Source of the DNA: Candidatus Levyibacteriota bacterium | Lineage (GTDB): Bacteria; Patescibacteriota; Microgenomatia; Levybacterales; UBA12049 | Assembly: GCA_043823085.1 (NCBI GenBank) | Contig: JBDRBE010000004.1 | Coordinates: 342,780 to 406,779, forward strand | Reading direction: 5' to 3' | Length of the DNA stretch: 64,000 bases | Shown here: piece after piece, positions 1 through 64,000 of the stretch | Position numbering within the stretch: the stretch's first letter is position 1 | How the letters are laid out: every line of letters starts with the position of its first letter | Made by a program: the position numbers and the translations under genes | The notes under the pieces: model-generated | The model's input: only the letters and a program-made list of their open reading frames with translations | Told to the model about the DNA's origin: nothing | Database searches by the model: none

Positions 1-151
1 TGAACGATATTAACAACAAGTGATACCAAAAAGAATGAACTCAATGCCAAATGACTAATACTCCCCTCCTCCATCTTAATTTTTCTAAAAATGTAAGTAA
101 AAATGCCAAAAAAAATGGCAAAAATTGCCGAAACAATTAATAAGCCATTTA

Positions 152-373
152 TCAAAAACCAAAAAGGGAGCACGAAAATAAAGGAAAGACTAAAAAAATC
201 CAGCAATCGCAAAGTTTGAATTTTTGATCTTTTTGACATGATAAAAAAATACAAAAAAGCAGCCGCAACTCCCCCAAAGAGAGAAAGTCCGGGATGATAA
301 GGAAATAAAGCAAAAATAAACGGGTTAAAAAATTTTGGATCAAAATGAAAAACGACATAAAAAATCCTGGCAA
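152..373 (-). CDS. hypothetical hydrophobic ORF. It is possibly part of a membrane protein at the window edge.
   Basis: 73-aa highly hydrophobic ORF. The surrounding minus-strand sequence is hydrophobic-codon rich. No homology assignment. Confidence 0.15.
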   Translation of the reverse strand: MPGFFMSFFILIQNFLTRLFLLYFLIIPDFLSLGELRLLFCIFLSCQKDQKFKLCDCWIFLVFPLFSCSLFGF

Positions 374-534
374 AAAATAGTCCGATAATTATTGCTACAA
401 ATGCCAAATCATAAACTTTGTCCATCGAAATGTTTTTTCTGATAAGTACAAAGTCGTCATGGGCAAAGATGTAAAGACAAATCAAAAAAAGCAAAAAACA
501 GAACGCAAAAAGAAAAAATGAAAATTGCATAAAT

Positions 535-1806
535 TTACCGTCTGGCCATCAACACTCTTAACCCGCTAAAAGCGATTAAACTGATTCCAATTCCTGTCAA
601 AACGCGCCCCACTCCAAAAATGTCAGAAAGTTCTCCAACAATAATAACCGGCAAAAAAGAAGAAATCCCAACCAGAGAATTTAATACTCCATAAATCTTT
701 CCCCTAATTTCATCAGAAGTTTTTTCCTGCAAGAGCGTGTTTGACGGCACAAAAATCAAAGCGTTGGCAAATCCCAAAACAAAAGCCAAAAAAACCATGA
801 TATGAAGGATGTTAATAGTAAAAATATGCGGCAAATAATCATTTATTGTCTGAACAATTTCTCTTGAGGTAACTTTTGATCCATAAGGTAAAAAAAGAAT
901 CGATAATCCTCCGAGCATTACTCCGATATTGGCCATTTTTTCCCTTGAAAAATCATGAAAAAAATTAGCAATAATAATTGCGCCAACTACCATTCCAAGG
1001 GCCGCCGGCGTAACCAAAACTAATGGAAACTCCTCAACGTTAATTCCTAAAACCTGATGAGCAAATCCCGGCCCGACCACGGCAAAAAGTAAAATCAAAA
1101 CTTGCGAAAGAGTCAAAAGAAAAAGAGAATGATAAATCTCTTTAGTTTTTGCGATAAGACTAAAAGAGCTTCTTAATTCTCTGCCAAAATCGAGTTTTAA
1201 ACTCATCGCTTCCTCTTTTACTTTTTTGATTTTAGGAGCTTTAAGAAACGATATCGCAAATGCGGCTATAAAAAAAAGAACGGCAAGCACTATAAAAACG
1301 TTCCTTGAACCAAAAAAAATTAAAAAAGGTCCGGAAAGTGCATAAGCGACTAAAATTGAACCATATATCCCCATGCCAAAAAGCGCATTTGCCGAAAGAA
1401 GAAGTTTTTTTTTCACAACTAAGGGAATCATTGGGGTTTCTGCCGGAATAAAAAATTGCGTCACAATCGACATTGCAAAAGATAAAAGATAAATGAAGAA
1501 AAGATTGGAATGCAAAAAAGCAAGAATTATTAAAAGCATTGCCCGAACAATATTTGTGATAAAAAGAACATTTCTTTTATTCCATCTGTCAACATAAACT
1601 CCCGCCAATATTCCAAAAATGACAGCAGGTAAAGTAAATGAAAGAACAATCCCCGAAACAGCTGTATTTGAATTAGAAATTTTAAAGGCCACGATGATGA
1701 GAATAAAATTCATCATGTTAAAGCCTACTTGAGAAAAGACTTCGGCAATCCAAAGAAGAGAAAATCTTTTATTAAAAAGGGCGCAAAGAAGATGATTGTT
1801 CTTCAT
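535..1806 (-). CDS. MFS family transporter
   Basis: 423 aa, about 12 predicted TM segments. N-terminal MFS-like motifs (GxLaD-RwgrR-like: VYVDRWNKRN). Confidence 0.65.
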   Translation of the reverse strand: MKNNHLLCALFNKRFSLLWIAEVFSQVGFNMMNFILIIVAFKISNSNTAVSGIVLSFTLPAVIFGILAGVYVDRWNKRNVLFITNIVRAMLLIILAFLHSNLFFIYLLSFAMSIVTQFFIPAETPMIPLVVKKKLLLSANALFGMGIYGSILVAYALSGPFLIFFGSRNVFIVLAVLFFIAAFAISFLKAPKIKKVKEEAMSLKLDFGRELRSSFSLIAKTKEIYHSLFLLTLSQVLILLFAVVGPGFAHQVLGINVEEFPLVLVTPAALGMVVGAIIIANFFHDFSREKMANIGVMLGGLSILFLPYGSKVTSREIVQTINDYLPHIFTINILHIMVFLAFVLGFANALIFVPSNTLLQEKTSDEIRGKIYGVLNSLVGISSFLPVIIVGELSDIFGVGRVLTGIGISLIAFSGLRVLMARR

Positions 1807-1811
1807 TATTC

Positions 1812-2366
1812 TTAAACTCTTTCGCTATACTCTCCGGTTCTTGTATCAATTCTAACTTTATCGCCTATTTTTATAAAAAGAGGGACTCTGGTTTTCAATC
1901 CGTTTTCTAAAATCGCGTCTTTATAAATATTAGTTGCCGAATTTCCTCTAATTGACGGCCCGGTGTCTGAAACCGTAAAATCCATTTTTGGCGCAAGGCT
2001 TATCGATAATGGCTCATTTTCCAAAAAACTAATAGAACAACTTTCCCCTTCTTTTAAAAATTTATGCTCGGGGATTTTATTAAGCGCAATTACTATTTGC
2101 TCAAAGGTTTGAGGATTCATAAAATAAACCGATTCGTCATCTTTATATAAATATTGATAATCCTTTTTGACCAAAAACACCTCGCTGACTTTAGCGCCGT
2201 TGATAAAACTTTTTTCAGTAGTCGAGCTACTTTTTAAATTTCTAACTTTAACCTTAATATTGGCGCTTCCCCGCCCCATTTTTATATGCTCGTAGGAAAG
2301 CACCTGAAAAATTTGTCCCTGATCTTCAAAAATAGTACCGCTTCTTAAATCTGTAACTGATAACAC
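1812..2366 (-). CDS. efp: translation elongation factor P
   Basis: Protein matches EF-P architecture (GTIFEDQGQIFQVLSYEHIKMGRGSANIKVKVRNL ...). The ORF track has a spurious N-terminal extension; the likely start is near 2366. Confidence 0.8.
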   Translation of the reverse strand: MLSVTDLRSGTIFEDQGQIFQVLSYEHIKMGRGSANIKVKVRNLKSSSTTEKSFINGAKVSEVFLVKKDYQYLYKDDESVYFMNPQTFEQIVIALNKIPEHKFLKEGESCSISFLENEPLSISLAPKMDFTVSDTGPSIRGNSATNIYKDAILENGLKTRVPLFIKIGDKVRIDTRTGEYSERV

Positions 2367-2521
2367 AATTGTACAAAATGGCGAGAGAATAAGATTTTCG
2401 CAAGTCGCGAATAATGAATACAATCATCAACTAATCACAGACGACCTAGTAGTCTAAACATCAATAACTAGCACATTGAACCGCGACAAGAAAATTCTAT
2501 TCTCGAGCCAAACAATTCTAC

Positions 2522-4030
2522 TTAAAGGCTTTTCAAATAATTAAGCATTAATCTCACTCCAAACCCCGTCCCCCCTTTTGGCCCTAATTCAAAACTTTTT
2601 TCAGCATACGCCGGTCCGGCAATATCCAAATGCACCCATGGCTTGCTATCCACAAATTCTTCCAAAAACAATCCGCCTGTTATTGCTACACCATATCGAG
2701 AGCTTGAAGTATTTGAAACGTCAGCCACTTCGCTTTTATTTAATTCTTTGTACTCTTTAACAAGCGGTAGTTCCCAAACTTTCTCACCCGTTTCTTTTGC
2801 AACTTTTAGTAATTTTGATTTTAGTTCTTCATTGTTGCCCATAAGACCGGCATATTCTGTTCCAAGAGCAACCATACATGCACCGGTTAAAGTTGCCAAA
2901 TCAATAATTTCGGTTGCTCCTTTTTTAACCGCATAAGAAAGACTGTCTGCCAAAGTAAGCCTGCCTTCTGCATCAGTATGAAGAACCTCGATTGTTGTTC
3001 CATTCATTGCTTTTAAAACGTCTCCTGGAGCAAGAGATTTTCCGGAAATCAAATTAGGCGTTGCGGCAATTAAACCCATAATGCACATCTGCGGTTTAAT
3101 TTCGGAAATCACCGAAAAGACCGAAAGAACTACTGCCGCTCCGGCCATATCCATTTTCATATCAAACATTGACTCGCCTCTTTTAATTGACAGTCCTCCG
3201 CTGTCAAAAGTAATTCCTTTGCCGACAATGGCCAGTTTTTGTTTTTTGTGAGAAAGACCTTTTGGACAATATTCAAGATGAATAAATTTTGGCGGAGTTT
3301 CCGCTCCTTTTGCAACACCCAAAAATGCACCCATACCTATTTTTTCAAGCTCCAATCTGTCATAAACAGTGCATTTTAGGTCTTTATTTTTCTTTGACAA
3401 ATCCTGCGCCAATTGAGCAAGAAATGTCGGATCTACAACGGCTGACGGTTCATTAACTAAATCGCGGCAAAGCTTTGTGGCATTTGAAAAAATCTCTGCC
3501 GTTCTTACTCCCTCTTTTATTTTTAGCGCCATATTTTTATTACTCTCCGAAAATATTATTAAACTCAATTCTTTTACATCTTCATCCTTTTTCTTATATT
3601 TGTTGAATTGATAAACGCCAAGCAAAAACCCCTCACTAGTCACTTGTGATTGAACTTCTGCTCCAATTTTAAAATCTTTTTCTTCAAGTATTAGAAGTGC
3701 AACGGATGAAAGTTTTTTGCTGTTTGATTTTGCAAATCCGGAAATTACTTTTCGAAGAATATTTTGATTAAACTCCTCTTTTTTACCAAACCCTAAAACA
3801 AAAACTTTAGGGGCAAGAATTTTATCGCAGGTGTGAATGATTACGAGCTCTCCTTCTTTTGCCTTAAAATTTTCCTGTTTAACAAAATCCGAAATCTGGT
3901 TTTTTAAGACTTTATCAAGCATTAAAAATCCTTGACTTGGCAAAATCCCCTCTTTTTGCTCAAAGGCAAAAAGCAGAATTGCGTCTGCCGAAATATTATC
4001 TAGAGAATTAGATGAAACCTCAAAATCCAT
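2522..4030 (-). CDS. pepA: leucyl aminopeptidase (M17 family)
   Basis: 502 aa. Carries the M17 signature NTDAEGRLTLAD and a conserved C-terminal catalytic domain. Confidence 0.85.
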   Translation of the reverse strand: MDFEVSSNSLDNISADAILLFAFEQKEGILPSQGFLMLDKVLKNQISDFVKQENFKAKEGELVIIHTCDKILAPKVFVLGFGKKEEFNQNILRKVISGFAKSNSKKLSSVALLILEEKDFKIGAEVQSQVTSEGFLLGVYQFNKYKKKDEDVKELSLIIFSESNKNMALKIKEGVRTAEIFSNATKLCRDLVNEPSAVVDPTFLAQLAQDLSKKNKDLKCTVYDRLELEKIGMGAFLGVAKGAETPPKFIHLEYCPKGLSHKKQKLAIVGKGITFDSGGLSIKRGESMFDMKMDMAGAAVVLSVFSVISEIKPQMCIMGLIAATPNLISGKSLAPGDVLKAMNGTTIEVLHTDAEGRLTLADSLSYAVKKGATEIIDLATLTGACMVALGTEYAGLMGNNEELKSKLLKVAKETGEKVWELPLVKEYKELNKSEVADVSNTSSSRYGVAITGGLFLEEFVDSKPWVHLDIAGPAYAEKSFELGPKGGTGFGVRLMLNYLKSL

Positions 4031-4081
4031 ATATCTTCCTATTCTATCATCTTGCCCTCAAAAATCAAGGGATACTAAATT

Positions 4082-4110
4082 AGCTTCGCAAGGCGACGCC
4101 TTGCGAAGCT
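4082..4110. repeat. 29-bp near-perfect palindrome AGCTTCGCAAGGCGACGCCTTGCGAAGCT. A second copy is inside folA at 62503-62531.
   Basis: Seen directly in the sequence. Intergenic, between the pepA start and tRNA-Leu. Confidence 0.6.
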
Positions 4111-4179
4111 AAAATTTGAATAGTGCCATCGAAGCCAATTAAAGTTAAAGCTTGTTATGTTATAATTATTCCAGTCTTA

Positions 4180-4265
4180 AGGGCAAGTGGCGGAACGGTA
4201 TACGCGTGAGTCTCAAAAACTCATGAGCTGAAAGGTTCATGTGGGTTCGAATCCCTCCTTGCCCA
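4180..4265 (+). tRNA. tRNA-Leu(CAA), type II with a long variable arm
   Basis: Acceptor GGGCAAG/CTTGCCC. D-arm GTGGCGGAACGGTATACGC is like bacterial tRNA-Leu. Anticodon stem TGAGT/ACTCA with loop CTCAAAA gives anticodon CAA. T-loop TTCGAAT. Discriminator A, with no encoded CCA. Confidence 0.8.
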
Positions 4266-4302
4266 CAAAAGAAAGGGTTGAATTTATTCAATATTTTCTA
4301 CA

Positions 4303-5160
4303 ATGATCTGGCTTTTATTTGCATTTTTAACAGCCCTTTTTGAGTCCTTAAAGGATATCTTAAGCAAACACAATCTCAAAAAGATTGACGAATATTCCGC
4401 TTCTTTGGCTTTCCGTTTATCTTTTGTTTTTCTCCTGCCATATTTATTATTTTCGAAAATCCCAACCCTCAATAATCTTTTTTTTATCGCTTTAATTTTT
4501 GCTGTTCCAATAAATATTGCAACCGCAATTCTTTATATGAAAGCGTTAAAGAATTCAGATGTATCATTGAGCATCCCCCTTACAGCTTTTACGCCTTTGT
4601 TTCTTTTAATCACTTCCCCTTTGATTATTCACGAATTTCCTTCTTTTTTAGGCCTTTTGGGGGTGCTTTTAATAGTTTTTGGTTCATATCTTCTAAACCT
4701 CCAAGAAAGACATAAAGGATTTTTTGTTCCTTTTAAGGCCTTACTTAAAGAGAAAGGCCCTCGCTTTATGCTCCTTGTCGCTTTTTTGTGGAGTATCGGT
4801 TCAAACTTCGATAAAATCGGAGTTTTAAATTCCTCCCCTATTTTTTGGGTCATTGCCGTAAATTTCTGCTCAACTTTAATTTTAATTCCAATTGTTTTCA
4901 AAAGAAATAAAAATGCTGCAATAACTCTTCCCAAAAACTTAAGTCTTCTCACAATAAGTCTTGCTAGCGCTTTAAGTTTGGCTTTCCAAATGACTGCAAT
5001 ATCCCTGGCTCTTGTCTCTTATGTTATTTCTATAAAAAGAACAAGTATCCTAATAACCATTATTTTAGGAGCGCTAGTATTTAGAGAAAAAGGCTTGAAA
5101 GAAAGATTAATTGGAGGCATAATAATGATTGCAGGCATCATTTTAATCGCATTTTCATAA
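4303..5160 (+). CDS. EamA/DMT family transporter
   Basis: 285 aa with about 10 TM helices and two EamA-like halves. Confidence 0.65.
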   Translation: MIWLLFAFLTALFESLKDILSKHNLKKIDEYSASLAFRLSFVFLLPYLLFSKIPTLNNLFFIALIFAVPINIATAILYMKALKNSDVSLSIPLTAFTPLFLLITSPLIIHEFPSFLGLLGVLLIVFGSYLLNLQERHKGFFVPFKALLKEKGPRFMLLVAFLWSIGSNFDKIGVLNSSPIFWVIAVNFCSTLILIPIVFKRNKNAAITLPKNLSLLTISLASALSLAFQMTAISLALVSYVISIKRTSILITIILGALVFREKGLKERLIGGIIMIAGIILIAFS

Positions 5161-5289
5161 GGTGACCAAGCTAGTTCACCTTAGAGGTGGTCTAGATAGG
5201 CCACCTCGCTCCTACTCCATCCCCTGCATTATTAAAATTTCTGTTGAAAGCAACAAAAAATATTTCGATTGGCTAAAAGGTCAAATTTC

Positions 5290-5649
5290 TTAAATAATCT
5301 TTTTTCCTGTTTCCAAATCGACAACTTCACTAATTCCAACCAGTATTGCGGATTTTGGGAGAGGCGGGTTGCTTTTGGAAATCGCAAGATTTAAATATTT
5401 CCCCGATGAATAAACTGATGCTGTACCATCAATTCTGAAATAATGCTTGTCCTCATTTGCTACTATTGAAACTTTGTTGTTCTCTTTAATATTTTCCAGG
5501 GTTTTCTTCATCAAACACGCCCCAATTAATATTTTATTATCAATAATGCCAAGGGAAAGTACAGCGATAGCTCGTGACCTTCCGTCTTTTGAACTGGTTG
5601 CCAGAACAATCGCCTGTCTTTCTTTTAGCGCCTTTTTCCAAAAATCCAT
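5290..5649 (-). CDS. pyridoxamine 5'-phosphate oxidase-like (FMN-binding split barrel) protein, putative
   Basis: 119-aa protein with a PNPOx-like N-terminal pattern (LATSSKDGRSRAIAV). Weak assignment. Confidence 0.35.
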   Translation of the reverse strand: MDFWKKALKERQAIVLATSSKDGRSRAIAVLSLGIIDNKILIGACLMKKTLENIKENNKVSIVANEDKHYFRIDGTASVYSSGKYLNLAISKSNPPLPKSAILVGISEVVDLETGKKII

Positions 5650-5653
5650 AAAT

Positions 5654-5872
5654 TTACACTCCTACTTTGGCAGAAATAGCAGCTAGTTTTTCTTCTATTC
5701 TTGCAAGCGACGCCAAGATCTTTTCATGCGGGTCCCCTCCTGGAACCGGCCCTCCCATTGGAGGCGGTGGCGGTGGAGGCGGCCCGCCTAGTCCTGGCGA
5801 GACTGGCATCCCTCCCGGTGGAGGCGGAACAAGTCCCGGTCCTCCTAGTCCTTGATTTATTTGATCATCCAT
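5654..5872 (-). CDS. small Pro/Gly-rich protein (PPPPPPPP tract) with a C-terminal helical tail
   Basis: 72 aa. GGGGGTG RBS 7 nt upstream of the ATG. GC-rich low-complexity coding in an AT-rich genome. The start of the next gene follows 5 bp downstream, so an operon is likely. Confidence 0.5.
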   Translation of the reverse strand: MDDQINQGLGGPGLVPPPPGGMPVSPGLGGPPPPPPPPMGGPVPGGDPHEKILASLARIEEKLAAISAKVGV

Positions 5873-5880
5873 TATTTATC

Positions 5881-6003
5881 ACCCCCTAACCATTTAGAAT
5901 TTTTGAAGTTGGATATCTTTGACATATTTGATCTTGAATATTTGAATAATTGACATCTTTATATCTAGAATTCAAGAAAATCACACTTCTAATCTCAAGA
6001 ATT
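5881..6003. repeat. partial copy of the palindromic intergenic element family (TCAAGA/GATATC/TCTAGA words, ..AATCACACTTCTAATCTCAAGAATTCTAAT terminus)
   Basis: Shares terminus and word composition with the elements at 42151, 43544, 48677 and 62074. Lacks the CAGCTG core. Confidence 0.45.
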
Positions 6004-7323
6004 CTAATCACTCTCTCTCTTTTTTTCGACACTATAAAATCTTATTCTATCTCCCCTAAAAAGTAAATCGATTTCGCCTGTTGGTCCGTTTCGATGCTTG
6101 GCAATTAAAAGTTTCATCGGCATTGTTTTTCCGTATTCTTCTTCGGTTCTATACAAAAACATCACCACGTCCGCGTCTTGTTCAATAGCTCCACTTTCCC
6201 GAAGATCCGCAAGCTGCGGTTTCCTCTCTCCCCTGTGCTCAACAGCACGCGAAAGTTGGGAAACTGCCAGAACCGGAACTTTAAGTTCTCTTGCCAAATT
6301 TTTTAAAGATTGGGAAACAATTGAAACTTCCTGAACCCGGTTGTCATAACGTCTCCCCGGATCTGCCAACTGTAAATAGTCAACGATAATCAATTTTATT
6401 TTATGCTCTAGCTGAAGTCTTCTTGCTTTAGAACGCATATCCGAAACAGAAAGTCCCGGCGTATCGTCAATAAAAATTGGCGCATCTGCAAGCTGTCCCA
6501 TGGCTTCTGACAAATTGCTAAAATCGCTTTCTGAAAGTTTTCCGGTTTTTAATCTCCAGGAATCAACATCTGCCTGATTAACCAAAAGTCTATCCACAAC
6601 TTCCTCCTTGCTCATTTCAAGGGAAAAAAATCCAACCGGAATTTTCTCATTAACGCCTATAAATTGTGCGATATTTACTGCCAGCGCTGTTTTTCCCTGT
6701 CCGGGACGAGCCGCCAAAATTATCAAATTTGACTCCTGAAGTCCGGAAAGCATATTATCTAAATCCATGAAACCTGTTTTTATACCGCGGAACCCCGCTC
6801 CCTTTTTATGCAGTTCATCAATTCTGTCAAAACTCTCGGCTAAAGCCTCACGAATTGGAATAAACCCTTTTGAAATTTGCCATTGAGAAAGAGAAAAAAT
6901 TGATGACTCGGCTTTATTGAGAATATCTTTTACTTCCTCTTCGCTGAAACCAAGTTCCGAAATTTCGTTGCCTGCCTTTATTAATGACCTTTTTAGAGAT
7001 GCTTCTTTTATAAGAAGAGCGTAGTGTTCAACATTTGCCGCGGTCGGAACTTTATTAATAAGATCGCTGATAAAAGACGCTTCGATTTTTTTGTCCATTT
7101 TTTCTTTTTTGAGTCTTGAGGTTAATGTAAGAATATCGATTGGTTTTTTATCTTCATATAAAGTTAGCATCACATTGTAAATAATGGCGTTTATGTCGTT
7201 ATAAAAATCTTTTGGAGAAATAATTTCGGAAACAATACTTATTGCATCTTTATCAATAAGAATTGCGCCCAAAACGCTTTCTTCTGCCTCGTCATTATGT
7301 GGAAGGATGCGTGAAACTACCAT
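6004..7323 (-). CDS. dnaB: replicative DNA helicase DnaB
   Basis: 439 aa. N-terminal DnaB domain (LPHNDEAEESVLGAIL). Walker A GARPGQGKT. RecA-like C-terminal domain. Confidence 0.9.
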   Translation of the reverse strand: MVVSRILPHNDEAEESVLGAILIDKDAISIVSEIISPKDFYNDINAIIYNVMLTLYEDKKPIDILTLTSRLKKEKMDKKIEASFISDLINKVPTAANVEHYALLIKEASLKRSLIKAGNEISELGFSEEEVKDILNKAESSIFSLSQWQISKGFIPIREALAESFDRIDELHKKGAGFRGIKTGFMDLDNMLSGLQESNLIILAARPGQGKTALAVNIAQFIGVNEKIPVGFFSLEMSKEEVVDRLLVNQADVDSWRLKTGKLSESDFSNLSEAMGQLADAPIFIDDTPGLSVSDMRSKARRLQLEHKIKLIIVDYLQLADPGRRYDNRVQEVSIVSQSLKNLARELKVPVLAVSQLSRAVEHRGERKPQLADLRESGAIEQDADVVMFLYRTEEEYGKTMPMKLLIAKHRNGPTGEIDLLFRGDRIRFYSVEKKRESD

Positions 7324-7324
7324 A

Positions 7325-7400
7325 ATACTAGTTTATTAGCGTCTAGCGGCTAGCGTTTAGTTTAACTATACGCTATACACTATTAACTAGACGCTAGTAA
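7325..7400. repeat. ACGCTA/TAGACGCTAG word-repeat block
   Basis: Sequence ttagcgtctagcggctagcgtttag..aactatacgctatacactattaactagacgctag. Same word family as 31980-32010, 32302-32360 and inside dnaX at 45001-45070. Confidence 0.5.
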
Positions 7401-7898
7401 TACTTTTTCCAACTCCGCCGGTAAGCTTTCTTTTTTTACAACGTATTTGGAAACTGATTTTAACGAACTGTCAAGACCTGAATCTGCTTTAAGTTTATTT
7501 TCCTCACCGTAAAAAATAGCAACTTTCGGTTCAATATTGGTAAGAATCGACGGGTCAAACTTTTGGTCAACATGAATTATCGCAATATCATACCCTTTTG
7601 TTTCTGCTTTAATTTTTTCCAATTCCGATGATTTTCCCAAAATTAAACTTATTCCGTCTACAAAAAGATCATAGGTGTGATTAAGCGAAGAAACCTTGAC
7701 GCCGGAGAACTCATACTCCCCCGCTCCATTTATTAAAATCCGTGAACCTTCAACCTTAGACGAATCAAATTCGCAATCTTTTAGAAGTAAAACGGCATCG
7801 CTTGGTGTTTTTGTCTTTAACATTGAAGGGTCAACAAGAAGCGACGAATTTTTTCCTTTTATTCTTAAACAATTTTCTCCGACAAGTTGTATTTCCAT
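7383..7898 (-). CDS. hypothetical protein. It may have a degenerate metallo-beta-lactamase-fold-like N-terminus.
   Basis: 171-aa ORF. N-terminus MEIQLVGENCLRIKGKNSSLLVDP resembles short MBL-fold proteins, but the His motifs are absent. Confidence 0.3.
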   Translation of the reverse strand: MEIQLVGENCLRIKGKNSSLLVDPSMLKTKTPSDAVLLLKDCEFDSSKVEGSRILINGAGEYEFSGVKVSSLNHTYDLFVDGISLILGKSSELEKIKAETKGYDIAIIHVDQKFDPSILTNIEPKVAIFYGEENKLKADSGLDSSLKSVSKYVVKKESLPAELEKVLLASS

Positions 7899-7973
7899 AG
7901 AAACATCCTATCACAGGCAATTTTTCTTGACAAGAGGATTTTTTTGAATTATCATATGGTTTATTAAAACGAG

Positions 7974-8399
7974 ATGAAAACCGAAAGAATTGTCATATCT
8001 TTTATTGCCGTTGCCATTGGCATACTTTTTGCGGGAATTGTTTTTTATTTTTACCAGACAACCAAAGTCGTACCGGCATCACAAACAAAAACCATTACTG
8101 TTACTTCTCCTTCGCCAACTTCAAGTCCATCAATATCTTTATCGGTTGATAATCCAAAAGACGAAGCAGTTTCCGACACAAAAATAATTTCAGTTTCAGG
8201 GAAAACTACAACAGATGCTGTGATAGCAATCATTACAAACTCACAAAATCAAGTTGTAACACCCGCTTCCAATGGTAATTTTTCCGCCAATATCACTCTG
8301 GATGACAGACAAAATGAGATAGAAATAACTGCTATCGCTGCAAATGGAGAAGAAACAAGAATTGTAAGGACTGTTACATATTCAACAGAAAATTTTTAA
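7974..8399 (+). CDS. hypothetical membrane-anchored protein
   Basis: 141 aa. N-terminal TM helix, then a Ser/Thr-rich linker and a beta-rich domain. Confidence 0.4.
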   Translation: MKTERIVISFIAVAIGILFAGIVFYFYQTTKVVPASQTKTITVTSPSPTSSPSISLSVDNPKDEAVSDTKIISVSGKTTTDAVIAIITNSQNQVVTPASNGNFSANITLDDRQNEIEITAIAANGEETRIVRTVTYSTENF

Positions 8400-8402
8400 G
8401 AT

Positions 8403-9170
8403 ATGAAAAATAAAAAAATCATTATTTTGTTGTTTGTTGTTTGTTGTCTGTTGTTTGTTGTCGCCGTACCGCAGGCAACGGCCAAACCAACTCCAACGCC
8501 AACAATTAGTAAAAGCGAACAGCAGTTAAATGAAATAAAAGACAGAATCGCATCGAGAGTTGCCGAATTAAAGCTTGTCGAAAAAAGAGGAATAATCGGA
8601 ACAGTTACTGATACTTCCGATACGCAAATCACAATTTCCGATTTGGCAACAAATACAAGATTTATTGACGTTGACGAAATAACGAAATTCTCATCACCTG
8701 GCGCAAAAACGACTTTTGGCATTTCCGATCTTACCAAAGGAGAAAAATTGGGAATTTTAGGTTTATATAACAAGCAGTCACGAAGAATTTTGGCAAGATT
8801 TGTAAATGTTTTGAATCCTCAAAAAATTATCTATGGCGCAGTTGAATCGATAGACGCACAAAATTTCACTGTTAAAATTATTACCGAAAAAAAAGAATCG
8901 ATTGACGTTGACGTTGAAAAAACAACTAAAACTTCTTCCTACACAAAAGACAGCGGACTTGTTAAATCCGGATTTTCAAAAATATTAGTTGAACAAAGAA
9001 TAATTGTTAGGGGAATTTCGGATATTAAAAACCCAAGTCACGTTTTTGCCTCGCAAATTATTATTTTCCCGGACATTCCTAAAAATCCAAAAATTGTTTT
9101 ATCGCAAATTTCCCCAACTCTCACAGAAACAATTACACCTTCCCTTCAACCGGAAGCGGTAAAAAATTAA
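8403..9170 (+). CDS. hypothetical secreted protein
   Basis: 255 aa. Signal peptide (MKNKKIIILLFVVCCLLFVVAVPQATA) followed by a PTPTPT linker. Immediately downstream of the previous ORF. Confidence 0.45.
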   Translation: MKNKKIIILLFVVCCLLFVVAVPQATAKPTPTPTISKSEQQLNEIKDRIASRVAELKLVEKRGIIGTVTDTSDTQITISDLATNTRFIDVDEITKFSSPGAKTTFGISDLTKGEKLGILGLYNKQSRRILARFVNVLNPQKIIYGAVESIDAQNFTVKIITEKKESIDVDVEKTTKTSSYTKDSGLVKSGFSKILVEQRIIVRGISDIKNPSHVFASQIIIFPDIPKNPKIVLSQISPTLTETITPSLQPEAVKN

Positions 9171-9233
9171 CGCCAATCACAAAATAGCTAATAGCTTATG
9201 GCTAATAGCTAATGGTTAAAACCTCTTATATCA

Positions 9234-9980
9234 ATGATAAAAACCAAATCTGAGATTAAAAAAATTGAAAGGGCTTGCCAAGTTACCGATGAAACCTTTG
9301 ACCATATATTGAAAAAGATTAAGGTTGGAATTTCCGAAAGACAAGTTTCACTGGAAATTCAAAGATTCATCAAAAAATTTGGCGCCAAACTTTCTTTTCG
9401 GCCGATTATTGCTTTTGGAAAAAATTCCGCCAACCCTCATCATAAACCAAACAACACTATATTGAAAAATGGCGATTTTATAAAACTCGATTTTGGCGCA
9501 AAAGTCGACGATTACTGCTCCGACATGACCCGAACTGTTTTTATGGGAAAAGCAAGCCGCAGGCAAAAAAAAATTTATCAAACAGTCCTTGCTGCCCAAA
9601 AAAAAGCCATTAACTATCTTGAGTGGAGTCATTCTGAGCAGAGCGAAGAATCTCGAATGTCAGCGAGATCCCTCGGCCTTCGGCCTCAGGATAACATTCG
9701 GGGAAAAGATGTCGATAAGGCGGCAAGAGATTATGTTATTTCCAAAGGCTATCCCTCCTTCCCCCACGGCTTAGGTCATGGCATTGGAAAAAAAGTCCAT
9801 CAAAAACCAAAGCTTTCTCCAAAATCAAAACATTTTTTAAAACCCGGCATGGTGTTTTCCGTTGAGCCCGGAATATACCTAAGAAGCTTTGGTGGAGTTC
9901 GAATCGAAGACACGGTTGTTTTAGAAAAAACGGGCCTTCGCATCTTGACCAAAAGCACAAAAAGAATAATTGAACTTTAA
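9234..9980 (+). CDS. M24 family metallopeptidase (Xaa-Pro/methionine aminopeptidase-like) carrying an in-frame repeat insertion
   Basis: M24 C-terminal pita-bread motifs (DFGAKVDDYCSDMTRT, HGLGHGIG, VEPGIY, EDTVVL). A foreign 70-odd-nt segment, 9625-9697, is translated as HSEQSEESRMSARSLGLRPQDN. Confidence 0.7.
   Translation: MIKTKSEIKKIERACQVTDETFDHILKKIKVGISERQVSLEIQRFIKKFGAKLSFRPIIAFGKNSANPHHKPNNTILKNGDFIKLDFGAKVDDYCSDMTRTVFMGKASRRQKKIYQTVLAAQKKAINYLEWSHSEQSEESRMSARSLGLRPQDNIRGKDVDKAARDYVISKGYPSFPHGLGHGIGKKVHQKPKLSPKSKHFLKPGMVFSVEPGIYLRSFGGVRIEDTVVLEKTGLRILTKSTKRIIEL
9625..9697. repeat. GTCATTCTGAG..CTCAGGATAAC hairpin-type small element inserted in-frame in the M24 peptidase gene
   Basis: Sequence gtcattctgagcagagcgaagaatctcgaatgtcagcgagatccctcggccttcggcctcaggataac. 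Imperfect terminal inverted repeats and an internal GGCCTTCGGCC hairpin. GC-rich relative to the gene. Related GTCATTCTGA/GTCATGCTGAA words occur at 51078 and 56864. Confidence 0.5.
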
Positions 9981-9987
9981 TTCCCCG

Positions 9988-10016
9988 TTGACATTTAGCG
10001 AATTGAACCCTATATT
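9988..10016 (+). promoter_or_regulatory. sigma70-type promoter TTGACA-N17-TATATT placed 6 nt before the ATG of the 10023 gene (leaderless-type)
   Basis: Sequence ttgacatttagcgaattgaaccctatatt, then aaaatt, then ATG. Confidence 0.5.
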
Positions 10017-10022
10017 AAAATT

Positions 10023-10481
10023 ATGAATGCTGATATTAGTATCGCTGAAAGAAAACCTCCATCTCCAGAAACCCCGAGGTTAAACATGACCTTTATTTCC
10101 CTTAAATACCCAGGCGGCAAGGGAGATGAACAAAAAGCGCTCAATGATTTTGAAAACTTTCTCAACCCCAAAAGAAGCGGTTGTTATGACAAAGCGCAAG
10201 GACGTATAGATCTATATCGTGAACGCGGATTTAGCATTACTGATTATGGTAAACTTCAGGGCGAATGGGAGAAAGGTGTTCCAGACGATCTTAAAAGAAC
10301 TCTGGGTAAAATCGATCCTGAAACTGTTGAATGGATAAAAAACACAAGAGGAGATTACATTGTTCGACAACACAAAATTTTAGAAAACGAAATTACCACA
10401 ACCGAATCGTTTATTAGCGAAGACAAAATTAAAATCGTAAATGCCCAGAGTCCAGGTATTCAACCCCCTACAACCCGCTAA
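10023..10481 (+). CDS. hypothetical protein
   Basis: 152-aa ORF with a strong upstream promoter. No recognisable domain. Confidence 0.4.
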   Translation: MNADISIAERKPPSPETPRLNMTFISLKYPGGKGDEQKALNDFENFLNPKRSGCYDKAQGRIDLYRERGFSITDYGKLQGEWEKGVPDDLKRTLGKIDPETVEWIKNTRGDYIVRQHKILENEITTTESFISEDKIKIVNAQSPGIQPPTTR

Positions 10482-10511
10482 ACTGTAAAATCCCCGCAAA
10501 ATGTACTATAA

Positions 10512-11135
10512 TTGCCGTATAAATATATGACAGTAATTGAAGCCTTAGGAACAAGAAGGGCAGCTGAACCAAAAGGATCAAAACTAAGAAACAGTGCAGA
10601 ACTAGAAACTGATAAATTAATTAACAACACTATCAGCACTGTATTATTATGTCTGCCTCATCGAAGAAGATTGCAAACAATTGCAAGAGATGGACGAGTT
10701 ATACCTGTTAGGGTTGGCGATGTAGAATGGAAATTTAAAGTTGAGGCTGGTGATAAACCTCTTGTTTTAATGACAACCACTAACCCTAAAACAAATGAGA
10801 TTTGTACATATGGAATAGCCACAGACCCAGAAATTAAAAAAATAACAGGGGTTTTTAGAGAGGTCGGTGAACAAAAGTTGGCTCTTGGAATTTCTCCCAT
10901 TGATTTGAAAAGTGCTATGAAAGAATTGAGAAGAAATGAACGCGGAAGGGCATTGCGTTCATTTTGGCGTACTCATTCTATTGAAACAACCTCCCAACAT
11001 CTTGGTATTCCCGTATCAAGGGTTAAGGCTCATATCGAAGCTTATAAAAAATATCTAGCTCGTCCAAAAATACCAAAACACATTATTACCACTACATCTG
11101 CTCATTCTCCTAAAAAATCCCCCACCCGGGTATAG
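10512..11135 (+). CDS. hypothetical protein with a C-terminal sigma-70 region-4-like HTH
   Basis: The segment LRSFWRTHSIETTSQHLGIPVSRVKAHIEAYKKYL resembles sigma region 4 / LuxR-type HTH. Confidence 0.35.
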   Translation: MPYKYMTVIEALGTRRAAEPKGSKLRNSAELETDKLINNTISTVLLCLPHRRRLQTIARDGRVIPVRVGDVEWKFKVEAGDKPLVLMTTTNPKTNEICTYGIATDPEIKKITGVFREVGEQKLALGISPIDLKSAMKELRRNERGRALRSFWRTHSIETTSQHLGIPVSRVKAHIEAYKKYLARPKIPKHIITTTSAHSPKKSPTRV

Positions 11136-11148
11136 CTCACCCGAAAAT

Positions 11149-11177
11149 TTGACAAGGAAAGTTTCTGTGGTATAAAC
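11149..11177 (+). promoter_or_regulatory. promoter TTGACA-N16-TGgTATAAA upstream of the RAYT gene. A near-identical copy sits at 11904-11931.
   Basis: ttgacaaggaaagtttctgtggtataaa compared with ttgacaaggaaaacttttgtggtatgat. Confidence 0.45.
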
Positions 11178-11184
11178 AACTATC

Positions 11185-11203
11185 ACACCCCCGAGGTGTA
11201 ACA
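11185..11203. repeat. REP-like hairpin (ACACCCCCGAGGTGTAACA), upstream flank of the RAYT gene
   Basis: Inverted repeat stem with a CCCGAGG loop. Same family as 11881-11902 and 33841-33877. Confidence 0.55.
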
Positions 11204-11212
11204 AGTACCATA

Positions 11213-11878
11213 ATGTGCTATTATTTAATTATGCCTTATCGAACAACTCCACTTGTTAATAACGGTCTTTATCATATATATAACCGTGGCGTGGAAAAAA
11301 GACAAATCTTTATGAAAGACCGAGATTATCAAAGATTTCTCCAAACTCTCTACTATTATCAGTTTAGCGGTCCTAAAGCTCGTTTTTCTACGCATAAGAA
11401 ATTCAAAAATAAAAATTTTGATAAAAATCCTAAAATCGTGGAAATTATCTGTTACTGTTTAATGCCAAACCATTTTCATTTATTACTGAAACAATTAAAG
11501 GATAATGGCATTCAGGAATTTTTGAGTAAAGTAGCAAATAGTTATGCAAAATATTTCAATACTAAGTACAAACGAGTTGGTCCACTTTTACAAGGTCAAT
11601 TCAAAGCGGTAACTGTAGAAACCGATGAACAATTAGTCCATTTATCAAGATACATACACCTAAATCCATTCACAGCTGAAATTACAAAAGATTGGGAGAA
11701 CTTTCCCTACTCTTCCATTCAAGAGTTTATTGAGGATACAACTTCCAAAATTTGCGCCATTGAACAAATTTTAAATTTATTTACAAATCAAGCAGGATAT
11801 AGATCGTTTATTTCCGATAACCAATCATACGCTTTGGAACTTAGTAAAATCCAACATCTTTTAATAGACGAAGAATAA
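11213..11878 (+). mobile_element. REP-associated tyrosine transposase (RAYT; IS200/IS605 TnpA-like Y1 HUH transposase)
   Basis: HUH motif in CYCLMPNHFHLLL. Conserved YHIYNRG, SYAKYFN, RVGPLLQGQFKA and the catalytic Tyr region RYIHLNP. Flanked on both sides by REP hairpins. Confidence 0.75.
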
Positions 11879-11880
11879 TT

Positions 11881-11902
11881 GTTACACTCCCGAGGTGTAA
11901 CA
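11881..11902. repeat. REP-like hairpin GTTACAC-TCCCGAG-GTGTAAC, downstream flank of the RAYT gene
   Basis: Perfect 7-bp stem. Followed by a duplicated TTGACA..TATGAT promoter. Confidence 0.6.
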
Positions 11903-11926
11903 GTTGACAAGGAAAACTTTTGTGGT

Positions 11927-12400
11927 ATGATACCTAGCATGCCATTTGCTCCTGTAGAAATAGCAACCATAAACCTTGCTAACGAGCTCCGTGAAGGAGA
12001 TAAATTGCGTGATGCAAAAAAAATAAGAGATGAACATGATAGCGCATGGAAGACTCTTGGCGGAAAATTTGGAATCGCTGTTACCGACGAACAAATGGTT
12101 AATGTATTAAAAGCAACGCTCAACATGTTGCGATTTGGTTTAGAACGAGGACTTGGTAGCCCTCCTTCCGAAAAAACTATCGAAGAATTAGAAAAGGCGC
12201 AGGATCTTAGTACCACAAAAGGAAGACAAGCTGCAAATGCGTTTTTTGAACGATTAGCAGGAATTTATGCATATAAAAAATATCCTCCTCTTGACCCAAT
12301 TGAGAACGAAAGAAAATGCATAGCATGTGAAATCGCAGCAATTTCTTTACGCAAACCTAGAGAATTTGACAAACCGCCTGTTTTAAAGTATACTCCTTAA
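11927..12400 (+). CDS. hypothetical protein
   Basis: The ORF track begins inside the REP/promoter. The likely start is MIPSMPF at 11927, after the duplicated promoter. Confidence 0.4.
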   Translation: MIPSMPFAPVEIATINLANELREGDKLRDAKKIRDEHDSAWKTLGGKFGIAVTDEQMVNVLKATLNMLRFGLERGLGSPPSEKTIEELEKAQDLSTTKGRQAANAFFERLAGIYAYKKYPPLDPIENERKCIACEIAAISLRKPREFDKPPVLKYTP

Positions 12401-12590
12401 TACAATTAAATATAAATGCGCTTGACCGAAGTCACGATTCGGGAGCAGAAGGCCAAAATGCCTTACGGAAAAGTTTCAGCCGTATAAAAAGAAACATTCG
12501 GTGTCGCCAAGTTACAACACTGAGCTTGTCGAAGTGCGGAGCCGGACCAAGAGCCTTAGAGAAAAAAGCTTTAAGGAAATAAGGATGGGA

Positions 12591-12610
12591 CCGCGGGAAG
12601 CGGTTTTTTG
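12591..12610 (+). terminator. intrinsic terminator candidate (CCGCGGGAAGCGG plus T6)
   Basis: GC stem, GGAA loop and a U-tract. Confidence 0.45.
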
Positions 12611-12623
12611 TTGAAAAAAACTA

Positions 12624-12683
12624 CCTCTCGTTCCTTGTTCACTATTTTTGTAGTGGATAACGAACGGGAGGTTTTTTGTTGTT
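12624..12683 (+). terminator. strong intrinsic terminator: long hairpin CCTCTCGTTCC..GGAACGAACGGGAGG plus TTTTTTGTTGTTT
   Basis: About 12-bp near-perfect stem followed by a T-rich tract. Tandem with the previous terminator. Confidence 0.55.
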
Positions 12684-12798
12684 TATTTAACGAACTTTTG
12701 TGAGTTTAGAAAACAACAAACCCTTCCGAAGCGAGCATTCGTTTGCGTGGACGTAGCCCACGAAACGAATTCAAGCGAAGGAGGGTAAATTGAAAAAT

Positions 12799-12919
12799 GG
12801 TGGCTGTAGCTTAAATGGTTAGACCTGCCCGCCATCGGCTTTTGCCGAAGGCATATGCGCAGGCGGGGCATTAGGTCGTGGGCTTAAAAGTTGCGGGTTC
12901 AAATCCCCTCAGCCACCCA
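12799..12919 (+). tRNA. tRNA-like gene with a roughly 45-nt insertion in the anticodon/variable region (candidate intron-containing or aberrant tRNA)
   Basis: Acceptor GTGGCTG/CAGCCAC with discriminator C. Canonical U8 A9. D-arm TAGCTTAAATGGTTAGAC like elongator tRNAs. T-arm GCGGG-TTCAAAT-CCCCT. Total about 120 nt. The helix TGCCC/GGGCA encloses a 35-nt segment containing the CGGCTTTTGCCG hairpin. No clean U33 anticodon loop could be assigned. Confidence 0.4.
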
Positions 12920-12940
12920 AGGGAAAGGAAATAAATAATT

Positions 12941-13195
12941 ATGGAAAGAGAATATAGTCAAAAATATTTACAAATCAACCGGGGTAAAAGCATCATTTTT
13001 GATGCGGAAGAATTACCATTTTTTAGAGTCGCGTCTGATCTTTCCGATCTTGGACGTAATTCTCGTGTGGAAAAAGACTTTCGAGATCGCTATTCGAATA
13101 TTGACTTTGCCTTAGGATGCACTGTCGACGGAGCTGTTCTTATTCAAGACATCCTTCCGGAATATTCTGGAAGGTGGCTTCATCGAAAGAACTAA
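12941..13195 (+). CDS. hypothetical protein
   Basis: 84-aa ORF with an AAGGAAA RBS. Confidence 0.35.
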   Translation: MEREYSQKYLQINRGKSIIFDAEELPFFRVASDLSDLGRNSRVEKDFRDRYSNIDFALGCTVDGAVLIQDILPEYSGRWLHRKN

Positions 13196-13235
13196 TCAAA
13201 GACTAAGAGAATTAAATGATATTTCAAAAATTACT

Positions 13236-13841
13236 TTGCAGGTTGTTGATGGAGCTGTTTTATCTAGAACTTTAATTGATCTTTGCATGAAAGACGAAGA
13301 GCTAAAATCAAAAAAACCTTTGCTTGTTTTTCCTGGAGAAGGAGCAAGAGTAGTTGGCAAATATCTTAAGAAAATGAAGCCTAAACTTACTGCGAATAAT
13401 GAAGTTTTTTTACCAACTCGAAGAACCATGGTTAAATCAGGAGTATTTAATCTTTCCGTTGACTACTCTAGTTTACCAAACACTTTAGATACCAATACTG
13501 TTTTAATTATTGACGACGTAGTCGCAACCGGACAAACAGCAGAAGAGGTTGCCTCAACATTAAAAATGCGTTTTCCGGGAATTCGATGCATTCTTGCCTC
13601 TTGGCTTTTTGTGTGGCCTTCGACAAACGAAAACAAAAAATCCCCCTCGGGCGTTAATGGAATTGATAAAATAATCACCAGTATTATTCTCAAGGGCAAT
13701 TACACTGCTCGCCCACCGATAAACAGCATTTCATGTTTTATGCGAAACGAACAACGATATCGAGATGTTAAAAAAAACTTTACAGATAAATATATTGGCG
13801 ATAAAAATGCGTTCCAAGAGATTATGGAAGAATTGAAATAA
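13236..13841 (+). CDS. phosphoribosyltransferase-domain protein (type I PRTase fold)
   Basis: PRPP-binding motif VLIIDDVVATGQTAEE. Start uncertain (TTG at 13236 or an internal ATG). Confidence 0.5.
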   Translation: MQVVDGAVLSRTLIDLCMKDEELKSKKPLLVFPGEGARVVGKYLKKMKPKLTANNEVFLPTRRTMVKSGVFNLSVDYSSLPNTLDTNTVLIIDDVVATGQTAEEVASTLKMRFPGIRCILASWLFVWPSTNENKKSPSGVNGIDKIITSIILKGNYTARPPINSISCFMRNEQRYRDVKKNFTDKYIGDKNAFQEIMEELK

Positions 13842-13845
13842 GCAT

Positions 13846-14757
13846 ATGAATAAAGATAAAGAAACAGAAAAACTTAAATTATCAGAAATCCTAGGAATAC
13901 CAAAAAAAGGAATTATTTTTTGTGATTTAGATGGGGTATTTTTTGATGAAGAAAATAACTTTGCTTCTCCCAATCCATCAGATTTAGCTATTTTAGATGA
14001 AGCAAAAAACGCCGGTTTTTGGATTGTTTTAAATTCTGATACTGGAGTCTCTGCTCTTGCATCTTTTGGTCAACAACTAGGATGTACTCCGTTAGTTATT
14101 GGAGAAAACGGAGCGGTAATTTATGCACCTAATCAAAGAATAAAAGAATTTTTATCATCAGATAAACAATTCTTTGATCAATACAGAAAAGAAGTTGTGG
14201 AAAATCTTATAGACCCAGAAAATACTATCATTCTTGGAGATGCAACATCATTGATAAAAAATCAGCAAAGACTAGAAATTCCAGGGTCTATGTTATATGT
14301 TGTAAATACAGCAAGAGATTGCAGTTTTGGCGTATATACAAGAAGATTCGATGAAAATGGAATTTTAGTAGTCGATGACAAGAGAACAAAACAAACTGAA
14401 GAATTATTAAAAAATCTTCTTTCAAAAAATGGCAGAGAAAAGGATTTATCTTGCAAAAGATATCCTGTGTTAGGAAGTTGTCTTGTCAAAAATCCAAGGA
14501 TTAAAAAAACATTAGGAGTTAAATATATCATTGGTCAGATGCCAAAAGGTTTATCATATTTTATGATAGGTGATACAATAAATGATGCTATTATGTATGG
14601 ACTTGAAGACAAAGTTCGGACATGCGCTGTTGGTAATGCAACCGAAGAATTAAAAGATATGGTTTCTCAAAACGGTGGGATTATTGCACCAAATCAATTT
14701 GGTTTAGCAAAAGGCGTAACTTTTATAATAGCTAACATTTTGGGAGGAGGAAAATAA
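13846..14757 (+). CDS. HAD superfamily hydrolase (Cof-type phosphatase-like)
   Basis: HAD motif I FCDLDGVFF and motif IV GDTINDAIM. Confidence 0.6.
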   Translation: MNKDKETEKLKLSEILGIPKKGIIFCDLDGVFFDEENNFASPNPSDLAILDEAKNAGFWIVLNSDTGVSALASFGQQLGCTPLVIGENGAVIYAPNQRIKEFLSSDKQFFDQYRKEVVENLIDPENTIILGDATSLIKNQQRLEIPGSMLYVVNTARDCSFGVYTRRFDENGILVVDDKRTKQTEELLKNLLSKNGREKDLSCKRYPVLGSCLVKNPRIKKTLGVKYIIGQMPKGLSYFMIGDTINDAIMYGLEDKVRTCAVGNATEELKDMVSQNGGIIAPNQFGLAKGVTFIIANILGGGK

Positions 14758-15548
14758 TGAGACAACCGCACCTTCTTTGTGATAAAAAAGATATTTCTGA
14801 AATTGTCTTACTTACTGGAGATCCAGGAAGATCTGAATATATTGCAAAAAAATATCTTGAAAAACCAAAACTGATTGCACAAAACAGAGAGTTCACAACT
14901 TATACTGGTTTTTATAAGGGTGTAAAAATAACAACAACGTCAACTGGTATTGGAAGTCCTTCTACGGCAATCGCCGTTGAGGAATTAATAAATATTGGAG
15001 CAAAAATTTTAATAAGAGTTGGAACATGCGGCGGTGCTCTAAAAAAAGAAATAAAAGCTGGTTCAATAATCATTCCAACTGCAGCGATTAGGGAAGAAGG
15101 AACAACAAAAGAGTATTTACCGCCGGAATTTCCAGCAGTTGCTGATTATAAAGTTGTGGAAACACTTATTGAAAGTGCAAAAAAATTAGACTATAGATTC
15201 TTTATTGGAATAAATAGAACACATGATGCATTTTATGGACAATCGCAAAATATTAAAAGATGGGGATCTATTTATTTAAATCCTAGAATGAAAAATTGGG
15301 AATATCCATTAATCAGTTCCGAAATGGAATGTGCTCCTCTCTTTTTGATTGGAACATTACGAGGAGTTAGAACTGGGGCTGTTTTGTCAGTAAATGCAGA
15401 CCCAGAGCCATTAAAAGAAATAATCTTGGGAAGATTTAAATTTGATATTCCGCAAACTAAAATTCAAACTGACGAGGCAGAAAAAAGTATAGACAGAGCG
15501 ATATTGGTTGCAGTTGAAGCTTCATTATTATTAAAGAAAATGCTATGA
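14757..15548 (+). CDS. nucleoside phosphorylase (PNP/UDP family 1, DeoD/MTAP-like)
   Basis: Motifs GDPGR, TSTGIGSPSTAIAVEEL, RVGTCGG and a conserved C-terminal EMECA motif. Start overlaps the upstream stop (ATGA). Confidence 0.7.
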   Translation: MRQPHLLCDKKDISEIVLLTGDPGRSEYIAKKYLEKPKLIAQNREFTTYTGFYKGVKITTTSTGIGSPSTAIAVEELINIGAKILIRVGTCGGALKKEIKAGSIIIPTAAIREEGTTKEYLPPEFPAVADYKVVETLIESAKKLDYRFFIGINRTHDAFYGQSQNIKRWGSIYLNPRMKNWEYPLISSEMECAPLFLIGTLRGVRTGAVLSVNADPEPLKEIILGRFKFDIPQTKIQTDEAEKSIDRAILVAVEASLLLKKML

Positions 15549-16786
15549 TGAAAAATATGATTGAACCAAAAATTTTAAAGGGCTTTCGGGATTTTTTGCC
15601 GAAAGTTGCCAAAAAGAGACAATTTGTTATTAACGCCTTAAAAGAGGTGTTCCAGTTGTATGGCTTTGAGCCGCTTGAAACACCGGCGCTTGAATACGAA
15701 GAAGTTTTGCTTGGAAAATACGGCGAGGAGGGCGACAAACTAATGTATCGCTTTACTGATAATGGGAAAAGAAAAGTTGCTCTTCGCTACGACCAAACCG
15801 TTCCCCTTGCCCGCGTTGTTGCACAATATCAAAGTGAACTTCCGATACCTTTCAAAAGATATCAAATTCAGCCGGTTTGGCGCGCAGAGAACACACAAAA
15901 AGGAAGATTTCGAGAATTTTTGCAGTGCGACATCGACACTGTCGGTTCCTCCTCTTCCCTCTCGGATGCAGAAATAATTTCCTGCACATTAGATTCTTTA
16001 AAAAAACTAGGATTTAAAAAATCACAAATTTGGGTAAACGATAGAACAATTTTTGATACTCTTGGACTGAAAAAAGAGGAAGTTATCATTTTAGATAAAT
16101 TAGATAAAATTGGGAAAGAAGAAGTTATTGCCCAGTGGGAAAAAAATGGAAGAAAAAATGCCAAAGAATTATTCGATAGTCTAAAAAATAGTGAACCGAC
16201 ACAAAAACTTAATGAGATATTTTTGATACTCCAAAAGCAAGGATATAAAAGTGGCGAAGATTTTGTTTTTGTACCTTATTTAGCAAGAGGATTAGATTAT
16301 TATACAAGCATAATTTTTGAATCAAAAATTCTCGATCAAACAAGTATATCTTTGCTATCGCTGGCTGGAGGTGGAAGATATGATAATCTTATTGGAATGT
16401 TCTCTGGTAAAAAGGTGCCGGCTGTAGGTGTTTCTTTTGGTTTTGACAGAATAATTGAGGCAATGGATGAATTAAAACTTTTCCCCGATGATTTGTTAAC
16501 TACTAACATTTTAATAACAGTTTTTTCACCGGATTTATTGGAACAATCTATTAAAATAGTTTCAGAATTACGCTCAGAAAATATCAATACCGAACTCTGG
16601 TTAGATCCGGAAATCAAACTTGATAAACAATTAAAATACGCGGATCAAAAAGAAATCCCTTTTGCAATTATTATCGGCCCGGATGAAGCGGCAAAAAACG
16701 TTATCACTCTCCGCAACATGAAAACCAGGGATCAAAAGGAAATTTCCCAAGAAGAGCTCATAAATGTTTTAGCGAGAAGTCTTTAG
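15545..16786 (+). CDS. hisS: histidyl-tRNA synthetase
   Basis: Class II motifs (FRDFLP, RYDQTVPLAR, REFLQCDID, GGGRYD) and an anticodon-binding C-terminal domain. Confidence 0.9.
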   Translation: MMKNMIEPKILKGFRDFLPKVAKKRQFVINALKEVFQLYGFEPLETPALEYEEVLLGKYGEEGDKLMYRFTDNGKRKVALRYDQTVPLARVVAQYQSELPIPFKRYQIQPVWRAENTQKGRFREFLQCDIDTVGSSSSLSDAEIISCTLDSLKKLGFKKSQIWVNDRTIFDTLGLKKEEVIILDKLDKIGKEEVIAQWEKNGRKNAKELFDSLKNSEPTQKLNEIFLILQKQGYKSGEDFVFVPYLARGLDYYTSIIFESKILDQTSISLLSLAGGGRYDNLIGMFSGKKVPAVGVSFGFDRIIEAMDELKLFPDDLLTTNILITVFSPDLLEQSIKIVSELRSENINTELWLDPEIKLDKQLKYADQKEIPFAIIIGPDEAAKNVITLRNMKTRDQKEISQEELINVLARSL

Positions 16787-17461
16787 TTCCTCAAGAACCA
16801 TTACTACATTTTTCACCATTATTTTGGCTGGAAGAACAAACACGCCAATCCCATTCTCGATAGCCGATATCCTTTTTCTTTGTCTGTCAAAAATTTTCGG
16901 ATCAACTTGTCCATAAACATATTCAACCTCGCTCATTTTAATTTCTGGTTCTCCACCGTAAATCTTACTCATTTTCAAACATAAACACACTGCGTAAACT
17001 ATTTCCAGAAAACGTTTATCTGGCCATCTTTTCCGTATAGGCTTAGCACCGTTTTCTTCAAGCACTAAATCTACCTCTGGTTCGTTTGAATTTCTAATAA
17101 TTAGTCTTGCCTTAGCACCAAGAGCGATCTCTCTTTTTTTTATTTCTGTTAACGGTCTACCACAACGTGACTCCCTCATTTTTATAACCGTTTCTGCAGG
17201 AAGAATTATCCCAGTCCTGGTTCCAGACGAACCCATACTGCTTCTACTTAGATGCCTTCTTTTTTCTTCTGACGAAAGAGTTACTCCAGTCTTTTTCCTC
17301 CAACGATATAGTACTTTTGTCACTGCTTGACGACTGGCGTCTATTTCTTTAGCAATTTCTTTTACGGTTTTATCCGTATAAAAAAAGGGCTCAACAAGCT
17401 TTGTTAATTCATTCCGTCGCCATTTATGAAAACCCGAACCCAGTTCTTTGCTTGATACCAT
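16769..17461 (-). CDS. hypothetical protein with an N-terminal HTH, possibly transposase/recombination related
   Basis: N-terminal segment [25 protein letters not shown] resembles transposase-type HTH. The rest is unassigned. Converges on and overlaps the hisS 3' end by 18 bp. Confidence 0.3.
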
Positions 17462-17481
17462 AAAAATTTTATTAAAGAGCC

Positions 17482-17510
17482 TTGTAACTGGCTCAAAAAT
17501 AGGCTATAAT
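17482..17510 (+). promoter_or_regulatory. promoter TTGTAA-N17-TATAAT placed 6 nt before the rpmE ATG (leaderless-type)
   Basis: Seen directly in the sequence. Confidence 0.5.
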
Positions 17511-17516
17511 TATAGC

Positions 17517-17816
17517 ATGAAAGCGGATATTCATCCAAAATACTTTGAAAATGCGCAAGTTGTTTGCGCCTGCGGAAATAAATTTACTATTGGTTCAACC
17601 CAAGAAGTAATTCACGTGGAGCTTTGCAATAAATGCCATCCTTTTTACACCGGCGAGCAAAGATTTGTAGATGCGGCGTCCCGAATTCAAAGATTCAAGC
17701 AAAAAGAAGAAGTTTCGCAAAAATACAAAGTTATAAAGGCTAAAAAGAAAGAAGTCGAAAAGCAAAAACAGCAAGAACCCAAGACTCTCCGAGAAATGCT
17801 TTTGGCAATGAAGTAG
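17517..17816 (+). CDS. rpmE: ribosomal protein L31 with a Lys-rich C-terminal extension
   Basis: MKADIHPKY..CxC..CHPFYTG zinc-ribbon L31 signature. Confidence 0.85.
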
Positions 17817-17825
17817 CCCCACAAA

Positions 17826-18698
17826 ATGGAAGATTACAGATTAGTACAACTTAACGAGCTTAATAAAAAAATCGAGGAAACAAAACTTCTTTTAAATGAC
17901 CCCGAGTTAGTTGAATTGGCAAAAAAGGAAATTAGTGAACTTGAAGAGCAAAAAAAATCACTTGAAGAAAGTCTCAATAAAGAACCTGAGGGAGAATCTT
18001 TTGACACCCGTAACGTAATTTTAGAAGTAAAGGGCGCAACAGGCGGACAGGAAGCAAAACTCTGGGGCGAAGAATTACTGCGAATGTATTCCCGCTTTGC
18101 GCAAAAAAAAGGATTTGATATTGAATCTTTTGACGAAAAGGTTCTTAAAATAAGCGGTTCTCAAAAAGCCCAAAATCCTTTTGGAGTTTTTAAATTTGAA
18201 GCAGGAGTCCACCGAGTCCAAAGAATTCCGGAAACTGAAAAACGCGGAAGAATTCACACGTCAACTGCAACAATTTCCATACTTCCAGAACTTGAAGATA
18301 TTGATTTACATATTAATCCCGAAGACATTGAATTTGAAGCGTATAGATCTGGCGGACACGGCGGACAAAATGTCAACAAAGTTTCAACTGCTGTAAGATT
18401 AAAACACAAACCAACCGGCATCGTTGTTACTTGCCAAACGCAAAGATTTCAAGCTCAAAACAGAGAACTGGCAATGGAATTACTCCGTGCCAAACTTTGG
18501 GAAATAGAAATTGAAAAACAAAACAAAGAAATCTCATCGCTAAAATCAACACAAGTTGGCCGCGGAATGCGGGCTGAAAAAATCAGAACCTATAATTTCC
18601 CGCAAAACCGCCTGACAGACCATAGGATTAATAAATCGTGGCACAACTTAGAAGAAATACTAGAAGGAAATTTGGATGAGGTAGTCAATAGTTTTTAA
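17826..18698 (+). CDS. prfA: peptide chain release factor 1
   Basis: GGQ motif [10 protein letters not shown]. Tripeptide PET (the PxT class) and no SPF, which points to RF1 rather than RF2. Confidence 0.8.
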
Positions 18699-18753
18699 TT
18701 TAAATGTTTTGAACATTAAAAATTGATTGGAAATTGAAAATTGAAAATTTGGT

Positions 18754-20433
18754 TTAAGAAAGGTAGTTGAGATCTTTTGTTTTTAATTTTTCTATAGAAT
18801 CCAGTTTATCCTCTTTTAGAATTTTTGCAATATGTCTTCCGCCTGACAAATGCGGTAGGACAACATAATCTGCTCCCGCCTGATAAAGTTTCTTTGCCTC
18901 ATCTAAATCCTGTGAGACCACAATAACCTTTGCCTTTTTATTATTAGCTTTAAGTGCCTGCAAAAGAAGAAGATTATCCTCCGGATCTGTAATCGTTGAT
19001 ATTACAAGTTTTGCAGAAACCAATTGAGCAACTTCCTGAATCTCTAAATCCGTAATATCGCCAAAAAAACTGTCAATGCTTTCATTCCCTAATTTATTAA
19101 TAATGTCCGGATCAAAATCAATCACCACCACCTGATCTCCAAAATCTTTTAGCTCATCTAAAATGCTCTGTCCCATCCGGTGAGCCCCAACCAAAACAAC
19201 ATGATCCTTAAAGATTTTACGCTCTCCTATCTGTTCTTCATGCGCATCTTTTCTTTCGAAAATACTAAGATACCGATTCAACCACTGGTATAGAATATTA
19301 TTTCCTAAAATCATATAGCTTGAAAAAATAAAGGTAATAATACCAACCATTGTAACTAACGCCACTATTTCGTTTGGTATATGACCTAATTTATTTCCCA
19401 TAAAAACAACAATCAAACTAAATTCAGAAATTTGCGCAACAGTCAGTCCCGCAAAAAACGATGTTCTTTTGCGATACCGCAAAAGCCCCATTATGATCAT
19501 CACAATGATAGGATTTCCAATAAGCACAAAGCTTGCTAAGATAAGTGCCGGTAGCCAAATAGCGCCAATGTCTGAAAAAAGCATATTCATACCAAGGAGT
19601 ACAAAAAAAATGGTAATGAAAAAATCTCTCAAAGCTTTTACCCGCGCGGCAATTTGAAAGTTCTCACTGGAGTTGGCAAGTGCAAGTCCGGCCAAAAATC
19701 CTCCGATCTCAATCGAAAACCCAAACGGTGCAGAACTAACCAATGCAGTGACAAAAAATGCCCAAGCAATACTAAACAAAAATAAAGTTTCCGGAAATTT
19801 TGCAATTAGATCGGTAAACCTTGGAAAAATTTTTCGGCTTAGATAAATAATCGTCACAAATAATAACAAACCTTTCAGCAGAATCAAACCAAAATCAAAA
19901 AGTGAAATTGATACTCCATTTGTCTGGCTAAAACCGGAAAGAATCATAAGAATTAGAATTGCCACAAAATCCTGAACCAGTAAAAATCCAATCGATATCT
20001 TTCCATACAAACTGTTTAGGTCTTTTTTGTCTGAAAGAAGTTTGACGATGATAATCGTGCTTGAAAAAGTAAGTGCAACAGCAATATATAAGGCGGGAAG
20101 GGAAGAAAATCCAAGCAAAAGCGCAATTGTATATCCAATTATCGAGGTAAAGATAATCTGCGTAATCCCGGTAATAATGGCGATCTTTCCGACAGAGCGA
20201 AGCTCGTTGAATTTAAGTTCTAAACCAACCATAAACAAAAGAAATGTAATTCCCAGCTCAGCCAAAACGCGAAATATCTCTTGATTCCCAAACTGGAGTT
20301 GTCCAAAAGGACCTACAATAATACCGGTGAGAATGTAAGCTAGAATTGTTGGTTGCTTGAGAAGCCGAAAAACTACCGAAAGCAAAGAAGCCAAACAAAT
20401 AATAATGGTTATCTCAAAAAAAATACCGCCCAC
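18754..20433 (-). CDS. CPA2 family cation:proton antiporter with a C-terminal TrkA-N (RCK) domain (KefB-like)
   Basis: 559 aa. An N-terminal transmembrane region of about 13 TM helices and a Rossmann-like C-terminus (VVLVGAHRMGQSI..VVVID). Confidence 0.75.
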   Translation of the reverse strand: MGGIFFEITIIICLASLLSVVFRLLKQPTILAYILTGIIVGPFGQLQFGNQEIFRVLAELGITFLLFMVGLELKFNELRSVGKIAIITGITQIIFTSIIGYTIALLLGFSSLPALYIAVALTFSSTIIIVKLLSDKKDLNSLYGKISIGFLLVQDFVAILILMILSGFSQTNGVSISLFDFGLILLKGLLLFVTIIYLSRKIFPRFTDLIAKFPETLFLFSIAWAFFVTALVSSAPFGFSIEIGGFLAGLALANSSENFQIAARVKALRDFFITIFFVLLGMNMLFSDIGAIWLPALILASFVLIGNPIIVMIIMGLLRYRKRTSFFAGLTVAQISEFSLIVVFMGNKLGHIPNEIVALVTMVGIITFIFSSYMILGNNILYQWLNRYLSIFERKDAHEEQIGERKIFKDHVVLVGAHRMGQSILDELKDFGDQVVVIDFDPDIINKLGNESIDSFFGDITDLEIQEVAQLVSAKLVISTITDPEDNLLLLQALKANNKKAKVIVVSQDLDEAKKLYQAGADYVVLPHLSGGRHIAKILKEDKLDSIEKLKTKDLNYLS

Positions 20434-20475
20434 ATATTAAGACTAACATTTTTTATTAACTTATTTCAACAAGGA

Positions 20476-21630
20476 TTACTGGTTTGGGGCGGATTCGAAG
20501 GTTACCTTAACTTCTATTGTTTTTTCGTCTCTCCAAAGAGTAATTGTCGAACTATCCCCAACTTTCTTTTTTGCAATAACTGCAGAAATTTCAGTTGTCC
20601 CGGCAATTCTTTGATTATCGATTTTAGTAATAATGTCAGTACTTTTTATTCCGCCCTTATCTGCCGGTGAATTTGCAATAACTTTTTGCACATATGCTCC
20701 CTCAGGTAAATTATTCATCACTGCCAAATCGCGGCTAATCATTTTATACGTTACACCAAGATAAGGCCTGTTGAATTGACCGGTTTTATTAAAATTATCA
20801 AGAGAATCTTTAACTACATTTATCGGAAGAGCAAAACCAATATTTTGTCCATTACTTGCAACCGCAGTATTTATACCAATAACTTGAGCGCTGGAATTAA
20901 GAAGAGGCCCGCCGGAATTTCCCGGATTTATTGCCGCATTTGTTTGGATTACATTATCAAGCTTTTCAACATAGCCTTGAAATTGATCTCCTGCAGTAAT
21001 TCCCCTGCCAAGTCCCGAAATTACTCCGGTTGTCACAGTATTTCTAAATTCTCCAAGCGCTGTTCCTATGGCAATTGCAAACTGTCCAACCTGAAGACGC
21101 GAAGAATCCCCCATTGTAATGGGCTTTAAATCTGCGCCGGGATTTTGGGACGGATCAATTTTTAAAATTGCTATATCATTTAACGGATCGCGGTAAATTT
21201 TTTGAACATCATATTTTTTATCATTGCTTGTAATAATCTGATATTTTCCACCGATATCTGAAACAACATGTTTATTAGTTACTACCAGCCCATCCGAAGT
21301 CACAATAAAACCTGAGCCGATATTTTGCGGCTGGGGCGTTTGCTGTTGGTTTTGATCAGGAATCCCAAAAATCGAAAACGGTCCAAAGTCAAAAAAGGAA
21401 GAAGAAGCAACAAGTGAAATTTCTTCCGAAACTGTTACAACCGACGGTCCAACTTTCTTTACCGCGTCTATCACAACCGATTCTTCCGTTACAACTTTTA
21501 CTTTTTCACTTTGAAGAGCCAATGGCTGATTTTTTAGAATGTTTAGGACCGAAGTTCCGTATTTATCTGCGGCATTAAAAACTATAAGCGCAATGACTAA
21601 TATTAAAACTAAAATAATAAGTTTTCTCAT
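20476..21630 (-). CDS. htrA: HtrA/DegP-type serine protease (S1C) with a PDZ domain
   Basis: Catalytic motifs HVV, DIAILK, GNSGGPLLN. C-terminal PDZ domain. N-terminal signal anchor. Confidence 0.85.
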   Translation of the reverse strand: MRKLIILVLILVIALIVFNAADKYGTSVLNILKNQPLALQSEKVKVVTEESVVIDAVKKVGPSVVTVSEEISLVASSSFFDFGPFSIFGIPDQNQQQTPQPQNIGSGFIVTSDGLVVTNKHVVSDIGGKYQIITSNDKKYDVQKIYRDPLNDIAILKIDPSQNPGADLKPITMGDSSRLQVGQFAIAIGTALGEFRNTVTTGVISGLGRGITAGDQFQGYVEKLDNVIQTNAAINPGNSGGPLLNSSAQVIGINTAVASNGQNIGFALPINVVKDSLDNFNKTGQFNRPYLGVTYKMISRDLAVMNNLPEGAYVQKVIANSPADKGGIKSTDIITKIDNQRIAGTTEISAVIAKKKVGDSSTITLWRDEKTIEVKVTFESAPNQ

Positions 21631-21650
21631 AGTTAACGCTTTTAGAAAGC

Positions 21651-21805
21651 GCGGGAAGGCACAAAATTTTCGCAGTTCGCATTTCGAGCTAACAACTTTT
21701 GATACGAATTTTTAAAACCCCCAGAGTATTATTTTGCTTTGAATTAAATCAAAACTGTTGCGAGCTGCGGAACAAGAAAACTTTTGTGCCGACCTCAGCG
21801 CGACA
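21651..21805. mobile_element. MITE-like element with terminal inverted repeats GGCACAAAATTTTCGCAGTTCGCA / TGCGAGCTGCGGAACAAGAAAACTTTTGTGCCGAC
   Basis: Terminal inverted repeats are reverse complements of each other. Full copies at 36031-36190 and 48401-48525. Solo arms at 2380-2412, 45935-45990 and 58291-58340. Confidence 0.6.
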
Positions 21806-21808
21806 TCA

Positions 21809-23065
21809 CTATTTTATCAATTCCAAAACTGCCTTTTCAAGCTGTGTATCATGCGTTATATCTTTTTCGTCCGCAGAAACTGCGATATCCGGCGTCAATC
21901 CTTTTCCGTTAACCCAAGTTCCATTTGGCGTCAGCCATTTGGCAATTGTTACATGGAGTCCGGCCCCGTTTCCCAAATCTTCTGCCTGCTGAATTGTTCC
22001 CTTGCCAAACGAAGTTTCTCCAATTAATTTTGCCCGTTTGTAATCAGACATTGCTCCCGCGACAATTTCCGACGCCGAAGCGCTTCCTTTATTTATCAAA
22101 ACCGCCAATGGAACATTTGTCAAAAGTCCTTTTCTTGAAACTGCAAAAGGAGTTTTATTATCATTTCCTTTATCCTGAATTACAACTGTTCCGCTTTTTA
22201 TAAATTCCGAAGCAATAAATGTTGCATCAGTCAAATACCCTCCCGGATTATTTCGTAAATCCAAAATCACTCCTTTAATACTTTTGTCCTCATTCAATTT
22301 AAGCGATAAATTATTCGCCAGAGACAGCCATTCCTGGTTTGTATTATCGCCAAATTGCGACAATCGAATGTAAGCTATCTTACTTTCGGCAAATTTTTGG
22401 TCAAGCTTAATTCCGGCAATTTCGGAAACTTTTTTAATCCACATCGTCACGCTTTTTACAACAATTACATCTCTTGTTATTTTAATATCAACCGCCTTTT
22501 CGGAATTTTTATGTAAAATTGATAAAACAACCTGCGTACCTTTTGGTCCTCTTATTTTTTCTACAGCTTGAGAAAGAGTCCAACCGGCTGTTTGTTTGCC
22601 ATCAACTTTAAGAATTGCATCTCCAGCTTTTATCCCCGAATTTTGGGCAGGGGTACCGTCAAGGGGCGAAATCACAATTATTTGCTTATCTTTTAATCCA
22701 AGCTCCGCGCCAATTCCTTGAAATTGTCCTGACAAACCCTCCTTAAAATCAGAGTTTTGAACCGGCGGTAAAAAAACAGTATAAGGATCACCAATGCTTG
22801 AAACCATACCCGAGATAGCACCGTTAAGAAGTTTTTTTGGATCAATTATTGTTTTATCGTAATATAAAGTATTTAATTTATCGAAAACTGACCAGAAAAG
22901 TGTAAAATCAACCGAGGAATCTGCGGTGGGCGGCTCGCGGTTTATAACCGTAACCTTTGGTTTAAAATTTTTCCACTCAAGAGAAACTTTGGAAACGCCA
23001 ATATAATAACCTAAAAAAGCGGATATTAAAGCAATGACAACAATTTGCAGAAATTTTGGCTTCAT
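21809..23065 (-). CDS. ctpA: carboxyl-terminal processing protease (S41, CtpA-like) with a PDZ domain
   Basis: S41 motifs (GVILDLRNNPGGYL, GSASASEIVAG, catalytic Ser/Lys). N-terminal signal anchor. Confidence 0.85.
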   Translation of the reverse strand: MKPKFLQIVVIALISAFLGYYIGVSKVSLEWKNFKPKVTVINREPPTADSSVDFTLFWSVFDKLNTLYYDKTIIDPKKLLNGAISGMVSSIGDPYTVFLPPVQNSDFKEGLSGQFQGIGAELGLKDKQIIVISPLDGTPAQNSGIKAGDAILKVDGKQTAGWTLSQAVEKIRGPKGTQVVLSILHKNSEKAVDIKITRDVIVVKSVTMWIKKVSEIAGIKLDQKFAESKIAYIRLSQFGDNTNQEWLSLANNLSLKLNEDKSIKGVILDLRNNPGGYLTDATFIASEFIKSGTVVIQDKGNDNKTPFAVSRKGLLTNVPLAVLINKGSASASEIVAGAMSDYKRAKLIGETSFGKGTIQQAEDLGNGAGLHVTIAKWLTPNGTWVNGKGLTPDIAVSADEKDITHDTQLEKAVLELIK

Positions 23066-23074
23066 TAAAAGAAT

Positions 23075-23305
23075 TTATCTGTTTGCGATAAATGGCAAAA
23101 GCGCAAGGAATCTTGCGTGTTTAATGGTAAAAGTTAGAACCCTTTGATGTTTTGAACAAAGTCCGTTTCGGCTTCTTGGCACAATCTTTCCTCTCTCGGT
23201 TAGATACCTGCGCAAAGTTTCAATTTCGCCATAAAAAGGCTCTTTTTTTTCCTTACAGAAATAACAATTTTTTGGTACAACTATTTTTTTTTGTAATCGT
23301 CTCAT
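23075..23305 (-). CDS. rpsR: ribosomal protein S18
   Basis: Motifs CYFCKE..IETLRRYLTERGKIVPRSRNGLCSKHQRVLTFTIKHARFLALLP. The ORF track has a spurious N-terminal extension; the likely start is MRRLQKK. Confidence 0.8.
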   Translation of the reverse strand: MRRLQKKIVVPKNCYFCKEKKEPFYGEIETLRRYLTERGKIVPRSRNGLCSKHQRVLTFTIKHARFLALLPFIANR

Positions 23306-23306
23306 G

Positions 23307-23795
23307 TTAGAAAGGAATATCGTCTGGAGACACCTCTTCTTCCGGCTCTGCAGATTCAACCTTGGCTTTTTCTTCTTTTTTAGCGCTGACTTTTTTAGAC
23401 TCTTTCTTTTCTTCCGCTGGTTCTTTTGAAACTTCACTGCTTCTTGCCTCTTCTCCTACTCTTTTGGAGTCAAGCAGAAGCATATCGTCAATAACTACTT
23501 CCGTAATAGTTTTTTGCGTACCGTCCTGTGCTTGCCAGGATCTTGTCGAAAGCCTTCCCTCAACATAAACTTTTCGCCCCTTTACTAAAAATTGACTGCA
23601 AATCTCTGCTAATTTATTCCAGGAAACAATTCTGTGAAATTCCGTGTCTTCTTTTTTTTCGCCGGTATCTGTCGTCCAACTTCTATTGGTTGCAATACCG
23701 AAAGAACAAACTGCTGTTCCGTTTGCCGTATAGCGCAACTCCGGATCGCGGGTCATATTCCCAATCAACTGTACTCTATTTAAACTTCGTGCCAT
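23307..23795 (-). CDS. ssb: single-stranded DNA-binding protein
   Basis: OB-fold N-terminus MARSLNRVQLIGNMTRDPELRYT. Acidic tail ending DDIPF. The upstream extension is translated repeat sequence. Confidence 0.85.
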   Translation of the reverse strand: MARSLNRVQLIGNMTRDPELRYTANGTAVCSFGIATNRSWTTDTGEKKEDTEFHRIVSWNKLAEICSQFLVKGRKVYVEGRLSTRSWQAQDGTQKTITEVVIDDMLLLDSKRVGEEARSSEVSKEPAEEKKESKKVSAKKEEKAKVESAEPEEEVSPDDIPF

Positions 23796-23955
23796 ATCCT
23801 TTTGGATTTCTTGACGTTGGATATTCTTGATATTCTTGACCTTGACGTTTTTGACTTTTTGATATCTTGAAATCAAGAATTCAATTCTTCAATTCGTCAG
23901 CTGACGAATCAAGATCAAAAATATCGCACTTCCAACTTCTAGATATCTAATTTCA
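23796..23955. repeat. palindromic intergenic element (TTCGTCAGCTGACGAA core flanked by TTGAAGTCTTGATATCTTGA words)
   Basis: Family copy between rpsF and ssb. Confidence 0.6.
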
Positions 23956-24231
23956 CTATTTTTTCCTAATCAATAACGACCTTAAAACTCCTTCTTGATT
24001 CAAAATTTTCTTTTCAAAATCCTGCGGGATTGAATCTCCTTCTAGCGATAAGTGATAATAAAATCCGCTTTTTTCTCTTTTTATCGGATAGCTCAAAACT
24101 TTCTCGCCCCATTCTTCTTCCTTTGTAACTTTTATTTTCCCAAGCCAGGATTTTATTGTTTCAAGTAGTTTTTTTCGGGCGTTTTCGGCCATTGAACTGT
24201 TAAAAATCACGGCTAAATTGTATGTTCGCAT
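23956..24231 (-). CDS. rpsF: ribosomal protein S6
   Basis: MRTYNLAVIF..YYHLSLEG. Operon order rpsF-ssb-rpsR is canonical. Confidence 0.85.
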   Translation of the reverse strand: MRTYNLAVIFNSSMAENARKKLLETIKSWLGKIKVTKEEEWGEKVLSYPIKREKSGFYYHLSLEGDSIPQDFEKKILNQEGVLRSLLIRKK

Positions 24232-24267
24232 AGTTTTTTAATACTATCATATTCAAAAACGAAAAAG

Positions 24268-24343
24268 CAAGCCCCGTATAAGCGCTCCTTCGACGCGAGG
24301 ATGTAAACCTCGAGAGAAGGTAAGCTTTGTACGGGGCAAGCAC
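24268..24343 (-). promoter_or_regulatory. candidate structured 5' leader of the rpsF operon (possible S6:S18 autoregulatory leader)
   Basis: GC-rich nested helix GCAAGCCCCGTA..TACGGGGCAAGC enclosing CTCGAGG/CCTCGAG hairpins. Lies in the rpsF 5' UTR, roughly 60 nt upstream of the ATG. Confidence 0.3.
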
Positions 24344-24460
24344 TATTGCAGACTGTATTGCAAACTGTTATTGACAAACATACCTATACCTTTATACACT
24401 GTAAACAAGAAAGAAATTGCCCCCTTAAAAATTAAGGGGATGTTTTTGGTGAATTAACAT

Positions 24461-25705
24461 ATGAGGCGTTTCTCAAGAGCTCAAATTTTAGCTATTATTA
24501 CCACCATTATCATTGTTGGAGCTATTCCTCTCACCGTCTTTCTCGCCCGCCAACAGCAGGAAATAAGACAAAGAGCCTCCGGAAGAGAAAATGCACACTG
24601 CAACACTGGTGATACTAATTTTCCAGGCGGATATGATTATGTTGCCGGCGGACTTGATACTTATGTCCTTGCTTCTAATGGCGCTTGCAACGAAACAGGC
24701 GCAATTCCAGGAGTCCTTGTGCATGCCGAAGCCCTTCATAATGGTCCATGCGATAGAAACAATGAAGCAAATGATTTTCCTGGTTGTACAACTAGAGAGT
24801 TCATTCCACGGACGGAAATTGATGGGGAAGGATGCGGAATGAGTGGGAATGGCAGAACTGATATACATGGAGAAACCTATCTTTTTCCTCTTAATTGCGG
24901 GCACAATAATTTTCGAATCTCCGTTATAATTTCCCCAGATTATAAATTTACAGGATGGAATATTAACGGCGGGACATGTAGCACCACTGAATTAAGTCAG
25001 GCAGAAATAGAAGTACTAAATGGCGGCGATAAAATTTTGAGAATTTTTTATCAGCCGCCGACTGCACCAACTCCAACTCCTCCAACAGCAACTGCCACCG
25101 TCACTCCTCCAACAGCAACTGCCACCCCAACAAAAACCCCTACTCCAACGCCGACTGGAGTCCTCCCAACAGCGACTCCAACGAAAACTCCTACTCCTCC
25201 AACAACTGCAACTGTGACGCCGCCGGTTTATCCAACTCCCGAACCTTTCTATGTCTCTTTCGTCTGTAACAATTGTCAAGCAGCCCAAGTTCCGACTGCA
25301 ACGCCAACGCCTACAATAGCTGTAACTTCGCCCTCTTACTATCCACCGCTACCTCCAGCTACAGCTTGGCCGAGTGCCACACGTGTTCCAACAGTAACTC
25401 GTACTCCAACGCCAACACCGACGCGCACGCCAACACCGACGCCAACTCGTGGTCCAACGCCAACACCGACGCGCACGCCAACACCCGGCCCGACCGGCAC
25501 GCCAAGGCCGTCTTACTTTGTTGTAATTACAACAAAACCAACAATAGTTATAACAAGTAAAGTTGGCGGCCCAACTCAAGCTGCTCAAGGAGGAAGTCCT
25601 GCGCCAACTCTGCCGCCGACAGGAAGCATTAGTACACCTGTTGCCATAGGAATTGGCGGAATTATCTCTGTTATAATAGGAAGTATTATTTTCTTATTGT
25701 TATAA
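24461..25705 (+). CDS. cell-surface protein with an LPXTG-type sorting signal (LPPTGS plus a hydrophobic tail), a Cys-rich domain and a long Thr/Pro linker
   Basis: N-terminal signal anchor. PTATPTPTPPTATATV repeats. C-terminus TLPPTGSISTPVAIGIGGIISVIIGSIIFLLL. Confidence 0.6.
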   Translation: MRRFSRAQILAIITTIIIVGAIPLTVFLARQQQEIRQRASGRENAHCNTGDTNFPGGYDYVAGGLDTYVLASNGACNETGAIPGVLVHAEALHNGPCDRNNEANDFPGCTTREFIPRTEIDGEGCGMSGNGRTDIHGETYLFPLNCGHNNFRISVIISPDYKFTGWNINGGTCSTTELSQAEIEVLNGGDKILRIFYQPPTAPTPTPPTATATVTPPTATATPTKTPTPTPTGVLPTATPTKTPTPPTTATVTPPVYPTPEPFYVSFVCNNCQAAQVPTATPTPTIAVTSPSYYPPLPPATAWPSATRVPTVTRTPTPTPTRTPTPTPTRGPTPTPTRTPTPGPTGTPRPSYFVVITTKPTIVITSKVGGPTQAAQGGSPAPTLPPTGSISTPVAIGIGGIISVIIGSIIFLLL

Positions 25706-25711
25706 ACAAGT

Positions 25712-26482
25712 TTGAAAGCTCGCTTGAAAACTTTGTTTTCAAGCTTCGCTTATAAAATTATGAAATTACGATCAAAAAAAGGTATTTTTTCAATTTTTAT
25801 TCTTCTGCTTTTAATTGGCGGCGTGGCGCTAACGGTTTATCAAGCAAGAAAACCCCAGGAAATTCGCCAAAGAGCTCAAGAAGCCCAACCATGCACAAAA
25901 GGAACGGTCGTTTGCCAATGGAACCCCCAAACTCTCCCCTCCGGCATTACTTCCTCCCAGCTGCTATATAAGTTAGAAATTTTTGATACTGGCGATGATA
26001 AAATTATTGCGTATCAGGATAATAATGTTAGCTATAGCACCACCTCAATAACAAAATCCTACCCTGTAAATTCCTATCCATTCTACGCGGATCATAAATA
26101 TGCCTGCCGGATAACACCAAGATTTGTCATCTCTGGTCAGACCATCCTCGGAAATCCACAAACATCGACCCCTCCACAAGCTATCTGTTCTTCGCAAGCC
26201 GCCACGGCAACCCCGGTTCCCGTAATTGGTGCTCCAACCGTCACTCCCGTGGCCGTCGCGACCGGCACGCCAGTACCAGGAAGTGGACAATGCTATGCAG
26301 ACTGTACCACTAACAAAGCTTCATGTTCCTCCCCCTACAAATGTCTTTCTTTTTGCCCAAATGGCAAGTTTTATGGTCCCAACTCTAGCAATTATTGTAG
26401 TTCTGACGTTTTCACATATAAATGCGCCAATGATGGCTGTCCAGACTTCCCCACCTGCGACTGCGGTGGATCCCAAGACTAA
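25712..26482 (+). CDS. secreted Cys-rich protein, N-terminal paralog of the preceding gene
   Basis: Shares the anchor motif TV(Y/F)xAR..QEIRQRA with the 24461 protein. Multiple Cys. No LPXTG. Confidence 0.5.
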   Translation: MKARLKTLFSSFAYKIMKLRSKKGIFSIFILLLLIGGVALTVYQARKPQEIRQRAQEAQPCTKGTVVCQWNPQTLPSGITSSQLLYKLEIFDTGDDKIIAYQDNNVSYSTTSITKSYPVNSYPFYADHKYACRITPRFVISGQTILGNPQTSTPPQAICSSQAATATPVPVIGAPTVTPVAVATGTPVPGSGQCYADCTTNKASCSSPYKCLSFCPNGKFYGPNSSNYCSSDVFTYKCANDGCPDFPTCDCGGSQD

Positions 26483-26598
26483 ATAAAAATCTTCCTTATC
26501 CTCTTGAATCTTTGACTATGGCGGAAGTGATTAGATCCTCTCAAATCTTGCATTTTCCGCCGAATTTTCGTATCATTATAGGTCAATAAATAGCTCAT

Positions 26599-27237
26599 AT
26601 GATGCTTTCAGAAGTCCTTACAAAAAATGATCATTTACCAGGAACGAAATCTCACAAAGTTGTTACTATATATGAAATGAAACCTCCTAAAACAACAGAT
26701 TGCTCTTTTTTACCTCAAGAACCAGATGAGTATCCCGAAGAAACCAGAAAAAAAATAGTATTTTATACCATGGCCATAAACAAAGTCTTGGATGACCCTG
26801 CCGGAAAACCGCTTCAGCAGGAACAAAAAAATGAATATAAAATGGCGCTGCTTACCTACTGTTTCCATTTAGGTTTAGGCAACCATTCAACATATTCAAT
26901 AACTAGTGATACTGACGATACAGCAAGGGTACTTAATATTGCAAACCTAGAATGTCGGAGACTTTTAGGATCATTGAGAACCCCTCGCCTAGAAAAAGCC
27001 GTAGATGATCTAGAAGGAATAATTATTCCAATTGATACATTTCGGAAAAGAATTGATCACAAGGTTAAATCATTTAAAAAGAATGGGCAAATGCTATCCG
27101 CTGAAGAAATAGCAGAAATCCTCAATATAAGTCTTGATGAGGCAGAAAGAGCTTTTAAGAGAATGAAAAAAAGATCAGAAGGCAGAGGTGGTCGTCACTC
27201 AATTGGAAAACCAAAAGCAACTATCCCCCAATTTTAA
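26599..27237 (+). CDS. hypothetical protein with a C-terminal sigma region-4-like HTH
   Basis: HTH segment MLSAEEIAEILNISLDEAERAFKRMKK. Confidence 0.35.
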   Translation: MMLSEVLTKNDHLPGTKSHKVVTIYEMKPPKTTDCSFLPQEPDEYPEETRKKIVFYTMAINKVLDDPAGKPLQQEQKNEYKMALLTYCFHLGLGNHSTYSITSDTDDTARVLNIANLECRRLLGSLRTPRLEKAVDDLEGIIIPIDTFRKRIDHKVKSFKKNGQMLSAEEIAEILNISLDEAERAFKRMKKRSEGRGGRHSIGKPKATIPQF

Positions 27238-27301
27238 TCCCTGCTACCCCTAGGGGGTTATCATATTGCAATTTTGACTAAAATATTGTATACTATAAGT
27301 T

Positions 27302-27904
27302 ATGGTTACAGAACTAGCTCCCAAATGTTTGCCAGTAGAAGAACAAATTGCAAGGATAAGGAAAGATTACAAGTTGCCTAGATTGACAGTAACTAATAAT
27401 ACTCTGGAAATTATTGCTAGACTTGTTGTAGCTATTGATAAATTGCCCCATATGTTATCACCAGGAGAGAAACGGGCTCTACTTGTGACAGGCTACTATA
27501 CTCGTGCCGATGATTATCCGGACAATTATTGTCCTTCCGTAGAAGAAGTTGGAAAAACTTTAGGAGTTAATGAGGAAAAAGTTTGGGATTATTTTAAATC
27601 AACGGTCGATAGTAAAACCCTAGGACCAATACTAGAGAATCTTTCGAACGCCGGTAAAACTTATCACCTTAACGGTGATCTTAGAGGTATTGATGCAAGA
27701 GTTTTTGAGATCGTAAAAAATAATCCTCTATTAGGCGTTAAAGAATTAACAAGTCGCTTAAGAGTAAATAAGACAAATTTTGCTAAACTTGAAACAATAA
27801 TACGTTCTCTGAAAAGAATAAAAGAACACCTTGATTGTCACGGGCAAAATTATGATGATCTCCCAATCTTAAACTCAACTACATCCCCGTCTTTTACGAT
27901 ATAA
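27302..27904 (+). CDS. hypothetical protein with a sigma region-4-like HTH
   Basis: HTH segment LSPGEKRALLVTGYY..PSVEEVGKTLGVNEEKV. 3' end overlaps the converging ychF. Confidence 0.35.
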   Translation: MVTELAPKCLPVEEQIARIRKDYKLPRLTVTNNTLEIIARLVVAIDKLPHMLSPGEKRALLVTGYYTRADDYPDNYCPSVEEVGKTLGVNEEKVWDYFKSTVDSKTLGPILENLSNAGKTYHLNGDLRGIDARVFEIVKNNPLLGVKELTSRLRVNKTNFAKLETIIRSLKRIKEHLDCHGQNYDDLPILNSTTSPSFTI

Positions 27905-28932
27905 TCCCTGCCTTCCATTCTTGCTTTTCCCAATTCTCTCGCTCTCTTCCAGCCGCCTGACTGAACAAAATCATCAAAAAAAACAGCTTCGGCTTTAATA
28001 AAGTTTGCAATAAAATCCGTGTGAATCACTCCCGCCGCCTCAACAGCTTTCATCCCCTTTTGAATAGTCCAGGCTCTAACTTCCTTTTCGCCGGCTGTCA
28101 AGAAAGAAATTAAATTAAGAGTTTCATAGGCCTTTTTAACTAACCTCTCAAGCCCTTGCTCTTTTAGTCCTAACTCCAAAAGATATTCTTTTTGTTCACT
28201 TTCGGATAACTCCGATAATTCCTGTTCTATTTTTGCGCTGATTGCAATTGTGTCTTCTCCGAAATTATTTTTTAAATCACTCTCGTCAACATTGGCAACA
28301 TAAATTATCGGTTTAAAAGTTAAAAGCGCTAAATCTTTGACCAATATTTTTTCTTCGTCATTTAACTTACACTCTCTTGCAAGCTTTCCCTCATCCAATG
28401 TTTTTTTTAATTTTCCAATTGCACTAAATCTGATTATTTCATCTTTGGATGCGATTTTTTTGGGTCCTTGCTGTTTTTCCAGTGTTTGTAAATCAGCCAA
28501 CATAAGTTCTGTATTTACAATTGATTTATCCGATTCCGGATTTGGTTCGCCGCCAACATGAATTACATCTTTGTCTTTAAAATGCCTGACAACTTCACAA
28601 ATTGCATCAACTTCACGTATATGTGATAAAAATTTATTTCCCAAACCCTGCCCTTTGGCCGCTCCTTTCACCAAACCGGCAATATCGACGAACCGAACGG
28701 TAGCCGGTACAACCGGCGGACGTGAGGTCCTGAGCGAAGTCGAAGGATTTCCCGCGACAATATCTGCTAGCACCTCTAACCTTTTATCCGGCACCGGAAC
28801 AATTCCAACATTTGGTTCAATTGTCGCAAAAGGAAAATTCGCTACAAACGCAGCCTGCTTTTTCAACAAAGCATTGAACAATGTACTTTTTCCAACATTC
28901 GGCAACCCAACAATCCCAATTGCTAAAGCCAT
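27850..28932 (-). CDS. ychF: ribosome-binding ATPase YchF (Obg family GTPase)
   Basis: G1 motif GIVGLPNVGKST. YchF-type TGS C-terminal domain (VRAWTIQKG..GDVVEF). Confidence 0.85.
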   Translation of the reverse strand: MALAIGIVGLPNVGKSTLFNALLKKQAAFVANFPFATIEPNVGIVPVPDKRLEVLADIVAGNPSTSLRTSRPPVVPATVRFVDIAGLVKGAAKGQGLGNKFLSHIREVDAICEVVRHFKDKDVIHVGGEPNPESDKSIVNTELMLADLQTLEKQQGPKKIASKDEIIRFSAIGKLKKTLDEGKLARECKLNDEEKILVKDLALLTFKPIIYVANVDESDLKNNFGEDTIAISAKIEQELSELSESEQKEYLLELGLKEQGLERLVKKAYETLNLISFLTAGEKEVRAWTIQKGMKAVEAAGVIHTDFIANFIKAEAVFFDDFVQSGGWKRARELGKARMEGRDYIVKDGDVVEFKIGRSS

Positions 28933-29169
28933 TTTATAATTTTATCACAAATTATAAATATAAAAAAACTATCCCATAATATTGCTTTTTCTACTTTTTC
29001 GTGGGATAAAAGCGCAAAGGAATACCTTTCTCTCTACAATAAACTTATTGAACCTACGCCTTAAATCTCTTTGATATAGCAGATAAAATATCCCAAAAAC
29101 AACTTTTTCTACAAACAAAAAACTAATTAATTTAAGAAAGCTATTCGGTTCCAAAATCTTCCCCCCTTT

Positions 29170-31026
29170 TTAATTTCCTCCCGAACAATCTTTCGGACAA
29201 TTTTCTTTGGTTTCACCATTAATCGACTCGCAAATAGTATCACCGCATTTACTGGTTCCTTGTTTATTTTCTCCACCGGTCACCGGACTTGTTTTCTGGC
29301 CTAATAAACCTAAAATGAAATTAATAACCTGCTGTAACAAACCGGTTTGTCCTTTCCCTGAAAGCTGGTTTTCTATGCCGCTTGCTCCATTGTTCATTTC
29401 TTTCATCGCTTCACTCATTGGTTTTGGCTCAATAATCTTATCGCAGGAAAAAACTTTTGTCCTGTTTGGAGATAAAATCTCTTCAAAAAAGTAGGGGGAA
29501 CCGCCAGTTCCGACCGCAATATATTTACCATTTGCAGAAACAGCCACTTCTTCCACAAATTCTTTAAACTCTACAGGCGTATCTTTTTTTCCGCCAGCTG
29601 GCGGATTGGGATCCAATATGTGAACTTTGCTATCGGTGCTTCCCAAGGCAATTATGCTGCCGTCATCGGAAATATCAGCCGAACCTATGGTAGTATTTAA
29701 ATGCCAGTCTGAAATTGATTTACCATTTTTATTCAAAAGATAAACATCGCCTATAGTATTGGCTACCACAATTGAGTTTCCGTCAGATGTCATACCCATT
29801 GCCCTGGCAGCTTTGGAAGCAGAACCTGTAAATTTCCACAAGGGCGTAGAGGAGTTTCTAGAAAATGCTACTACCATTGAAGAATCAGGACCGCCGTCGG
29901 TAGAAAAACTGGCAAAACTTCCGTCTTTGGTAATCCTGGCTCGCTGAACTGGCGAATCATAAGTCAATCTGCCGGAAATCATTACCGGCTTATTGGAATC
30001 CTTACTGAAAATGTAGGCTTGGCGGTCCGGGCAGCCGGTTGAACCAACCACAAAACTACCGTCTTGGGAAAATGCAATATCATGAAAATTACCGGAAGAA
30101 TGATACTGCCACAATGGCTTTGAGGAATCTGCTTTCCATATAATTAACAAGTTGCTGTTTTGTTCATTTTCCGAACCGGCTGTGGCCGCTCCAACATATT
30201 GTCCGTCTTTAGAAATTGCTACATTATAGGCATTGCCTACATTGGACATCCAGACAGGCTGTTTACTGGATTTATTAAAAAATAAAACAGTGTCACCAAT
30301 TGAGGCAAAAATCTTTGAACCGTCAGAAGAAATTGCCGCCCCGCCTTTAACATCTCCGCCAATCATTCCTCCAGCACCTTGCTCGTAAACCCATAAAGGC
30401 TTACTGGATTTAGAAGTATCAAACAACAAAACTTTTCGGGAGGTTTTCGCAGCCAGGTATTTTCCATCATTAGATAAAGCTACTCCGCCAACCCATTCAT
30501 CACCCAACGGATATTCCAGAATCTTCTTGCCGGAACTGTCCATTACCGCTATCTCGTTATGTAGAAAATCTGATTCAAAAAGCACCGGCCCGTTGCCGGG
30601 AGAATCAATTATTCCTTCCCGAGTCTTGCCTAAACCGTTAGAGGCTTCAAAGAAGAAAAAGTTGCTGCCGATTTTATTGGGAACAAATTTATAAATGTAG
30701 CGGACGCCCTTTTTATAATCATTATTATTTGGATCTTCTTTTTGAGGTGTAATCCAACTGCCGTTAAAATACATTTTTACATATTCCGGCGGCCTGCCCT
30801 CTTTATCTTTGTAAGTTGTGTGATAAGTATATCTCTGACAGGGCGGCCCCCACATAGGATAAACCCCGCCATTTTCTAAAATTGGATCATTGGGAGTTTG
30901 AGGAAGTTTTGGAATCATCTGGCCCGGACCGGGCGGAGGCTTACTTTCTGCCAAAGTTTTAGGTAAACCAAAAAAGTGGCTGATTAAAAATAAAACCAGA
31001 CCAATCAGAAGAATTCTTTTCATCAT
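29170..31026 (-). CDS. secreted beta-propeller repeat protein (PQQ/WD40-like) with a Cys-rich C-terminal tail
   Basis: Likely start MMKRILLIGLVLFLIS (signal peptide). Repeated beta-propeller blades. C-terminus CGDTICESINGETKENCPKDCSGG. The upstream extension in the ORF track is spurious. Confidence 0.5.
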   Translation of the reverse strand: MMKRILLIGLVLFLISHFFGLPKTLAESKPPPGPGQMIPKLPQTPNDPILENGGVYPMWGPPCQRYTYHTTYKDKEGRPPEYVKMYFNGSWITPQKEDPNNNDYKKGVRYIYKFVPNKIGSNFFFFEASNGLGKTREGIIDSPGNGPVLFESDFLHNEIAVMDSSGKKILEYPLGDEWVGGVALSNDGKYLAAKTSRKVLLFDTSKSSKPLWVYEQGAGGMIGGDVKGGAAISSDGSKIFASIGDTVLFFNKSSKQPVWMSNVGNAYNVAISKDGQYVGAATAGSENEQNSNLLIIWKADSSKPLWQYHSSGNFHDIAFSQDGSFVVGSTGCPDRQAYIFSKDSNKPVMISGRLTYDSPVQRARITKDGSFASFSTDGGPDSSMVVAFSRNSSTPLWKFTGSASKAARAMGMTSDGNSIVVANTIGDVYLLNKNGKSISDWHLNTTIGSADISDDGSIIALGSTDSKVHILDPNPPAGGKKDTPVEFKEFVEEVAVSANGKYIAVGTGGSPYFFEEILSPNRTKVFSCDKIIEPKPMSEAMKEMNNGASGIENQLSGKGQTGLLQQVINFILGLLGQKTSPVTGGENKQGTSKCGDTICESINGETKENCPKDCSGGN

Positions 31027-31147
31027 CAACTGTAGCCTAATAAAACAGTATGTTATTGAGAAATTTTTGTCAAGAGCTAAAGGTTGAGTCTGGTGCAAAA
31101 ATCTTCTCCTTGACTTTGTTGTTTTAAAAACAGTACGATATAAACCT

Positions 31148-31708
31148 ATGGCAAAAGCTGATAAAAAAATCGAAGACCCGAATTTGTGTCCCAAGTGCGG
31201 CTCAACACTTGCCGAAATAACCGTCACCAAAACCGGACGAAAACTGCAAAGATGCGCTAAAGGCTCCTGGGATCCCGAGACTAGAAAAAATGTCGGATGC
31301 GATTATGTCAAATGGTTTGAAATTGAGCCGCAAGAACTGGATGAAATATGTCCCAAATGCGGCAGTAAATTAGTGTTGGCAGTTACCCGTTTTGGAAAGA
31401 AAATGAAAAAGTGTTCGAAAGGCTCTTGGGATAAAGAAGCCAAAAAAGCTGTCGGATGCGATTATATCGAATGGATCAATGGAACGACAGAACCATTAGA
31501 TGAAGAATGTCCGGACTGCCAAGAAAAATTGGTTTTGTTTACAACTGTAAACGGTAAAAAAATGAAAAAATGTTCAACCGCAGGATGGGACAAAATTGAG
31601 CGCAAAGCAACCGGCTGCCCGTATGTTTACTGGCTCAAGCCCAGTGAATATCCCCAAAATATTGATAGCGGCGGTGAAGAATATCTTCCCCCAGAACCGG
31701 AAGAGTAA
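31148..31708 (+). CDS. protein made of three tandem topoisomerase-I-type C4 zinc ribbons
   Basis: Three repeats of CPKCGS..(K)CSKGSWD..VGCDY(I/V)(K/E)W. Confidence 0.55.
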   Translation: MAKADKKIEDPNLCPKCGSTLAEITVTKTGRKLQRCAKGSWDPETRKNVGCDYVKWFEIEPQELDEICPKCGSKLVLAVTRFGKKMKKCSKGSWDKEAKKAVGCDYIEWINGTTEPLDEECPDCQEKLVLFTTVNGKKMKKCSTAGWDKIERKATGCPYVYWLKPSEYPQNIDSGGEEYLPPEPEE

Positions 31709-31766
31709 TTCCATATTTTTCATCTTGACAAAATGCTGGATTTATTTTATAAATATCTTTTATAAT

Positions 31767-31979
31767 ATGGGAAGGAAAGAATTTCGTCCGTTAAATGGAT
31801 TAAATCCCCGAGGAGTTCATTCTGGAAATGGCGGGAAAGAAACATTTTCATTATCACCAAGACAAGAAAGAATCAAGCTTAAAGAAAGCGTGAGAGCATG
31901 GACAGAAGGTGGCGAAGGAACGTATTATGAATCATTAGGCAAAAAAGCTGTTGAAACAGGCGCGCTCAAACACCCCTAA
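31767..31979 (+). CDS. small hypothetical protein (70 aa)
   Basis: Preceded by TTGACA..TATAAT. Followed by the perfect hairpin GTCAAACG-N9-CGTTTGAC plus a T-tract at 32012-32045. Confidence 0.3.
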   Translation: MGRKEFRPLNGLNPRGVHSGNGGKETFSLSPRQERIKLKESVRAWTEGGEGTYYESLGKKAVETGALKHP

Positions 31980-32088
31980 ACTATACGCTATCCCCTATTT
32001 CCCTATACGCCACAGTCAAACGTGGCTGTCGCGTTTGACGCGACGCTATTTTTTGCATATTTTTACAATTGTGCTAAAATCAAGGCGT

Positions 32089-32301
32089 ATGACAAGTGCA
32101 TTAGCAGAAACTCGTGAATTCCCTAGGAAACGTGTTATTCATGATAATCAAAAAACGGCTACAGTCGTCATAAATCTGGATGGTACTAATGAGGGCCATC
32201 GCGGTTTTGTTGATCCGAACAAATTAAGAAGAGAACTCAGACTATATCGGGGACTGGGACCAAGATTTCACGGCCATCACCCTCATCATCACCGCCATTA
32301 A
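32089..32301 (+). CDS. small hypothetical His-rich protein (70 aa, ends HGHHPHHHRH)
   Basis: Own promoter TTGCAT..TGCTAAAAT. The downstream sequence repeats that of the previous small ORF. Confidence 0.3.
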   Translation: MTSALAETREFPRKRVIHDNQKTATVVINLDGTNEGHRGFVDPNKLRRELRLYRGLGPRFHGHHPHHHRH

Positions 32302-32486
32302 ACTATCCCCATTTCCTATCCCCCCTAAACGCTAGACGCTATTAACTATACGCTAATTTCATTGTTCGTCCGAAAACACCGAATAAAACTTCCCTTCGGC
32401 CAATTTTTTGGCATGCCTTGACTGTTTAATAATTATAGGCTAAAATAGCATTTGTAATTTAAGAAAACTTATAATAGTTTTTACTC

Positions 32487-33308
32487 ATGGTTACACATAT
32501 GACGCACGCTGAAACAGAACCAAAACAAGCTGTCGCTACAGATATAAAACCATTATTGTGGGAGCAATACCCAATGAGCCCTTTATCTAGCGAAGAACAA
32601 GCTCTATTCCAAGGCTTGACGTGGATAAACACAGAAGTTAGAAAAATGGAATACCCGCAACCCAAGTTTGGAATAAGTGAAATAGTAGTTGGTGAACCCA
32701 CGCAAGTTGTTATGATAACTCAAGGCGAAAAAGGTAATTTGGTCAAAAGAATCATTCCAGAAAAAGATAGAACAGTGGTTGGTTTGGGAGCTGGTCCATC
32801 TGTTCCCGAGCGCAGTGTATACTCTAACGATAGTTTTGTTAATTTCGGACCAGCCGATAATAACAGTGTTAAAAGACATGTGGTTTTTCAGAAAGGAACT
32901 GACATTAATAGTAAAACAATACAAAAAGCTATAGCTCTAACTGAAATGTTACAGACTGCAATACAACAAGATCAAGCTTCTCGAAAAATTAAACAAGCAG
33001 AAAGAGATCTCATAGAAAATCTTGGGCTCTCCGACATGGACCCAGTCATAACTGAAGCCCTTACGCAAAGTTTATTTAGCAAACTTCAGGAGGCAGCAAT
33101 TGAGTCTGGGCTTATTAAGACATCGAGAAGTGAACTGCCACAGAAGATACGTAACTTAGCAGATGAAATAGAAAAAGCCGGGATTAAATGCATTGAGTTT
33201 TGGATTGATGGAAGTGTTTATTGGCCAGATGGTATTCGAAAATCGTGGATGCCAGAAACTGATGAATATGCATGGAGCGTGTGGGGCAAACCAAGAAGCA
33301 TAATTTAG
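32487..33308 (+). CDS. hypothetical protein
   Basis: 273 aa. Promoter TTGACT-N17-TAAAAT at about 32420-32450. Confidence 0.4.
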   Translation: MVTHMTHAETEPKQAVATDIKPLLWEQYPMSPLSSEEQALFQGLTWINTEVRKMEYPQPKFGISEIVVGEPTQVVMITQGEKGNLVKRIIPEKDRTVVGLGAGPSVPERSVYSNDSFVNFGPADNNSVKRHVVFQKGTDINSKTIQKAIALTEMLQTAIQQDQASRKIKQAERDLIENLGLSDMDPVITEALTQSLFSKLQEAAIESGLIKTSRSELPQKIRNLADEIEKAGIKCIEFWIDGSVYWPDGIRKSWMPETDEYAWSVWGKPRSII

Positions 33309-33372
33309 GAATCAAAAATTCTGAGAAGCAGCTTAGCTTATTTTCCTGAAAGATCCTAAATCTTTTCTATCT

Positions 33373-33795
33373 CTAATAGCCAAAAGATATTTCCCCTTCT
33401 GCTCTAATTTCGCCGTTTACTGACGCGCGAACATGACCTTTCCCATAATTTGACCGCATTTTGCCAAGCTCTGCTTCCAATATTACTTCCTCTCTCCTTT
33501 CAATCGGTTGACCAAATTTAAAATTGTTCACTCCTGTCAACACAGCTAATTTACCTTTATTTTCCGGTAATCCCAAAATTGCAACAGCACCAGCCTCTGA
33601 TAAAGCTTCTATTATTAAAGGTTGCGGAAAAGTTTTACGAGTCCCAAGTACCGGGTCATTTGTCCAGTCAGTCATTATTCCAACCGCCCACTCGCCAGGT
33701 TGAACAGTAATCGATTCAACAAAAAATGTCGGCGGTCTATGGGGAATAATTCCCATTACTTGTTCTCTTGTAAGACTTCTAAATTTTTCCGACAT
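33373..33795 (-). CDS. FabZ/FabA-like hot-dog fold dehydratase
   Basis: Motif IPHRPPTFFVESI ... G.M.E...Q resembles the FabZ N-terminus LPHRYPFLLVD. Hot-dog fold length. Confidence 0.5.
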   Translation of the reverse strand: MSEKFRSLTREQVMGIIPHRPPTFFVESITVQPGEWAVGIMTDWTNDPVLGTRKTFPQPLIIEALSEAGAVAILGLPENKGKLAVLTGVNNFKFGQPIERREEVILEAELGKMRSNYGKGHVRASVNGEIRAEGEISFGY

Positions 33796-33840
33796 AAATT
33801 CTTCTTGCGCAAAATTACGCTGCAGCTGAAATCGGCGCAT

Positions 33841-33877
33841 TTGTTACACCTCTTGTTACACCTCGGGGGTGTAACAA
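33841..33877. repeat. REP-like hairpin TTGTTACACC-TCGGGGG-GTGTAACAA, with a partial extra half-copy
   Basis: Inverted orientation relative to the copies flanking the RAYT gene. Intergenic, between the fabZ-like gene and cysS. Confidence 0.6.
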
Positions 33878-33881
33878 AATT

Positions 33882-35321
33882 TTAGAGCTTTTTTACTTCC
33901 GAACCACTTTCGGTGTCCGTAACTTCCCAGCCGAGTTTTTTAATTCTCTGGCGAAGACCGTCCGCCAAATGAAATCTTTTTTGATATCGTAACTCTTCCC
34001 TTTCTTTAACCATTTTCATAATTTCCTCTGGGACTTTCTCTTGTTGAACATTGTTTTTCGTTTGAACTGATTTAAGGTTCAATCCAAGCACTTCATCCAT
34101 TTTATATAGGCTATTTGCTTTCGCAGACTTTGGCGCATTTGAGCGAATCATGTCCCAAACAGCAGCCATTGCTTTTGGCATATTTAAATCATCGTTTATC
34201 GCCTCCAAAAACTTCTGCTCGAACTCTGAACAGATAATTTTTGATTCTTCTAATTCATGCTTGTCCGCCGAAGCCTTGGCGAAGGCGGAATTCATAATTC
34301 CTAATTCTTTCCGCAAGTTTTCCAGCGCATTTTGCGCCGCTTCCAAGGCTTCCCAAGTAAAATTCATTTTTTGTTTGTAGTGAACAGTCATTGCCAAATA
34401 TCGAAAAGAAAGAGGATCAAATTTACGCTTTTCAATTTCCGATAAAACATAAACATTTCCTTTTGACCGTGACATTTTTTCATTATCAACAAGTAAATAT
34501 CCTCCGTGTACCCAATAATTAACAAACTTTTGTCCGGTCGCCCCTTCAGATTGCGCAATTTCATCTTCGTGATGAGGAAAAATTAAATCCTCTCCGCCTG
34601 TATGAACATCGATCGTAATCCCCAATTCATTAATCGCCATCACGCTACATTCAATATGCCAGCCGGGAAAACCCTCTCCCCACGGACTTTCCCATTTCAT
34701 AAGTCTCGCACCTTCCGCTTTTTTCCAAAGCGCAAAATCAATACTGTCTTTTTTATCTGTTTCAACAGAAACGCGGACTGCTTTTAATAAATTATCCATT
34801 TTGTCCAAAGTGTTTCCAGAAAGTTTTCCATAATCCTTGAATTTTTTAACGTCAAAATAAACTGTGCCATCAACCTCGTATGCCAAACCTTTTTTGAGAA
34901 GAACTTTTATAATTTCAATCATTTCTTTAACATTTTCCGAGGCTTTAGGAAATTTGTTGGCCTTTTTAATATTGAGTTTTTCTTCGTCTTCTAAATATAG
35001 CTCCGTGTAGTGCTCTGAAATTTCCTGCGGAGTTTTACCTTCTTTTAGCGCCTCTTCTATTATCGGATCGATTTGATTATCTTGATTTTCCCCGGGCCGC
35101 CTCATGTGTCCGACATCGGTAATATTTTTAACGTGCTTTACTTTGTAGTCATTATATTCCAAAGTCCGGCGCAAAAAATCAGCTGTTAAATATGTACGCA
35201 TATTGCCGATATGAACCTCCCGATAAACTGTGGGCCCGCAAGTATACATGCCGACATTGGGCGGATTGATGGACACAAACTCCTCGATTTTTCTTGAAAG
35301 TGTGTTATAAATTCTTAACAT
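33882..35321 (-). CDS. cysS: cysteinyl-tRNA synthetase
   Basis: HIGN motif. KMSRSKGN (KMSKS) motif. Zinc-binding CGPTVY. Confidence 0.9.
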   Translation of the reverse strand: MLRIYNTLSRKIEEFVSINPPNVGMYTCGPTVYREVHIGNMRTYLTADFLRRTLEYNDYKVKHVKNITDVGHMRRPGENQDNQIDPIIEEALKEGKTPQEISEHYTELYLEDEEKLNIKKANKFPKASENVKEMIEIIKVLLKKGLAYEVDGTVYFDVKKFKDYGKLSGNTLDKMDNLLKAVRVSVETDKKDSIDFALWKKAEGARLMKWESPWGEGFPGWHIECSVMAINELGITIDVHTGGEDLIFPHHEDEIAQSEGATGQKFVNYWVHGGYLLVDNEKMSRSKGNVYVLSEIEKRKFDPLSFRYLAMTVHYKQKMNFTWEALEAAQNALENLRKELGIMNSAFAKASADKHELEESKIICSEFEQKFLEAINDDLNMPKAMAAVWDMIRSNAPKSAKANSLYKMDEVLGLNLKSVQTKNNVQQEKVPEEIMKMVKEREELRYQKRFHLADGLRQRIKKLGWEVTDTESGSEVKKL

Positions 35322-35439
35322 AGTCTAAATTTTCAATTTTAAATTTTCAATTTCAAATCAAATCTGAATGTTTTAATTATTAAATTTTAAATCATTAAAA
35401 ATTCATTAAAAATTAAATATTTCGAATTTAAAATTTGGT

Positions 35440-36009
35440 TTATCCCGCTCCAATTGGAACTTCTACTCTTTGCTTTTTTTGCTTAACCAGTTCCGGCACA
35501 CCTTTGGCTTTTTTCTCTTTTTCTTCTTGCAATTCTTCCATTTTTTCCCTTTCCACTTTTTCGGCCGGCTTTTCTTCCGCCTGTCTTTGCGGGGTCGTTA
35601 ATTTATGATAATATTCACCATGCAATCTTTGTTTTAATGCTTCCTCTTTTTGCTTATCTTCAATCTCTTTTTGGGCGATTTGTTCTTTTGGTATTTCGGG
35701 TTTTTCCCCGCCGTATAAATGCTTGACTACGTCTTTTGTTTCCTGCGTTTGCTCAATTGGTTTTTGCGGAAGTTCGGATTTTCCTGGCGCGCTTTTTGGA
35801 CTGATCCCAACTGCCGTTTGAACAGCACCGCCGAATCCCTTTTGTCCCTGTTGCTTATTGCTTGCTACTTGTTTCTGTTGCGCTTGTGTTTTTTGTCCGG
35901 CCGCTTGGTATTTTTGTTTTCCTGTAATTTGACTACCAGCAGTTTTTATCGACTCAATCCCCTCTTCTTTTATTGTTTCCAGCGAACCACCGAGAATATT
36001 TTTTATCAT
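35440..36009 (-). CDS. hypothetical Lys/Gln/Glu-rich low-complexity protein
   Basis: 189-aa ORF. No domain recognised. Confidence 0.35.
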   Translation of the reverse strand: MIKNILGGSLETIKEEGIESIKTAGSQITGKQKYQAAGQKTQAQQKQVASNKQQGQKGFGGAVQTAVGISPKSAPGKSELPQKPIEQTQETKDVVKHLYGGEKPEIPKEQIAQKEIEDKQKEEALKQRLHGEYYHKLTTPQRQAEEKPAEKVEREKMEELQEEKEKKAKGVPELVKQKKQRVEVPIGAG

Positions 36010-36030
36010 ACTTTGTTTTATTTAGATTTT

Positions 36031-36190
36031 TGCGAGGAGGCATAAAATTTTCGCCGTTCGCATTTTGAGCTTAACATAAAAAGAACCGATTGAAAAGAGA
36101 CCTAATGAACAAATTAAGTAATTTTTAAAGAATGACTGTTGCGAACTGCGGAACAAGAAAACTTTTGTGCCGACTTCAGCAAAAATCTAG
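36031..36190. mobile_element. MITE-like element, second full copy (GGCATAAAATTTTCGCCGTTCGCATT ... GCGAACTGCGGAACAAGAAAACTTTTGTGCCGAC)
   Basis: Same terminal inverted repeats as 21651-21805. Confidence 0.6.
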
Positions 36191-36495
36191 CCCAGAACCC
36201 CTAACTTCTTTTTTGCACTTTTTGAAATTCTTTCCGGTGTCCACACAGGCTCCCAAACCAAGTCAACTTTAACCTTTTTCACTCCTTTTACTTCTTTTAT
36301 TCCCTCCTCCACCCAATCGCTAAAAGCAGTAGCAAGCGGACAGCCGGGAAAAGTTAGCGTCATTTTGACGTTAACATTGCCCGTTTTTTGCTCAATTTTA
36401 ACGCCGTAAATCAACCCCAAATCAACAATATTGATACCAAGCTCGGGGTCAATAACTTTCTTTAATTGCCTCCGAATTTGTTTCTCATTAATCAT
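36187..36495 (-). CDS. DUF59/MIP18-family Fe-S cluster assembly protein (SufT/PaaD-like)
   Basis: Segments MINEKQIRRQLKKVIDPELGINIVDLGLIY and TFPGCP are typical of the family. Confidence 0.6.
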   Translation of the reverse strand: MINEKQIRRQLKKVIDPELGINIVDLGLIYGVKIEQKTGNVNVKMTLTFPGCPLATAFSDWVEEGIKEVKGVKKVKVDLVWEPVWTPERISKSAKKKLGVLG

Positions 36496-36530
36496 TTGCT
36501 TGTTTATTCTAAATTCTTTTTACAACTCTT

Positions 36531-36558
36531 CACTTAAATGATATATATCATTTAAGTG
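36531..36558. promoter_or_regulatory. 28-bp perfect palindrome CACTTAAATGATATATATCATTTAAGTG immediately 3' of the TrpR-like gene
   Basis: Seen directly in the sequence. A sister palindrome is at 37006-37033. Confidence 0.5.
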
Positions 36559-36559
36559 G

Positions 36560-37003
36560 TCAGAAGGCTTTTCTGTTTTTCCATTTTCTTTCTTCATGCT
36601 TTCTTCGATAATACGACCATGTACTTCCTTTGGACGGAGGAATTTTTGCCAGCATGTCTTCCACCTTTTGCCAAAATTCGCTTATCTTTTCGTCACGAAG
36701 TATTTTTTCAACCGCCTTTTTATAGCCTTTACCTGAATATTTAAGACTAATGCTTACCGAGGCGATTGTTGGAGGAGTAACCCGCAAGATATTTCCTATT
36801 GAAGGATACCTATAACCCTTTTCCAGTAAAACAGCAATTGAGAGACGTTTTGCCAACATTATTTTCTCTACTGGTGAGAGAAATTCTTCTAGAAAATCGT
36901 CGATATCCTGCGAATCCTTAAGACTTGCTATTACACTTTTAAAAATCTCAAACATTCTCTTTTGGACATCTTTATGAATCGGATATTTTGAAACCTGCGC
37001 CAT
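36560..37003 (-). CDS. TrpR-like (YerC/YecD family) DNA-binding protein
   Basis: TrpR-fold HTH region LSPVEKIMLAKRLSIAVLLEKGYRYPSIGNILRVTPPTIASV. Confidence 0.65.
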   Translation of the reverse strand: MAQVSKYPIHKDVQKRMFEIFKSVIASLKDSQDIDDFLEEFLSPVEKIMLAKRLSIAVLLEKGYRYPSIGNILRVTPPTIASVSISLKYSGKGYKKAVEKILRDEKISEFWQKVEDMLAKIPPSKGSTWSYYRRKHEERKWKNRKAF

Positions 37004-37005
37004 AA

Positions 37006-37041
37006 CACTTTAATGATATATATCATTAAAGTGGTTGTCAA
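37006..37041 (-). promoter_or_regulatory. 28-bp perfect palindrome CACTTTAATGATATATATCATTAAAGTG overlapping the promoter TTGACA-N17-TATCAT-N9-ATG of the TrpR-like gene (putative operator)
   Basis: The palindrome spans the promoter spacer and -10 and ends 2 nt before the start codon. Confidence 0.5.
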
Positions 37042-37166
37042 GAATTATTTTTTGATTCAATAACTTCTACCCTACCCTTTTTACTAATCTCTTAATTACC
37101 ATTTGCTGATTACTTATTTACTGATTTTTATTGACAGCATATTGTGCTTGTGCTAATATCACCGAT

Positions 37167-38429
37167 ATGTATAGAGGTGAAAAACTACAAGGTGAAACAT
37201 TAAGAAATCACTGTTTATCAAAGATTCAAAATGCTCTAAGAGAAGTTTGGGCTTTGCCGGAAGGGCAGGCTTTAGACTCTTCGACTATAAATGTTCTCCC
37301 GCTTAACATAAAAGGAGACAACGAAACAACTGAGTTCCTACGAAACCACATTATGAACAAAGTTATTGGTAAAATAATATTTGTCTGCGATCCAAGTCAA
37401 AGAGGTACAGGAAAATCTGTTGAATTGTCAGCGGAAACTCTTCGCTCAGAGGGTCTTTTTAACTATTTAGAAGAAGAACGATTAATTATTGCTACTGACT
37501 TCTTTCAAGGAATAAGAAGAATTATTCTTCCGGGTCTTTGGCGAAATTTAGATGGCGGTTGCTTTAATTCTTCTCGCGATGATGAATTTAGTAGCATCCC
37601 ATTTGGTAACATTGGTAACACAAAAGAACAGATCCTGCTAGATCCTGATTCAGTTTTAATCATTGCGGTAAATTCCGAAAACGAATTATTTTTTAACGCA
37701 GCCGGCATGCCAGATGGTTGGCAGGAAGCATTTCCAAAACCGCAAGAAAACCCAACCGCTGCCGCCGCATCCTCCCCCCCAGACACTGCTGATTCTACCC
37801 CGGCCATACCTGATGTTACAACAGCTCTCAATTATTTAAAAGAGCAGGTAGAACTGTATCTAAATGGAAAACGAGTTGCCGCCGAACAACCTCCAGATTC
37901 TCTTGACCAAATTTTGGCCGGTTTTGAAACTTTTTCCAAATATAAAGGCCCGGTAAAAGAGCTTAGAGACAAAAATGCAAGACTAGGTGTTTTGGCTGGG
38001 CGCGGAACCGAGGTCAGAATAGTCTCAAGCGAAAATTCAACAATAATTACTCTCTATGATTTAATGATAGATGAATTATCTAATCGTGAATGGGCTTGTC
38101 GCTACCAGACTCCTACTTTACAACAAATTAAATATTGTTTTTGCGGCGATAGAGAACATGATAACAGACAAAGATTTGGCAGATTAGTTATCGAAATACA
38201 AACCTTACCGGATGGAACCAAAGTTATTGATCCTAGAATTGAAGAATTTAACAAACATAACACAAAATATGAGGTAATAGAAGCTAGACGACTAGTAGCG
38301 CATCTAAAGACAAATGAATTTCTCGAACCTTTACTCTCTGAGATCAAACCTCATGAAAGAAGTGCTATCGTGGTACCTCGTCCTCGCCCCAGAACTCCTC
38401 GCCGCCCCAGAACTCATTTCTGGGAGTAA
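37167..38429 (+). CDS. hypothetical protein, paralog A of a three-member family
   Basis: Own promoter TTGACA-N17-TAATAT-N7-ATG at 37131-37166. Shares the central motif LL..FxxAAGMPDGWQEAFPK, a P/T/A-rich linker and the C-terminal domain (RLGVLAG..ITLYDL..CF..R.G.LVIEIQT) with the ORFs at 38471 and 39771. Confidence 0.5.
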   Translation: MYRGEKLQGETLRNHCLSKIQNALREVWALPEGQALDSSTINVLPLNIKGDNETTEFLRNHIMNKVIGKIIFVCDPSQRGTGKSVELSAETLRSEGLFNYLEEERLIIATDFFQGIRRIILPGLWRNLDGGCFNSSRDDEFSSIPFGNIGNTKEQILLDPDSVLIIAVNSENELFFNAAGMPDGWQEAFPKPQENPTAAAASSPPDTADSTPAIPDVTTALNYLKEQVELYLNGKRVAAEQPPDSLDQILAGFETFSKYKGPVKELRDKNARLGVLAGRGTEVRIVSSENSTIITLYDLMIDELSNREWACRYQTPTLQQIKYCFCGDREHDNRQRFGRLVIEIQTLPDGTKVIDPRIEEFNKHNTKYEVIEARRLVAHLKTNEFLEPLLSEIKPHERSAIVVPRPRPRTPRRPRTHFWE

Positions 38430-38470
38430 CCTTGACTCCCCTCTCCCGCTTGTGTTAATATCGCCAGCAT

Positions 38471-39457
38471 ATGGCAAACCCAAGAGAGGAAGAAAAACCT
38501 GTTCAACCATCGCTGGTTTATCAAATGAAAGCCACAATTTCAGGCGGTTTGCAAAACCTTGAAATGCTACCAGTGGGAGAAATTGTAGACCCAAAATTCA
38601 TTTACTTTCCCATGCTCATTATAGACGAAGATGCTTCTGAAATTTTAGGAGACAAAAAAATTCCGCTTGTCGTAGTTAAATTTCCAAAAAGCAATTATCA
38701 AGGGGAACTATTTGATTTATCAACCGAACACAATATTTGGGAGGATGAAGAAAGACTTAGGCTATATTGTTATTCAAACTCTAATACTCTAGTCATAGAC
38801 TTACAGCTTCCCAAATTAGTCGACGATGATGGCTACCAGGCCTCTTTTGACAGAGATGACGTTTATGGTGAAAACCCCAATGTTATAATGATTCCGGGGA
38901 CAATCGGAGCACCAGAAGATATTTTACTAGTTGCCTTGGACGGCGAAAGAATAGGCTGCACGACCGTCTTCTTTCCAGAAAACTGGAGAAAAGCTGTAAA
39001 AAATGGAGGACTGGATGAAGAAACGCCAACAGCAGATGATTTCGCTCCGCTAAATTTTTTTGCAGGAATCACGGAAACTCCACCCACGTGTGCAAAAATG
39101 ATTGAACCGACTCGTGAAGAAACTCCTAAACCAAAAAAGTCGGAGACTCTCCGAGATTTTGTGGCAAGACTTCAAGACGGCGAAAGCTTTCCCTTATTTA
39201 ACGTTCCTGGAATAGTTGTCGAAGAAGGGACAAGAGTGGCAGTTTTGGGGAAAAATCCTGGAACTGATATTAGATTCGTAAACAATGATAATTTTGTCAG
39301 GCTTACATTTTACGATTTAAATTTAGAAACAGTTTGGGAATTATCAAAAAAAGATGCCTTAAAACCAGATGATCTTTTATCTTGTTTCGAAAGAAATAAC
39401 CAAAGACAAGGTCAACTGATTATAGAAATAAAAAAAACAGAGGAAGGTATCTCTTGA
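38471..39457 (+). CDS. hypothetical protein, paralog B
   Basis: Promoter TTGACT-N18-TAATAT-N9-ATG at 38432-38470. Motif FFPENWRKAVKNGG. C-terminus RVAVLGK..LTFYDL..CFERNNQRQGQLIIEIKKT. Confidence 0.5.
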   Translation: MANPREEEKPVQPSLVYQMKATISGGLQNLEMLPVGEIVDPKFIYFPMLIIDEDASEILGDKKIPLVVVKFPKSNYQGELFDLSTEHNIWEDEERLRLYCYSNSNTLVIDLQLPKLVDDDGYQASFDRDDVYGENPNVIMIPGTIGAPEDILLVALDGERIGCTTVFFPENWRKAVKNGGLDEETPTADDFAPLNFFAGITETPPTCAKMIEPTREETPKPKKSETLRDFVARLQDGESFPLFNVPGIVVEEGTRVAVLGKNPGTDIRFVNNDNFVRLTFYDLNLETVWELSKKDALKPDDLLSCFERNNQRQGQLIIEIKKTEEGIS

Positions 39458-39770
39458 AAAGATGTTATAAGAGAATTAAATGCGGCAACGATTTGGGAAG
39501 ATACATTTATTCCGGCATTAAATTTAACTGTCTGCACCCGCGAAGGCCTGACTAACCTTTTATCGAAAATGGCACCTCCTTCCCCACCAGATTATTGGGA
39601 ACAACGCGCTTTTGAAAAACAGGTTCAAAAGGATTTGGGAGAAATAAGACGTGAAGAAGAAGCAAGAGAACGGAGACGATTTAGACCTCCTCAAAGAGGA
39701 TACCGCAGACATTGGTAACAAACTAATCCACCTTGACGGCAAAAATAACTTGTGCTAATATCCCTTCCAT

Positions 39771-40955
39771 ATGATTCAACTAGCCGAAAGAGGGCTTGAT
39801 ACTGGGGTTTCCCAAGAACACAATCCTCAACAGATAAGGACAGAGTGCGTCAATCGCATAGAAAGCACCTTAAGGAGAATAGGCTCATTATCAAAAGAAC
39901 ACATAAAACCTTCCGATATTTCTGCGCCTCCCATAACTTACAGCAATTCATTAAAAGCTTTTGCTAATCTTAACTGCCCGGTATTGACAGAAACCGGCTT
40001 GATAATTATGCATCAACCCGCTAAAAAATCAAACAAAGACGGACAATCTGTCTGCTTAACAACAAGGATATTAGCAACGAAAGATTCGCCAACACGCGTA
40101 AGGGTTGATACTCAAGGTTTTCTCACTAAACGATATAATCTTACTCTGCCGCCTTTAGAGGCTAATCTATTGGCGTGGGAATTTCGCGTAAACAAAGCTG
40201 ATGAAAGCGGAGATTTCGAAGGGGATATGGACAATAATGCTCCTTTGGGCAAAAAAGATGGTCGTGAGCAAGTTTTATTAATTGTTATTAAACCTAAAGG
40301 CAAACATCTTCTTACATCTGTTTTAATGCCAAAAAATTGGCGTGAAGCATTCAATAAAAATGGACAGCTCATACCTCTTGAACCAAAAAAAGTAGAAGCC
40401 CCCGCCGTCCCCGCCTCTGCTGCAATTATTCACACAGAAACACCAACACCTACTACTGTATTTTCCGCGACATCGCCTACAGAGAGAGAAAAACCAAAAC
40501 TGATTTCCACTTTTACCCAACTCTTGGCCACGCTTGAACAATGTTCAAGAGAAACCGCTAAAAATAGAAACCGAAGAGCTGTGTTAGAGGGCCCAAATAC
40601 TAATGTATCAACTTCCAAAGATCCAAAAAACCCGGGAATGATTTGTACTTTTCATGGCCTCTCTCGAAATGATGCTTTACAACTCATCCGGAATACATAT
40701 CCAGACATAAATGACCTCATACATTGTTTTTCCAAAACTACGAATGTAAATGACAGCCTGGTTATTAAGTTTACAAAAGATCCAAGAGCAGACAATTTTG
40801 GAGTGACTTTTGCAATTAGGTCCCCGAGAAAGGCAAATAGCATACGAGCCAAAAATTCACGACAGATAGTTGGAAAAATCAGTCTTATCTTAGAAAGACA
40901 AGTTCTCTCTGACTTTCTTTCTCACCTAAAACCACCCAGCGGAGGGAAAAACTAA
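39771..40955 (+). CDS. hypothetical protein, paralog C
   Basis: Promoter TTGACG-N17-TAATAT-N9-ATG at 39733-39770. Motif LMPKNWREAFNKNG. C-terminal homology to A and B. Confidence 0.5.
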   Translation: MIQLAERGLDTGVSQEHNPQQIRTECVNRIESTLRRIGSLSKEHIKPSDISAPPITYSNSLKAFANLNCPVLTETGLIIMHQPAKKSNKDGQSVCLTTRILATKDSPTRVRVDTQGFLTKRYNLTLPPLEANLLAWEFRVNKADESGDFEGDMDNNAPLGKKDGREQVLLIVIKPKGKHLLTSVLMPKNWREAFNKNGQLIPLEPKKVEAPAVPASAAIIHTETPTPTTVFSATSPTEREKPKLISTFTQLLATLEQCSRETAKNRNRRAVLEGPNTNVSTSKDPKNPGMICTFHGLSRNDALQLIRNTYPDINDLIHCFSKTTNVNDSLVIKFTKDPRADNFGVTFAIRSPRKANSIRAKNSRQIVGKISLILERQVLSDFLSHLKPPSGGKN

Positions 40956-40957
40956 TT

Positions 40958-41521
40958 ATGGCAGCACCACAAGAAGCACCAAAAAAAAATTGTATTTCAG
41001 AAGGAATTTCTCCAGCAAGTCTTTTTTTAGCGGAAGTTACAAGTTCATTTGGAGGCCCGATTAATGCAAGGCAAATTTGTAACCCAGAACTAAAATGCAA
41101 TTCTGCTACCGATATAAGACTTTGTCGAACACACGGTGTCGGTCAATTACCTGAAATAATTGTAATCTCTTCCGATTTAAAAGAAATAAATGAATCAGAA
41201 AACAATTCCTTATCTGTTTTTGTTACGTATGTTAATGAGTTTTGTATTGATCTCTCGGGTTGTCTAGCTAAAAGAACTCCCTTAATTAAACTAGATCTTA
41301 TCGTAAGACGCGATGAAGTTTTTTTTCAATTAGCAAGAATTCGCGATACTTCTTGGATAAGAATTTTACCGGAGGGTAGAATCTGTTTTTCAAGCAAGGG
41401 AACGGTTTTAGGAATAAAAGAAGACTCTGGTAAATTTACAATTTCAGCAATTGATATTGATCCTTTATTGATTGAAGAGGTTTTTGACTACGATGGCAAA
41501 CTAGATCTTTCTGAAAATTAA
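40958..41521 (+). CDS. hypothetical Cys-containing protein, probably co-transcribed with paralog C
   Basis: Starts 3 nt after the stop of C. No recognisable domain. Confidence 0.4.
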   Translation: MAAPQEAPKKNCISEGISPASLFLAEVTSSFGGPINARQICNPELKCNSATDIRLCRTHGVGQLPEIIVISSDLKEINESENNSLSVFVTYVNEFCIDLSGCLAKRTPLIKLDLIVRRDEVFFQLARIRDTSWIRILPEGRICFSSKGTVLGIKEDSGKFTISAIDIDPLLIEEVFDYDGKLDLSEN

Positions 41522-42150
41522 TACTCACTCCTTCCTTCCATGGCGCGTTGGAGAGTTAATTCGTCGGCGTATTCAATATCTGAACCGGTGGGCAGTCCCC
41601 TGCCAATTCGTGTTATTGTTAATTGTTGATTGTTGATTGTTGATTGTTGGCGAAGTTGCTTCGCCAAGTACATCGCCGTCGCCTCCCCTTCCATGGTCGG
41701 ATTCGTCGCCAGTATTATCTCGCGGACTAATGCTGAACTCGAACGCGGAACCGCGCCGACTCGCTCTAGCAGTTGGTGAATATAAATTTCATCCGGGCCG
41801 ATATTGTTGAGCGGATCAATCCTCCCATGGAGGACATGATAAACGCCGTTATACCTGCCGTTTTTTTCCAGCGCCAAAACATCCAAGGGCTCTTCAACCA
41901 CACAAATAGTTGAATCATCTCTTTTCTCATCAGAACAAATATTACAGGGGTCTTGCTCCCCTATCATAAAACATTTCGAACATAAGACCGTATCTTTTTT
42001 CAAATTGATAATAGATGAAGAAAATCTATCCAGTTCACCTTGAGGAACATGCAGTAAATAAAATGTTAGCCTCTGCGCTGTTTTTGGCCCAATTCCCGGC
42101 AGTCTTTCAAAGGACTCAATCAAATTCGCAATTGCTTTTGGGACTCTCAT
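41518..42150 (-). CDS. recR: recombination protein RecR, carrying an in-frame heptamer-repeat insertion
   Basis: HhH segment GIGPKTAQRL. C4 zinc finger CSKCFMIGEQDPCNIC. Toprim domain. (ATTGTTG)x5 at 41615-41649 encodes QQSTINNQQLT. Confidence 0.85.
   Translation of the reverse strand: MRVPKAIANLIESFERLPGIGPKTAQRLTFYLLHVPQGELDRFSSSIINLKKDTVLCSKCFMIGEQDPCNICSDEKRDDSTICVVEEPLDVLALEKNGRYNGVYHVLHGRIDPLNNIGPDEIYIHQLLERVGAVPRSSSALVREIILATNPTMEGEATAMYLAKQLRQQSTINNQQLTITRIGRGLPTGSDIEYADELTLQRAMEGRSEY
41615..41649. repeat. ATTGTTG heptamer tandem repeat (x5) inside the recR coding sequence
   Basis: Seen directly in the sequence. The same repeat is inside proS at 49581-49615. Confidence 0.7.
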
Positions 42151-42295
42151 ATTGGAATTCTTGAAGTCAGATTTCCTTGACGTTTTTGATCTTGATTCGT
42201 CAGCTGACGAATTGAAGTCTTGAAGTCTTGATATCTAGAAATCAAATTATCAAGAAATCAAGTTCAAGAAAATCCCACTTCTATCTTCAATGATT
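42151..42295. repeat. palindromic intergenic element (CAGCTG core, TCAAGAAAATCCCACTTCT terminus)
   Basis: Between recR and prs. Confidence 0.6.
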
Positions 42296-43255
42296 CTATT
42301 TTTTTATTTCTTCGGCGATAATATCAGCGACTGTTAGAATTTGCAGTTTGGGAAATCTTTTTTCTCTTGGACAATAAACCGTATCTGTCACAAAAAATTT
42401 CTTCACTGCCGATTTTTGCAAAATTTTTGGCGCACTCTTTGAAAATACTGAATGCGTCACAAAAACATAAACTTCCTTTATCCCCAATTTTCGGAGAAGT
42501 TTTGTCGCGGTAATTATTGTTCCTCCAGATGAAATCATATCATCAACAATAAACGCCCTTTTAATTTGCTTTAAACTGATATTTTCCAAACCCTCAATTT
42601 TATCTGCTGTCACTTGTCCGGTTTCCAAATTTCTGCTTTTGACAATCGCGCCAAAAAACATATCATTTAACATTTGCGAAAGCAATTTTATCCGTCTTAA
42701 TCCTCCCATATCCGGTGAAATCAAAAGGCTCTGCGAATTATTCCATTTATTTTTTTTAATTGTTTTGGCAAAAAGAGAAAGCGCAGAAAGATGAATAATC
42801 GGCATATGAAAAAGCTCGGGAATTTTAATAGAGTGGAGGTCAAAACAGATAAGTTTATCCATCCCCATCGCTTCTAAAGTTTTGATAATAACTTCCAAAG
42901 ACACCGCCTCGCCTGTTCTAAAAAGATGATCCTGCCTTTGATAACCAAGATACGGAATAACAGCGGTAATTGATTTTGCGCCGCTTCTTCTTAGAGCATC
43001 GACAATAAAAAAAAGCTCCATGTAATTTTGGTCAACAGGCGTACAGCAACTTTGCAAAACAACGCATTTTTGGTCTAAAACTTTGTCAATAATTCGAACG
43101 CGTTTTTCGCCGTCCGGGAAGATATATATTTCCAGAGGTGTTGGACTTGTGCTTAATTTACCTGCGAGTTTTTTTCCAAGTGTCTTACTGGAACTACCGC
43201 TTATAATCTTCACAACAGTTATTGTACTATGTGTCGAAAAAAAATCAATAAGCAA
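42296..43255 (-). CDS. prs: ribose-phosphate pyrophosphokinase
   Basis: PRPP synthetase motifs (DLHS, VDDMISSGGTI). Confidence 0.9.
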   Translation of the reverse strand: MLIDFFSTHSTITVVKIISGSSSKTLGKKLAGKLSTSPTPLEIYIFPDGEKRVRIIDKVLDQKCVVLQSCCTPVDQNYMELFFIVDALRRSGAKSITAVIPYLGYQRQDHLFRTGEAVSLEVIIKTLEAMGMDKLICFDLHSIKIPELFHMPIIHLSALSLFAKTIKKNKWNNSQSLLISPDMGGLRRIKLLSQMLNDMFFGAIVKSRNLETGQVTADKIEGLENISLKQIKRAFIVDDMISSGGTIITATKLLRKLGIKEVYVFVTHSVFSKSAPKILQKSAVKKFFVTDTVYCPREKRFPKLQILTVADIIAEEIKK

Positions 43256-43543
43256 TTAACGCCCAAGTAGTCCTCCGAGTCCTCCGCCCATTTGGGAAAG
43301 TTTACGTGCTGCCACTTCTTGGGACTTTTTAATGGCTTCGTTAACCGCCTCTTTAATATCGTTATCGGACTTTCCATTTGACGATAATTCTTTTATTTTT
43401 TGATCGCCGCTTATTACGACATTAACGCCATTTTTTTCAACCGTAACTTCTTCTCCTTGAAGCTGTTTTTGAATTTCCATGGCCTGATCGCGCATTTTCT
43501 TTAAATCGCCTAATTGTTGAAATGGATTCATCATAAAAATCAC
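43256..43543 (-). CDS. ybaB: nucleoid-associated protein YbaB/EbfC
   Basis: 95 aa. Matches the family (QQLGDLKKMRDQAMEIQKQLQ). The canonical dnaX-ybaB-recR order is partly kept. Confidence 0.8.
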   Translation of the reverse strand: MIFMMNPFQQLGDLKKMRDQAMEIQKQLQGEEVTVEKNGVNVVISGDQKIKELSSNGKSDNDIKEAVNEAIKKSQEVAARKLSQMGGGLGGLLGR

Positions 43544-43704
43544 CCCCTACTGTTTAGATTTCTTGACGTGAGATATTTTTGATATTCTTGATCTTGATTC
43601 GTCAGCTGACGAATTGAAGTCTTGAAATCTTGATATCTTGAGTTCAAGAAATCAAAAATTCAAGTTCAAGAAAATCCCACTTCTCACTTCAAAAATTCTA
43701 ATTA
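43544..43704. repeat. palindromic intergenic element, the fullest copy (TTGACGTGAGATA ... TTCGTCAGCTGACGAA ... GTTCAAGAAAATCCCACTTCTCACTTCAA)
   Basis: Between ybaB and dnaX. Confidence 0.6.
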
Positions 43705-45249
43705 CTATTTCTGTTTTAGTGAAATTGAAACGTCGATTGGGCTTCCTATAATTTGTTTACAAACCTTTTCTATAATATCACGAGTTTTTCTTTCTTCCAA
43801 GCGCTCTTTATGAAACTTATATCCGGCTTCTATGGCAAGATTTTTCCCGTCAAAACTTTTTAAAGTACATCCTCTTAGAACTCCTGCCACCGAATGATTG
43901 TAGGGCTTGACCAAATCAATAAGCTGTTTTAGGACATTTTTTTCGTCAAATATTCCGGGTTGATTAATCGCAGGATTCGATAACACTTCTTCTTTCTCCA
44001 CCTTTTTGTCGCGGAAAGACGCAGAACCGGACGCCAAACTACGCTGACTTTGAACATCTTGGTTTTGATTATTAGTTTCGCGTTTTTCTGCATTTTGTTC
44101 CGCATTCTTCTGCGCCTGTATTCCCCACTCCACAATTGCAATTTCAAGCGGCAATTGCGGCAGGACCGCATATTTTATTTCTCCATACGCCTTTGCCAAA
44201 ATTTCAATCAAAGACTTAATTTCATTAAGTTCTAAATTATAAGTTACAAGTCCTAAGTTATTTTCTACACCGACTTTTGATAATAAATTTAAATGCAGTT
44301 GGGAAATCATTTCTGATATAAAATATTTAACATCTATCCCCTCTTTTGTAATTCTTGATACCAATTCTAAGCTTTTTTTAGTGTCTTTTTTAGAAAGATA
44401 GTCCAACATCTTTGATACTTGATACTTGATACTTGATACTTGATATTTCTCCTCCACCAATTCTTTGGTAATCTTTTTTTTATTGGACATTAAAACAAGT
44501 TCTTCTAAGATTTTTACACCGTCGCGAAAACTGCCGTCGGACAATGAGGCAATATATTTTAGTTCTTCTTTTTCTATTGGAATATTTTCCTCTTTGGCAA
44601 TCCGCGAGAATGAACGCAGAAGTTCTTCTTGGGTCGCTCTCTTAAAAGAAATATGAAAACAACGCGAAAGGATAGTCGCCGGAACTTTTTGCGGTTCCGT
44701 GGTACAAAGAATAAAAACAGCATGACTCGGCGGCTCTTCTAAAGTTTTTAAAAGCGCATTAAAAGCTTCTGTGGTCAACATGTGAACTTCATCAATAATG
44801 TAAACTTTTTTAGAAGCCAGAGCAGGCGAAAGCCGTATTTTCTCACGCAAATCTCTTATCTCATCAATCCCTCTATTTGATGCTCCGTCTATTTCCAAAA
44901 CATCTAAATTTGTGCCATTAGTAATAGATTTACATTGCAAGCATTTATTACAAGGCTCAATACTAGCATCTAGCGTATACCTGCCTGCCGGCAAGGCAGG
45001 GCGTTTAGCGTTTAGTTTTTTTTCTTTTGAACTAGACACTAATTTATTAGACGCTAGACGCTCGCAATTGAGGATTTTTGCGACAATTCTGGCGGTTGAA
45101 GTTTTTCCAAGTCCTTTAGGTCCGGTAAAAAGAAAAGCGTGTTGTTCTGATTTTTGATCGCCGGAAAAAACAGCGGTTAATTTTTCTCTAATTTCTTGAC
45201 TATCAAGATCTTTAATTTTTTGCGGCCGATATTTTCGATAATAAACCAT
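43705..45249 (-). CDS. dnaX: DNA polymerase III subunit gamma/tau, carrying two in-frame repeat insertions
   Basis: AAA+ Walker A GPKGLGKTS and sensor motifs. (CTTGATA)x5 at 44410-44447 encodes SIKYQVSSIKYQVS. An ACGCTA-word block at 45001-45070 lies inside the Zn module, between NCE and EPCNKCLQC. Confidence 0.85.
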   Translation of the reverse strand: MVYYRKYRPQKIKDLDSQEIREKLTAVFSGDQKSEQHAFLFTGPKGLGKTSTARIVAKILNCERLASNKLVSSSKEKKLNAKRPALPAGRYTLDASIEPCNKCLQCKSITNGTNLDVLEIDGASNRGIDEIRDLREKIRLSPALASKKVYIIDEVHMLTTEAFNALLKTLEEPPSHAVFILCTTEPQKVPATILSRCFHISFKRATQEELLRSFSRIAKEENIPIEKEELKYIASLSDGSFRDGVKILEELVLMSNKKKITKELVEEKYQVSSIKYQVSKMLDYLSKKDTKKSLELVSRITKEGIDVKYFISEMISQLHLNLLSKVGVENNLGLVTYNLELNEIKSLIEILAKAYGEIKYAVLPQLPLEIAIVEWGIQAQKNAEQNAEKRETNNQNQDVQSQRSLASGSASFRDKKVEKEEVLSNPAINQPGIFDEKNVLKQLIDLVKPYNHSVAGVLRGCTLKSFDGKNLAIEAGYKFHKERLEERKTRDIIEKVCKQIIGSPIDVSISLKQK

Positions 45250-45325
45250 AAACTAAAAATTTCTAAGTTCTAATTTCTAATTGACCTAAATAATTTAGAA
45301 ATTAGGTTAATTAGGTTAATTTTTA

Positions 45326-45715
45326 TTATTCCTCATGATGTATTCCTAATAAATGTAATAGGCCATGTTGCACCAATTCGTCGATTTTTTCGTCAACAAG
45401 GACCTCTTCGAGTGCCGCTTCTTGGATAACTTTTGGATAAGAAACTACAACGTCGCCCAATCGAAGTGTGTCTGTTGGCAAAACCCCTGCTTCTCCCTCG
45501 TTTAGAGAAAAAGACAACACATTGGTCGCCATATCTTTTCCTTTATATTTTTTATTGAGGCTTCTCATTTTTCGGTTTCCAACAATTGCGACCGAAACCT
45601 CTGCCGGCCCAACAACTCCCTGCTCTTTTAATAAAGTTTTTACAGCAGTTGTAATGCGTTTGCGGTTGACCTGATATCTTGATTCAACGAAAATTAAAAT
45701 CTTAAAATTGTCCAT
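45326..45715 (-). CDS. ybeY: rRNA maturation endoribonuclease YbeY
   Basis: Metal-binding motif HGLLHLLGIHHEE. Confidence 0.75.
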   Translation of the reverse strand: MDNFKILIFVESRYQVNRKRITTAVKTLLKEQGVVGPAEVSVAIVGNRKMRSLNKKYKGKDMATNVLSFSLNEGEAGVLPTDTLRLGDVVVSYPKVIQEAALEEVLVDEKIDELVQHGLLHLLGIHHEE

Positions 45716-45893
45716 AAGCCCTTTTTGCCGCTCTTCTGGCATCTTCTTTTTTCTGCTTTCGGGCTAAAGATGGTTTAAGATAAAATCCTCGTCTTTTTGC
45801 TTCCTGCAAAATTCCTTCTGCCATTACTTTTCTGGAGAATTTACGAATAAGTCCTTCGTCGCTATCTCCAGGCATTTTTTTAACAATTACCAT
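45702..45893 (-). CDS. rpsU: ribosomal protein S21
   Basis: N-terminus MVIVKKMPGDSDEGLIRKFSRKV. Basic C-terminus. Likely start at 45893. Confidence 0.7.
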   Translation of the reverse strand: MVIVKKMPGDSDEGLIRKFSRKVMAEGILQEAKRRGFYLKPSLARKQKKEDARRAAKRAYGQF

Positions 45894-46183
45894 AATAAAA
45901 AACACCCCCTCCGAAAATACTACCAATCTTCAATATCTCAATAAAGGCGAGGAAACAAATTTTCGCAAGTTGCGAAGAATCATCAAAGACTTTCAAGGTT
46001 ATATGAGATACTAATAACGCAACCAATATCCAATAATCTAAAAAGAACCGGCGACAAGAAAATTTTGTTTCCGAGCCGTTTAAATTTCTCTATATATGAC
46101 CTGTGCTAGATGTCTCGTTCTATTCTACTCCAAGAAGTCAGCGGTGTAAATAGCCCGAAGTATTTTCTTTTAATGTGAGACAG

Positions 46184-46390
46184 TCAGTCTTTTAAAGGCG
46201 GCCGCATTCCAAGAGAGATATGCGGTCGTTTCTTGCGATAGTATACCAGATAATTCTCAACCTCTTTGGTTAAAACAGGTAATTCTTTTAATTTATATTT
46301 TGTCCAACCTAAACATTCCTTTCTCAAGCTCCTGTTAAAACTCTCAATAAGTATCTGCCGGAAAGGTCTTGAAAAGCCATAACCGTTCAA
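46184..46390 (-). pseudogene. C-terminal remnant of a DDE (rve) transposase, IS3/IS481-like
   Basis: ESFNRSLRKEC...YYRKKRPHISLG matches the conserved end of the integrase core domain. Only about 65 aa remain. Confidence 0.55.
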
Positions 46391-46504
46391 TAAAACCTTT
46401 CTAATTAAAAGTATATCAGAAAATTTTCGACGAAAAATTCAAAGGACCAAAGACTCAAAGAAACTAAAATCCAAAAACGAAGTGTCAAAAAATTCAAGAA
46501 CTAA

Positions 46505-47125
46505 TTACTTGCGAGGAGAAACGACAAACCCAACTCCAAGATCCCACCGGTCATCAAGGTCAGCATAAAGAGCACCCAACCACAACCCGTCCTCGTAGCG
46601 TACAACATACAAGACATCCGGACCGCCGCTCGAGTCAGTAACGGGTTCCATGACTCCAACCAAAGGTTTTCCTGTTTCAACATGGATATTGCCTTTTACT
46701 GCTTCTATTGCAATTTTTAACATTGCTTCCGCAGAAACCTTGTCTCCAAACTCTTCTGCTTTTCCCCAAACTTGCTTGGTTGTTGGATAATCACTACGTA
46801 TTCCCATGGTGCGGGCATCCATGACTACGGGATTTAGGGGTTCTTGGGGAGCAGTAGACCCTCTTTGAAGAATATATCTTCCCCAAATTCCGAGCCTTAG
46901 CCCTTCTGTGGAATCTGCCAATTTTTCCATATCTCCATTACTCATACCTGCCGTTTCAATTTCGGGGAGACGAATTGCTCCTTCAGGAAAAGGAGAAACT
47001 TTTAAAAGCCTCTCTAAACCTCTTTGTCTTGCAATTTTTGCCAATCCAAAAAGCCCTTTAGAAATATCTTCATTGCCAAAACGGCCATTAAATTCTTTAG
47101 CTAATTTTTCTAAATCTGCTGCCAT
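46505..47125 (-). CDS. hypothetical protein in a GC-rich (about 50%) islet
   Basis: 206-aa ORF. Markedly higher GC than its surroundings. Adjacent to the transposase remnant. Confidence 0.4.
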   Translation of the reverse strand: MAADLEKLAKEFNGRFGNEDISKGLFGLAKIARQRGLERLLKVSPFPEGAIRLPEIETAGMSNGDMEKLADSTEGLRLGIWGRYILQRGSTAPQEPLNPVVMDARTMGIRSDYPTTKQVWGKAEEFGDKVSAEAMLKIAIEAVKGNIHVETGKPLVGVMEPVTDSSGGPDVLYVVRYEDGLWLGALYADLDDRWDLGVGFVVSPRK

Positions 47126-47145
47126 TGAAAGTAGATGTTATCATA

Positions 47146-47511
47146 CTATGAGTTGATTGTCAATACCTCGGCGATTTTGGTAAAGTCTTTGGTGGCAAAT
47201 TTTGGCGGTTTTTTGTAATGAGGAGTTAAATGGACATGAGCGTGAGGCACATCAATTCCAATAACTCCCATCTGTATCCAATCTGCTCCTAATTTTTCCT
47301 TTAATAAAAGCGCAATTTCCTTAACCTTTTGGAAATACTCGGAGTAATTTTCCACCTCCCAAACCCACTCGTAATGTTTTTTTGGAATCACCAGCGTATG
47401 TCCGACGCCAAACGGATTAATGTCTAAAAAAGCAAGAAAATCCTTATCCTCATAGACCTTATAGCTTGGCAATTCACTTTTGACAATTTTACAAAAAACA
47501 CAACCTGTCAT
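47146..47511 (-). CDS. HIT family (histidine triad) hydrolase
   Basis: Segment GCVFCKI and the HxHxH motif PHAHVHLTPH. Confidence 0.75.
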   Translation of the reverse strand: MTGCVFCKIVKSELPSYKVYEDKDFLAFLDINPFGVGHTLVIPKKHYEWVWEVENYSEYFQKVKEIALLLKEKLGADWIQMGVIGIDVPHAHVHLTPHYKKPPKFATKDFTKIAEVLTINS

Positions 47512-47608
47512 TGCTTCATTGCTGCATTGCTCCATTGTTATCTTTAGCAATGGAACAATTGAACAATCCAACAATGTTCTTTTAAAACGACTGTGCCTTT
47601 TAATTCTA

Positions 47609-48676
47609 TTATATTTTTTCTAAAACTTGAATAATCTGTTTTAAAGTTAATCTTGATGCTCTCATTTTTGGGTTTTTGGCACTGCCGTTTAGAAGCATTT
47701 TCTTTGATACGTGCAAAAACCACGATGCTTGCGGATCCATTTTTTTGAATTTTTCATAAACCAAAGTCAGATCTGCTCCTTTTTCTCCGCTGACACTGGG
47801 CCGCGCTTTTATCCTTACATATCCTTTTCTCGGATCGCGTCTTACAACTATTGCATACCCCATTTTTTGCGCCAATTTTATAACCGAGTCATTAACTGTC
47901 TCAACACCCAAACCTTTCCCCCATCTTGTCTTAAACTCAATTCCTTTCTCGGCGATTTCTTTTTCGGCCCAAACTCTGTTTTCAAAATCATGTAAAATTG
48001 CATCAAGGCACTGCGAAATAAAATCAACATAAAAATTATCATCATTTGGCTTTTCAAGTTTCAACCCGTCTAAAATTCCTAAAATTGCAAAATCATGATA
48101 AAAAGCCGTAGGATTTTCCCACAAAGCTTCTCTAAAATGATCAATATCTGTCACAACCTTTACAATTCTACCTATGGCTTCGCTCTTGTCTTTCATTCTC
48201 TCGCTCTCCGAACTTTGAACTTTGCCCTGAACTTGTCGGATGGATGAATTTTGAACTTTCTTGATGTAGTCCCAAACCAAACTGGATGCGCTGATGCTTT
48301 CATCGGAAGTTAAATGATGGTCCAAAGGTCCAAGTCCAGTATCAACATGAATCATTTCGTTGTCATCAATCTTCTCGATAGCATCTAAAGAAGAATTTTT
48401 GCCGCGGGGAGGCACAAAATTTTCGCTGTTCGCATCTTGTCGAGCGCCAATGCGTTGATGAACGCCTTGAGACTCATCGCGAGACAACTGCGGAACAAGA
48501 AAATTTTCGTGCCGACCTAAGCGGCTCAAACCCTCTTTTCCTCTCACTCGCAACCTTTCTCCCGATAAAACAAATCTCACTTCTGCATTTTCCCATCCTG
48601 CTAAAAATCTTTTTGTCAACCAAACCGAGCAAATCGCATCTAAATCAGGAGAAGTATGGGTAACAACAATTTTCAT
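47609..48676 (-). CDS. DHH family phosphoesterase (NrnA-like) carrying an in-frame MITE insertion
   Basis: DHH motif I HTSPDLDAICS and the DHH motif in VDTGLGPLDHH. A 125-nt MITE copy at 48401-48525 is translated between them. A GAACTTTG-repeat insert lies at about 48181-48260. Confidence 0.6.
   Translation of the reverse strand: MKIVVTHTSPDLDAICSVWLTKRFLAGWENAEVRFVLSGERLRVRGKEGLSRLGRHENFLVPQLSRDESQGVHQRIGARQDANSENFVPPRGKNSSLDAIEKIDDNEMIHVDTGLGPLDHHLTSDESISASSLVWDYIKKVQNSSIRQVQGKVQSSESERMKDKSEAIGRIVKVVTDIDHFREALWENPTAFYHDFAILGILDGLKLEKPNDDNFYVDFISQCLDAILHDFENRVWAEKEIAEKGIEFKTRWGKGLGVETVNDSVIKLAQKMGYAIVVRRDPRKGYVRIKARPSVSGEKGADLTLVYEKFKKMDPQASWFLHVSKKMLLNGSAKNPKMRASRLTLKQIIQVLEKI
48401..48525. 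mobile_element. MITE-like element copy inside the DHH phosphoesterase reading frame
   Basis: GGCACAAAATTTTCGCTGTTCGCAT ... CTGCGGAACAAGAAAATTTTCGTGCCGAC. 125 nt, which is about 42 codons with no stop. Confidence 0.6.
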
Positions 48677-48897
48677 ATACTGTAAGTATACAAAAAATTC
48701 AAACTCTTGACAAACTTTTAAAAATGTTACAATATATTATTATACCGAATTTTTGAGGTGGGAAGTGGGATTTTCTTGAACTTGATTTCTTGATAATTTG
48801 ATTTCTAGATATCAAGATTTCAAGACTTCAATTCGTCAGCTGACGAATCAAGATCGAAGACGTCAAGGATATCTAACTTCAAGAATTCCAAATAATT
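48677..48897. repeat. palindromic intergenic element plus overlapping divergent promoters
   Basis: GGTGGGAAGTGGGATTTTCTTGAACTTGA ... TTCGTCAGCTGACGAA. TTGACA on the plus strand at 48706. On the minus strand, TTGTCA-N17-TATACT-N6-ATG serves the DHH gene. Confidence 0.55.
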
Positions 48898-49371
48898 ATG
48901 GACCCGAAAACTGCCCAATTAGATCCTAAACTGAAAGAAGCCTACGAACGCGTTATGGGCACAGCCGTTCCCAAAACGCAAACTCCCCAAGCTCCTCAAA
49001 CTCCCCAACCTCTAACGCCAGTGAAGGAGGCCTCCATTCCTACGGCTAATACCAAAGGAGTTATCATACCCCCTGTCCAAAATCCTTCAGTTGCGCCCGT
49101 TGCTCCAAATACTCCAACACCAGGAATTATTACTAATTCGGGAATAACAACTCCTTCTGTTAAAACTCCGGTTTCTCCATCTATAAATAAAGGAACAAGT
49201 TTTAGCGCAACTGCTGGCAAAGGGGGGTCAGGAGGATTTCCCAGAATTTTAATTTTTCTTTTTCTGCTGATCTTTTTTGTAGGATACGGTATATTTTGGA
49301 TTAAATTCTTTAAACTCTCTGTCCCTTATCTTTCCGACCTTGTCATCCCCGGCCTTGGCAAAGTCTTTTAA
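48898..49371 (+). CDS. hypothetical Pro/Thr-rich protein with a C-terminal TM anchor
   Basis: 157 aa. PQTPQ repeats. C-terminus FPRILIFLFLLIFFVGYGIFWI. Confidence 0.4.
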   Translation: MDPKTAQLDPKLKEAYERVMGTAVPKTQTPQAPQTPQPLTPVKEASIPTANTKGVIIPPVQNPSVAPVAPNTPTPGIITNSGITTPSVKTPVSPSINKGTSFSATAGKGGSGGFPRILIFLFLLIFFVGYGIFWIKFFKLSVPYLSDLVIPGLGKVF

Positions 49372-51079
49372 TTACTTCGTCTATTGTTAACATTTCTGTT
49401 TCGCTTTTAGCTCTTTCTTTGCATTCAATTTTATCACCGGTTTTGCCTGAAATTACTAAACGTATTGGACAACCGATTAAATCGCAGTCGGCGAATTTTT
49501 CCCCTGCCGAAATATCTCTATCGTCATAAAAAACCTCAATCCCCGCATCTTGCAATTTTTCATAAATTTCATCCGCCATTTTGTTGATTGTTGATTGTTG
49601 ATTGTTGATTGTTACGAGGTGTACCAAGTATGGTGCAACCGCTTCCGGCCACTTAATCCCTTTATCATCAGAGTGAACTTCAACAACCGCCGCCATTGTC
49701 CTTGCAATTCCAATTCCATAACAACCCATGTAATATGGTTTTTCTTTTCCGTTTTCGTCTGTAAAAGTGGCGCCTTTCATTTTTGAAGAATAGTGAAATC
49801 CAAGCTGAAAAATATTTCCAACCTCAATCCCCCGTTTTTCTATCAGTTTTTGACCGTTTGGCGCGGCGTATCCTGCTTTTGCAAGCTTGAACTCATAAAA
49901 CTTTTCAGGCTTGGGCAAGTCCCTGCCAAAATTTACATTAATATTGTGAATATTGGTTTTATTCGAACCCATTTCAAAATTCTTTCTTCCTCTCATTGAC
50001 TCATCCATAAAAATTCTGACATCTTTTGGTAAATTCAAAAGCCCGGCATATCCCACTTCTGCTCCTGTTATTTTTCTGACAGTCTCGGCCGACGCAAGCT
50101 TTAAAGAATAAACTTTGGCAACATGCGAGAGCTTAGTTTCATTTATCTCAAAATCTCCTCTGACTGCCGCGGCAATAACTTTTCCATTCTCGTCTTCAAA
50201 GAGAAGTGTTTTTGTGGTTTGTTCAACCGGAATATCAAGAAACTTCGCCAGCTCAAAAACTCCAATAATCCCTTTGCCCTCAACTTCTTCCATCGGCCTC
50301 TCTTCTTCACCGCTTTCTATTTGGTTTAATGAAAGTTTTGCAACGTCTTCATGGACACAATAACTTCCATCCTCTGTTGTCAAATACCTGCTTTCTCCGC
50401 TTTCATGTTCCACCACAAATTCATGACAATATTCCCCCCCGATATAACCGTTATCCGATTCAACAATAATAGTTTTCAACCCCAAACGCTCAAAAATTTT
50501 AGTGTAAGTTTTTTTCATTTTTTCATACTCTTTTTTGAAATCTTCCTCTGTTGTATGAAAAGAATATCCGTCTTTCATCACAAATTCTTTAACTCGCAAA
50601 AGCCCCCCCCGCGGCCGCAGTTCATCCCGAAACTTGGTAGAAAATTGGTAGAGATTAAAAGGCAAATCTTTGTAGCTTATCTGAAATTTACGAACTAAAT
50701 CAACCAGCATTTCCTCTGCTGTCCCACCCAAAACAAATTCCATTTCGTTTCTGTCTTTAACTTTTACAAGTTCAAAACCAACCGAATTTGTGCGGTTTGT
50801 TTCTTTCCATAAAGCAACCGGATGAAGAATTGGTGCTGTGATTTCCTGCGCACCTGCTTTATCCATTTCAACTTTTATAATATCTTGAATTTTCTGGTGG
50901 ACTTTTTGGCCAAGCGGTAAAAAATAATAACGCCCTGCTGTACTTTCGCGGATAAATCCTGCCTTATAAAGAAGTTTATGGGAAGTAATAACCGCATCCT
51001 TTGGCGCTTCCCGAATTGTTCTTCCAAACAGTTTTGAATATCTCATAACAAAAGTATAGCACAAATCCGCGATTGTCAT
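49343..51079 (-). CDS. proS: prolyl-tRNA synthetase (bacterial type), carrying an in-frame heptamer-repeat insertion
   Basis: Class II motifs and an anticodon-binding C-terminus. (TTGTTGA)x4 at 49581-49615 encodes TINNQQSTIN in the linker. Confidence 0.9.
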   Translation of the reverse strand: MTIADLCYTFVMRYSKLFGRTIREAPKDAVITSHKLLYKAGFIRESTAGRYYFLPLGQKVHQKIQDIIKVEMDKAGAQEITAPILHPVALWKETNRTNSVGFELVKVKDRNEMEFVLGGTAEEMLVDLVRKFQISYKDLPFNLYQFSTKFRDELRPRGGLLRVKEFVMKDGYSFHTTEEDFKKEYEKMKKTYTKIFERLGLKTIIVESDNGYIGGEYCHEFVVEHESGESRYLTTEDGSYCVHEDVAKLSLNQIESGEEERPMEEVEGKGIIGVFELAKFLDIPVEQTTKTLLFEDENGKVIAAAVRGDFEINETKLSHVAKVYSLKLASAETVRKITGAEVGYAGLLNLPKDVRIFMDESMRGRKNFEMGSNKTNIHNINVNFGRDLPKPEKFYEFKLAKAGYAAPNGQKLIEKRGIEVGNIFQLGFHYSSKMKGATFTDENGKEKPYYMGCYGIGIARTMAAVVEVHSDDKGIKWPEAVAPYLVHLVTINNQQSTINKMADEIYEKLQDAGIEVFYDDRDISAGEKFADCDLIGCPIRLVISGKTGDKIECKERAKSETEMLTIDEVIKRLCQGRG

Positions 51080-51146
51080 TCTGACCTAAACCATCTTATA
51101 GTCCATCTTGACTTCCAGCCCGAAAGGACTATAATAACGGTTAGAT

Positions 51147-52595
51147 ATGACTACTAGCGAACTTGGGCCTCGTTATGAAGCAGATCCTTCAATGTCGCGG
51201 GCAGAAAGAGTTCTTGCCGACGCGCGATCTATTTTAAAAGAACGGAGGGGTTTTAGTAATACTGCTCATTTAGAATGTCTTTACGGTCATAAGTTGCCAA
51301 CTGGAATTTTGCAAAAATGTCCAGAGTGTCCAGATGATGTTTTTCCTGCCAGCCGCTTATCTGTCAAGTATGACTTTCCCGAAAAATTAAATCCAAATGA
51401 GTTAAAAGCCCGTTGGGAATTTAGAAAATTATCACAAAACCCTACTGATACAAGTGGCGTTTGGCGCTTTAGAGAACTTTCTCCTTTCTGCGACGATGCA
51501 GAGAAAGTTGTTACATTGGGCGAGGGAAATACACGTCTGCTAGATGCTCCAACATGTGCGATGTATGTAGGCTATGATAAGGAACATTGCGATAATCTAA
51601 AATTCAAACACCAAGGTGATAATCCTACAAGATCGTTTAAAGACCCAGGCATGACCGCCGGCATAACATATGCGAATATGTTAGACATGGTTGGAATTAT
51701 TGTTGCTTCCACGGGAAATACATCAGCATCAGCCGCAGCTTATGCCAGAAAAGCAGGTATGACTCCCTTTGTTCTTGTGCCAAAAGGCGAAGTCTCAAAA
51801 GCTAAATTGGCTCAAGTCTTAGACTATGGAGCTCATGTTGCTCTTGTCAACGGAGATTTTGACAAATCAATGGCGCTTGTTGAAGAAGTAGCCCCAAAAC
51901 TAGGCATCATGGTTGTTAATTCATCTAATCCTTTCCGCATGGAAGGACAAAAAACAATCGCACCTGAATTGTTGGAACAATTAAATTGGGAAATTCCAGA
52001 TGTAATTGTTGTTCCCGGGGGAAATCTTGGAAATGTGTCATCTCTCTATAAAGGTCTTCGAGAATTAAAAGAACTAGGCTTTATTGATAAATTACCTAGA
52101 CTAGTTGTTGTACAGGTAGAGGGCGCAAATCCGTTGTTTAAGGCATTTGCAGAAAAACATCCTGACGAACTTATCCCAGTCAAAGCAGATACTCTGCTTA
52201 CTGCTGTCCGGATTGGTAATCCTGTTCGTTTCAAATACGCGGTCGAGGCAATAGAAGAAACAGGCGGGTGTGTCGTTGAGGTTTCGGAGCAAGAAGCAGC
52301 TTGGGGCAAAGAAGAAATAGGCATAGCCGGAATTGGATGCGAACCAGCCTCAGCGCTTACTCTGGCAGGTACAAAGAAACTACTTGAACAAGGAAAAATT
52401 ACACAGGAAGAAAAAGCTGTTTTAGTTCTTACAGGAGACGTTCTAAAAGATCCAAACTATTCAGCTAATTTTCATGCAGGCGAATTAAGTTTTCATGACC
52501 AACTTATTTTGCCAAAACGCGAGAATAAGCTAACTGAAATTTCTAATGAGTACGAAATGAAAAGATGGATTAGCACTTGTACAAAAAACACTTAG
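51147..52595 (+). CDS. thrC: threonine synthase family PLP-dependent enzyme with an N-terminal extension
   Basis: PLP-Lys motif NPTRSFKDPGMT and the glycine-rich loop. About 100-aa N-terminal extension containing CPECPDD. Confidence 0.65.
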   Translation: MTTSELGPRYEADPSMSRAERVLADARSILKERRGFSNTAHLECLYGHKLPTGILQKCPECPDDVFPASRLSVKYDFPEKLNPNELKARWEFRKLSQNPTDTSGVWRFRELSPFCDDAEKVVTLGEGNTRLLDAPTCAMYVGYDKEHCDNLKFKHQGDNPTRSFKDPGMTAGITYANMLDMVGIIVASTGNTSASAAAYARKAGMTPFVLVPKGEVSKAKLAQVLDYGAHVALVNGDFDKSMALVEEVAPKLGIMVVNSSNPFRMEGQKTIAPELLEQLNWEIPDVIVVPGGNLGNVSSLYKGLRELKELGFIDKLPRLVVVQVEGANPLFKAFAEKHPDELIPVKADTLLTAVRIGNPVRFKYAVEAIEETGGCVVEVSEQEAAWGKEEIGIAGIGCEPASALTLAGTKKLLEQGKITQEEKAVLVLTGDVLKDPNYSANFHAGELSFHDQLILPKRENKLTEISNEYEMKRWISTCTKNT

Positions 52596-52604
52596 TTATT
52601 GTTT

Positions 52605-53606
52605 TTACTTCTTCTTCACCGGATGTCTTCCAAATTGCCAGCGCATGGCGGCAACCACTTTGTTACGAAATCCGTTTGGTGATATTTCTTTATCTTTATC
52701 TGAATTATCGCGAACGCAAACTGATGCGTTAAGGACTGGCGTCTCAACACCCATTTTCTTTGCCATTTCAACAGTCCAGTGCCCCTCCCCTTTTGTTTTT
52801 CCAGAACCTCCGCCTGAACCAATGACCGATGAAATATCCGAAAGGTTTTGGTCTTTTTTTAATTCATTTAAAGTCCAGCCAACTAAACGCGATTCTATTA
52901 TTGAACCGTTATTGTAAATTCGAAAGACTTCGCTAAGGTCATATTTAAACGGAGCATATTTTAAAATCGCCGCGCCTTCGCCAATTGCCTCCATCATGCC
53001 ATATTCAATTCCGTTGTGAATTGTCTTGGCAAAATGTCCAGCTCCAATTGGCCCCAAATGCGCGTAGCCGTCTTTTCTGGCAGCAGATTTTAGAATCGGC
53101 TCAATTCTTTTGAAGTCTTCTTTTTGCCCTCCGACCATAATACATGCGCCATTTCTTGCTCCTTCTATTCCTCCGCTTATTCCGCAGTCCATATAATGAA
53201 TTTGTTTTTTTGCTAAAGTTTTTGCACGCCGCAAAGTATGTGTGTAAAGCGAATTTCCTCCGTCAATTATCAAATCGCCAGAGGATAATTTATCCATCAA
53301 CTCGTTTAAAACCGCATCAACGGCCTCTCCAGCGCTAACCATCAGCCAGATTATTCGTGGGGTCTTTAAAGTTTTAACTAATTCTTCTAAGGTTTTTGTT
53401 GTTGTTAAATTCCCACCATTTGAATTATGAATTATGAATTTTGAATTATGAATTTTTTTATTTTTCCATAATTCCTGATTCCTAATTCTTAATTCTTCTA
53501 TCGATTCTTTTGATCGATTCCACGCCACAATTTCCATCCCCTCTTCCAAAAGATGCAAAACCATTGCCTTTCCCATTTTGCCCAAACCAATAAATCCAAT
53601 CTTCAT
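52605..53606 (-). CDS. gnd: 6-phosphogluconate dehydrogenase-like NAD(P)-binding protein (short form), carrying an in-frame repeat insertion
   Basis: N-terminus MKIGFIGLGKMGKAM is a Rossmann fold. C-terminal 6PGDH domain. AATTCATAATTCA-type repeats at 53421-53500 encode RIRNQELWKNKKIHNSKFIIHNSNGG. Confidence 0.65.
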   Translation of the reverse strand: MKIGFIGLGKMGKAMVLHLLEEGMEIVAWNRSKESIEELRIRNQELWKNKKIHNSKFIIHNSNGGNLTTTKTLEELVKTLKTPRIIWLMVSAGEAVDAVLNELMDKLSSGDLIIDGGNSLYTHTLRRAKTLAKKQIHYMDCGISGGIEGARNGACIMVGGQKEDFKRIEPILKSAARKDGYAHLGPIGAGHFAKTIHNGIEYGMMEAIGEGAAILKYAPFKYDLSEVFRIYNNGSIIESRLVGWTLNELKKDQNLSDISSVIGSGGGSGKTKGEGHWTVEMAKKMGVETPVLNASVCVRDNSDKDKEISPNGFRNKVVAAMRWQFGRHPVKKK

Positions 53607-53666
53607 AATAGAAATTCTTACATTTATAAATAAGAGAGTCAAGTCCTAAATTATTTAAACAAATAA

Positions 53667-53703
53667 ACAAAATACTACAGTGCTATGTAGTGCTAAAGTT
53701 TAG
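53667..53703. promoter_or_regulatory. 37-bp repeat ACAAAATACTACAGTGCTATGTAGTGCTAAAGTTTAG, 3' copy, overlapping the stop of the TrpR-like gene
   Basis: 34 of 37 identical to the copy at 54250-54286. Contains CTACA..TGTAG and TAGCGCTA-like dyads. Confidence 0.5.
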
Positions 53704-54238
53704 AACGCAAAAGTTTTTCAATACGCCTATGGAGCTCGTTTTTTTCGTCCAGCTTCTTTAACACATTGCTTATTTTGTCTTTCTGTTTTTGACTCGCACT
53801 TTCTATTACTTTTTCCAAAAGAAGCTCCGGCCAAAAATACAAAGCATGTCTTCTTTTAAATTTATCCCAATCTGAAATATCTGCCCAACTTTTTCCCTTC
53901 TCTATTTCTTGTTTAGGAAGTTTTTTTATTATATTCCTAAAACCATCTCCTCTTTCTGAAAGCCAAACAGCTATCTTCGCAATAGTGGCATAACTTACAT
54001 GCAATTGCCGATTCACTTTTTGATAAGTCAATCCTTTTATCAAAAGTTTTGCTATTCTTAATCTTTTAGATAAAATTTGAACTTCTTTCTTTGTCAATAA
54101 ATCTTGAAGAAATAAAGCAGCCTCGCCGATATTTCCTGTATAAACTAATGCATTAAGTAAATCAAAAAATAAGTCTCTCTGTTCATTTTTTGAAAGCTTT
54201 TCAATTCTTCTTGGTTTTTCAAAAAATGTTTTATTCAT
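53693..54238 (-). CDS. TrpR-like (YerC/YecD family) DNA-binding protein, second paralog
   Basis: HTH region TYQKVNRQLHVSYATIAKIAVWL. Family similarity to the 36560 protein. Confidence 0.6.
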   Translation of the reverse strand: MNKTFFEKPRRIEKLSKNEQRDLFFDLLNALVYTGNIGEAALFLQDLLTKKEVQILSKRLRIAKLLIKGLTYQKVNRQLHVSYATIAKIAVWLSERGDGFRNIIKKLPKQEIEKGKSWADISDWDKFKRRHALYFWPELLLEKVIESASQKQKDKISNVLKKLDEKNELHRRIEKLLRSKL

Positions 54239-54249
54239 AAAATGAACTA

Positions 54250-54286
54250 ACAAAATACTACAGTGCTATGTAGCGCTAAAGTATAG
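54250..54286. promoter_or_regulatory. 37-bp repeat, 5' copy, just upstream of the TrpR-like start (putative operator with a TATACT -10)
   Basis: In gene orientation, TATACT is followed directly by the TAGCGCTA palindrome and the CTACA-N6-TGTAG dyad. Confidence 0.5.
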
Positions 54287-54352
54287 ACGTAATTAGCCTA
54301 ACATATTAATTATGGAAGAATCAATAAGAAGAATTCGCAAGATAATTGGAGA

Positions 54353-54679
54353 TTATTTGATTACGCTTCCCTCCGGAACTTCTTTGTCGGGAGATAAAAG
54401 AACGCATTTACCATCAACATCAACTGCCATAAGCATCCCCTGACTTTCCAATCCTTTTATAACTTTTTGTTCCATATTCATAATAAAAGTAGATTCTTTT
54501 CCAATTAAAGTTTCAGGCTTATAAAACTCCGCAATGCCAGAAATTACTTGTCTTTTTTCAGCACCGAAGTCAACTTCAAGTTTTAATAATTTATCAGCAC
54601 CTGCTACCTTTTCCGCCGCCAAAACTTTCCCAATTCTTATTTCTAATTTCTCAAAATCTTTAAAACCTACTGTATCCAT
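54353..54679 (-). CDS. tRNA-binding domain protein (CsaA/Trbp111/EMAPII-like)
   Basis: MDTVGFKDFEKLEIRIGKV..KLEVDFG matches the tRNA-binding OB fold. Confidence 0.65.
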   Translation of the reverse strand: MDTVGFKDFEKLEIRIGKVLAAEKVAGADKLLKLEVDFGAEKRQVISGIAEFYKPETLIGKESTFIMNMEQKVIKGLESQGMLMAVDVDGKCVLLSPDKEVPEGSVIK

Positions 54680-56115
54680 TTTCTCCCATCCTTCTGGATT
54701 AATTCATTTGCCTCTTTTGGTCCCCACGTCCCTGATTCATAATTCATAATTCCTGATTCCCGTCTCTTCCATCCTTCCAGAATTTTAGTGATAAACTCCC
54801 ACGAACTGTCAAGCTCGTCAGAGCGGTTAAAAAGCATCTGGTCACCAACAAAAATGTCCAAAAGAACTTTTTCGTATGCATTTGTACCTTTTGTATGAAA
54901 TTCGTCTTCGTAATTAAAATTCATATTTACTGTTCCCAACGACACTTTTGAACCCGGCTTTTTTGCGATAACGCGAAGACTAATTCCTTCATTCGGTTGA
55001 ATTCTGATAGTCAAAACATTTCCGGTCTCTGGACAACCATATTCTTTAAATAAAACATGGCAAGTTTGAATAAAAACTATAGAAATTTCCACAGTGCTTT
55101 TTGGCATTTTCTTCCCTACTCTTGCATAAAACGGCACATTTTTAAATCTTTCCGAGTCAACATATAATTTCATTGCAACAAAGGTTTCGGTATTTGATTT
55201 CGGATCAACATCCTTTTCTTTTAGATAGCCTTCATATTGTCCTCTTGCCACAAACTTATCAACCTCATTAGATTCTATGGAGCGGATTGCTTTAATTGCA
55301 TTTGCCCTAACATCACGCATATCGTCTCTTGTAAAGCTTCTTGGCTGTTCCATGGCAACTGCCGCTACCATTTGCATAATGTGATTTTGACCCATGTCCC
55401 TTAACGTCCCAACTCCGTCAAAAAACTTTCCTCTTCTTTCTATTCCCTTTTCTTCTGCAAGTGTGATTTGCACATGATCAATAAAATTTTTGTTCCAGAC
55501 CGGTTCAAAAATTCCGTTGGCAAATCTAAAAGCAATCATGTTCTGCACCGTCTCTTTTCCTAAATAATGATCAACCCTAAAAATCTGTCTTTCTTCAAAG
55601 ATCTCCGAAAGCCTTTTATCAAGCGCTCTCGCAGTCTCTAGGTCTTTACCAAAGGGTTTTTCAATAATAATTTTTGTCCACTTATTGCTTCCCTGTCCGC
55701 ACCCTTCGGAAAGTTTTGAATGATTAAGATGCTCTAAAATTTCCGGATAATTGGCTGGCGGCGTTGCCAAATAAAAAAGGCGCGTAACACAAGCGCCAAT
55801 TTCTTTATCAAATCCTTCCAGTTTTTTAATTAATTCTTCGTAATCTTCCTTTTCCTCAAATTTTCCTTGTTGGTAAAAAATATTTTTTGAAAACGCGTCC
55901 CAATCACTCTGACGATATGTATTATTAGAGTGTAAAAATTCTTTTAGAAGACTATGAAACTCGCTGTTTGTGAACTCTCTTCTTGCAAAACCAATGAGAT
56001 AAAATTTTTCCGGTAATTTTTTTTCTTGAAAGAGTTTAAAAAGAGAAGGAAGAAGTTTAGTCCGCATCAAATCCCCTGTTGCCCCAAAAATAATCATTGC
56101 AAATGGAGAATTCAT
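54667..56115 (-). CDS. zwf: glucose-6-phosphate 1-dehydrogenase
   Basis: NADP-binding GATGDL. Active-site segment DHYLGKE. Motif EKPFG. Small in-frame insert IMNYES from AATTATGAATTATGAAT near the C-terminus. Confidence 0.85.
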   Translation of the reverse strand: MNSPFAMIIFGATGDLMRTKLLPSLFKLFQEKKLPEKFYLIGFARREFTNSEFHSLLKEFLHSNNTYRQSDWDAFSKNIFYQQGKFEEKEDYEELIKKLEGFDKEIGACVTRLFYLATPPANYPEILEHLNHSKLSEGCGQGSNKWTKIIIEKPFGKDLETARALDKRLSEIFEERQIFRVDHYLGKETVQNMIAFRFANGIFEPVWNKNFIDHVQITLAEEKGIERRGKFFDGVGTLRDMGQNHIMQMVAAVAMEQPRSFTRDDMRDVRANAIKAIRSIESNEVDKFVARGQYEGYLKEKDVDPKSNTETFVAMKLYVDSERFKNVPFYARVGKKMPKSTVEISIVFIQTCHVLFKEYGCPETGNVLTIRIQPNEGISLRVIAKKPGSKVSLGTVNMNFNYEDEFHTKGTNAYEKVLLDIFVGDQMLFNRSDELDSSWEFITKILEGWKRRESGIMNYESGTWGPKEANELIQKDGRKWIQ

Positions 56116-56125
56116 TAAAATTATT

Positions 56126-56860
56126 CTACACCTTTTGGTCGGTTATTAAAAGCGTTTTTTTGGAGATTTCGGGCTTCAAATAAAAACGGGATGGAATTTC
56201 TTCAAGAGAACCTTGTTTGAACATCAAGCTCAACGCATTTTTCTTTGAAGAACCAAATACAAAAATAATCAAAAAATCAAACATTTCCATTGCTTTAAAA
56301 GTTAAAGTAATCCTTTTTCCAAACCCGGTTTGGAAAGTATTTCCGTCATCAAAACATGAAACAAATAAATTTTCCTGATCTTTTCCAAAAAGAGGATTTA
56401 CGAAATTATCTTTGTTTGGCGCAATCCCCGCAGTGTGACCATCATTCCCCATTCCAAAAATCCCTACACTCTTTGGAAATTTGGAAAGCAGTAAGCGGAC
56501 AGTTTCGTCATAATCTTTGACAGTTTTTTCAAAATCTTTATTCTCTAAAATTGGATAAAACCTAACGTTTGAACTTTGGAGATAAGAAACAAAACCTGTT
56601 TCTCTAATCATTTTTTCATTGCTGTCGGGATGATTTATTTCTCCATAACGTTCATCAACCAAAGCAACTGCGCCTGGTTTTAAAATTTTTTCTCTTGCAA
56701 TTTCTTCGTATAAAGCTTTTGGGGTTGAACCGCCGGACAGAAAAAGAACAGTTTTTTTATCAATAACTCCATAAAGAATTTCTTTGGCAGATTGCAGTTC
56801 TTGTTGGATATTATCTGCGGTTAAAATAGAAACGCCTTCTTTTTTCGCAAATTCATCCAT
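56126..56860 (-). CDS. pgl: 6-phosphogluconolactonase
   Basis: GlcN6P deaminase/6PGL fold (LSGGSTP motif). Confidence 0.7.
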   Translation of the reverse strand: MDEFAKKEGVSILTADNIQQELQSAKEILYGVIDKKTVLFLSGGSTPKALYEEIAREKILKPGAVALVDERYGEINHPDSNEKMIRETGFVSYLQSSNVRFYPILENKDFEKTVKDYDETVRLLLSKFPKSVGIFGMGNDGHTAGIAPNKDNFVNPLFGKDQENLFVSCFDDGNTFQTGFGKRITLTFKAMEMFDFLIIFVFGSSKKNALSLMFKQGSLEEIPSRFYLKPEISKKTLLITDQKV

Positions 56861-56960
56861 ATTCTCTCCATGTCATGCTGAACTTGTTTCAGCATCTCGA
56901 TTTATTCACTGTGCAATGAGATTCCGAAATAAATTCGGAATGACACTACATGATTTTTTT
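56861..56960. repeat. hairpin-rich intergenic block (GCTGAA-CTTG-TTTCAGC; ATTCCGAA-ATAA-ATTCGGAAT) flanked by GTCATGCTGAA..GAATGACAC
   Basis: Two perfect hairpins between pgl and rseP. The flanking motif is related to the 9625 element. Confidence 0.45.
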
Positions 56961-56962
56961 AA

Positions 56963-58192
56963 TTATGGACCAAAAATATTTTTGCCGGAAATTAATCTGG
57001 TTAAATCATGAAAAGTTATTAAGGCAATTAAAGTCAAAAGTAATGCCATACCAATCGCGTGAGAGTAGCTTTCGAATTTGGCCGGAACTCTTCGCCGAGT
57101 TGCTACTTCTATCAGAATAAAAAACAATCTTCCACCGTCCAAAGCCGGAATTGGCAAGATATTAAAAAAAGCAAGCGAAATCGACAATATTCCGGCGAGA
57201 TTTAGAACCTGTAAAATTTTTTCTTTAAGATCGGGTATTTTAACAATATTTCCAACCAAAGAGTATATTCCTACCGGACCGGCAACGCTTTGGGAAATAG
57301 GCTCGGCGGTTTTTTCTTTTATCGAAATACCAATTAGCTGTCCCATGATGTTGAAATTGTAAGCCAGAAGATTTAATGGATGAGTAAATCCGGAAAATAT
57401 TTTTTGAGGAACAGTTTTATAATCTAAAACTACCATTGAAACCGGAAAAAAACTAATTCCGATTGCTCCCTCGTTTTTGGGAGGATTTATTCTTGGTGTA
57501 ATTTTTGCAAAATAATTTTTATTATTTTTTGCATCCTGCCATGCAACTGTAATTTCTTTTCCTTTATTTTTACTAATAATTTCGGCAAAATAATTCACAT
57601 CATTAACTTTTTGTCCATTTATAGAAAGAATCTTTGAAAAAGATTTAATTCCCGCAATTTCTGCCGGCGAGTTTTTGGCAACATCGGCAATAATTATATC
57701 CGAAGAGTTAGTTTGAGAAACGGCAAAAAATTTATGATCGCCCAAAAGCGGGAGCTGGGTTTTAAAATCGGAAATAAATAAAAATGCGTAGAAAATAACT
57801 GCGGCAAGAACTGTATTCATAAAAACGCCGGCCACTACAATCACCGCTCTTTGTCCGACCGGTCTTGCAAAAAACGCACGGTCTTTATTCTTAATTCTTA
57901 ATTCCTGATTTTTAATTCCCGGCCTGCCGCTACCGGCCTCATCCTCGCCATAAAGTTTTACAAATCCGCCAATCGGCAGCCAATTAATTGAATAAATAGT
58001 CTCGCCCTTTTTTATGCCAAACGCTCTTGGAGGAAGTCCAAACCCAAATTCTTCAACTTTTATCCCTAATTTTTTTGCTACAAAAAAATGCCCAAACTCG
58101 TGAATCAACACTAAAATCGAGAGAATAACCAAAAAAACAACGGCCGTAATTATCATAAATTTTGACTTATATATCGCGGGGAGCCTTTTCAT
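56963..58192 (-). CDS. rseP: RseP-type site-2 protease (M50) with a PDZ domain
   Basis: HEFGH zinc motif in TM1. PDZ domain. LDGG motif. In-frame insert IKNQELRIKNKD from the TAATTCTTAATTCCTGATT repeat at 57886-57921. Confidence 0.8.
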   Translation of the reverse strand: MKRLPAIYKSKFMIITAVVFLVILSILVLIHEFGHFFVAKKLGIKVEEFGFGLPPRAFGIKKGETIYSINWLPIGGFVKLYGEDEAGSGRPGIKNQELRIKNKDRAFFARPVGQRAVIVVAGVFMNTVLAAVIFYAFLFISDFKTQLPLLGDHKFFAVSQTNSSDIIIADVAKNSPAEIAGIKSFSKILSINGQKVNDVNYFAEIISKNKGKEITVAWQDAKNNKNYFAKITPRINPPKNEGAIGISFFPVSMVVLDYKTVPQKIFSGFTHPLNLLAYNFNIMGQLIGISIKEKTAEPISQSVAGPVGIYSLVGNIVKIPDLKEKILQVLNLAGILSISLAFFNILPIPALDGGRLFFILIEVATRRRVPAKFESYSHAIGMALLLTLIALITFHDLTRLISGKNIFGP

Positions 58193-58340
58193 GAGGTGAC
58201 GTCTTCACTAGAGTCGCCGAAGGCGACCGTATCCCGAGTCCCGCCGATGAGGCGGGACGGAGGGACGCTTGCGTTTGAAGACTCGCCGAACTGGAAAGGC
58301 GACCTAAGCGATATTCCCTGAACAAGAAAACTTTTATACC
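58193..58340 (-). promoter_or_regulatory. GC-rich structured 5' leader upstream of rseP, with promoter TGGTATAAAAG
   Basis: In gene orientation: GTCCCGCC-TCATC-GGCGGGAC (8-bp stem) and GTCGCC-TTCG-GCGAC (UUCG tetraloop). Preceded by a solo MITE arm and a TATAAA -10. Confidence 0.3.
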
Positions 58341-58350
58341 AAAGTAAAAA

Positions 58351-58914
58351 TTATATCTGCATTAACTCTTCTTCTTTTTTCTTTCCCAAATTTTCAATTT
58401 CTAAAATTACCGAATCGATTTCTCTTTGAACTTCTTTTTCCAAACGAAGCTGTTCGTCTTCGGAAATTGTTTTATCGTTATAATGTTTTTTTATTTCATT
58501 CATTGCTTCATGCCGCACTTGACGCGCCTGAATTTTTCCGCCTTCCAATTTTTGTTTCATCAAATGAATCAGCTGTTGACGCCTTTCCTCTGATAATGCC
58601 GGTATGGAAATTCTAATCACTACTCCATCAATCACAGGAGTCAGTCCGACATTTGCTTCCTGAATTCCTTTTTGGATTTCACCAATTATTGAATTGTCAA
58701 AAGGGGTAATAACTAGAGTTTGATTATCCGAAGCAGCAATTGTGGCAAGTTCTAAAACTTTTAATTTTTGCGCTCCTCCGTAAGCGTTAATAGAAATATG
58801 TTCAACCAACGATGGCGCGGCGCGGCCGGTTCTAACCGTCGCCAAATCATTTTTCAAAATCTCCAAAACTTTCTGAATTCTCTGTTTCGTTTCTGCTGTA
58901 AAATCCGGATTCAT
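58351..58914 (-). CDS. frr: ribosome recycling factor
   Basis: 187 aa. Canonical RRF sequence. Confidence 0.9.
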   Translation of the reverse strand: MNPDFTAETKQRIQKVLEILKNDLATVRTGRAAPSLVEHISINAYGGAQKLKVLELATIAASDNQTLVITPFDNSIIGEIQKGIQEANVGLTPVIDGVVIRISIPALSEERRQQLIHLMKQKLEGGKIQARQVRHEAMNEIKKHYNDKTISEDEQLRLEKEVQREIDSVILEIENLGKKKEEELMQI

Positions 58915-58920
58915 AAACTA

Positions 58921-59379
58921 TTACCCTATTTCAAATCTCTGGAATTTCTTAACGACGATATTTTCGCCAAGTTTTCCGATAACGCTTTTTATTAAATCAT
59001 TAATTGTCATTGAACTATCGCGAATATACTCTTGTTTTAATAAGCTTGCAACGTCTTTTGGATTCATGGCGCAAATTTGCATGGCAATTTCGTGAGCTAA
59101 ATTTTTAAATTCTTGTGTTCTTGCAACAAAATCCGTTTCACAAAGTATTGAAATTAAAGCGCCGACTCGGCCATTTTGGTGAATGTAGGCTTCAACAAGT
59201 CCTTGTGAAGTCTCACGCTCTGCTTTTTTCTCGGCTTTTTCTATTCCTCTTTTTTTAAGCCAGGCAAGCGCTTTTTTATAATCGCCCGCTGATTCTTCCA
59301 ATGCAATTCTGCAATCGGAAACTGAAGCTTGTGTTTCATTTCGCAGTTTTTTTAAGTCTTGAAGATTTATGCTTACCAT
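58921..59379 (-). CDS. tsf: elongation factor Ts (short form)
   Basis: UBA-like N-terminus LKKLRNETQASVSDCRIALEESAGDYKKALAWLKKRG plus the dimerisation domain. The upstream extension in the ORF track is spurious. Confidence 0.8.
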   Translation of the reverse strand: MVSINLQDLKKLRNETQASVSDCRIALEESAGDYKKALAWLKKRGIEKAEKKAERETSQGLVEAYIHQNGRVGALISILCETDFVARTQEFKNLAHEIAMQICAMNPKDVASLLKQEYIRDSSMTINDLIKSVIGKLGENIVVKKFQRFEIG

Positions 59380-59380
59380 T

Positions 59381-60187
59381 TTACTTCTCCTTACTGGGTT
59401 TTGTTTTTGGTTTTGTTGTCGCCGCCCGTTTAGTTTTAGTTTCCTTTGACGATACGGGTTTGGAAACCTCAACCTTTGCCGATTTTCTTCCCTCAACCCA
59501 CGCTTCTATTATATATGAAATTATTAATTTCAAACTGCCGACCGCATCATCGTTTGCCGGAACAGCATAATCAATTAAGTATGGATCTGCATTGGTATCG
59601 GTTATGCCAACTGTTGGAATACTCATTCTTTTTGCTTCGCGAACTGCTAAATCTTCAAGATGCGAATCAATGATAAACAAGGCGTCGGGAAGTTTTTTCA
59701 TTTCCAAAACTCCGCCGTAAAAACCTTCAAGTTGTAGTTTTTCTTTTTCCCATAGTCCAACTTCCCTTTTGGTATATTTTGCTCTTTCTTCTTCATTTTT
59801 TAACCGTTCTCCTAAATCTTTTAATTTCCTATAATTTTTGGCCATTTCCGAATAATTGGTTAAAGTTCCGCCCATCCAGCGATTGGCAACCCAAAATAAT
59901 CCATCGGCAAAACCTTCTATTTTTGCTTTTTCAATTGCTTCTTTTAGAATCCCTTGCGCTTGCCTTTTTGTTCCAACCACCAAAAAACTTGATCCTTCTT
60001 TTTTGGCAACTGATTTTACAAATGCGGCGGCATTGTCTAAACCCTCCTTGGTTTTTGCTAAATCTATAATGTGGATATTATCGCGAGCTTCAAAAATATA
60101 ATCGCGGGCCTTTGGGTTTGAACGAGTTACCTGATGCCCGAAATGGCATCCTGCTTCCAATAATTCTTCAAGTGTAATTTCTCTCAT
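59381..60187 (-). CDS. rpsB: ribosomal protein S2 with a Lys-rich C-terminal extension
   Basis: MREITLEELLEAGCHFGHQVTRSNP. GGAGG RBS. Confidence 0.9.
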   Translation of the reverse strand: MREITLEELLEAGCHFGHQVTRSNPKARDYIFEARDNIHIIDLAKTKEGLDNAAAFVKSVAKKEGSSFLVVGTKRQAQGILKEAIEKAKIEGFADGLFWVANRWMGGTLTNYSEMAKNYRKLKDLGERLKNEEERAKYTKREVGLWEKEKLQLEGFYGGVLEMKKLPDALFIIDSHLEDLAVREAKRMSIPTVGITDTNADPYLIDYAVPANDDAVGSLKLIISYIIEAWVEGRKSAKVEVSKPVSSKETKTKRAATTKPKTKPSKEK

Positions 60188-60208
60188 ACCGTTTCCTTTT
60201 ACCTCCAC

Positions 60209-60714
60209 TTACAATTAATCTTATTCAGGAAACATAAAGTAAGTGTGTGAATTAAATTCATGATAGCAGAAAAAGAAAAAAAATACAATCCCAAACTTAT
60301 CTTACGCCGCCTTGCGGCCATTCCCTGTCCGGCAAATATTGGCGCGGAAAAGAAGAGGATAAAAGAAATGCAAGTCTCTTTTATACTGCTCACTATATCT
60401 TTTTAATTCTTCTGGTAATGCATCCACGCCACAATGCCAGATAAATCTCGCACACATTTGAAGATCTGTCGGTAGCTTTACCAACGTTCCTTGTCGATCA
60501 ACCCCAGCTCTTCTTGTTCGCTCAAAAACAACATTACTATCTGTCTCTAGTTGACGGTGTACTCTTGGACCACCTAAATCATGCTCTGATAATGCTTAAA
60601 ACCGCTTTCCTTGTCTGTTTCTTAAAAATCTTCTAAGGGCCTCTGGTCGACGACATACTTCTATCATATAATTTATAATTGAATAATATCACTAAATCCC
60701 ATTTTTGCAAGAGG
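60209..60714. pseudogene. about 500-bp non-coding stretch with broken reading frames, a possible decayed gene
   Basis: Minus-strand frames read MIEVCRRPEALRRFLRNRQGKRF, then a stop, then ALSEHDLGGPRVHRQLETDSNVVFERTRRAGVDRQG.. No intact ORF longer than 64 aa. Composition differs from the neighbouring intergenic DNA. Confidence 0.2.
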
Positions 60715-62073
60715 TTATGCTACGGGGAATTTGGAGCAAAGGCTTTTGACTTCTTTATTGATTAAAATTAATTTTTTATTTTTAATAACATTTGTTCTAA
60801 ATTCTTTCCAAAACTGTCCTCTTTCTTCTTTGTTTTGCGGAATCTGCGAGTTTCCTACCTCTTGACAAATTTCATTTATCCATTTGGCGATTTTTACCAT
60901 TTCTCTCTCCTTCATCCCCCGCGTAGTTATGGCAGGTGTTCCCAAACGAATTCCCGAAGGGTAAAACGGAGGCATCGGGTCATTTGGAACAGCGTTTTTA
61001 TTAACAACTATTCCCGCAATTTCTAAAGCCAAAGCCGCAGCCGCACCATTAACATTTTTATTTTTTAAATCTATTAAAAGCAAATGATTTTCTGTTGTAC
61101 CGCTTATTAAATTAAATCCATATCTTGTAAGTTCATCTGCCAGCGTTTTTGCATTTTTAACAATCTGCGCGCCGTATCTTTTGAAAGATGTTAAACTTGC
61201 TTCATAAAGAGCAACGGCAATTGCGGCAGTTTGATTGTCATGCGGGCCTCCCTGCAATCCTGGAAAAACCGCTTTATTAATTTTTTCTCCAAGCTCGGGA
61301 TCTTTTTTTAGTCCTTTATCTGTAACCATTATCATCGCTCCTCTTGGACCTCTCAAAGTTTTATGTGTTGTCGTCATAACTATATGGGCATATGGGATAG
61401 GACTTGGATGAACGCCGGCAACAATAAGACCGGTAATATGGGAAATATCGGCAAGCAAATATGCTCCGACTTTATCGGCAATTTGTCCGAATCTTTTAAA
61501 ATTGATGATTCTAGGATAAGCTGTATAACCGCAGACAATAATTTTTGGCTTTTCTTTAACTGCCAATTTTTCAAGTTCATCATAATCCAACAAACCATCT
61601 TTACCAAGCTGATACTGAACTGTCTTAAAATATTTTCCCGAAAAAGAGACCGGCGCACCGTGAGTTAAATGCCCACCGAATGCCAGAGAAAGCCCCATAA
61701 TTTTATCCTTTAAAGGCTCTAAAAGCGCAAAGTAAATCGCTGTGTTGGCCGGAGAACCGGAATATGGCTGAACGTTTACATATGGAACGCCGAAAAGTTT
61801 TTTAGCCCTTTCTTGAGCCAAAATTTCTACTTCGTCGGCAAACTTTTGTCCTTGATAATAACGTTTTTTTGGATACCCTTCGGAATATTTATAGTTTAAA
61901 ACGCTACCCAATGCCTGAAGCATTGCTTTGCTTAAATGATTGTTCGATGGAATCATTTCTAATGTATTTTGAACTCGTTTTTCCTCGTCTTTGATAAGCT
62001 TGTAAATTTTGGGGTCGGTTTTTTGCAATGCTTTCACAAAATAGATAATACTAATAATTTTAAAAATAATCAA
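60715..62073 (-). CDS. glyA: serine hydroxymethyltransferase
   Basis: PLP motif VMTTTHKTLRGPRG and the overall SHMT sequence. Confidence 0.9.
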   Translation of the reverse strand: MIIFKIISIIYFVKALQKTDPKIYKLIKDEEKRVQNTLEMIPSNNHLSKAMLQALGSVLNYKYSEGYPKKRYYQGQKFADEVEILAQERAKKLFGVPYVNVQPYSGSPANTAIYFALLEPLKDKIMGLSLAFGGHLTHGAPVSFSGKYFKTVQYQLGKDGLLDYDELEKLAVKEKPKIIVCGYTAYPRIINFKRFGQIADKVGAYLLADISHITGLIVAGVHPSPIPYAHIVMTTTHKTLRGPRGAMIMVTDKGLKKDPELGEKINKAVFPGLQGGPHDNQTAAIAVALYEASLTSFKRYGAQIVKNAKTLADELTRYGFNLISGTTENHLLLIDLKNKNVNGAAAALALEIAGIVVNKNAVPNDPMPPFYPSGIRLGTPAITTRGMKEREMVKIAKWINEICQEVGNSQIPQNKEERGQFWKEFRTNVIKNKKLILINKEVKSLCSKFPVA

Positions 62074-62213
62074 GGGCTAGTTTTTAGAATCTTTGATGTG
62101 AGAAGTGGGATTTTCTTGAACTTGACCGTTTTGATATCTAGATATCTAGAATTCAAGAAATCGAAGATTCAAGATCAAAAATGTCAAAAATATCTCACGT
62201 CAAAAATTCTAGT
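62074..62213. repeat. palindromic intergenic element, a copy lacking the CAGCTG core
   Basis: Termini TAGAATCTTTGATGTGAGAAGTGGGATTTTCTTGAACTTGA and ATATCTCACGTCAAAAATTCTAG. Aligns with the reverse complement of the 43544 copy. Confidence 0.55.
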
Positions 62214-62744
62214 TCATCTCTCCAATTCCAAAAACTTATATTTATGTCCTTCCCACTTTCCTTCTTTTTCAAAAACTATTTTTTTGAATATTGATTCGTA
62301 TTCCGGGAAAAAAGTGTCGGCGTCTTTAACAGCATCTACAATTGTTAAATATAATTTATCCGTTAAACCAATCGCCTGCTGATAAATCTGTCCCCCCCCG
62401 ATAATAAATATTTCTTTTTTATTGTCATGCCAAACTTGTTTCGGCATCTCACGAGATTCTGAAGCCATTTTCAACGCTTCATCCAAAGAACTCGTAATTT
62501 TTAGCTTCGCAAGGCGTCGCCTTGCGAAGCTAGAATCTCGCGAAATAACTATGTTCGTCCTATTGGGAAGAGGATGGCCAATCGACTCGAAGGTTTTTCG
62601 CCCCATTATAATAGTATGGCCACATGTTTTTTCGCGAAACCGCTTCATATCTTCGGGGATTTGCCACAACAATTTATTATCGTTCCCAATTCCTCTGTCT
62701 TTTGAAATCGCTACGATGATGCTGATTTTTGAATTATGAATCAT
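62214..62744 (-). CDS. folA: dihydrofolate reductase, carrying an in-frame palindrome insertion
   Basis: DHFR motifs (IVAISKDRGIG, LLW, MGRKTFESIG). The 29-bp palindrome at 62503-62531 encodes SSFARRRLAKLKI. Confidence 0.8.
   Translation of the reverse strand: MIHNSKISIIVAISKDRGIGNDNKLLWQIPEDMKRFREKTCGHTIIMGRKTFESIGHPLPNRTNIVISRDSSFARRRLAKLKITSSLDEALKMASESREMPKQVWHDNKKEIFIIGGGQIYQQAIGLTDKLYLTIVDAVKDADTFFPEYESIFKKIVFEKEGKWEGHKYKFLELER
62503..62531. repeat. 29-bp palindrome AGCTTCGCAAGGCGTCGCCTTGCGAAGCT inside folA. Sister copy at 4082-4110.
   Basis: Seen directly in the sequence. GC-rich in an AT-rich gene. Confidence 0.6.
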
Positions 62745-63229
62745 AAATTATGAATTTTTGAACTTTTAATCAAACCGTTTGAATCGCTAAAAAACTTAAT
62801 TGCATCCTCCACCGTTTGTTTAACATTTGCCAATAATTGATATTTATCTAAATCTGACGTTTTTACCCATTCCGGAATTGTTTCTTCCGATTCTTTTATT
62901 TCCCCTGAAAATTTTAAACAAAGAAAAACATGCCAGGAAAAATTTACAACTCCCTGTTTTCTTTTAATTGCCGCATAATAAATATTATTAGGATAATCAA
63001 CAAATGAAATTCCTGTTAACCCCGTTTCTTCTTTTAATTCTCTAATTGCCGTATCTTTTTCTGTTTCACTCTCATCAACTTTTCCGCCGGGCAAACCATA
63101 AATTCCTGTCAAATGTCCTGCTTTTTGGGTATGTCTTACAAGCAAAACTTTATCATCTTTGATAAGTAATGCCGCCGCTGATAAAACAATATTTTTAAGT
63201 TTTTGATTTTTCGTAGAAGCCTCCTGCAA
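62741..63229 (-). CDS. NUDIX hydrolase
   Basis: Nudix box GGKVDESETEKDTAIRELKEETGL. Confidence 0.7.
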   Translation of the reverse strand: MQEASTKNQKLKNIVLSAAALLIKDDKVLLVRHTQKAGHLTGIYGLPGGKVDESETEKDTAIRELKEETGLTGISFVDYPNNIYYAAIKRKQGVVNFSWHVFLCLKFSGEIKESEETIPEWVKTSDLDKYQLLANVKQTVEDAIKFFSDSNGLIKSSKIHNL

Positions 63230-64000
63230 CAGTTAATTCACCTTTTAAAACAGGATAAGGATCGTAATTTTCCAAAGTCACGTGTTCCACGCGAAAATCG
63301 TCAATTTCTTTTACGCCTTTATCGATTGTTACTTTTGGAAAAGGACGGGGTTTTCTTTTTAGTTGTTCTTTCACTTGTTCAATATGATTTTTATAAATAT
63401 GCGCATCGCCAAAAGTATGAACAAACTCTCCCGGCTTAGCTTTTAAAACTTGAGCAATTATTATTGCTAGTAAAGCATAACTTGCAATATTAAAAGGAAC
63501 TCCCAAAAATAAATCGGCACTTCGCTGATAAAGCTGTAAATAAACTTTTCCGCCTTTCAAACTAATTTGGTACATGTTGTGACAGATTGGAAAACGCGAG
63601 GCGTCTTTGTATTCTGCCATTTTGTAGAGATATTCCGGATTCCAGGAATTCACAATTGCATTACGGGCATATTTATCTTCCCGAAGTTCACCAATCGCCC
63701 ATTTTAACTGATCTATTGTTCTTTTTGTTCTTGTTGGCCATCTTCTCCATAATTCTCCATAAATTTTAGGAAGATTCCCCCACTTTTTTGCAAATTTATT
63801 ATCGTCTTTAATTTTTTGAATAAACTCCTCTTTTGCCATTTGTTGATTCGTTGTTTTATTGATTTGTTGATTGTAAATTTTGTACGGGTAATCGTCCCAG
63901 ATATGAACATTGTTATCAACAAGATATTTGATATTTGATTGCCCCGACATAAACCAATAAAGTTCATGCAAAACCCCTTTCCAGTAAACTTTTTTAGTGG
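63195..64000 (-). CDS. thyA: thymidylate synthase, N-terminus outside the window
   Basis: HELYWFMSG, RRWPTR..P and the C-terminal ThyA motifs. Contains a degenerate QQINKTTNQQ insert from TTGTTGATT-like repeats at 63841-63880. Confidence 0.85.
   Translation of the reverse strand, partial: TKKVYWKGVLHELYWFMSGQSNIKYLVDNNVHIWDDYPYKIYNQQINKTTNQQMAKEEFIQKIKDDNKFAKKWGNLPKIYGELWRRWPTRTKRTIDQLKWAIGELREDKYARNAIVNSWNPEYLYKMAEYKDASRFPICHNMYQISLKGGKVYLQLYQRSADLFLGVPFNIASYALLAIIIAQVLKAKPGEFVHTFGDAHIYKNHIEQVKEQLKRKPRPFPKVTIDKGVKEIDDFRVEHVTLENYDPYPVLKGELTVAGGFYEKSKT

Follow-up and report, generated by a model that had tools for sequence, protein, structure and literature searches.

A candidate minimal IS200-like element with a RAYT-like Y1 nuclease and a long target duplication in a Microgenomates genome

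The segment at 11176-11903 (ca. 728 bp) of the window, by which the whole 64-kb stretch of DNA analysed here is meant, is interpreted as a minimal IS200-like element that encodes a RAYT-like Y1 nuclease and is bordered by a long target duplication. We estimate the probability of this reading at roughly 0.65. The host is a Candidatus Levyibacteriota MAG of the Microgenomates (CPR), where the clade of the element is widespread; the contig measures 431 kb, and the G+C content of the window is about 37%. The element, whose features are collected in Table 1, is probably mobile. With a decayed left arm in its left hairpin and only about 85% identity between the target copies, the insertion in the window would be old and may be immobile.

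Table 1 Features of the candidate element, hairpins without a gene in the window, and direct repeats in the window and at related loci
Feature	Position	Strand	Length	Identity	Remarks
Left target copy X	11149..11175	+			sigma-70-like promoter, TTGACA-16-TATAAA with TG; positioned so that it could drive the Y1 gene
Linker	11176..11181	+			presumed left end of the element, by analogy (L001 6 nt, L039 26 nt, L054 0 nt)
Left hairpin H1, ATCACACCCCCGAGGTGTAAC	11182..11202	+			left arm decayed, two transitions relative to H2
Y1/HUH nuclease gene	11231..11878	+	215 aa		frame open from 11213; identified by profile, motifs and fold
Right hairpin H2, GTTACACTCCCGAGGTGTAAC	11881..11901	+			same orientation as H1
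Right target copy X'	11904..11931	+			TTGACA-16-TATGAT, extended -10; 7 nt before ATG 11939
Solo hairpin copy, GTTACACCCCCGAGGTGTAAC on the minus strand	33841..33877	-			in the gap separating the cysS stop from the following gene
Solo doublet of AGGTG/CACCT hairpins	5160..5206	+	47 nt		no adjoining Y1 gene
Direct repeat, window			25-27 bp	ca. 85-88%	promoter of the downstream gene
Direct repeat, L001			74 bp	96%	last 55 nt and stop codon of the upstream gene
Direct repeat, L039			78 bp	87%	first 58 nt and leader of the neighbouring gene
Direct repeat, L054			23 bp	91%	last codons of the upstream gene

The Y1 nuclease gene and its product

The original prediction had ascribed a full Y1-transposase signature to the ORF at 11213-11878. 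This open frame of 221 aa on the forward strand was confirmed, and the motifs named at the time are present and invariant in 29 homologs. These are the YH.YNRG motif (Y14 to G20), the HUH motif N80-H81-F-H83 and the tyrosine motif SRY141-IHLNP, in which Y141 is the catalytic tyrosine. PNHFHLL, LFQGxFKA, YIHLNP and YSS are likewise each conserved among the 29 aligned homologs. Translation probably starts at ATG 11231 to give a product of 215 aa, because nearly all homologs have this length and begin with MPYR. The NCBI call for the gene (188 aa) is too short and removes the conserved first strand. The family is large, with more than 8000 database relatives and 60-80% identity for the top matches; a second copy of the gene was not found within the 64-kb window.

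The product passed the profile check for Pfam Y1_Tnp (PF01797) with 31.3 bits against a gathering score of 23, while the NCBIfam equivalog REP_Tyr_transpos (NF047646) gave 48.4 bits, below its cut-off of 80. Y1_Tnp is the only domain returned by Pfam at E up to 0.1, with no C-terminal HTH (Bac_DnaA_C, HTH_23 or HTH_28), and the last 60 C-terminal residues are predicted to be helical in the AlphaFold model. The AF2 model (pLDDT 80.9) has TnpA_REP (4ER8) as its closest fold in the PDB, with E 8e-6 and a TM-score of 0.65 on the target; IS608, ISDra2 and IS200 transposases follow at lower rank (2A6M and 2XM3 among the matches). A comparison of the family profile with PDB sequences provided a similar picture, E. 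coli TnpA_REP (4ER8) being the top match at E 0.012 and ISDra2 TnpA the next, and the identity between the Y1 protein and E. coli TnpA_REP amounts to 15%. The enzyme is a Y1/HUH nuclease, and it is assigned to the RAYT-like branch because its tyrosine motif has the form Y---NP and its best fold match is 4ER8. The earlier identification as a RAYT is thus upheld for the Y1/HUH core, the Y---NP motif and the TnpA_REP fold, and fails on the NCBIfam score and on the missing GT[AG]G foot (see below).

Hairpins flanking the gene

The hairpin pattern matches the window three times versus 0.07 matches expected (0/100 shuffles). Two of these matches flank the gene, as had been predicted. H2 reads GTTACAC-TCCCGAG-GTGTAAC, with perfect 7-nt arms and a folding energy of -6.5 kcal/mol (z -4.0). 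H1 reads ATCACAC-CCCCGAG-GTGTAAC; with two mismatches in its left arm it is weak on its own (-3.8 kcal/mol, z -1.7) and on either strand, and it represents a hybrid of the two arm variants found in close homologs. The loops of H1 and H2 point the same way, i.e. the copies are direct and not inverted. The hairpins read (T)GTTACACC.../TATCACACC..., so that the GT[AG]G foot is absent in either form, GTAG or GTGG. An integron attC-like site was considered and rejected, as the arms do not match RYYYAAC/GTTRRRY, and an Rfam scan of the window returned one tRNA and nothing else.

Palindromes across the family

The sample comprised 80 related metagenome loci, with further ones added by exact-protein look-up. 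For the 71 loci with both flanks, 150 nt on each side of the gene were searched for an exact shared stretch of at least 12 nt. Such a stretch occurs upstream and downstream of the gene at 57 of the 71 loci, versus 9 of 1116 control windows taken from the same loci. The shared stretch is a palindrome whose sequence is particular to each locus, while the core CACCT-N3-AGGTG (CACCY-N3-AGGTG) is kept. The flanking hairpins are cognate sites of the Y1 family, since the same arrangement, specific in sequence to each locus, recurs so widely. Among 51 aligned hairpins 89.4% of the cells are paired against 70.8% in shuffles, and double changes were counted in 99 cells against 37.8 (0/500 shuffles as high), with the caveat that these hairpins were chosen for being palindromic and that the independent evidence is the match between the upstream and downstream flanks.

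Hairpin and protein diverge together. The two distances correlate with rho 0.18 (as high in 21 of 2000 Mantel permutations), and the mean number of hairpin differences rises from 2.4 of 21 positions at more than 70% protein identity to 8.5 at less than 45%. Close homologs (72-80% identity) have one palindrome 10-13 nt ahead of the start codon (31 nt in L095) and a second 1-16 nt past the stop codon, and both copies are direct in all cases. Their arms come in two variants, TATCACACC/GGTGTGATA and TGTTACACC/GGTGTAACA, which are two compensated pairs apart and between which hybrids exist. At distant loci the flanking hairpins are inverted in about half of the cases. Distant members carry an additional inner inverted half-site after the left hairpin, TTGACACCTNGG, which doubles as a -35 box, and another, CCNAGGTGTC, before the right hairpin. 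Tandem duplications of a half-arm recur as well, in L097 compared with L096 of one population, downstream of the L092 gene, and at 33843 in the window.

Palindrome mismatches were compared as a guide to the strand of action. G.T and A.C mismatches are about equally frequent (26 vs 23), and there is no strand bias that would point to either strand as the one that folds. The palindromes are near-perfect right up to the centre, which together with the lacking strand bias fits a dimer on double-stranded DNA equally well as hairpin recognition.

Direct repeats at related loci and an empty site

Clear duplications that abut the hairpins are present at 4 of 71 loci, namely the window, L001, L039 and L054, with lengths of 23-78 bp. 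The duplicated DNA differs in kind between these loci (Table 1); what they have in common is therefore the insertion rather than a promoter. At the tight right junction, H2 is separated from the repeat by 1-2 nt, and the left junction is looser at 0-26 nt.

The orphan gene downstream of the element in the window, starting at ATG 11939, matches nothing but itself, and for this reason the search for an empty site was moved to L001. The ORF upstream of the L001 element, which ends in NWWIVN followed by the stop codon, is the ortholog (55-57% identity) of a large protein in L102 and L100, where that protein lies directly upstream of the ortholog of a TPR protein. The two genes on either side of the L001 element are next to each other in L102, with a spacer of 72 nt. 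L102 therefore represents an empty site, and the L001 insertion has its empty-site counterpart in this relative. The neighbours of the Y1 gene vary even among close homologs (72-80% identity) and include an NTP_transferase, a 423-aa protein and a cupin; in the window they are an HTH-like protein and the orphan.

The empty site in L102, the fresh-looking duplications at four loci and the exchange of neighbours among 72-80% identical homologs, joined by the solo hairpins and the in-frame murB doublet described below, which point to hairpin movement, all oppose a reading as a domesticated RAYT-like gene that is passed on vertically in single copy and performs a host function. On that reading the palindromes would be an operator and a terminator serving autoregulation, and the whole unit would be immobile. 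We consider it unlikely, although it accommodates the single gene copy in the window and the very large, well conserved family (>8000 matches, 60-80% identity among the top ones), as well as the overlap of TTGACACCTNGG with the -35 box of the gene's own promoter at many distant loci and the lack of a target duplication at 67 of 71 loci. It also agrees with the description of RAYT groups as housekeeping-like by Bertels et al. 2017 (PMC5581495).

Hairpins without a gene and other repeats in the window

The third hairpin match was found at 33855-33875 with its loop inverted, in line with the inverted third copy that had been predicted. On the minus strand it is adjoined by a tandem copy of the right half-arm, AAGAGGTGTAAC, at 33843-33855, and this copy supplies a Shine-Dalgarno-like GAGGTG located 6 nt before ATG 33840. 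Immediately downstream of a stop codon lies the doublet at 5160-5206 (-13.9 kcal/mol, z -5.2); it belongs to the kind seen beside remoter members of the family (L040, L037). The window's own 18-mer is present as an inverted doublet inside murB of a Daviesbacteria MAG (L082), in frame, at a position that corresponds to a gap of 7-9 residues in solved MurB structures. Scanning a genome-contig collection, one without the source genome, for ACACNCCCGAGGTGTAAC returned 10 matches.

Dispersed extra hairpins are rare, with one in 64 kb and four in about 324 kb (window and loci together), i.e. approximately one per 80 kb. The abundant repeats of the window are of a different nature: one family has six copies of about 150 nt with CTTGAnnT units phased every 8 nt, and the other three copies of an inverted-arm element of about 150 nt. 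The CACCT..AGGTG core was not found in either of these families, and no link between them and the hairpin emerged, as they have nothing in common. The notion that the RAYT generated the repeat load of the window is not supported, and the REP character once attributed to the hairpins is not borne out by the direct orientation of the flanking copies and the scarcity of further ones. A classical RAYT/REP system, in which the gene disperses REP or REPIN sequences in high copy and so explains the repeat load, is for these reasons, and given the missing GT[AG]G foot and the sub-threshold NCBIfam score, regarded as quite improbable, notwithstanding the Y---NP motif with its TnpA_REP fold, the excess of hairpin copies over expectation and the REPIN-like doublet in murB.

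The repeated promoter-like sequence in the window

The promoter-like sequence that had been noted on both sides of the gene was recovered at 11149-11176 (X) and 11904-11931 (X'), which are identical at 23 of 28 positions. A 25-mer of the repeat is 88% identical to 11904-11928, and with 3 mismatches allowed these are the only two matches in the window (0 expected). X' is near-consensus, with a promoter score of 11/12 and an extended -10 TG. X ends 5-6 nt before H1, and X' begins 2 nt after H2.

A duplication of the target is the most likely reading of the repeated promoter, because L001, L039 and L054 share the architecture and there duplicate gene ends, not promoters; the same suggestion in the original prediction gains weight from these loci and from the empty-site counterpart of L001. 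A REP-mediated tandem duplication as the source of the repeat was rejected, since there are no outer hairpins beyond the duplicated segments in either the window or L001. Two independent strong consensus promoters would account for the TTGACA and TGnTATRAT elements in both copies, and are nonetheless highly improbable in view of the non-consensus spacer common to both (AGGAAA..TT.TGTGG), the lack of any other copy in 64 kb at 3 mismatches, the abutment of both copies on hairpins (5-6 nt and 2 nt) and the same geometry with non-promoter DNA in L001, L039 and L054.

Proposed mechanism of insertion

By analogy with TnpA_REP and IS608 TnpA, the protein would bind the folded palindromes on single-stranded DNA, and would cut and rejoin the DNA beside them. 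This reaction could move the unit of gene and hairpins, and may occasionally have moved hairpins alone, candidates being the solo hairpin at 33855, the 5160 doublet and the one that lies in frame within Daviesbacteria murB. In the window, the insertion would have duplicated about 27 bp that carry the promoter of the orphan gene downstream. Of the two promoter copies, the upstream one may then transcribe the Y1 gene from a start located roughly at H1, and the downstream one would continue to drive the host gene.

The long and variable duplications do not fit the peel-and-paste model, because peel-and-paste leaves no duplication. They may stem from nicks placed far apart on opposite strands or from a template switch during replication. 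That a CPR-wide clade of HUH/Y1 transposons inserts with long target duplications of variable length (23-78 bp) is a tentative proposal, which we hold to be somewhat doubtful.

Significance

No branch of the Y1 nucleases is larger or less understood than the Group 1 RAYTs (subclass 2.1, TIRYT). The present data describe a very large CPR clade (>8000 relatives) whose genes have a clear cognate palindrome on either side, a hairpin partner of a kind that the literature does not report for Group 1 RAYTs, and they provide evidence that members have inserted recently, a relative having retained the empty site. If the clade does insert with such long duplications, this would imply a different insertion pathway, for instance independent nicking of each strand at distant sites or a template switch at the replication fork, and would link the 'domesticated' Group 1 RAYTs to an ancestor state that is still mobile. 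Should the interpretation hold, the clade would lend itself to studying how RAYT-like enzymes mobilise DNA, and one source of duplicated promoters and gene ends and of in-frame insertions in streamlined CPR genomes would be explained.

Comparison with known systems

The element is not a canonical RAYT/REP system, because the protein falls below the NCBIfam cut-off, the GTAG foot is missing, the hairpins are direct and dispersed copies are rare in the roughly 324 kb covered. With E. coli TnpA_REP and its REPtron (4ER8) it shares the HUH motif, the single tyrosine in Y---NP and the position of the gene between cognate palindromes; it differs by the low protein identity (15%) and by lacking the GTAG guide tetranucleotide. 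Moreover, the REPs that flank the E. coli gene are inverted pairs with hundreds of copies, whereas the hairpins of the window element are direct and rare. To our knowledge, TnpA_REP does not mobilise its own gene.

The resemblance to the IS200/IS605 elements (IS200, IS608, ISDra2) comprises the size of about 0.7 kb, the single Y1 gene between subterminal hairpins on the same strand, and the asymmetric ends with a tight right and a looser left junction. Conversely, the tyrosine motif is Y---NP instead of Y---Q and the protein has 215 aa instead of about 150. IS200/IS605 elements insert without target duplication, unlike the window element and those of L001, L039 and L054 with their repeats of 23-78 bp, and we know of no characterised Y1 transposase that leaves one. 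Insertion with long direct repeats of variable length, from tens to hundreds of bp, is known to us only for some DDE elements such as those of the IS1634/IS1549 type; their DDE transposases are unrelated, and they have terminal inverted repeats and do not rely on hairpin recognition.

Among the described groups of TnpA_Y1, the Y---NP tyrosine motif corresponds to class 2 of Quentin et al. 2018 (PMC6006769), who equated their subclass 2.1 with the Group 1 RAYTs (PMC5581495) and with TIRYT/TIRtron (PMC3733652). No REP-like structures were found adjoining subclass 2.1 genes (PMC6006769), and TIRtrons have inverted repeats with GGGGWSAS, some TIRs being described as self-complementary (PMC3733652). 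The clade analysed here instead has a full palindrome on each side (CACCT-N3-AGGTG), often in direct orientation, and the closest resemblance of its flanks to GGGGWSAS is GGGGTGTA or GAGGTGTC. A further difference from subclass 2.1 is that Pfam detected no C-terminal HTH/DnaA_C domain in the window protein. The papers on subclass 2.1 do not cover CPR hosts and do not report long target duplications, and our literature search found nothing relevant on RAYT or IS200 in Patescibacteria. Still, the motif signature of subclass 2.1, which consists of NH[YF]H, FQ, Y[IV]HLNP and a tail SS (PMC6006769, Table 1), is matched by NH[F]H, FQ, YIHLNP and SS in the window protein, a likeness drawn from motif comparison with that table. 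The element further resembles subclass 2.1 in a protein of slightly more than 200 aa, in its low copy number, with one gene in 64 kb, and in flanking repeats of modest abundance that differ from GTAG REPs.

Repeats of the window

The six-copy repeat of about 150 nt is unrelated to the Y1 hairpin. It is built from CTTGAnnT/TTGAnnTC units with 8-nt phasing, and several of its copies carry the palindrome ATTCGTCAGCTGACGAAT at the centre and a conserved tail, TTCAAGAAAATCCCACTTC. The three-copy element has inverted arms (GGCACAAAATTTTCGC ... GCGGAACAAGAAAACTTTTGTGCC) and resembles either a MITE or some structured RNA; the similarity of its arm motif AAGAAAACTTTTGTG to the spacer of the duplicated promoter is probably due to chance. 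The two copies of the G+C-rich palindrome are 97% complementary, and a tRNA gene (4181-4265) adjoins one of them. Furthermore, ORF 24461-25705 contains a Thr/Pro-rich tandem coding repeat of ACN-CCN units at 25111-25509, where G+C is locally elevated, at 0.44.

Repeat families of the window other than the Y1 hairpin
Feature	Coordinates	Strand
Intergenic repeat, ~150 nt	5885-6030, 23795-23970, 42145-42310, 43548-43712	+
Intergenic repeat, ~150 nt	48740-48900, 62070-62220	-
Inverted-arm element, ~150 nt, 3 copies	21650-21799, 36031-36180, 48403-48522	
G+C-rich perfect palindrome TAGCTTCGCAAGGCG(A/T)CGCCTTGCGAAGCTA, 2 copies	4081-4117, 62496-62532	

The Y1 gene and an intergenic site in related loci

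The public annotation of 11231-11878 (P0001) comprises 188 aa and starts at Met34, whereby the conserved YHIYNRG strand is cut off; homologs indicate a length of 215 aa. Among related metagenome loci, one intergenic site was found in three states: empty in L102, occupied by the Y1 element in L001, and occupied by a gene for a 118-aa protein of the 23S_rRNA_IVP family in L100/L101 (2524-2880). The presence of both the Y1 element and the 23S_rRNA_IVP-family gene at this site suggests an insertion hot spot.

Hairpin arms and doublets

One hairpin arm (12-13 nt) has repeatedly been duplicated in tandem, as seen at 33843-33855, in locus L097 versus L096, and downstream of the L092 gene, and this duplication is polymorphic inside one population. 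The extra arm at 33843-33855 supplies the Shine-Dalgarno-like GAGGTG of gene 33840-33373. A solo AGGTG/CACCT hairpin doublet is located at 5160-5206, its first base being the final stop-codon base of ORF 4303-5160. The doublet is of the type flanking distant Y1-family members, and no second Y1 gene was found within the window. In a Daviesbacteria MAG (JACPDA010000004.1, locus L082, 1733-1776), the hairpin of the window occurs as an inverted doublet in frame within murB, encoding ...THPRGEEMRLHLGGV..., at a position that corresponds to a gap of 7-9 residues in solved MurB proteins.

Follow-up and report, generated by a model that had tools for sequence, protein, structure and literature searches.

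At positions 12799-12919 of the window (the whole stretch of DNA that was analysed, 64,000 nt in length, from a metagenome-assembled genome of Candidatus Levyibacteriota in the candidate phyla radiation, CPR) lies a histidine-tRNA-derived gene whose D-loop carries a 44-base hairpin insert and which is placed inside a histidine T-box leader. It is followed by an operon that ends in the gene for histidyl-tRNA synthetase (HisRS). The features of the locus are the following:

12366-12394, plus strand: sigma-70-like promoter TTGACA-17-TATACT, 11 of 12 consensus positions matched
12410-12677, plus strand: His-specific T-box leader of the short-Stem-I type (Rfam T-box, 22 bits, E 0.0096)
12426-12442, plus strand: specifier hairpin CCGAA-GUCACGA-UUCGG, to which Stem I is reduced, with CAC at 12433-12435 in the terminal loop
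12581-12635, plus strand: antiterminator with helices A1 (AGGA/UCCU) and A2 (GCGGG/CUCGU), from the Rfam alignment and manual reading
12624-12671 and 12672-12677, plus strand: terminator hairpin and its U-run, from fold and alignment
12676-12719, plus strand: module M, 44 nt, GUUGUUU..UUAACGA-[hairpin]-GAGUUUAGA..AAACAAC, repeated in loci L110 and L114
12720-12786, plus strand: hairpin H, CCCUUCCGAAGC...GCGAAGGAGGG, a predicted fold
12799-12919, plus strand: tRNA-His-derived gene (the element), with G-1 at 12799 and C73 at 12917, then CA; from an ARAGORN deletion scan and both covariance models
12822-12865, plus strand: insert of 44 nt, D-loop (3' half), bounded by alignment to L010 and L050 and by both covariance models
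12871-12887, plus strand: anticodon arm UUAGG-UCGUGGG-CUUAA, 5-bp stem and 7-nt loop, from the deletion scan and both covariance models
12941-16786, plus strand: operon PRTase-HAD-PNP-HisRS, predicted to be T-box-controlled, from ORF annotation
12941-13195 and 13236-13841, plus strand: split PRTase
13846-14757, plus strand: HAD hydrolase
14757-15548, plus strand: nucleoside phosphorylase (PNP)
15545-16786, plus strand: histidyl-tRNA synthetase (hisS), last gene of the operon

The leader comprises a K-turn region, the specifier hairpin, a Stem II-like hairpin, an antiterminator and a terminator. Its 22 bits on the Rfam T-box model (RF00230) fall below the gathering threshold of 93. The short Stem I drops about 70 model positions; the leader of L010, with a long Stem I and an identical core, reaches 70 bits on the same model. 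The window's leader aligns column by column, throughout, with 44 related leaders. Of about 107 related leaders, more than 50 share an invariant GUCACGA loop on a fully paired 5-bp closing stem, and the sequence of that stem varies by locus (at least 14 distinct sequences). Read by hand, the antiterminator is AGGA[UGGGACC]GCGGG...CUCGUUCCU, in which the UGGG of the 7-nt bulge UGGGACC (12586-12592) complements a CCCA end, that is, one with discriminator C73 as in tRNA-His. In T-boxes the bulge pairs with the NCCA end of the tRNA (PMC7583486). Positions 12627-12635 can pair either with 12582-12597 or inside the terminator at 12624-12671, the two being mutually exclusive. The leader thus has the UGGN bulge, the exclusive antiterminator and terminator and the pathway-matched histidine specifier of a T-box. 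T-boxes that combine a short Stem I with a Stem II form a class reviewed in PMC7583486 (citing Sherwood et al. 2015). The leader shares with this class the K-turn region, a specifier that reads the anticodon, the 7-nt bulge and the competing helices, but differs from it in presenting CAC in a 7-nt terminal loop. It also differs in that the regulated transcript opens with a tRNA-His(-like) gene, of the kind that serves the riboswitch itself as ligand.

The element shares its strand with the T-box, whose terminator it follows at a distance of 120 nt. A search of 12680-12798 with an E. coli-type consensus, which could miss a CPR promoter, showed no promoter-like site on the plus strand. This interval holds most of module M, which has no Rfam match and recurs, its inner hairpin varying, once in L110 and twice in L114, and hairpin H, which is predicted to pair away a Shine-Dalgarno-like GGAGGG. 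In L084, whose T-box is likewise linked to a tRNA-His-like gene, the ends of hairpin H recur within the anticodon loop of that gene. A minus-strand ORF at 12683-12871 (62 aa) overlaps the element and hairpin H and was treated as spurious.

Downstream, a purine-rich spacer of 23 nt separates the element from the AUG of the operon. ORF84 is an orphan fragment and gave no lead on synteny. The closest operon relative at the protein level, L126, has a PRTase 78% identical to that of the window and neither the T-box nor the tRNA-like element, so the arrangement is not fixed in the lineage. The tRNA-like element is absent from all of L126-L131, which were found through PRTase homologues; L127 and L128 have His-rich leader peptides instead.

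The element reads G-GUGGCUG-UA-GCUU-AAAUGGUUA-[44 nt]-GGGC-A in its 5' part and UUAGG-UCGUGGG-CUUAA-AAGUU-GCGGG-UUCAAAU-CCCCU-CAGCCAC-C-CA in its 3' part. Its acceptor helix GUGGCUG/CAGCCAC (12800-12806 / 12910-12916) is lengthened by the pair G12799:C12917 to 8 bp, with 8/8 pairs formed. Such an 8-bp stem, closed by G-1:C73, is a hallmark of bacterial tRNA-His, and the element has it. U8 and A9 lie at 12807-12808, the D-loop AAAUGGUUA includes the GG of G18G19, and the 3' strand of the D-stem, GGGC, pairs with GCUU through two G.U pairs, which leaves the D-stem weak. The variable loop has 5 nt. The T-arm GCGGG-UUCAAAU-CCCCU (12893-12909) has an intact loop and a single stem mismatch, C:C at 12894:12908 (C50:C64). 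The discriminator C at 12917 is followed by CA at 12918-12919; a full CCA is not encoded by the element. All four arms can be aligned in both covariance models, stem caveats aside. The anticodon GUG stands at 12878-12880 and, together with G-1 and C73, gives the element the identity marks of tRNA-His. U33 is nearly universal in elongator tRNAs and occurs in 29/29 tabulated T-box-linked relatives; the element has C at this position (12877) and so departs from what is expected of a tRNA.

The original prediction, an aberrant tRNA-like gene about 45 nt too long, is thus borne out directly in the sequence, and the features it listed (acceptor helix, U8-A9, D-loop GG, T-arm and discriminator C) are present, as are its TGCCC/GGGCA helix (12826-12830 / 12866-12870) and hairpin (12836-12847). 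It had held that no standard 7-nt anticodon loop with U33 could be drawn unless an insert was removed, but the arm at 12871-12887 is regular, with U33 alone replaced, by C. It had also overlooked the G12799:C12917 pair, the anticodon arm itself and the setting between a His T-box and hisS. A His T-box read-through leader upstream of the hisS operon best explains the element.

Compared with canonical bacterial tRNA-His (that of E. coli and those of L010 and L050), the element is alike in G-1:C73, U8 A9, G18G19, the GUG anticodon, the 5-nt variable loop and UUCAAAU. It differs in the 44-nt hairpin of its D-loop, in C33, in the C50:C64 mismatch and in a D-stem weakened by G.U pairs, and also in its sub-gathering Rfam score and in receiving no call from ARAGORN at default settings.

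These differences hide the element from standard detectors. Default ARAGORN made no call at the site and reported in the 64-kb window only a tRNA-Leu at 4181-4266; the same tRNA-Leu was all that Rfam reported in the window at its gathering threshold. A relaxed search with the Rfam tRNA model (RF00005) gave 26.9 bits (E 5e-4) over 12800-12917, under the gathering cut-off of 29; this match was seen only when the 141 nt of 12790-12930 were searched alone. The alignment runs from end to end with a 47-nt insertion in the D-loop. For a tRNA-His covariance model, R1, we used 25 independent tRNA-His genes that other organisms carry linked to a T-box. The element scored 57.3 bits on R1 (E 1.5e-12), with all 73 positions aligned and the insertion again in the D-loop. 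The detector check suggested alongside the original prediction therefore came out negative for ARAGORN at default and for Rfam at its gathering threshold, and positive for the relaxed Rfam search and for R1; the tRNA match is far beyond chance. The score of 26.9 bits is the lowest on the Rfam tRNA model among the copies scored, and 57.3 bits is the lowest R1 score among the individually examined T-box-linked copies, a remnant in L080 excepted. A tmRNA search had no match, and neither ARAGORN nor R1 found another tRNA-His gene within the 64-kb window.

In a deletion scan, every interior segment of 20-61 nt was removed and ARAGORN re-run. Among the resulting 272 calls, tRNA-His(GTG) accounted for 117 and the next most frequent type for 21; removing 40-50 nt restored the tRNA-His call. 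The anticodon CAT, which the original prediction had put forward as one option, appeared in 6/272 calls. That CAT result, and the tRNA-Arg(gcg) with an intron at 31/32 that ARAGORN calls with option -i, are what speak for a tRNA-Met (CAT) with an insert in the anticodon region or a tRNA-Arg(GCG) that has a long variable arm and is interrupted by a 25-nt intron. We regard either as extremely improbable. In both covariance models the anticodon arm is 12871-12887, a long variable arm is foreign to tRNA-Arg, and the setting is His-specific, with a CAC specifier and hisS in the operon. The tRNA-Arg(GCG) call was rejected, since it conflicts with the features of Arg tRNAs and with both covariance-model alignments. 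The G-1:C73 pair, as the tRNA-His hallmark, and the GUG anticodon make the element a tRNA-His and not a tRNA-Met.

The extra nucleotides, which had been placed between the D-arm and the variable region, are put in the D-loop by both covariance models. Alignment with L010 and L050, the closest normal relatives (GCUUAAAUGGUUAAAGC-A...), sets the insert between A21 and the D-stem 3' strand GGGC. Its size is 44-48 nt. The acceptor, D-loop and T-loop of these two relatives are almost base-for-base like those of the element. Folded alone, the insert forms a stacked hairpin of CCUGC/GCAGG, GCC/GGC and CGGC-UUUU-GCCG (the last at 12836-12847) at -21.6 kcal/mol. In the predicted ensemble of the element, the UGCCC/GGGCA helix has a probability of about 0.8 and is a much stronger competitor of the D-stem, and the D and anticodon stems have a probability near zero. 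The cloverleaf with the insert hairpin is predicted at -41.2 kcal/mol, 11 kcal/mol above the unconstrained minimum of -52.3. In predictions of long-range pairing to the T-box leader or the downstream ribosome-binding region, the insert did no better than shuffled inserts (-40.4 versus -36.8 +/- 3.3 kcal/mol).

No second copy of the insert was found in the window or in the 125 loci compared, except in L001, a contig of the same organism; the insert is thus known from one organism. None was found in viral contigs either. A mobile repeat (REP or MITE-like) was rejected on these grounds, the insert being unique in the window and the loci and absent from viral contigs. The adjacent Y1 transposase gene (11213-11878) has flanking hairpin repeats of its own, which are unrelated to the insert.

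The original prediction also saw the element as a candidate intron-containing tRNA. That a 44-48-nt insert is removed, by self-splicing, by a bulge-helix-bulge (BHB)/endonuclease-type reaction or otherwise, to leave a normal tRNA-His would account for the recovery of the ARAGORN call when 40-50 nt are deleted, and would be in keeping with the unusual richness of Patescibacteria in tRNA introns (PMC13011429) and with the insert of L084, which adjoins the anticodon, so that its removal would be needed for decoding. We nevertheless consider splicing highly unlikely. The tRNA introns described in Patescibacteria are group I introns of the anticodon loop (PMC13011429). They resemble the insert in their phylum and in that the insertion hides the gene from annotation, but the element's insert has 44 nt, sits in the D-loop of a tRNA-His and is without group I features. 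Rfam intron models, Intron_gpI included, gave no match at E<=10. A group I intron is rejected because the insert is too short, lies in the D-loop and has no Rfam match. Group I introns, with their P3-P9 core, have about 200 nt or more, for which 44 nt are too few.

Archaeal non-canonical BHB introns (PMC3241643) are more similar in that they are insertions of tens of nucleotides at positions other than the anticodon, the D-arm included. They require, however, a BHB motif and a splicing endonuclease, whereas the element has no convincing BHB and its host is a bacterium. We know of no archaeal splicing endonuclease in bacteria. A relaxed scan for the BHB pattern, in which a 4-bp helix between two 3-nt bulges is flanked by a helix on either side across both splice sites, gave 14 weak candidates, none convincing, with flanking helices of 2 of 3 bp and G.U-rich cores. 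Only one of them would restore tRNA-His; its UGGU/AUUA core includes two G.U pairs, and its flanking helices too pair at 2 of 3 bp. Moreover, taking out the insert would mend neither C33 nor the T-stem mismatch. The intron claim thus gives way on size, on the Rfam search, on the weak BHB motifs and on the D-loop site, and no known intron type fits the insert.

The placement of a tRNA-His behind a His T-box is not peculiar to the window. Metagenomes scanned with the T-box core AAGGATGGGACCGCGGG N10-40 CGTTCC yielded at least 120 loci, the majority from CPR-rich samples such as groundwater. The leaders form a His-specific T-box family, and the first genes downstream are mostly hisG, hisS and hisI, with a few others. 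A tRNA-His follows the T-box(His) in about 40 of 116 distinct related CPR leaders: ARAGORN calls tRNA-His(GTG) on the same strand, 88-311 nt past the T-box core, in 35/116, and R1 finds further degenerate copies beyond these 35. ARAGORN called no other type of tRNA at the linked position in the 116 leaders. The linked tRNA-His often begins right after the terminator U-run. The comparison of homologous loci that had been proposed as a check yields T-box-linked tRNA-His genes in many relatives, but no element in L126, the closest operon relative. The order T-box(His), tRNA-His, ORF recurs across CPR bacteria, and this architecture is the main interest of the element; in the searchable literature we found no description of a T-box followed by its cognate tRNA gene.

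Linked relatives resemble normal tRNAs: the Rfam model gives them 62-77 bits and R1 74-91 bits. Degeneration at the T-box-linked position is nonetheless common. L080 has the 5' two-thirds of a tRNA-His, without the T-arm, between the T-box and hisG. In L003 a complete tRNA-His interrupts the anticodon loop of another tRNA-His scaffold, which is otherwise perfect and lies upstream of hisGDC, and L084 carries a 34-nt hairpin insert immediately 5' of the anticodon. In L008, L041, L114 and L122 the D-loop is without GG and the T-loop is AGCRUUA, so that the elbow signature is missing. The degenerate copies keep G-1 and GUG, except for the outer scaffold of L003, where the anticodon loop is replaced; those with a complete 3' strand also keep C73. 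The element, with C33, the T-stem mismatch and the insert, is the most degenerate copy that still has all four arms. A genome-wide pattern search for tRNA-His genes longer than normal by 20-50 nt had four matches. As parallels of the element, L002 and L004 were discarded as assembly duplications, and L003 and L005 as different phenomena.

What the element does must be read from what it has kept and what it has lost. Kept are the 8-bp acceptor with G-1:C73, the UUCAAAU T-arm, G18G19 and the GUG loop. RNase P, RNase Z, the CCA-adding enzyme and HisRS read these acceptor, T-arm and G18G19 features. Because the acceptor, the T-loop and GUG are kept and U33, the T-stem and the D-stem are damaged, we favour a processing or regulatory module over an efficient decoder. 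Our main reading, to which we give a probability of roughly 50%, is that the element is a co-transcribed tRNA-His-like processing/regulatory module that probably no longer decodes. Uncharged tRNA-His would stabilise the antiterminator, and only then would the element be transcribed. RNase P would cut 5' of G12799 and RNase Z 3' of C12917; a CCA that is not encoded is the usual context for RNase Z. Excision would part the structured T-box leader from the mRNA, and the released tRNA-His-like RNA may itself bind T-box(His) leaders. The insert would stay in the RNA and not be spliced out, and in the copy in the window constraints may have been relaxed or altered, and decoding would probably be poor. 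Processing, aminoacylation and T-box binding of the element are all predicted here from sequence.

The same intact parts (GUG, the D-loop GG and the T-loop) also fit a working tRNA and in this respect count against our main reading. That the element is a fully functional tRNA-His, possibly the only one, with a permanent extra arm growing from the 3' side of the D-loop (20a/20b region), strikes us as possible but somewhat unlikely. The acceptor, G-1:C73, G18G19, the T-loop and the GUG loop are all intact, the insert folds on itself at -21.6 kcal/mol and sits where D-loop length varies naturally among tRNAs, the T-box-linked copies of relatives look normal, and the 64-kb window has no other tRNA-His. 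CPR genomes usually have one gene per tRNA species, a further point in its favour, and the long variable arm of class II tRNAs offers an analogue for a permanent D-loop arm. If the genome holds no second tRNA-His, the element must decode. Against this stand C33, where 29/29 relatives have U33, the C:C mismatch of the T-stem and a D-stem with two G.U pairs that is predicted to be outcompeted by UGCCC/GGGCA, with the cloverleaf 11 kcal/mol above the minimum. A sole tRNA-His gene behind this T-box terminator would, in addition, be off whenever all tRNA-His is charged, and the linked position tolerates dead copies, as in L080.

The remnant in L080, at the same position, leads to the reverse possibility: that the element is a decaying, functionless pseudogene, a formerly linked tRNA-His that took up the insertion and point mutations after a second copy had taken over. 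Several independent defects (the insert, C33, the T-stem mismatch and the weak D-stem), the Rfam score under the gathering threshold and the status of the element as a singleton without conserved relatives are in line with such decay. We still think it unlikely, since random decay would not spare 8/8 acceptor pairs and GUG. L010 and L050 have the same or almost the same acceptor pairs, T-loop and D-loop as the element, whose damage affects the D, anticodon and T stems alone.

Should the element be a processing/regulatory module, the copy in the window would be a natural degenerate variant that shows which set of features is conserved: the acceptor with G-1:C73, the T-loop and GUG. If true, this would also mean that a type of tRNA gene with a D-loop hairpin is overlooked by standard annotation, which bears on 'missing' CPR tRNAs, and that a T-box governs the gene for its own ligand type in addition to his genes or hisS, which would place a feedback within amino-acid sensing.

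A more specific and, in our judgement, doubtful proposal is that the element is a dedicated regulatory mimic of tRNA-His behind its own T-box, released by RNase P and RNase Z. Such a mimic would serve as a sensor of histidine supply and a positive-feedback amplifier, and would be an instance of a wider family of CPR cassettes. It would keep what HisRS reads (G-1:C73) and what the T-box reads (the GUG loop and the CCA end), and its charging state would then report histidine supply; as its synthesis needs read-through, it would act as a positive-feedback amplifier of the His regulon. More widely, CPR cassettes of T-box, tRNA-His and (leaderless) mRNA would physically couple a riboswitch to the gene for its own ligand and to processing of the tRNA-punctuation kind. 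As a mimic, the element might also profit from C33, which could form a Watson-Crick pair with the G after the CAC specifier: the predicted loop-loop duplex UCGUG/CACGA has -6.3 kcal/mol, compared with -3.7 to -5.9 for the loops of relatives. C33 would thus strengthen pairing with the specifier loop, in a single observation that could be chance.

The non-proteinogenic tRNA-Gly isoacceptors that are ligands of the S. aureus glyS T-box offer a precedent for the regulatory reading, in that variants not devoted to ribosomal decoding bind the T-box (PMC4574755). They differ from the element in being separate genes, transcribed apart from the T-box, and in lacking a large insert (PMC4574755).

Returning to the processing/regulatory module, its excision would in many relatives leave an almost leaderless mRNA. 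Co-transcripts of tRNA and mRNA, or tRNA punctuation, are found in mitochondrial polycistrons and in the tRNA-tufB operon of E. coli. The element is like these in that a tRNA fold lies between two RNA segments and the predicted RNase P and RNase Z sites would set the 5' end of the mRNA. It differs in that the upstream segment is a riboswitch and not a gene, that processing is here a prediction, and that a 23-nt spacer follows in the window. To our knowledge, the use of tRNA processing to set an mRNA start is otherwise linked mainly with mitochondria. The tight tRNA-NNN-AUG junctions of the relatives suggest, if this reading holds, that bacteria can exploit tRNA processing to strip an mRNA of its long riboswitch leader and leave it leaderless. 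At 12 loci 2-3 nt separate the discriminator from the start codon, as C[ACU]U-AUG or CC-AUG, without a Shine-Dalgarno sequence, and in L018, L078 and L122 the AUG after the tRNA is the proper start of hisG.

The tRNA-His-derived element of the window follows this leader:

12410-12677: His-specific T-box riboswitch, T-box(His), with a very short Stem I

Its bulge reads UGGG, and its specifier CAC lies within the 7-nt terminal loop GUCACGA, which is invariant. The T-box scores below the Rfam threshold and belongs to a large family of the candidate phyla radiation (CPR), which we find at at least 120 metagenome loci (locus numbers below refer to sequences compared with the window). The order T-box(His) terminator, tRNA-His, first ORF is recurrent (L007, L010, L018, L023, L027, L029, L039, L044, L050, L052, L056, L059, L064, L066, L067, L069, L071, L075, L077, L078, L091, L093, L099, L109, L114, L117, L120, L122, L125 and others), and a literature search found no report of this architecture. 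In 12 of these loci the AUG lies only 2-3 nt 3' of the tRNA discriminator and lacks a Shine-Dalgarno sequence, which suggests that near-leaderless mRNAs are produced via tRNA 3' processing at these tight junctions.

Several of the T-box-linked tRNA-His copies are unusual, two of them at these positions:

L003, 5091-5243, minus strand: nested tRNA-His pair
L080, 9286-9348, minus strand: tRNA-His remnant without a T-arm, upstream of hisG

In L003, the anticodon loop of a tRNA-His scaffold that is otherwise perfectly paired holds a second, complete tRNA-His(GTG). The pair lies 3' of a T-box and 5' of hisG-hisD-hisC, and the locus looks CPR-like despite the Gammaproteobacteria label of its MAG. 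As the L080 remnant demonstrates, the linked copy can cease to be a functional tRNA. The tRNA-His genes of L008, L041, L114 and L122 are a conserved elbow-less variant: their D-loops lack G18G19, their T-loops read AGCRUUA in place of UUCRAnY, and they score 39-46 bits with the Rfam tRNA model.

The 44-nt D-loop hairpin insert of the window element (12822-12865) can be compared with that of a tandem array:

L005, about 447-1300, minus strand: four tRNA-like genes in tandem, each about 125 nt long, in a Polyangiaceae MAG

These genes have 8-bp, His-type acceptors and differ in their 'anticodon' loops. In all four, a conserved hairpin insert, GC-rich and about 45-50 nt long, is placed 3' of the D-arm. 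The L005 and window inserts have the octamer UGCCCGCC in common, whereas the rest of their sequences cannot be aligned.

Two further elements separate the window T-box from the tRNA-like gene:

Window 12676-12719, L110 about 480-530, L114 about 965-1015 and 2365-2415: leader module GUU..UUAACGA-(variable hairpin)-GAGUUUA..AAC
Window 12720-12786, L084 about 110-150 (minus strand): hairpin with ends CCCUUCCGAAGC...GCGAAGGAGGG

The leader module, conserved in all three sequences and without an Rfam match, stands directly 3' of attenuator terminators; one of its L114 copies follows an attenuator of the leader-peptide type rather than a T-box. The hairpin sequesters a Shine-Dalgarno-like GGAGGG by pairing. 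Its window copy is upstream of the tRNA-like gene, and a short form is found in L084 inside the anticodon loop of a T-box-linked tRNA-His-like gene.

Downstream, the operon ending in hisS opens with a split PRTase gene, and two relatives of this operon carry a different leader:

Window 12941-13195 and 13236-13841, L126 680-934 and 951-1589: split PRTase
L127 about 5270-5390, L128 about 455-600: short His-rich leader ORFs

The PRTase has about 290 aa in relatives; in the window it is divided into ORFs of 84 and about 200 aa in different frames. Because the identical split occurs in L126, a 78%-identical relative, a sequencing error is not the cause: either this is a two-piece gene that has been conserved, or its two frames are joined by programmed frameshifting. 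In L127 and L128 the place of the T-box is taken by these ORFs (..LNHHF.., ..IHHHTSF..) and the terminator-like hairpins 3' of them, and the same operon thus appears to be placed under His regulation by different attenuation devices.

The window also contains two repeat families:

11175-11203, 11874-11902, 33848-33876: hairpin repeats, each about 29 nt long (..UGUUACACCUCGGGGGUGUAACA..)
5893-6012, 23801-23925, 42151-42301, 43553-43707, 48747-48892, 62078-62211: AT-rich repeats of about 150 nt

The first two hairpin repeats bracket an IS200-like Y1 transposase gene (11213-11878), with the third copy lying away from it; they have no relation to the tRNA insert. The AT-rich family, with motifs TTGATATCTTGA..TCAAGAAATC, occupies at least six window sites in both orientations.

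Follow-up and report, generated by a model that had tools for sequence, protein, structure and literature searches.

Dispersed inverted-repeat elements between core genes of Candidatus Levybacteria, probably of the MITE type

The window analyzed here, a 64-kb stretch of a Candidatus Levyibacteriota MAG, carries six copies of a single family of non-coding inverted-repeat elements, located in gaps next to dnaB, rpsF/ssb, prs/recR, dnaX/ybaB, the gene of a DHH protein, and folA/glyA (Table 1). The first-pass annotation had named these neighbors correctly and had placed six related elements at or near the positions given here; an nhmmer profile built from the six finds just these copies, with e-values from 1e-23 to 1e-39, and detects no seventh copy in the window at E <= 10. 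One of the original intervals, 48677-48897, was too wide, with the element occupying 48744-48892 and the remainder being a promoter-like stretch.

Table 1. Copies of the element and associated features in the 64-kb window
Feature	Coordinates	Strand	Position relative to genes	Basis
Short-variant copy, 115 nt, without the CAGCTG side hairpin	5893..6007	+	Between the dnaB stop (6004-6006, within the terminal TTCTAA of the copy) and the start of a 72-aa ORF (5872)	nhmmer (E 1e-23), alignment, ORFs
Copy, 150 nt, interior inverted relative to the others	23801..23950	+	Between the rpsF stop (23956) and the ssb start (23795)	Repeat comparison, nhmmer, ORFs
Full-length copy, 149 nt	42151..42299	+	Between the prs stop (42296-42298, within the element terminus) and the recR start (42150)	Repeat comparison, nhmmer, ORFs
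Full-length copy, 149 nt	43553..43701	+	Between the dnaX stop (43705) and ybaB, whose Shine-Dalgarno (GGGGGTG) and start lie just outside the left end	Repeat comparison, nhmmer, ORFs
Full-length copy, opposite orientation	48744..48892	-	In a gap between divergent genes; the ATG of ORF 48898-49371 follows after 5 nt	Repeat comparison, nhmmer
Copy, 130 nt, opposite orientation, without the CAGCTG hairpin	62084..62213	-	Between the folA stop (62214-62216) and the glyA start region	Repeat comparison, nhmmer, ORFs
Optional side-branch hairpin ATTCGTCAGCTGACGAAT	42195..42212			Predicted fold: independent stem of 7 bp, loop of 4 nt
Putative promoter, TTGACA followed by TGtTACAAT	48707..48741	+		Read from the sequence

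With a G+C content of 37% and abundant short tandem repeats, this DNA could in principle yield unrelated low-complexity, AT-rich segments that have words in common by chance. Such an origin of the six copies is vanishingly improbable and is refuted by their collinearity over 115-150 nt in an alignment that relates them along their whole length, by the profile e-values, and by the presence of the same family in other genomes. Exact 16- and 20-mers occur four times in the window against 0.00-0.01 expected, and GAAGTGGGATTTTCTTGAAC is found in four exact instances, two per strand, along with one copy containing two mismatches, where none is expected. The copy at 48744-48892 is 92% identical to 42152-42296. 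In the copy at 23801-23950, the segment 23848-23925 is inverted relative to 43581-43658 and 42183-42256, the left end is direct, and the right arm contains the CAGCTG hairpin.

Across all copies, the element is 115-178 nt long and is bounded by imperfect terminal inverted repeats of about 45 nt (TTTAGAATTTTTGAAGTGAGA...), with TTTAGAATTTTTGA(A/C)GTGAGA... at one end and ...TCTCACTTCAAAAATTCTAA at the other. The 5' half is a run of ~8-nt units with TTGA, the 3' half is a mirror run with TCAA, and the center is variable, sometimes containing a small hairpin, TTCGTC-AGCT-GACGAA. In 21 copies, 85.6% of the outer 32 pairs are paired, compared to no more than 61% in controls with slid partner columns. 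On either strand, full-length copies form end-to-end folds, most of them with z-scores of -2 to -9 and a few weaker, the best hairpin being that of the copy at 43553-43701 (-53.5 kcal/mol, z -6.9). The element is non-coding, with stop codons in 116 of the 120 frames of the copies and a longest open stretch of 42 codons.

The palindrome TTCGTCAGCTGACGAA, initially considered the center shared by all copies, is present in only four of them (at 23893, 42196, 43598, and 48832; 0.01 expected) and is missing from those at 5893 and 62084. Nor is it central: three copies have it at approximately positions 46-63 of 149, and the copy at 23801 has it in the opposite arm. It is an optional, off-center side hairpin rather than the core of the element. 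The corresponding 18-mer, ATTCGTCAGCTGACGAAT, recurs at 23892-23909, 43597-43614, and 48831-48848, and hairpin variants of the form TCCGTC-loop-GACGGA are present in the related loci L015 and L031.

The arms show a clear periodicity, with autocorrelation peaks at 8, 16, 24, 31, and 39 nt and period-8 arrays detected by TRF in every copy; three-unit TTGA-N4 runs are, within the window, confined to the elements. Periodicity of ~8 nt is an unusual feature for a MITE and weighs against that assignment. Proteins of the MetJ, omega, and ParG types bind iteron arrays of 7-8 bp cooperatively, and by analogy, the elements could be binding-site arrays for a DNA-binding protein that recognizes either the CAGCTG palindrome, as had been proposed, or the TTGA/TCAA units spaced by 8 bp. 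We consider this very unlikely. The CAGCTG hairpin is missing from two of the six window copies and from most copies elsewhere, and L015 has CGGTTG in its place, where a compensated change (TCCGTC/GACGGA) preserves the stem; the copies show no link to any candidate binding protein, and their occupancy is not conserved between genomes. Furthermore, period-7/8 microsatellites are abundant in the genome, even within genes, so that slippage can account for the arm periodicity. It would be a long shot that the ~8-nt TTGA/TCAA arms, instead of being a by-product of slippage, do the work in a novel class of CPR hairpin elements. They would then serve either as an iteron array that polymerizes the element's own mobilizing enzyme, possibly of the HUH rather than the DDE type, or as a standard inter-cistronic module, recruited by these tiny genomes, that halts translation in every frame and flags the transcript for processing.

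The family extends beyond the window. A further copy lies 7 kb past it in the same genome, giving seven copies in ~73 kb (the sequence beyond the window was read from 5-9-kb Logan contigs of run SRR27458547). Searches elsewhere with a 19-20-nt terminus pattern produced 24 matches in the genome collection and 11 in metagenomes, most of them by chance, with real copies confined to L003, L015, L019, L020, L026, L031, L033, and L035; among viral contigs (IMG/VR), two terminus patterns gave just two matches, both chance. The total of 23 copies is spread over two GTDB genomes, CAZIDK01 and JAKALN01, and four contigs from metagenomes, which makes about six related genomes or contigs. All 23 lie between genes, whether these are arranged in tandem, divergently, or convergently, and no orientation bias relative to transcription is apparent (9:8).

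At five orthologous junctions, one of the two element-bearing genomes compared has a copy and the other has none; the comparisons are at ~70% DNA identity, so that deletion as opposed to insertion is formally possible at any single site. At the frr/tsf and tsf/rpsB junctions, L015 carries copies of 130 and 152 nt, compared to window gaps of 6 nt and 1 nt; the junctions between dcd and dNK and between dcd and the next gene are filled in L031 and contain no element in the window genome; and the site upstream of glyA, filled in the window, is empty in L035. The dnaX/ybaB and prs/recR junctions, filled in the window, are empty in four other Levybacteria, none of which carries the family. Among the junctions compared, none is filled in both genomes. 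Core-gene order around the copies is kept in relatives lacking the element. Copies are 80.5% identical across genomes and 81% within one genome, whereas the flanking genes show ~70-73% DNA identity between genomes.

The best reading of these observations, and in our judgment the probable one, is that the copies represent a new MITE-type, non-autonomous mobile element in a subgroup of Candidatus Levybacteria (CPR/Patescibacteria). Among the options raised by the first-pass annotation, the MITE is favored by the terminal inverted repeats, the small size (under ~500 bp) and non-coding nature, the dispersal of copies in both orientations, and the filled versus empty orthologous sites. What the data show directly is the family with its anatomy, distribution, and filled and empty sites; the mobilization by a transposase and the target preference, as well as the RNA effect discussed below, we infer. 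A transposase supplied in trans would recognize both ends and move the element into very short intergenic spacers, where it would usually come to lie a few bases or less from the stop codon upstream and, because of this position, spare the start codon and ribosome-binding site of the gene that follows. The copies would be tolerated, presumably as a consequence of the observed lack of a terminator tail, the translation stops in almost every frame, and their equivalence in either orientation, and would decay after insertion. The differences between the near-identical copies at 42151 and 48744 break the arm pairing and are not compensated, as expected for such decay.

Neither an ORF flanked by these ends nor an autonomous IS with the same ends was found in the window and the loci read (~8 kb around each foreign copy), and Pfam and NCBIfam searches identified no DDE transposase domain in ~50 window ORFs and 10 ORFs beside foreign copies. 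Many accepted bacterial MITEs, such as ERIC, likewise have no known autonomous partner. A TA target-site duplication beside GAAT...ATTC would fit about two thirds of the ends; in one subfamily, TG takes the place of TA in four independent insertions, which suggests that the dinucleotide belongs to the element. No longer flanking direct repeat is visible at the copies, and the filled and empty spacers, from genomes that are ~70% identical, are not alignable for a target-site comparison.

The sole transposase match in the scan of ORFs was a RAYT-like Y1 gene at 11213-11878 in the window (Pfam Y1_Tnp, 31 bits), for which the best NCBIfam match is the REP-associated tyrosine transposase, at 48 bits against a curated cutoff of 80. 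Together with the absence of a clear target-site duplication, as with HUH elements, and the long hairpin that every copy forms on either strand, this gene would be compatible with mobility by a single-strand HUH/Y1 mechanism (RAYT- or IS200/IS605-like) that recognizes the folded hairpin, instead of a DDE enzyme acting on the ends; the element would then resemble REPINs or PATEs. This is unlikely, given the sub-cutoff score and the surroundings of the Y1 gene. On either side of this gene stands another hairpin, GTTACACYCCCGAGGTGTAAC (at 11182-11202 and at 11881-11901; a third copy occurs at 33855), that has no relation to the TTGA elements. Moreover, the arms are direct 8-mer arrays and not REP-like GC-rich hairpins, and the orientation of the copies within one replichore (4:2) shows no strand bias. 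The original description of the elements as REP-like holds only loosely, in the sense of an intergenic palindrome.

Termination of transcription, also proposed at the outset, finds no support as a general role: no U-tract follows the hairpin, and copies lie inside operons and upstream of start codons. A consensus scan of 41000-50000 detected no intrinsic terminator inside any copy, the AT-rich arms lacking a terminal T-run and the copies lying between co-transcribed genes. The scan listed 31 promoters, compared to 21.8±4.3 in shuffled sequence, and 9 terminators, compared to 7.2±2.8; neither count departs from the shuffles by more than about two standard deviations, and none of the sites accounts for the element. 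There is a resemblance between the terminal TAGAAT and a -10 box, but a promoter role of this motif found no support. The putative promoter upstream of the copy at 48744-48892 was not listed because its spacer is 15 nt; if active, it would place the entire copy in the 5' UTR of the adjacent ORF. Searched against Rfam at gathering thresholds, the window contains one tRNA and the element matches no family; under relaxed settings, only sub-threshold generic miRNA-precursor hairpins cover the copies. A sub-threshold CD-box snoRNA match was also seen in the prs coding sequence, outside the copies.

When co-transcribed within an operon, a copy should form a hairpin of -40 to -53 kcal/mol that, by analogy with Correia and ERIC elements, could become an RNase cleavage site or alter mRNA stability. 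The copies might accordingly be kept mainly as host cis-acting hairpins in transcripts or DNA, functioning in operon punctuation, as RNase III/E processing sites, mRNA stabilizers, or translation insulators, with mobility being only their origin. Compatible with such a role are the location of copies inside core-gene operons (dnaX-ybaB-prs-recR and rpsF-ssb) and, in one case, in a likely 5' UTR, the strong hairpins with stops in nearly all frames, the greater conservation of the element across genomes than that of the neighboring genes, and the effects of this kind documented for Correia and ERIC elements (PMC10969869). We nevertheless regard retention for a host function as rather unlikely: no orthologous junction is occupied in two genomes, four related Levybacteria lack the family, the orientation is random, and young copies gather uncompensated mismatches. 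Arm covariation amounts to 7 double-change pairs, compared to 5.8 in shuffles, with a score barely above that of the shuffles and a single clearly covarying pair (U-A 11, G-C 5), the others being mostly invariant or decaying; there is therefore no case for a selected RNA structure.

The element has the appearance of a MITE, an ordinary kind of selfish DNA, in a phylum for which we found no description of one. CPR/Patescibacteria have very small genomes, generally considered to contain little mobile DNA; a density of ~1 copy per 10 kb and recent insertion into core operons (dnaX-ybaB-prs-recR and rpsF-ssb, and frr-tsf-rpsB in a relative) would imply that some mobilizing activity operates in CPR. 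The large published census of prokaryotic MITEs probably missed this phylum because it was based on RefSeq bacterial genomes, excluded potentially contaminated MAGs and SAGs, and never mentions Patescibacteria or CPR (PMC11602168). The copies also break short-read assemblies, as in the Logan contig of the same sample that ends inside the copy at 42151-42299, and create spurious ORF extensions, so that knowledge of the family should help the assembly and annotation of Levybacteria MAGs. In addition, they provide ready-made markers for strain typing and a natural test of the effect of a 40-50 kcal/mol hairpin inside an operon of a not-yet-culturable organism.

Several known repeat systems were compared with the element and rejected. 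Integron attC sites share one orientation, follow cassette genes, contain R''/R' core sites (GTTRRRY), and have an integrase nearby. The attC/VCR assignment fails on orientation (4:2 in the window and 9:8 overall), on the core-gene neighbors, whose order is kept in element-free relatives, and on the lack of a conserved G before the TTAGAAT terminus. CRISPR-like and replication-origin readings are ruled out by the period, the neighbors, the orientation, and the monotonic GC skew. TIGR arrays, which are Tas-associated, common in CPR, short-period, and non-coding and which escape standard repeat annotation, are built from 36-nt units that combine edge and loop repeats with two variable spacers, beside a Tas (Nop-domain) gene (PMC12045711). 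The element resembles them as short-period repetitive non-coding DNA in CPR genomes but differs in its ~8-nt period, with no 18- or 36-nt peak, in variable parts that are common to dispersed copies, and in its housekeeping flanks (dnaB, ssb, recR, ybaB, and glyA). With REP/REPIN-RAYT systems it has in common intergenic palindromic hairpin repeats and a RAYT-like gene in the window; however, REPs are GC-rich hairpins of 20-40 nt flanking their own RAYT, whereas here the arms are AT-rich direct 8-mer arrays and the repeats of the RAYT-like ORF are GTTACACYCCCGAGGTGTAAC.

Closer parallels are found among the ERIC and Correia elements. ERIC/IRU sequences, which show no sequence similarity to the element, are limited to Gammaproteobacteria, and lack 8-nt periodic arms, are likewise imperfect palindromes (~127 bp) in transcribed intergenic regions, present in both orientations, with size variants that arise via internal insertions and deletions, occupancy that differs among related species, and no known transposase; ERIC can alter mRNA stability (PMC10969869). 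The Correia elements, MITEs of Neisseria for which promoters, an IHF site, and RNase III cleavage at the inverted repeats have been reported (PMC10969869), differ in sequence, in host phylum, in having a defined TA duplication, compared to the partial TA association seen here, and in having no known arms of 8-nt sub-repeats. They nonetheless have the same overall design as the Levybacteria element: 100-200 bp of non-coding DNA with long terminal inverted repeats, many intergenic copies near genes in either orientation, internal inversion variants, and a hairpin, here predicted, that forms upon co-transcription.

When the six proposed loci of the TTGA element, a palindromic intergenic repeat whose copies are named here by their start positions, were combined into a profile, a search of the window with it recovered exactly those six, with E-values of 1e-23 to 1e-39 and no others at E <= 10, and the copies align collinearly across 115-150 nt. 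The six-copy family described in the first-pass annotation is thus real, and its neighboring genes are the ones named there. The palindrome TTCGTCAGCTGACGAA, which the same annotation placed at the center of all six copies, is present in only four (the 16-mer occurs exactly at 23893, 42196, 43598, and 48832 of the window, vs 0.01 occurrences expected) and proved to be a small side hairpin (7-bp stem, loop AGCT) that is missing from the 5893 and 62084 copies, off-center in three others, and located in the opposite arm in the 23801 copy, where the interior is flipped relative to the other copies. The 20-mer GAAGTGGGATTTTCTTGAAC has four exact occurrences in the window, two per strand. The sequence CAGCTG is not a conserved feature: two foreign copies carry the side hairpin as TCCGTC-loop-GACGGA, a compensated change, and in one of the two the loop is GGTT.

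In the common orientation, the element starts with TTTAGAATTTTTGA(A/C)GTGAGATAT, followed by units with TTGA every ~8 nt, a variable middle, mirror units with TCAA, and the final letters ...TCAAGTTCAAGAAAATCCCACTTCTCACTTCAAAAATTCTAA. The inverted ends, which carry TTTAGAATTTTTGAAGTGAGA, form imperfect repeats of ~45 nt, with 85.6% pairing over the outermost 32 pairs across 21 copies; controls with slid partner columns do not exceed 61%. Folding of full-length copies yields one end-to-end hairpin on either strand (-23 to -54 kcal/mol for the canonical strand and -17 to -66 kcal/mol for the complement), with z-scores against dinucleotide shuffles mostly of -2 to -9 and a few copies weaker. Covariation between the arms is weak, and the differences in the youngest copies are uncompensated mismatches; these results therefore give no indication of selection on an RNA fold. 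The elements cannot encode a protein: 116 of the 120 frames contain a stop, whose median distance from the end is 20 nt.

Autocorrelation of the element peaks at 8, 16, 24, 31, and 39 nt, and period-8 arrays were identified by TRF in every copy. Three successive TTGA-N4 units are confined, within the window, to the elements and never occur in element-free relatives. The 8-nt TTGA/TCAA units may represent a protein-binding array; the simplest origin of the periodicity is slippage, given how abundant period-7/8 microsatellites are in this genome, including within recR, dnaX, and proS. The microsatellite units are (TTGTTGA)n, (TTGATAC)n, and similar, several of them within the coding regions of these three genes; in recR, for example, a 7-residue linker of the type STINNQQ is repeated, encoded by three units (21 nt).

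At all orthologous junctions that were compared, only one of the two genomes carries a copy. The frr/tsf and tsf/rpsB junctions of CAZIDK01 contain copies of 130 and 152 nt where the window has gaps of 6 and 1 nt, respectively; the dcd/dNK and dcd/next-gene junctions of the foreign locus L031 are occupied where the window genome has unrelated spacers of 89 and 91 nt; and the site upstream of glyA is occupied in the window and empty in the foreign locus L035. All 23 copies are intergenic, in tandem, divergent, and convergent gene contexts, with a 9:8 ratio of orientations relative to transcription. Copies from different genomes are 80.5% identical vs 81% within one genome (somewhat flattering values, with gapped columns excluded), the only tight group is formed by the 42151, 48744, and 43553 copies at 83-91% identity, and the flanking genes are ~70-73% identical in DNA, a pattern that fits repeated copying of conserved source elements. 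The Logan assembly of SRR27458547, the same run as the window, breaks within the 42151 copy. No autonomous transposase partner was found among the ~50 window ORFs and the 10 ORFs adjoining foreign copies.

By our own reading of the gene contexts, a median of ~4 nt separates the upstream stop codon from the element and a median of ~20 nt separates the element from the next start. The stop codon TAG of the 5893 and 42151 copies lies within the terminal TTAGAA, and the Shine-Dalgarno sequence GGGGGTG lies just beyond the other end of the 5893 and 43553 copies. At dnaB, deleting the element together with one TA would leave TAA, 6 nt, and GGGGGTG, plausibly the ancestral arrangement. As a candidate target-site duplication, TA suits about two-thirds of the ends; TG at this position, however, recurs in four copies from a single subfamily, suggesting that these two nucleotides are part of the element. 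A promoter-like sequence, TTGACA...TGtTACAAT, lies just upstream of the 48744 copy, which, given this predicted promoter, would be in a 5' UTR.

Copies outside the window were sought with pattern scans and then with the profile. This identified real copies in the genomes of two GTDB species and in four metagenome contigs, including one of 741 kb (Ga0082335_1000011) and one of 863 kb (Ga0209514_10000010); the remaining matches are due to chance. CAZIDK01 has five copies, four of them inside 7 kb, and JAKALN01 has two; the window genome has a seventh, ~7 kb past the right end of the window. The contig carrying it (L044) begins with the 3' end of 16S rRNA, so that an rRNA operon lies ~7.7 kb beyond the same end. 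The RecR encoded in the window has 100% identity to a protein from a Candidatus Levyibacteriota MAG (431-kb contig). In four other Levybacteria (RecR 75-78% identical), ~70 kb that included the orthologous gaps of dnaX/ybaB and prs/recR contained no copy. Neither viral contigs nor Rfam families matched the element.

Repeats and associated features of the window and of L044, a Logan contig of the same genome
Feature	Position	Remark
TTGA element, first orientation	5893-6007, 23801-23950, 42151-42299, 43553-43701	
TTGA element, opposite orientation	48744-48892, 62084-62213	
Seventh TTGA element, short (~100 nt)	L044 2841-2943	between two minus-strand genes
16S rRNA 3' end	L044 1-60	GGATCACCTCCTTTCTAA
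Near-perfect period-7/8 microsatellites (among others)	8426-8461, 41611-41649, 44412-44445, 49581-49613, 63838-63872	
Second, unrelated palindromic family, 130-160 nt	21645-21805, 36026-36186, 48398-48528	fragment 58320-58347
RAYT-like Y1 (IS200-like) transposase ORF	11213-11878	region 11150-11932
REP-like hairpins GTTACACYCCCGAGGTGTAAC	11182-11202, 11881-11901	on both sides of the RAYT-like ORF
Third GTTACACYCCCGAGGTGTAAC-type hairpin	33855-33875	
37-nt repeat	4081-4117, 62496-62532	97% between sites
Trp-repressor-family ORF	36560-37003 (region 36531-37033)	own repeat pair: palindrome CACTTAAATGATATATATCATTTAAGTG, 36531-36558 and 37006-37033
Trp-repressor-family ORF	53693-54253 (region 53650-54287)	own repeat pair: 55-nt direct repeat, 53650-53704 and 54233-54287
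rpsB-glyA gap (~500 nt)	60209-60714	
Promoter-like site upstream of glyA	62040-62075	TTGATT-17-TATTAT

Several other features of the window were recorded. The second palindromic family, for which no Rfam match was found, encloses a variable interior with a closing stem of ~30 pairs (GGCACAAAAGTTTTCTTGTTCCGCAG... / ...CTGCGAAAATTTTGTGCC); one of its copies falls within the called ORF 47609-48676, and the other two are situated between minus-strand genes. The RAYT-like ORF is also bracketed by a duplicated promoter-like module, TTGACAAGGAAA...TGTGGTAT(A/G)A. The 37-nt repeat, which contains a near-perfect 31-nt GC-rich palindrome (TAGCTTCGCAAGGCGACGCCTTGCGAAGCTA), is found between genes beside a tRNA (4181-4265) and, in its second copy, in frame within folA, contributing the residues SSFARRRLAKL to a variable loop. 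Both same-sample Logan contigs break at this repeat, possibly an assembly problem or else a small mobile hairpin with a tolerance for coding sequence. The repeat pairs around the Trp-repressor-family ORFs may be operators. The rpsB-glyA gap, with no ORF of at least 80 aa and no RNA-family match, may represent the remains of a gene or an RNA missing from the annotation. Only ~8 nt separate the end of the promoter-like site upstream of glyA from the likely GTG start, suggesting a leaderless or near-leaderless mRNA.

Four identities of the TTGA element were considered and rejected: a terminator, for lack of a U-tract and of any match in a scan of positions 41000-50000; a TIGR array, given that those consist of 36-nt units adjoining a Tas gene (PMC12045711); attC sites, given the mixed orientation and neighbors that are core genes in conserved order; and REP/REPIN, given that the RAYT-like Y1 gene is flanked by a different hairpin. 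Most likely, the TTGA element is a non-autonomous inverted-repeat element mobilized in trans by a putative transposase. Our literature search turned up no MITEs described from CPR bacteria; a large MITE census covered RefSeq bacterial genomes, left out potentially contaminated MAGs and SAGs, and nowhere mentions CPR/Patescibacteria (PMC11602168). Under the proposed mechanism, the putative transposase, acting in trans, would insert the element into tiny spacers beside stop codons, where it would be tolerated because the RBS and start codon are spared, no terminator is introduced, and read-through translation is blocked, and the inserted copies would subsequently decay. Copies within operons would add a very stable hairpin to the transcript, which, by analogy with the Correia and ERIC elements (PMC10969869), may be cleaved or alter mRNA stability.
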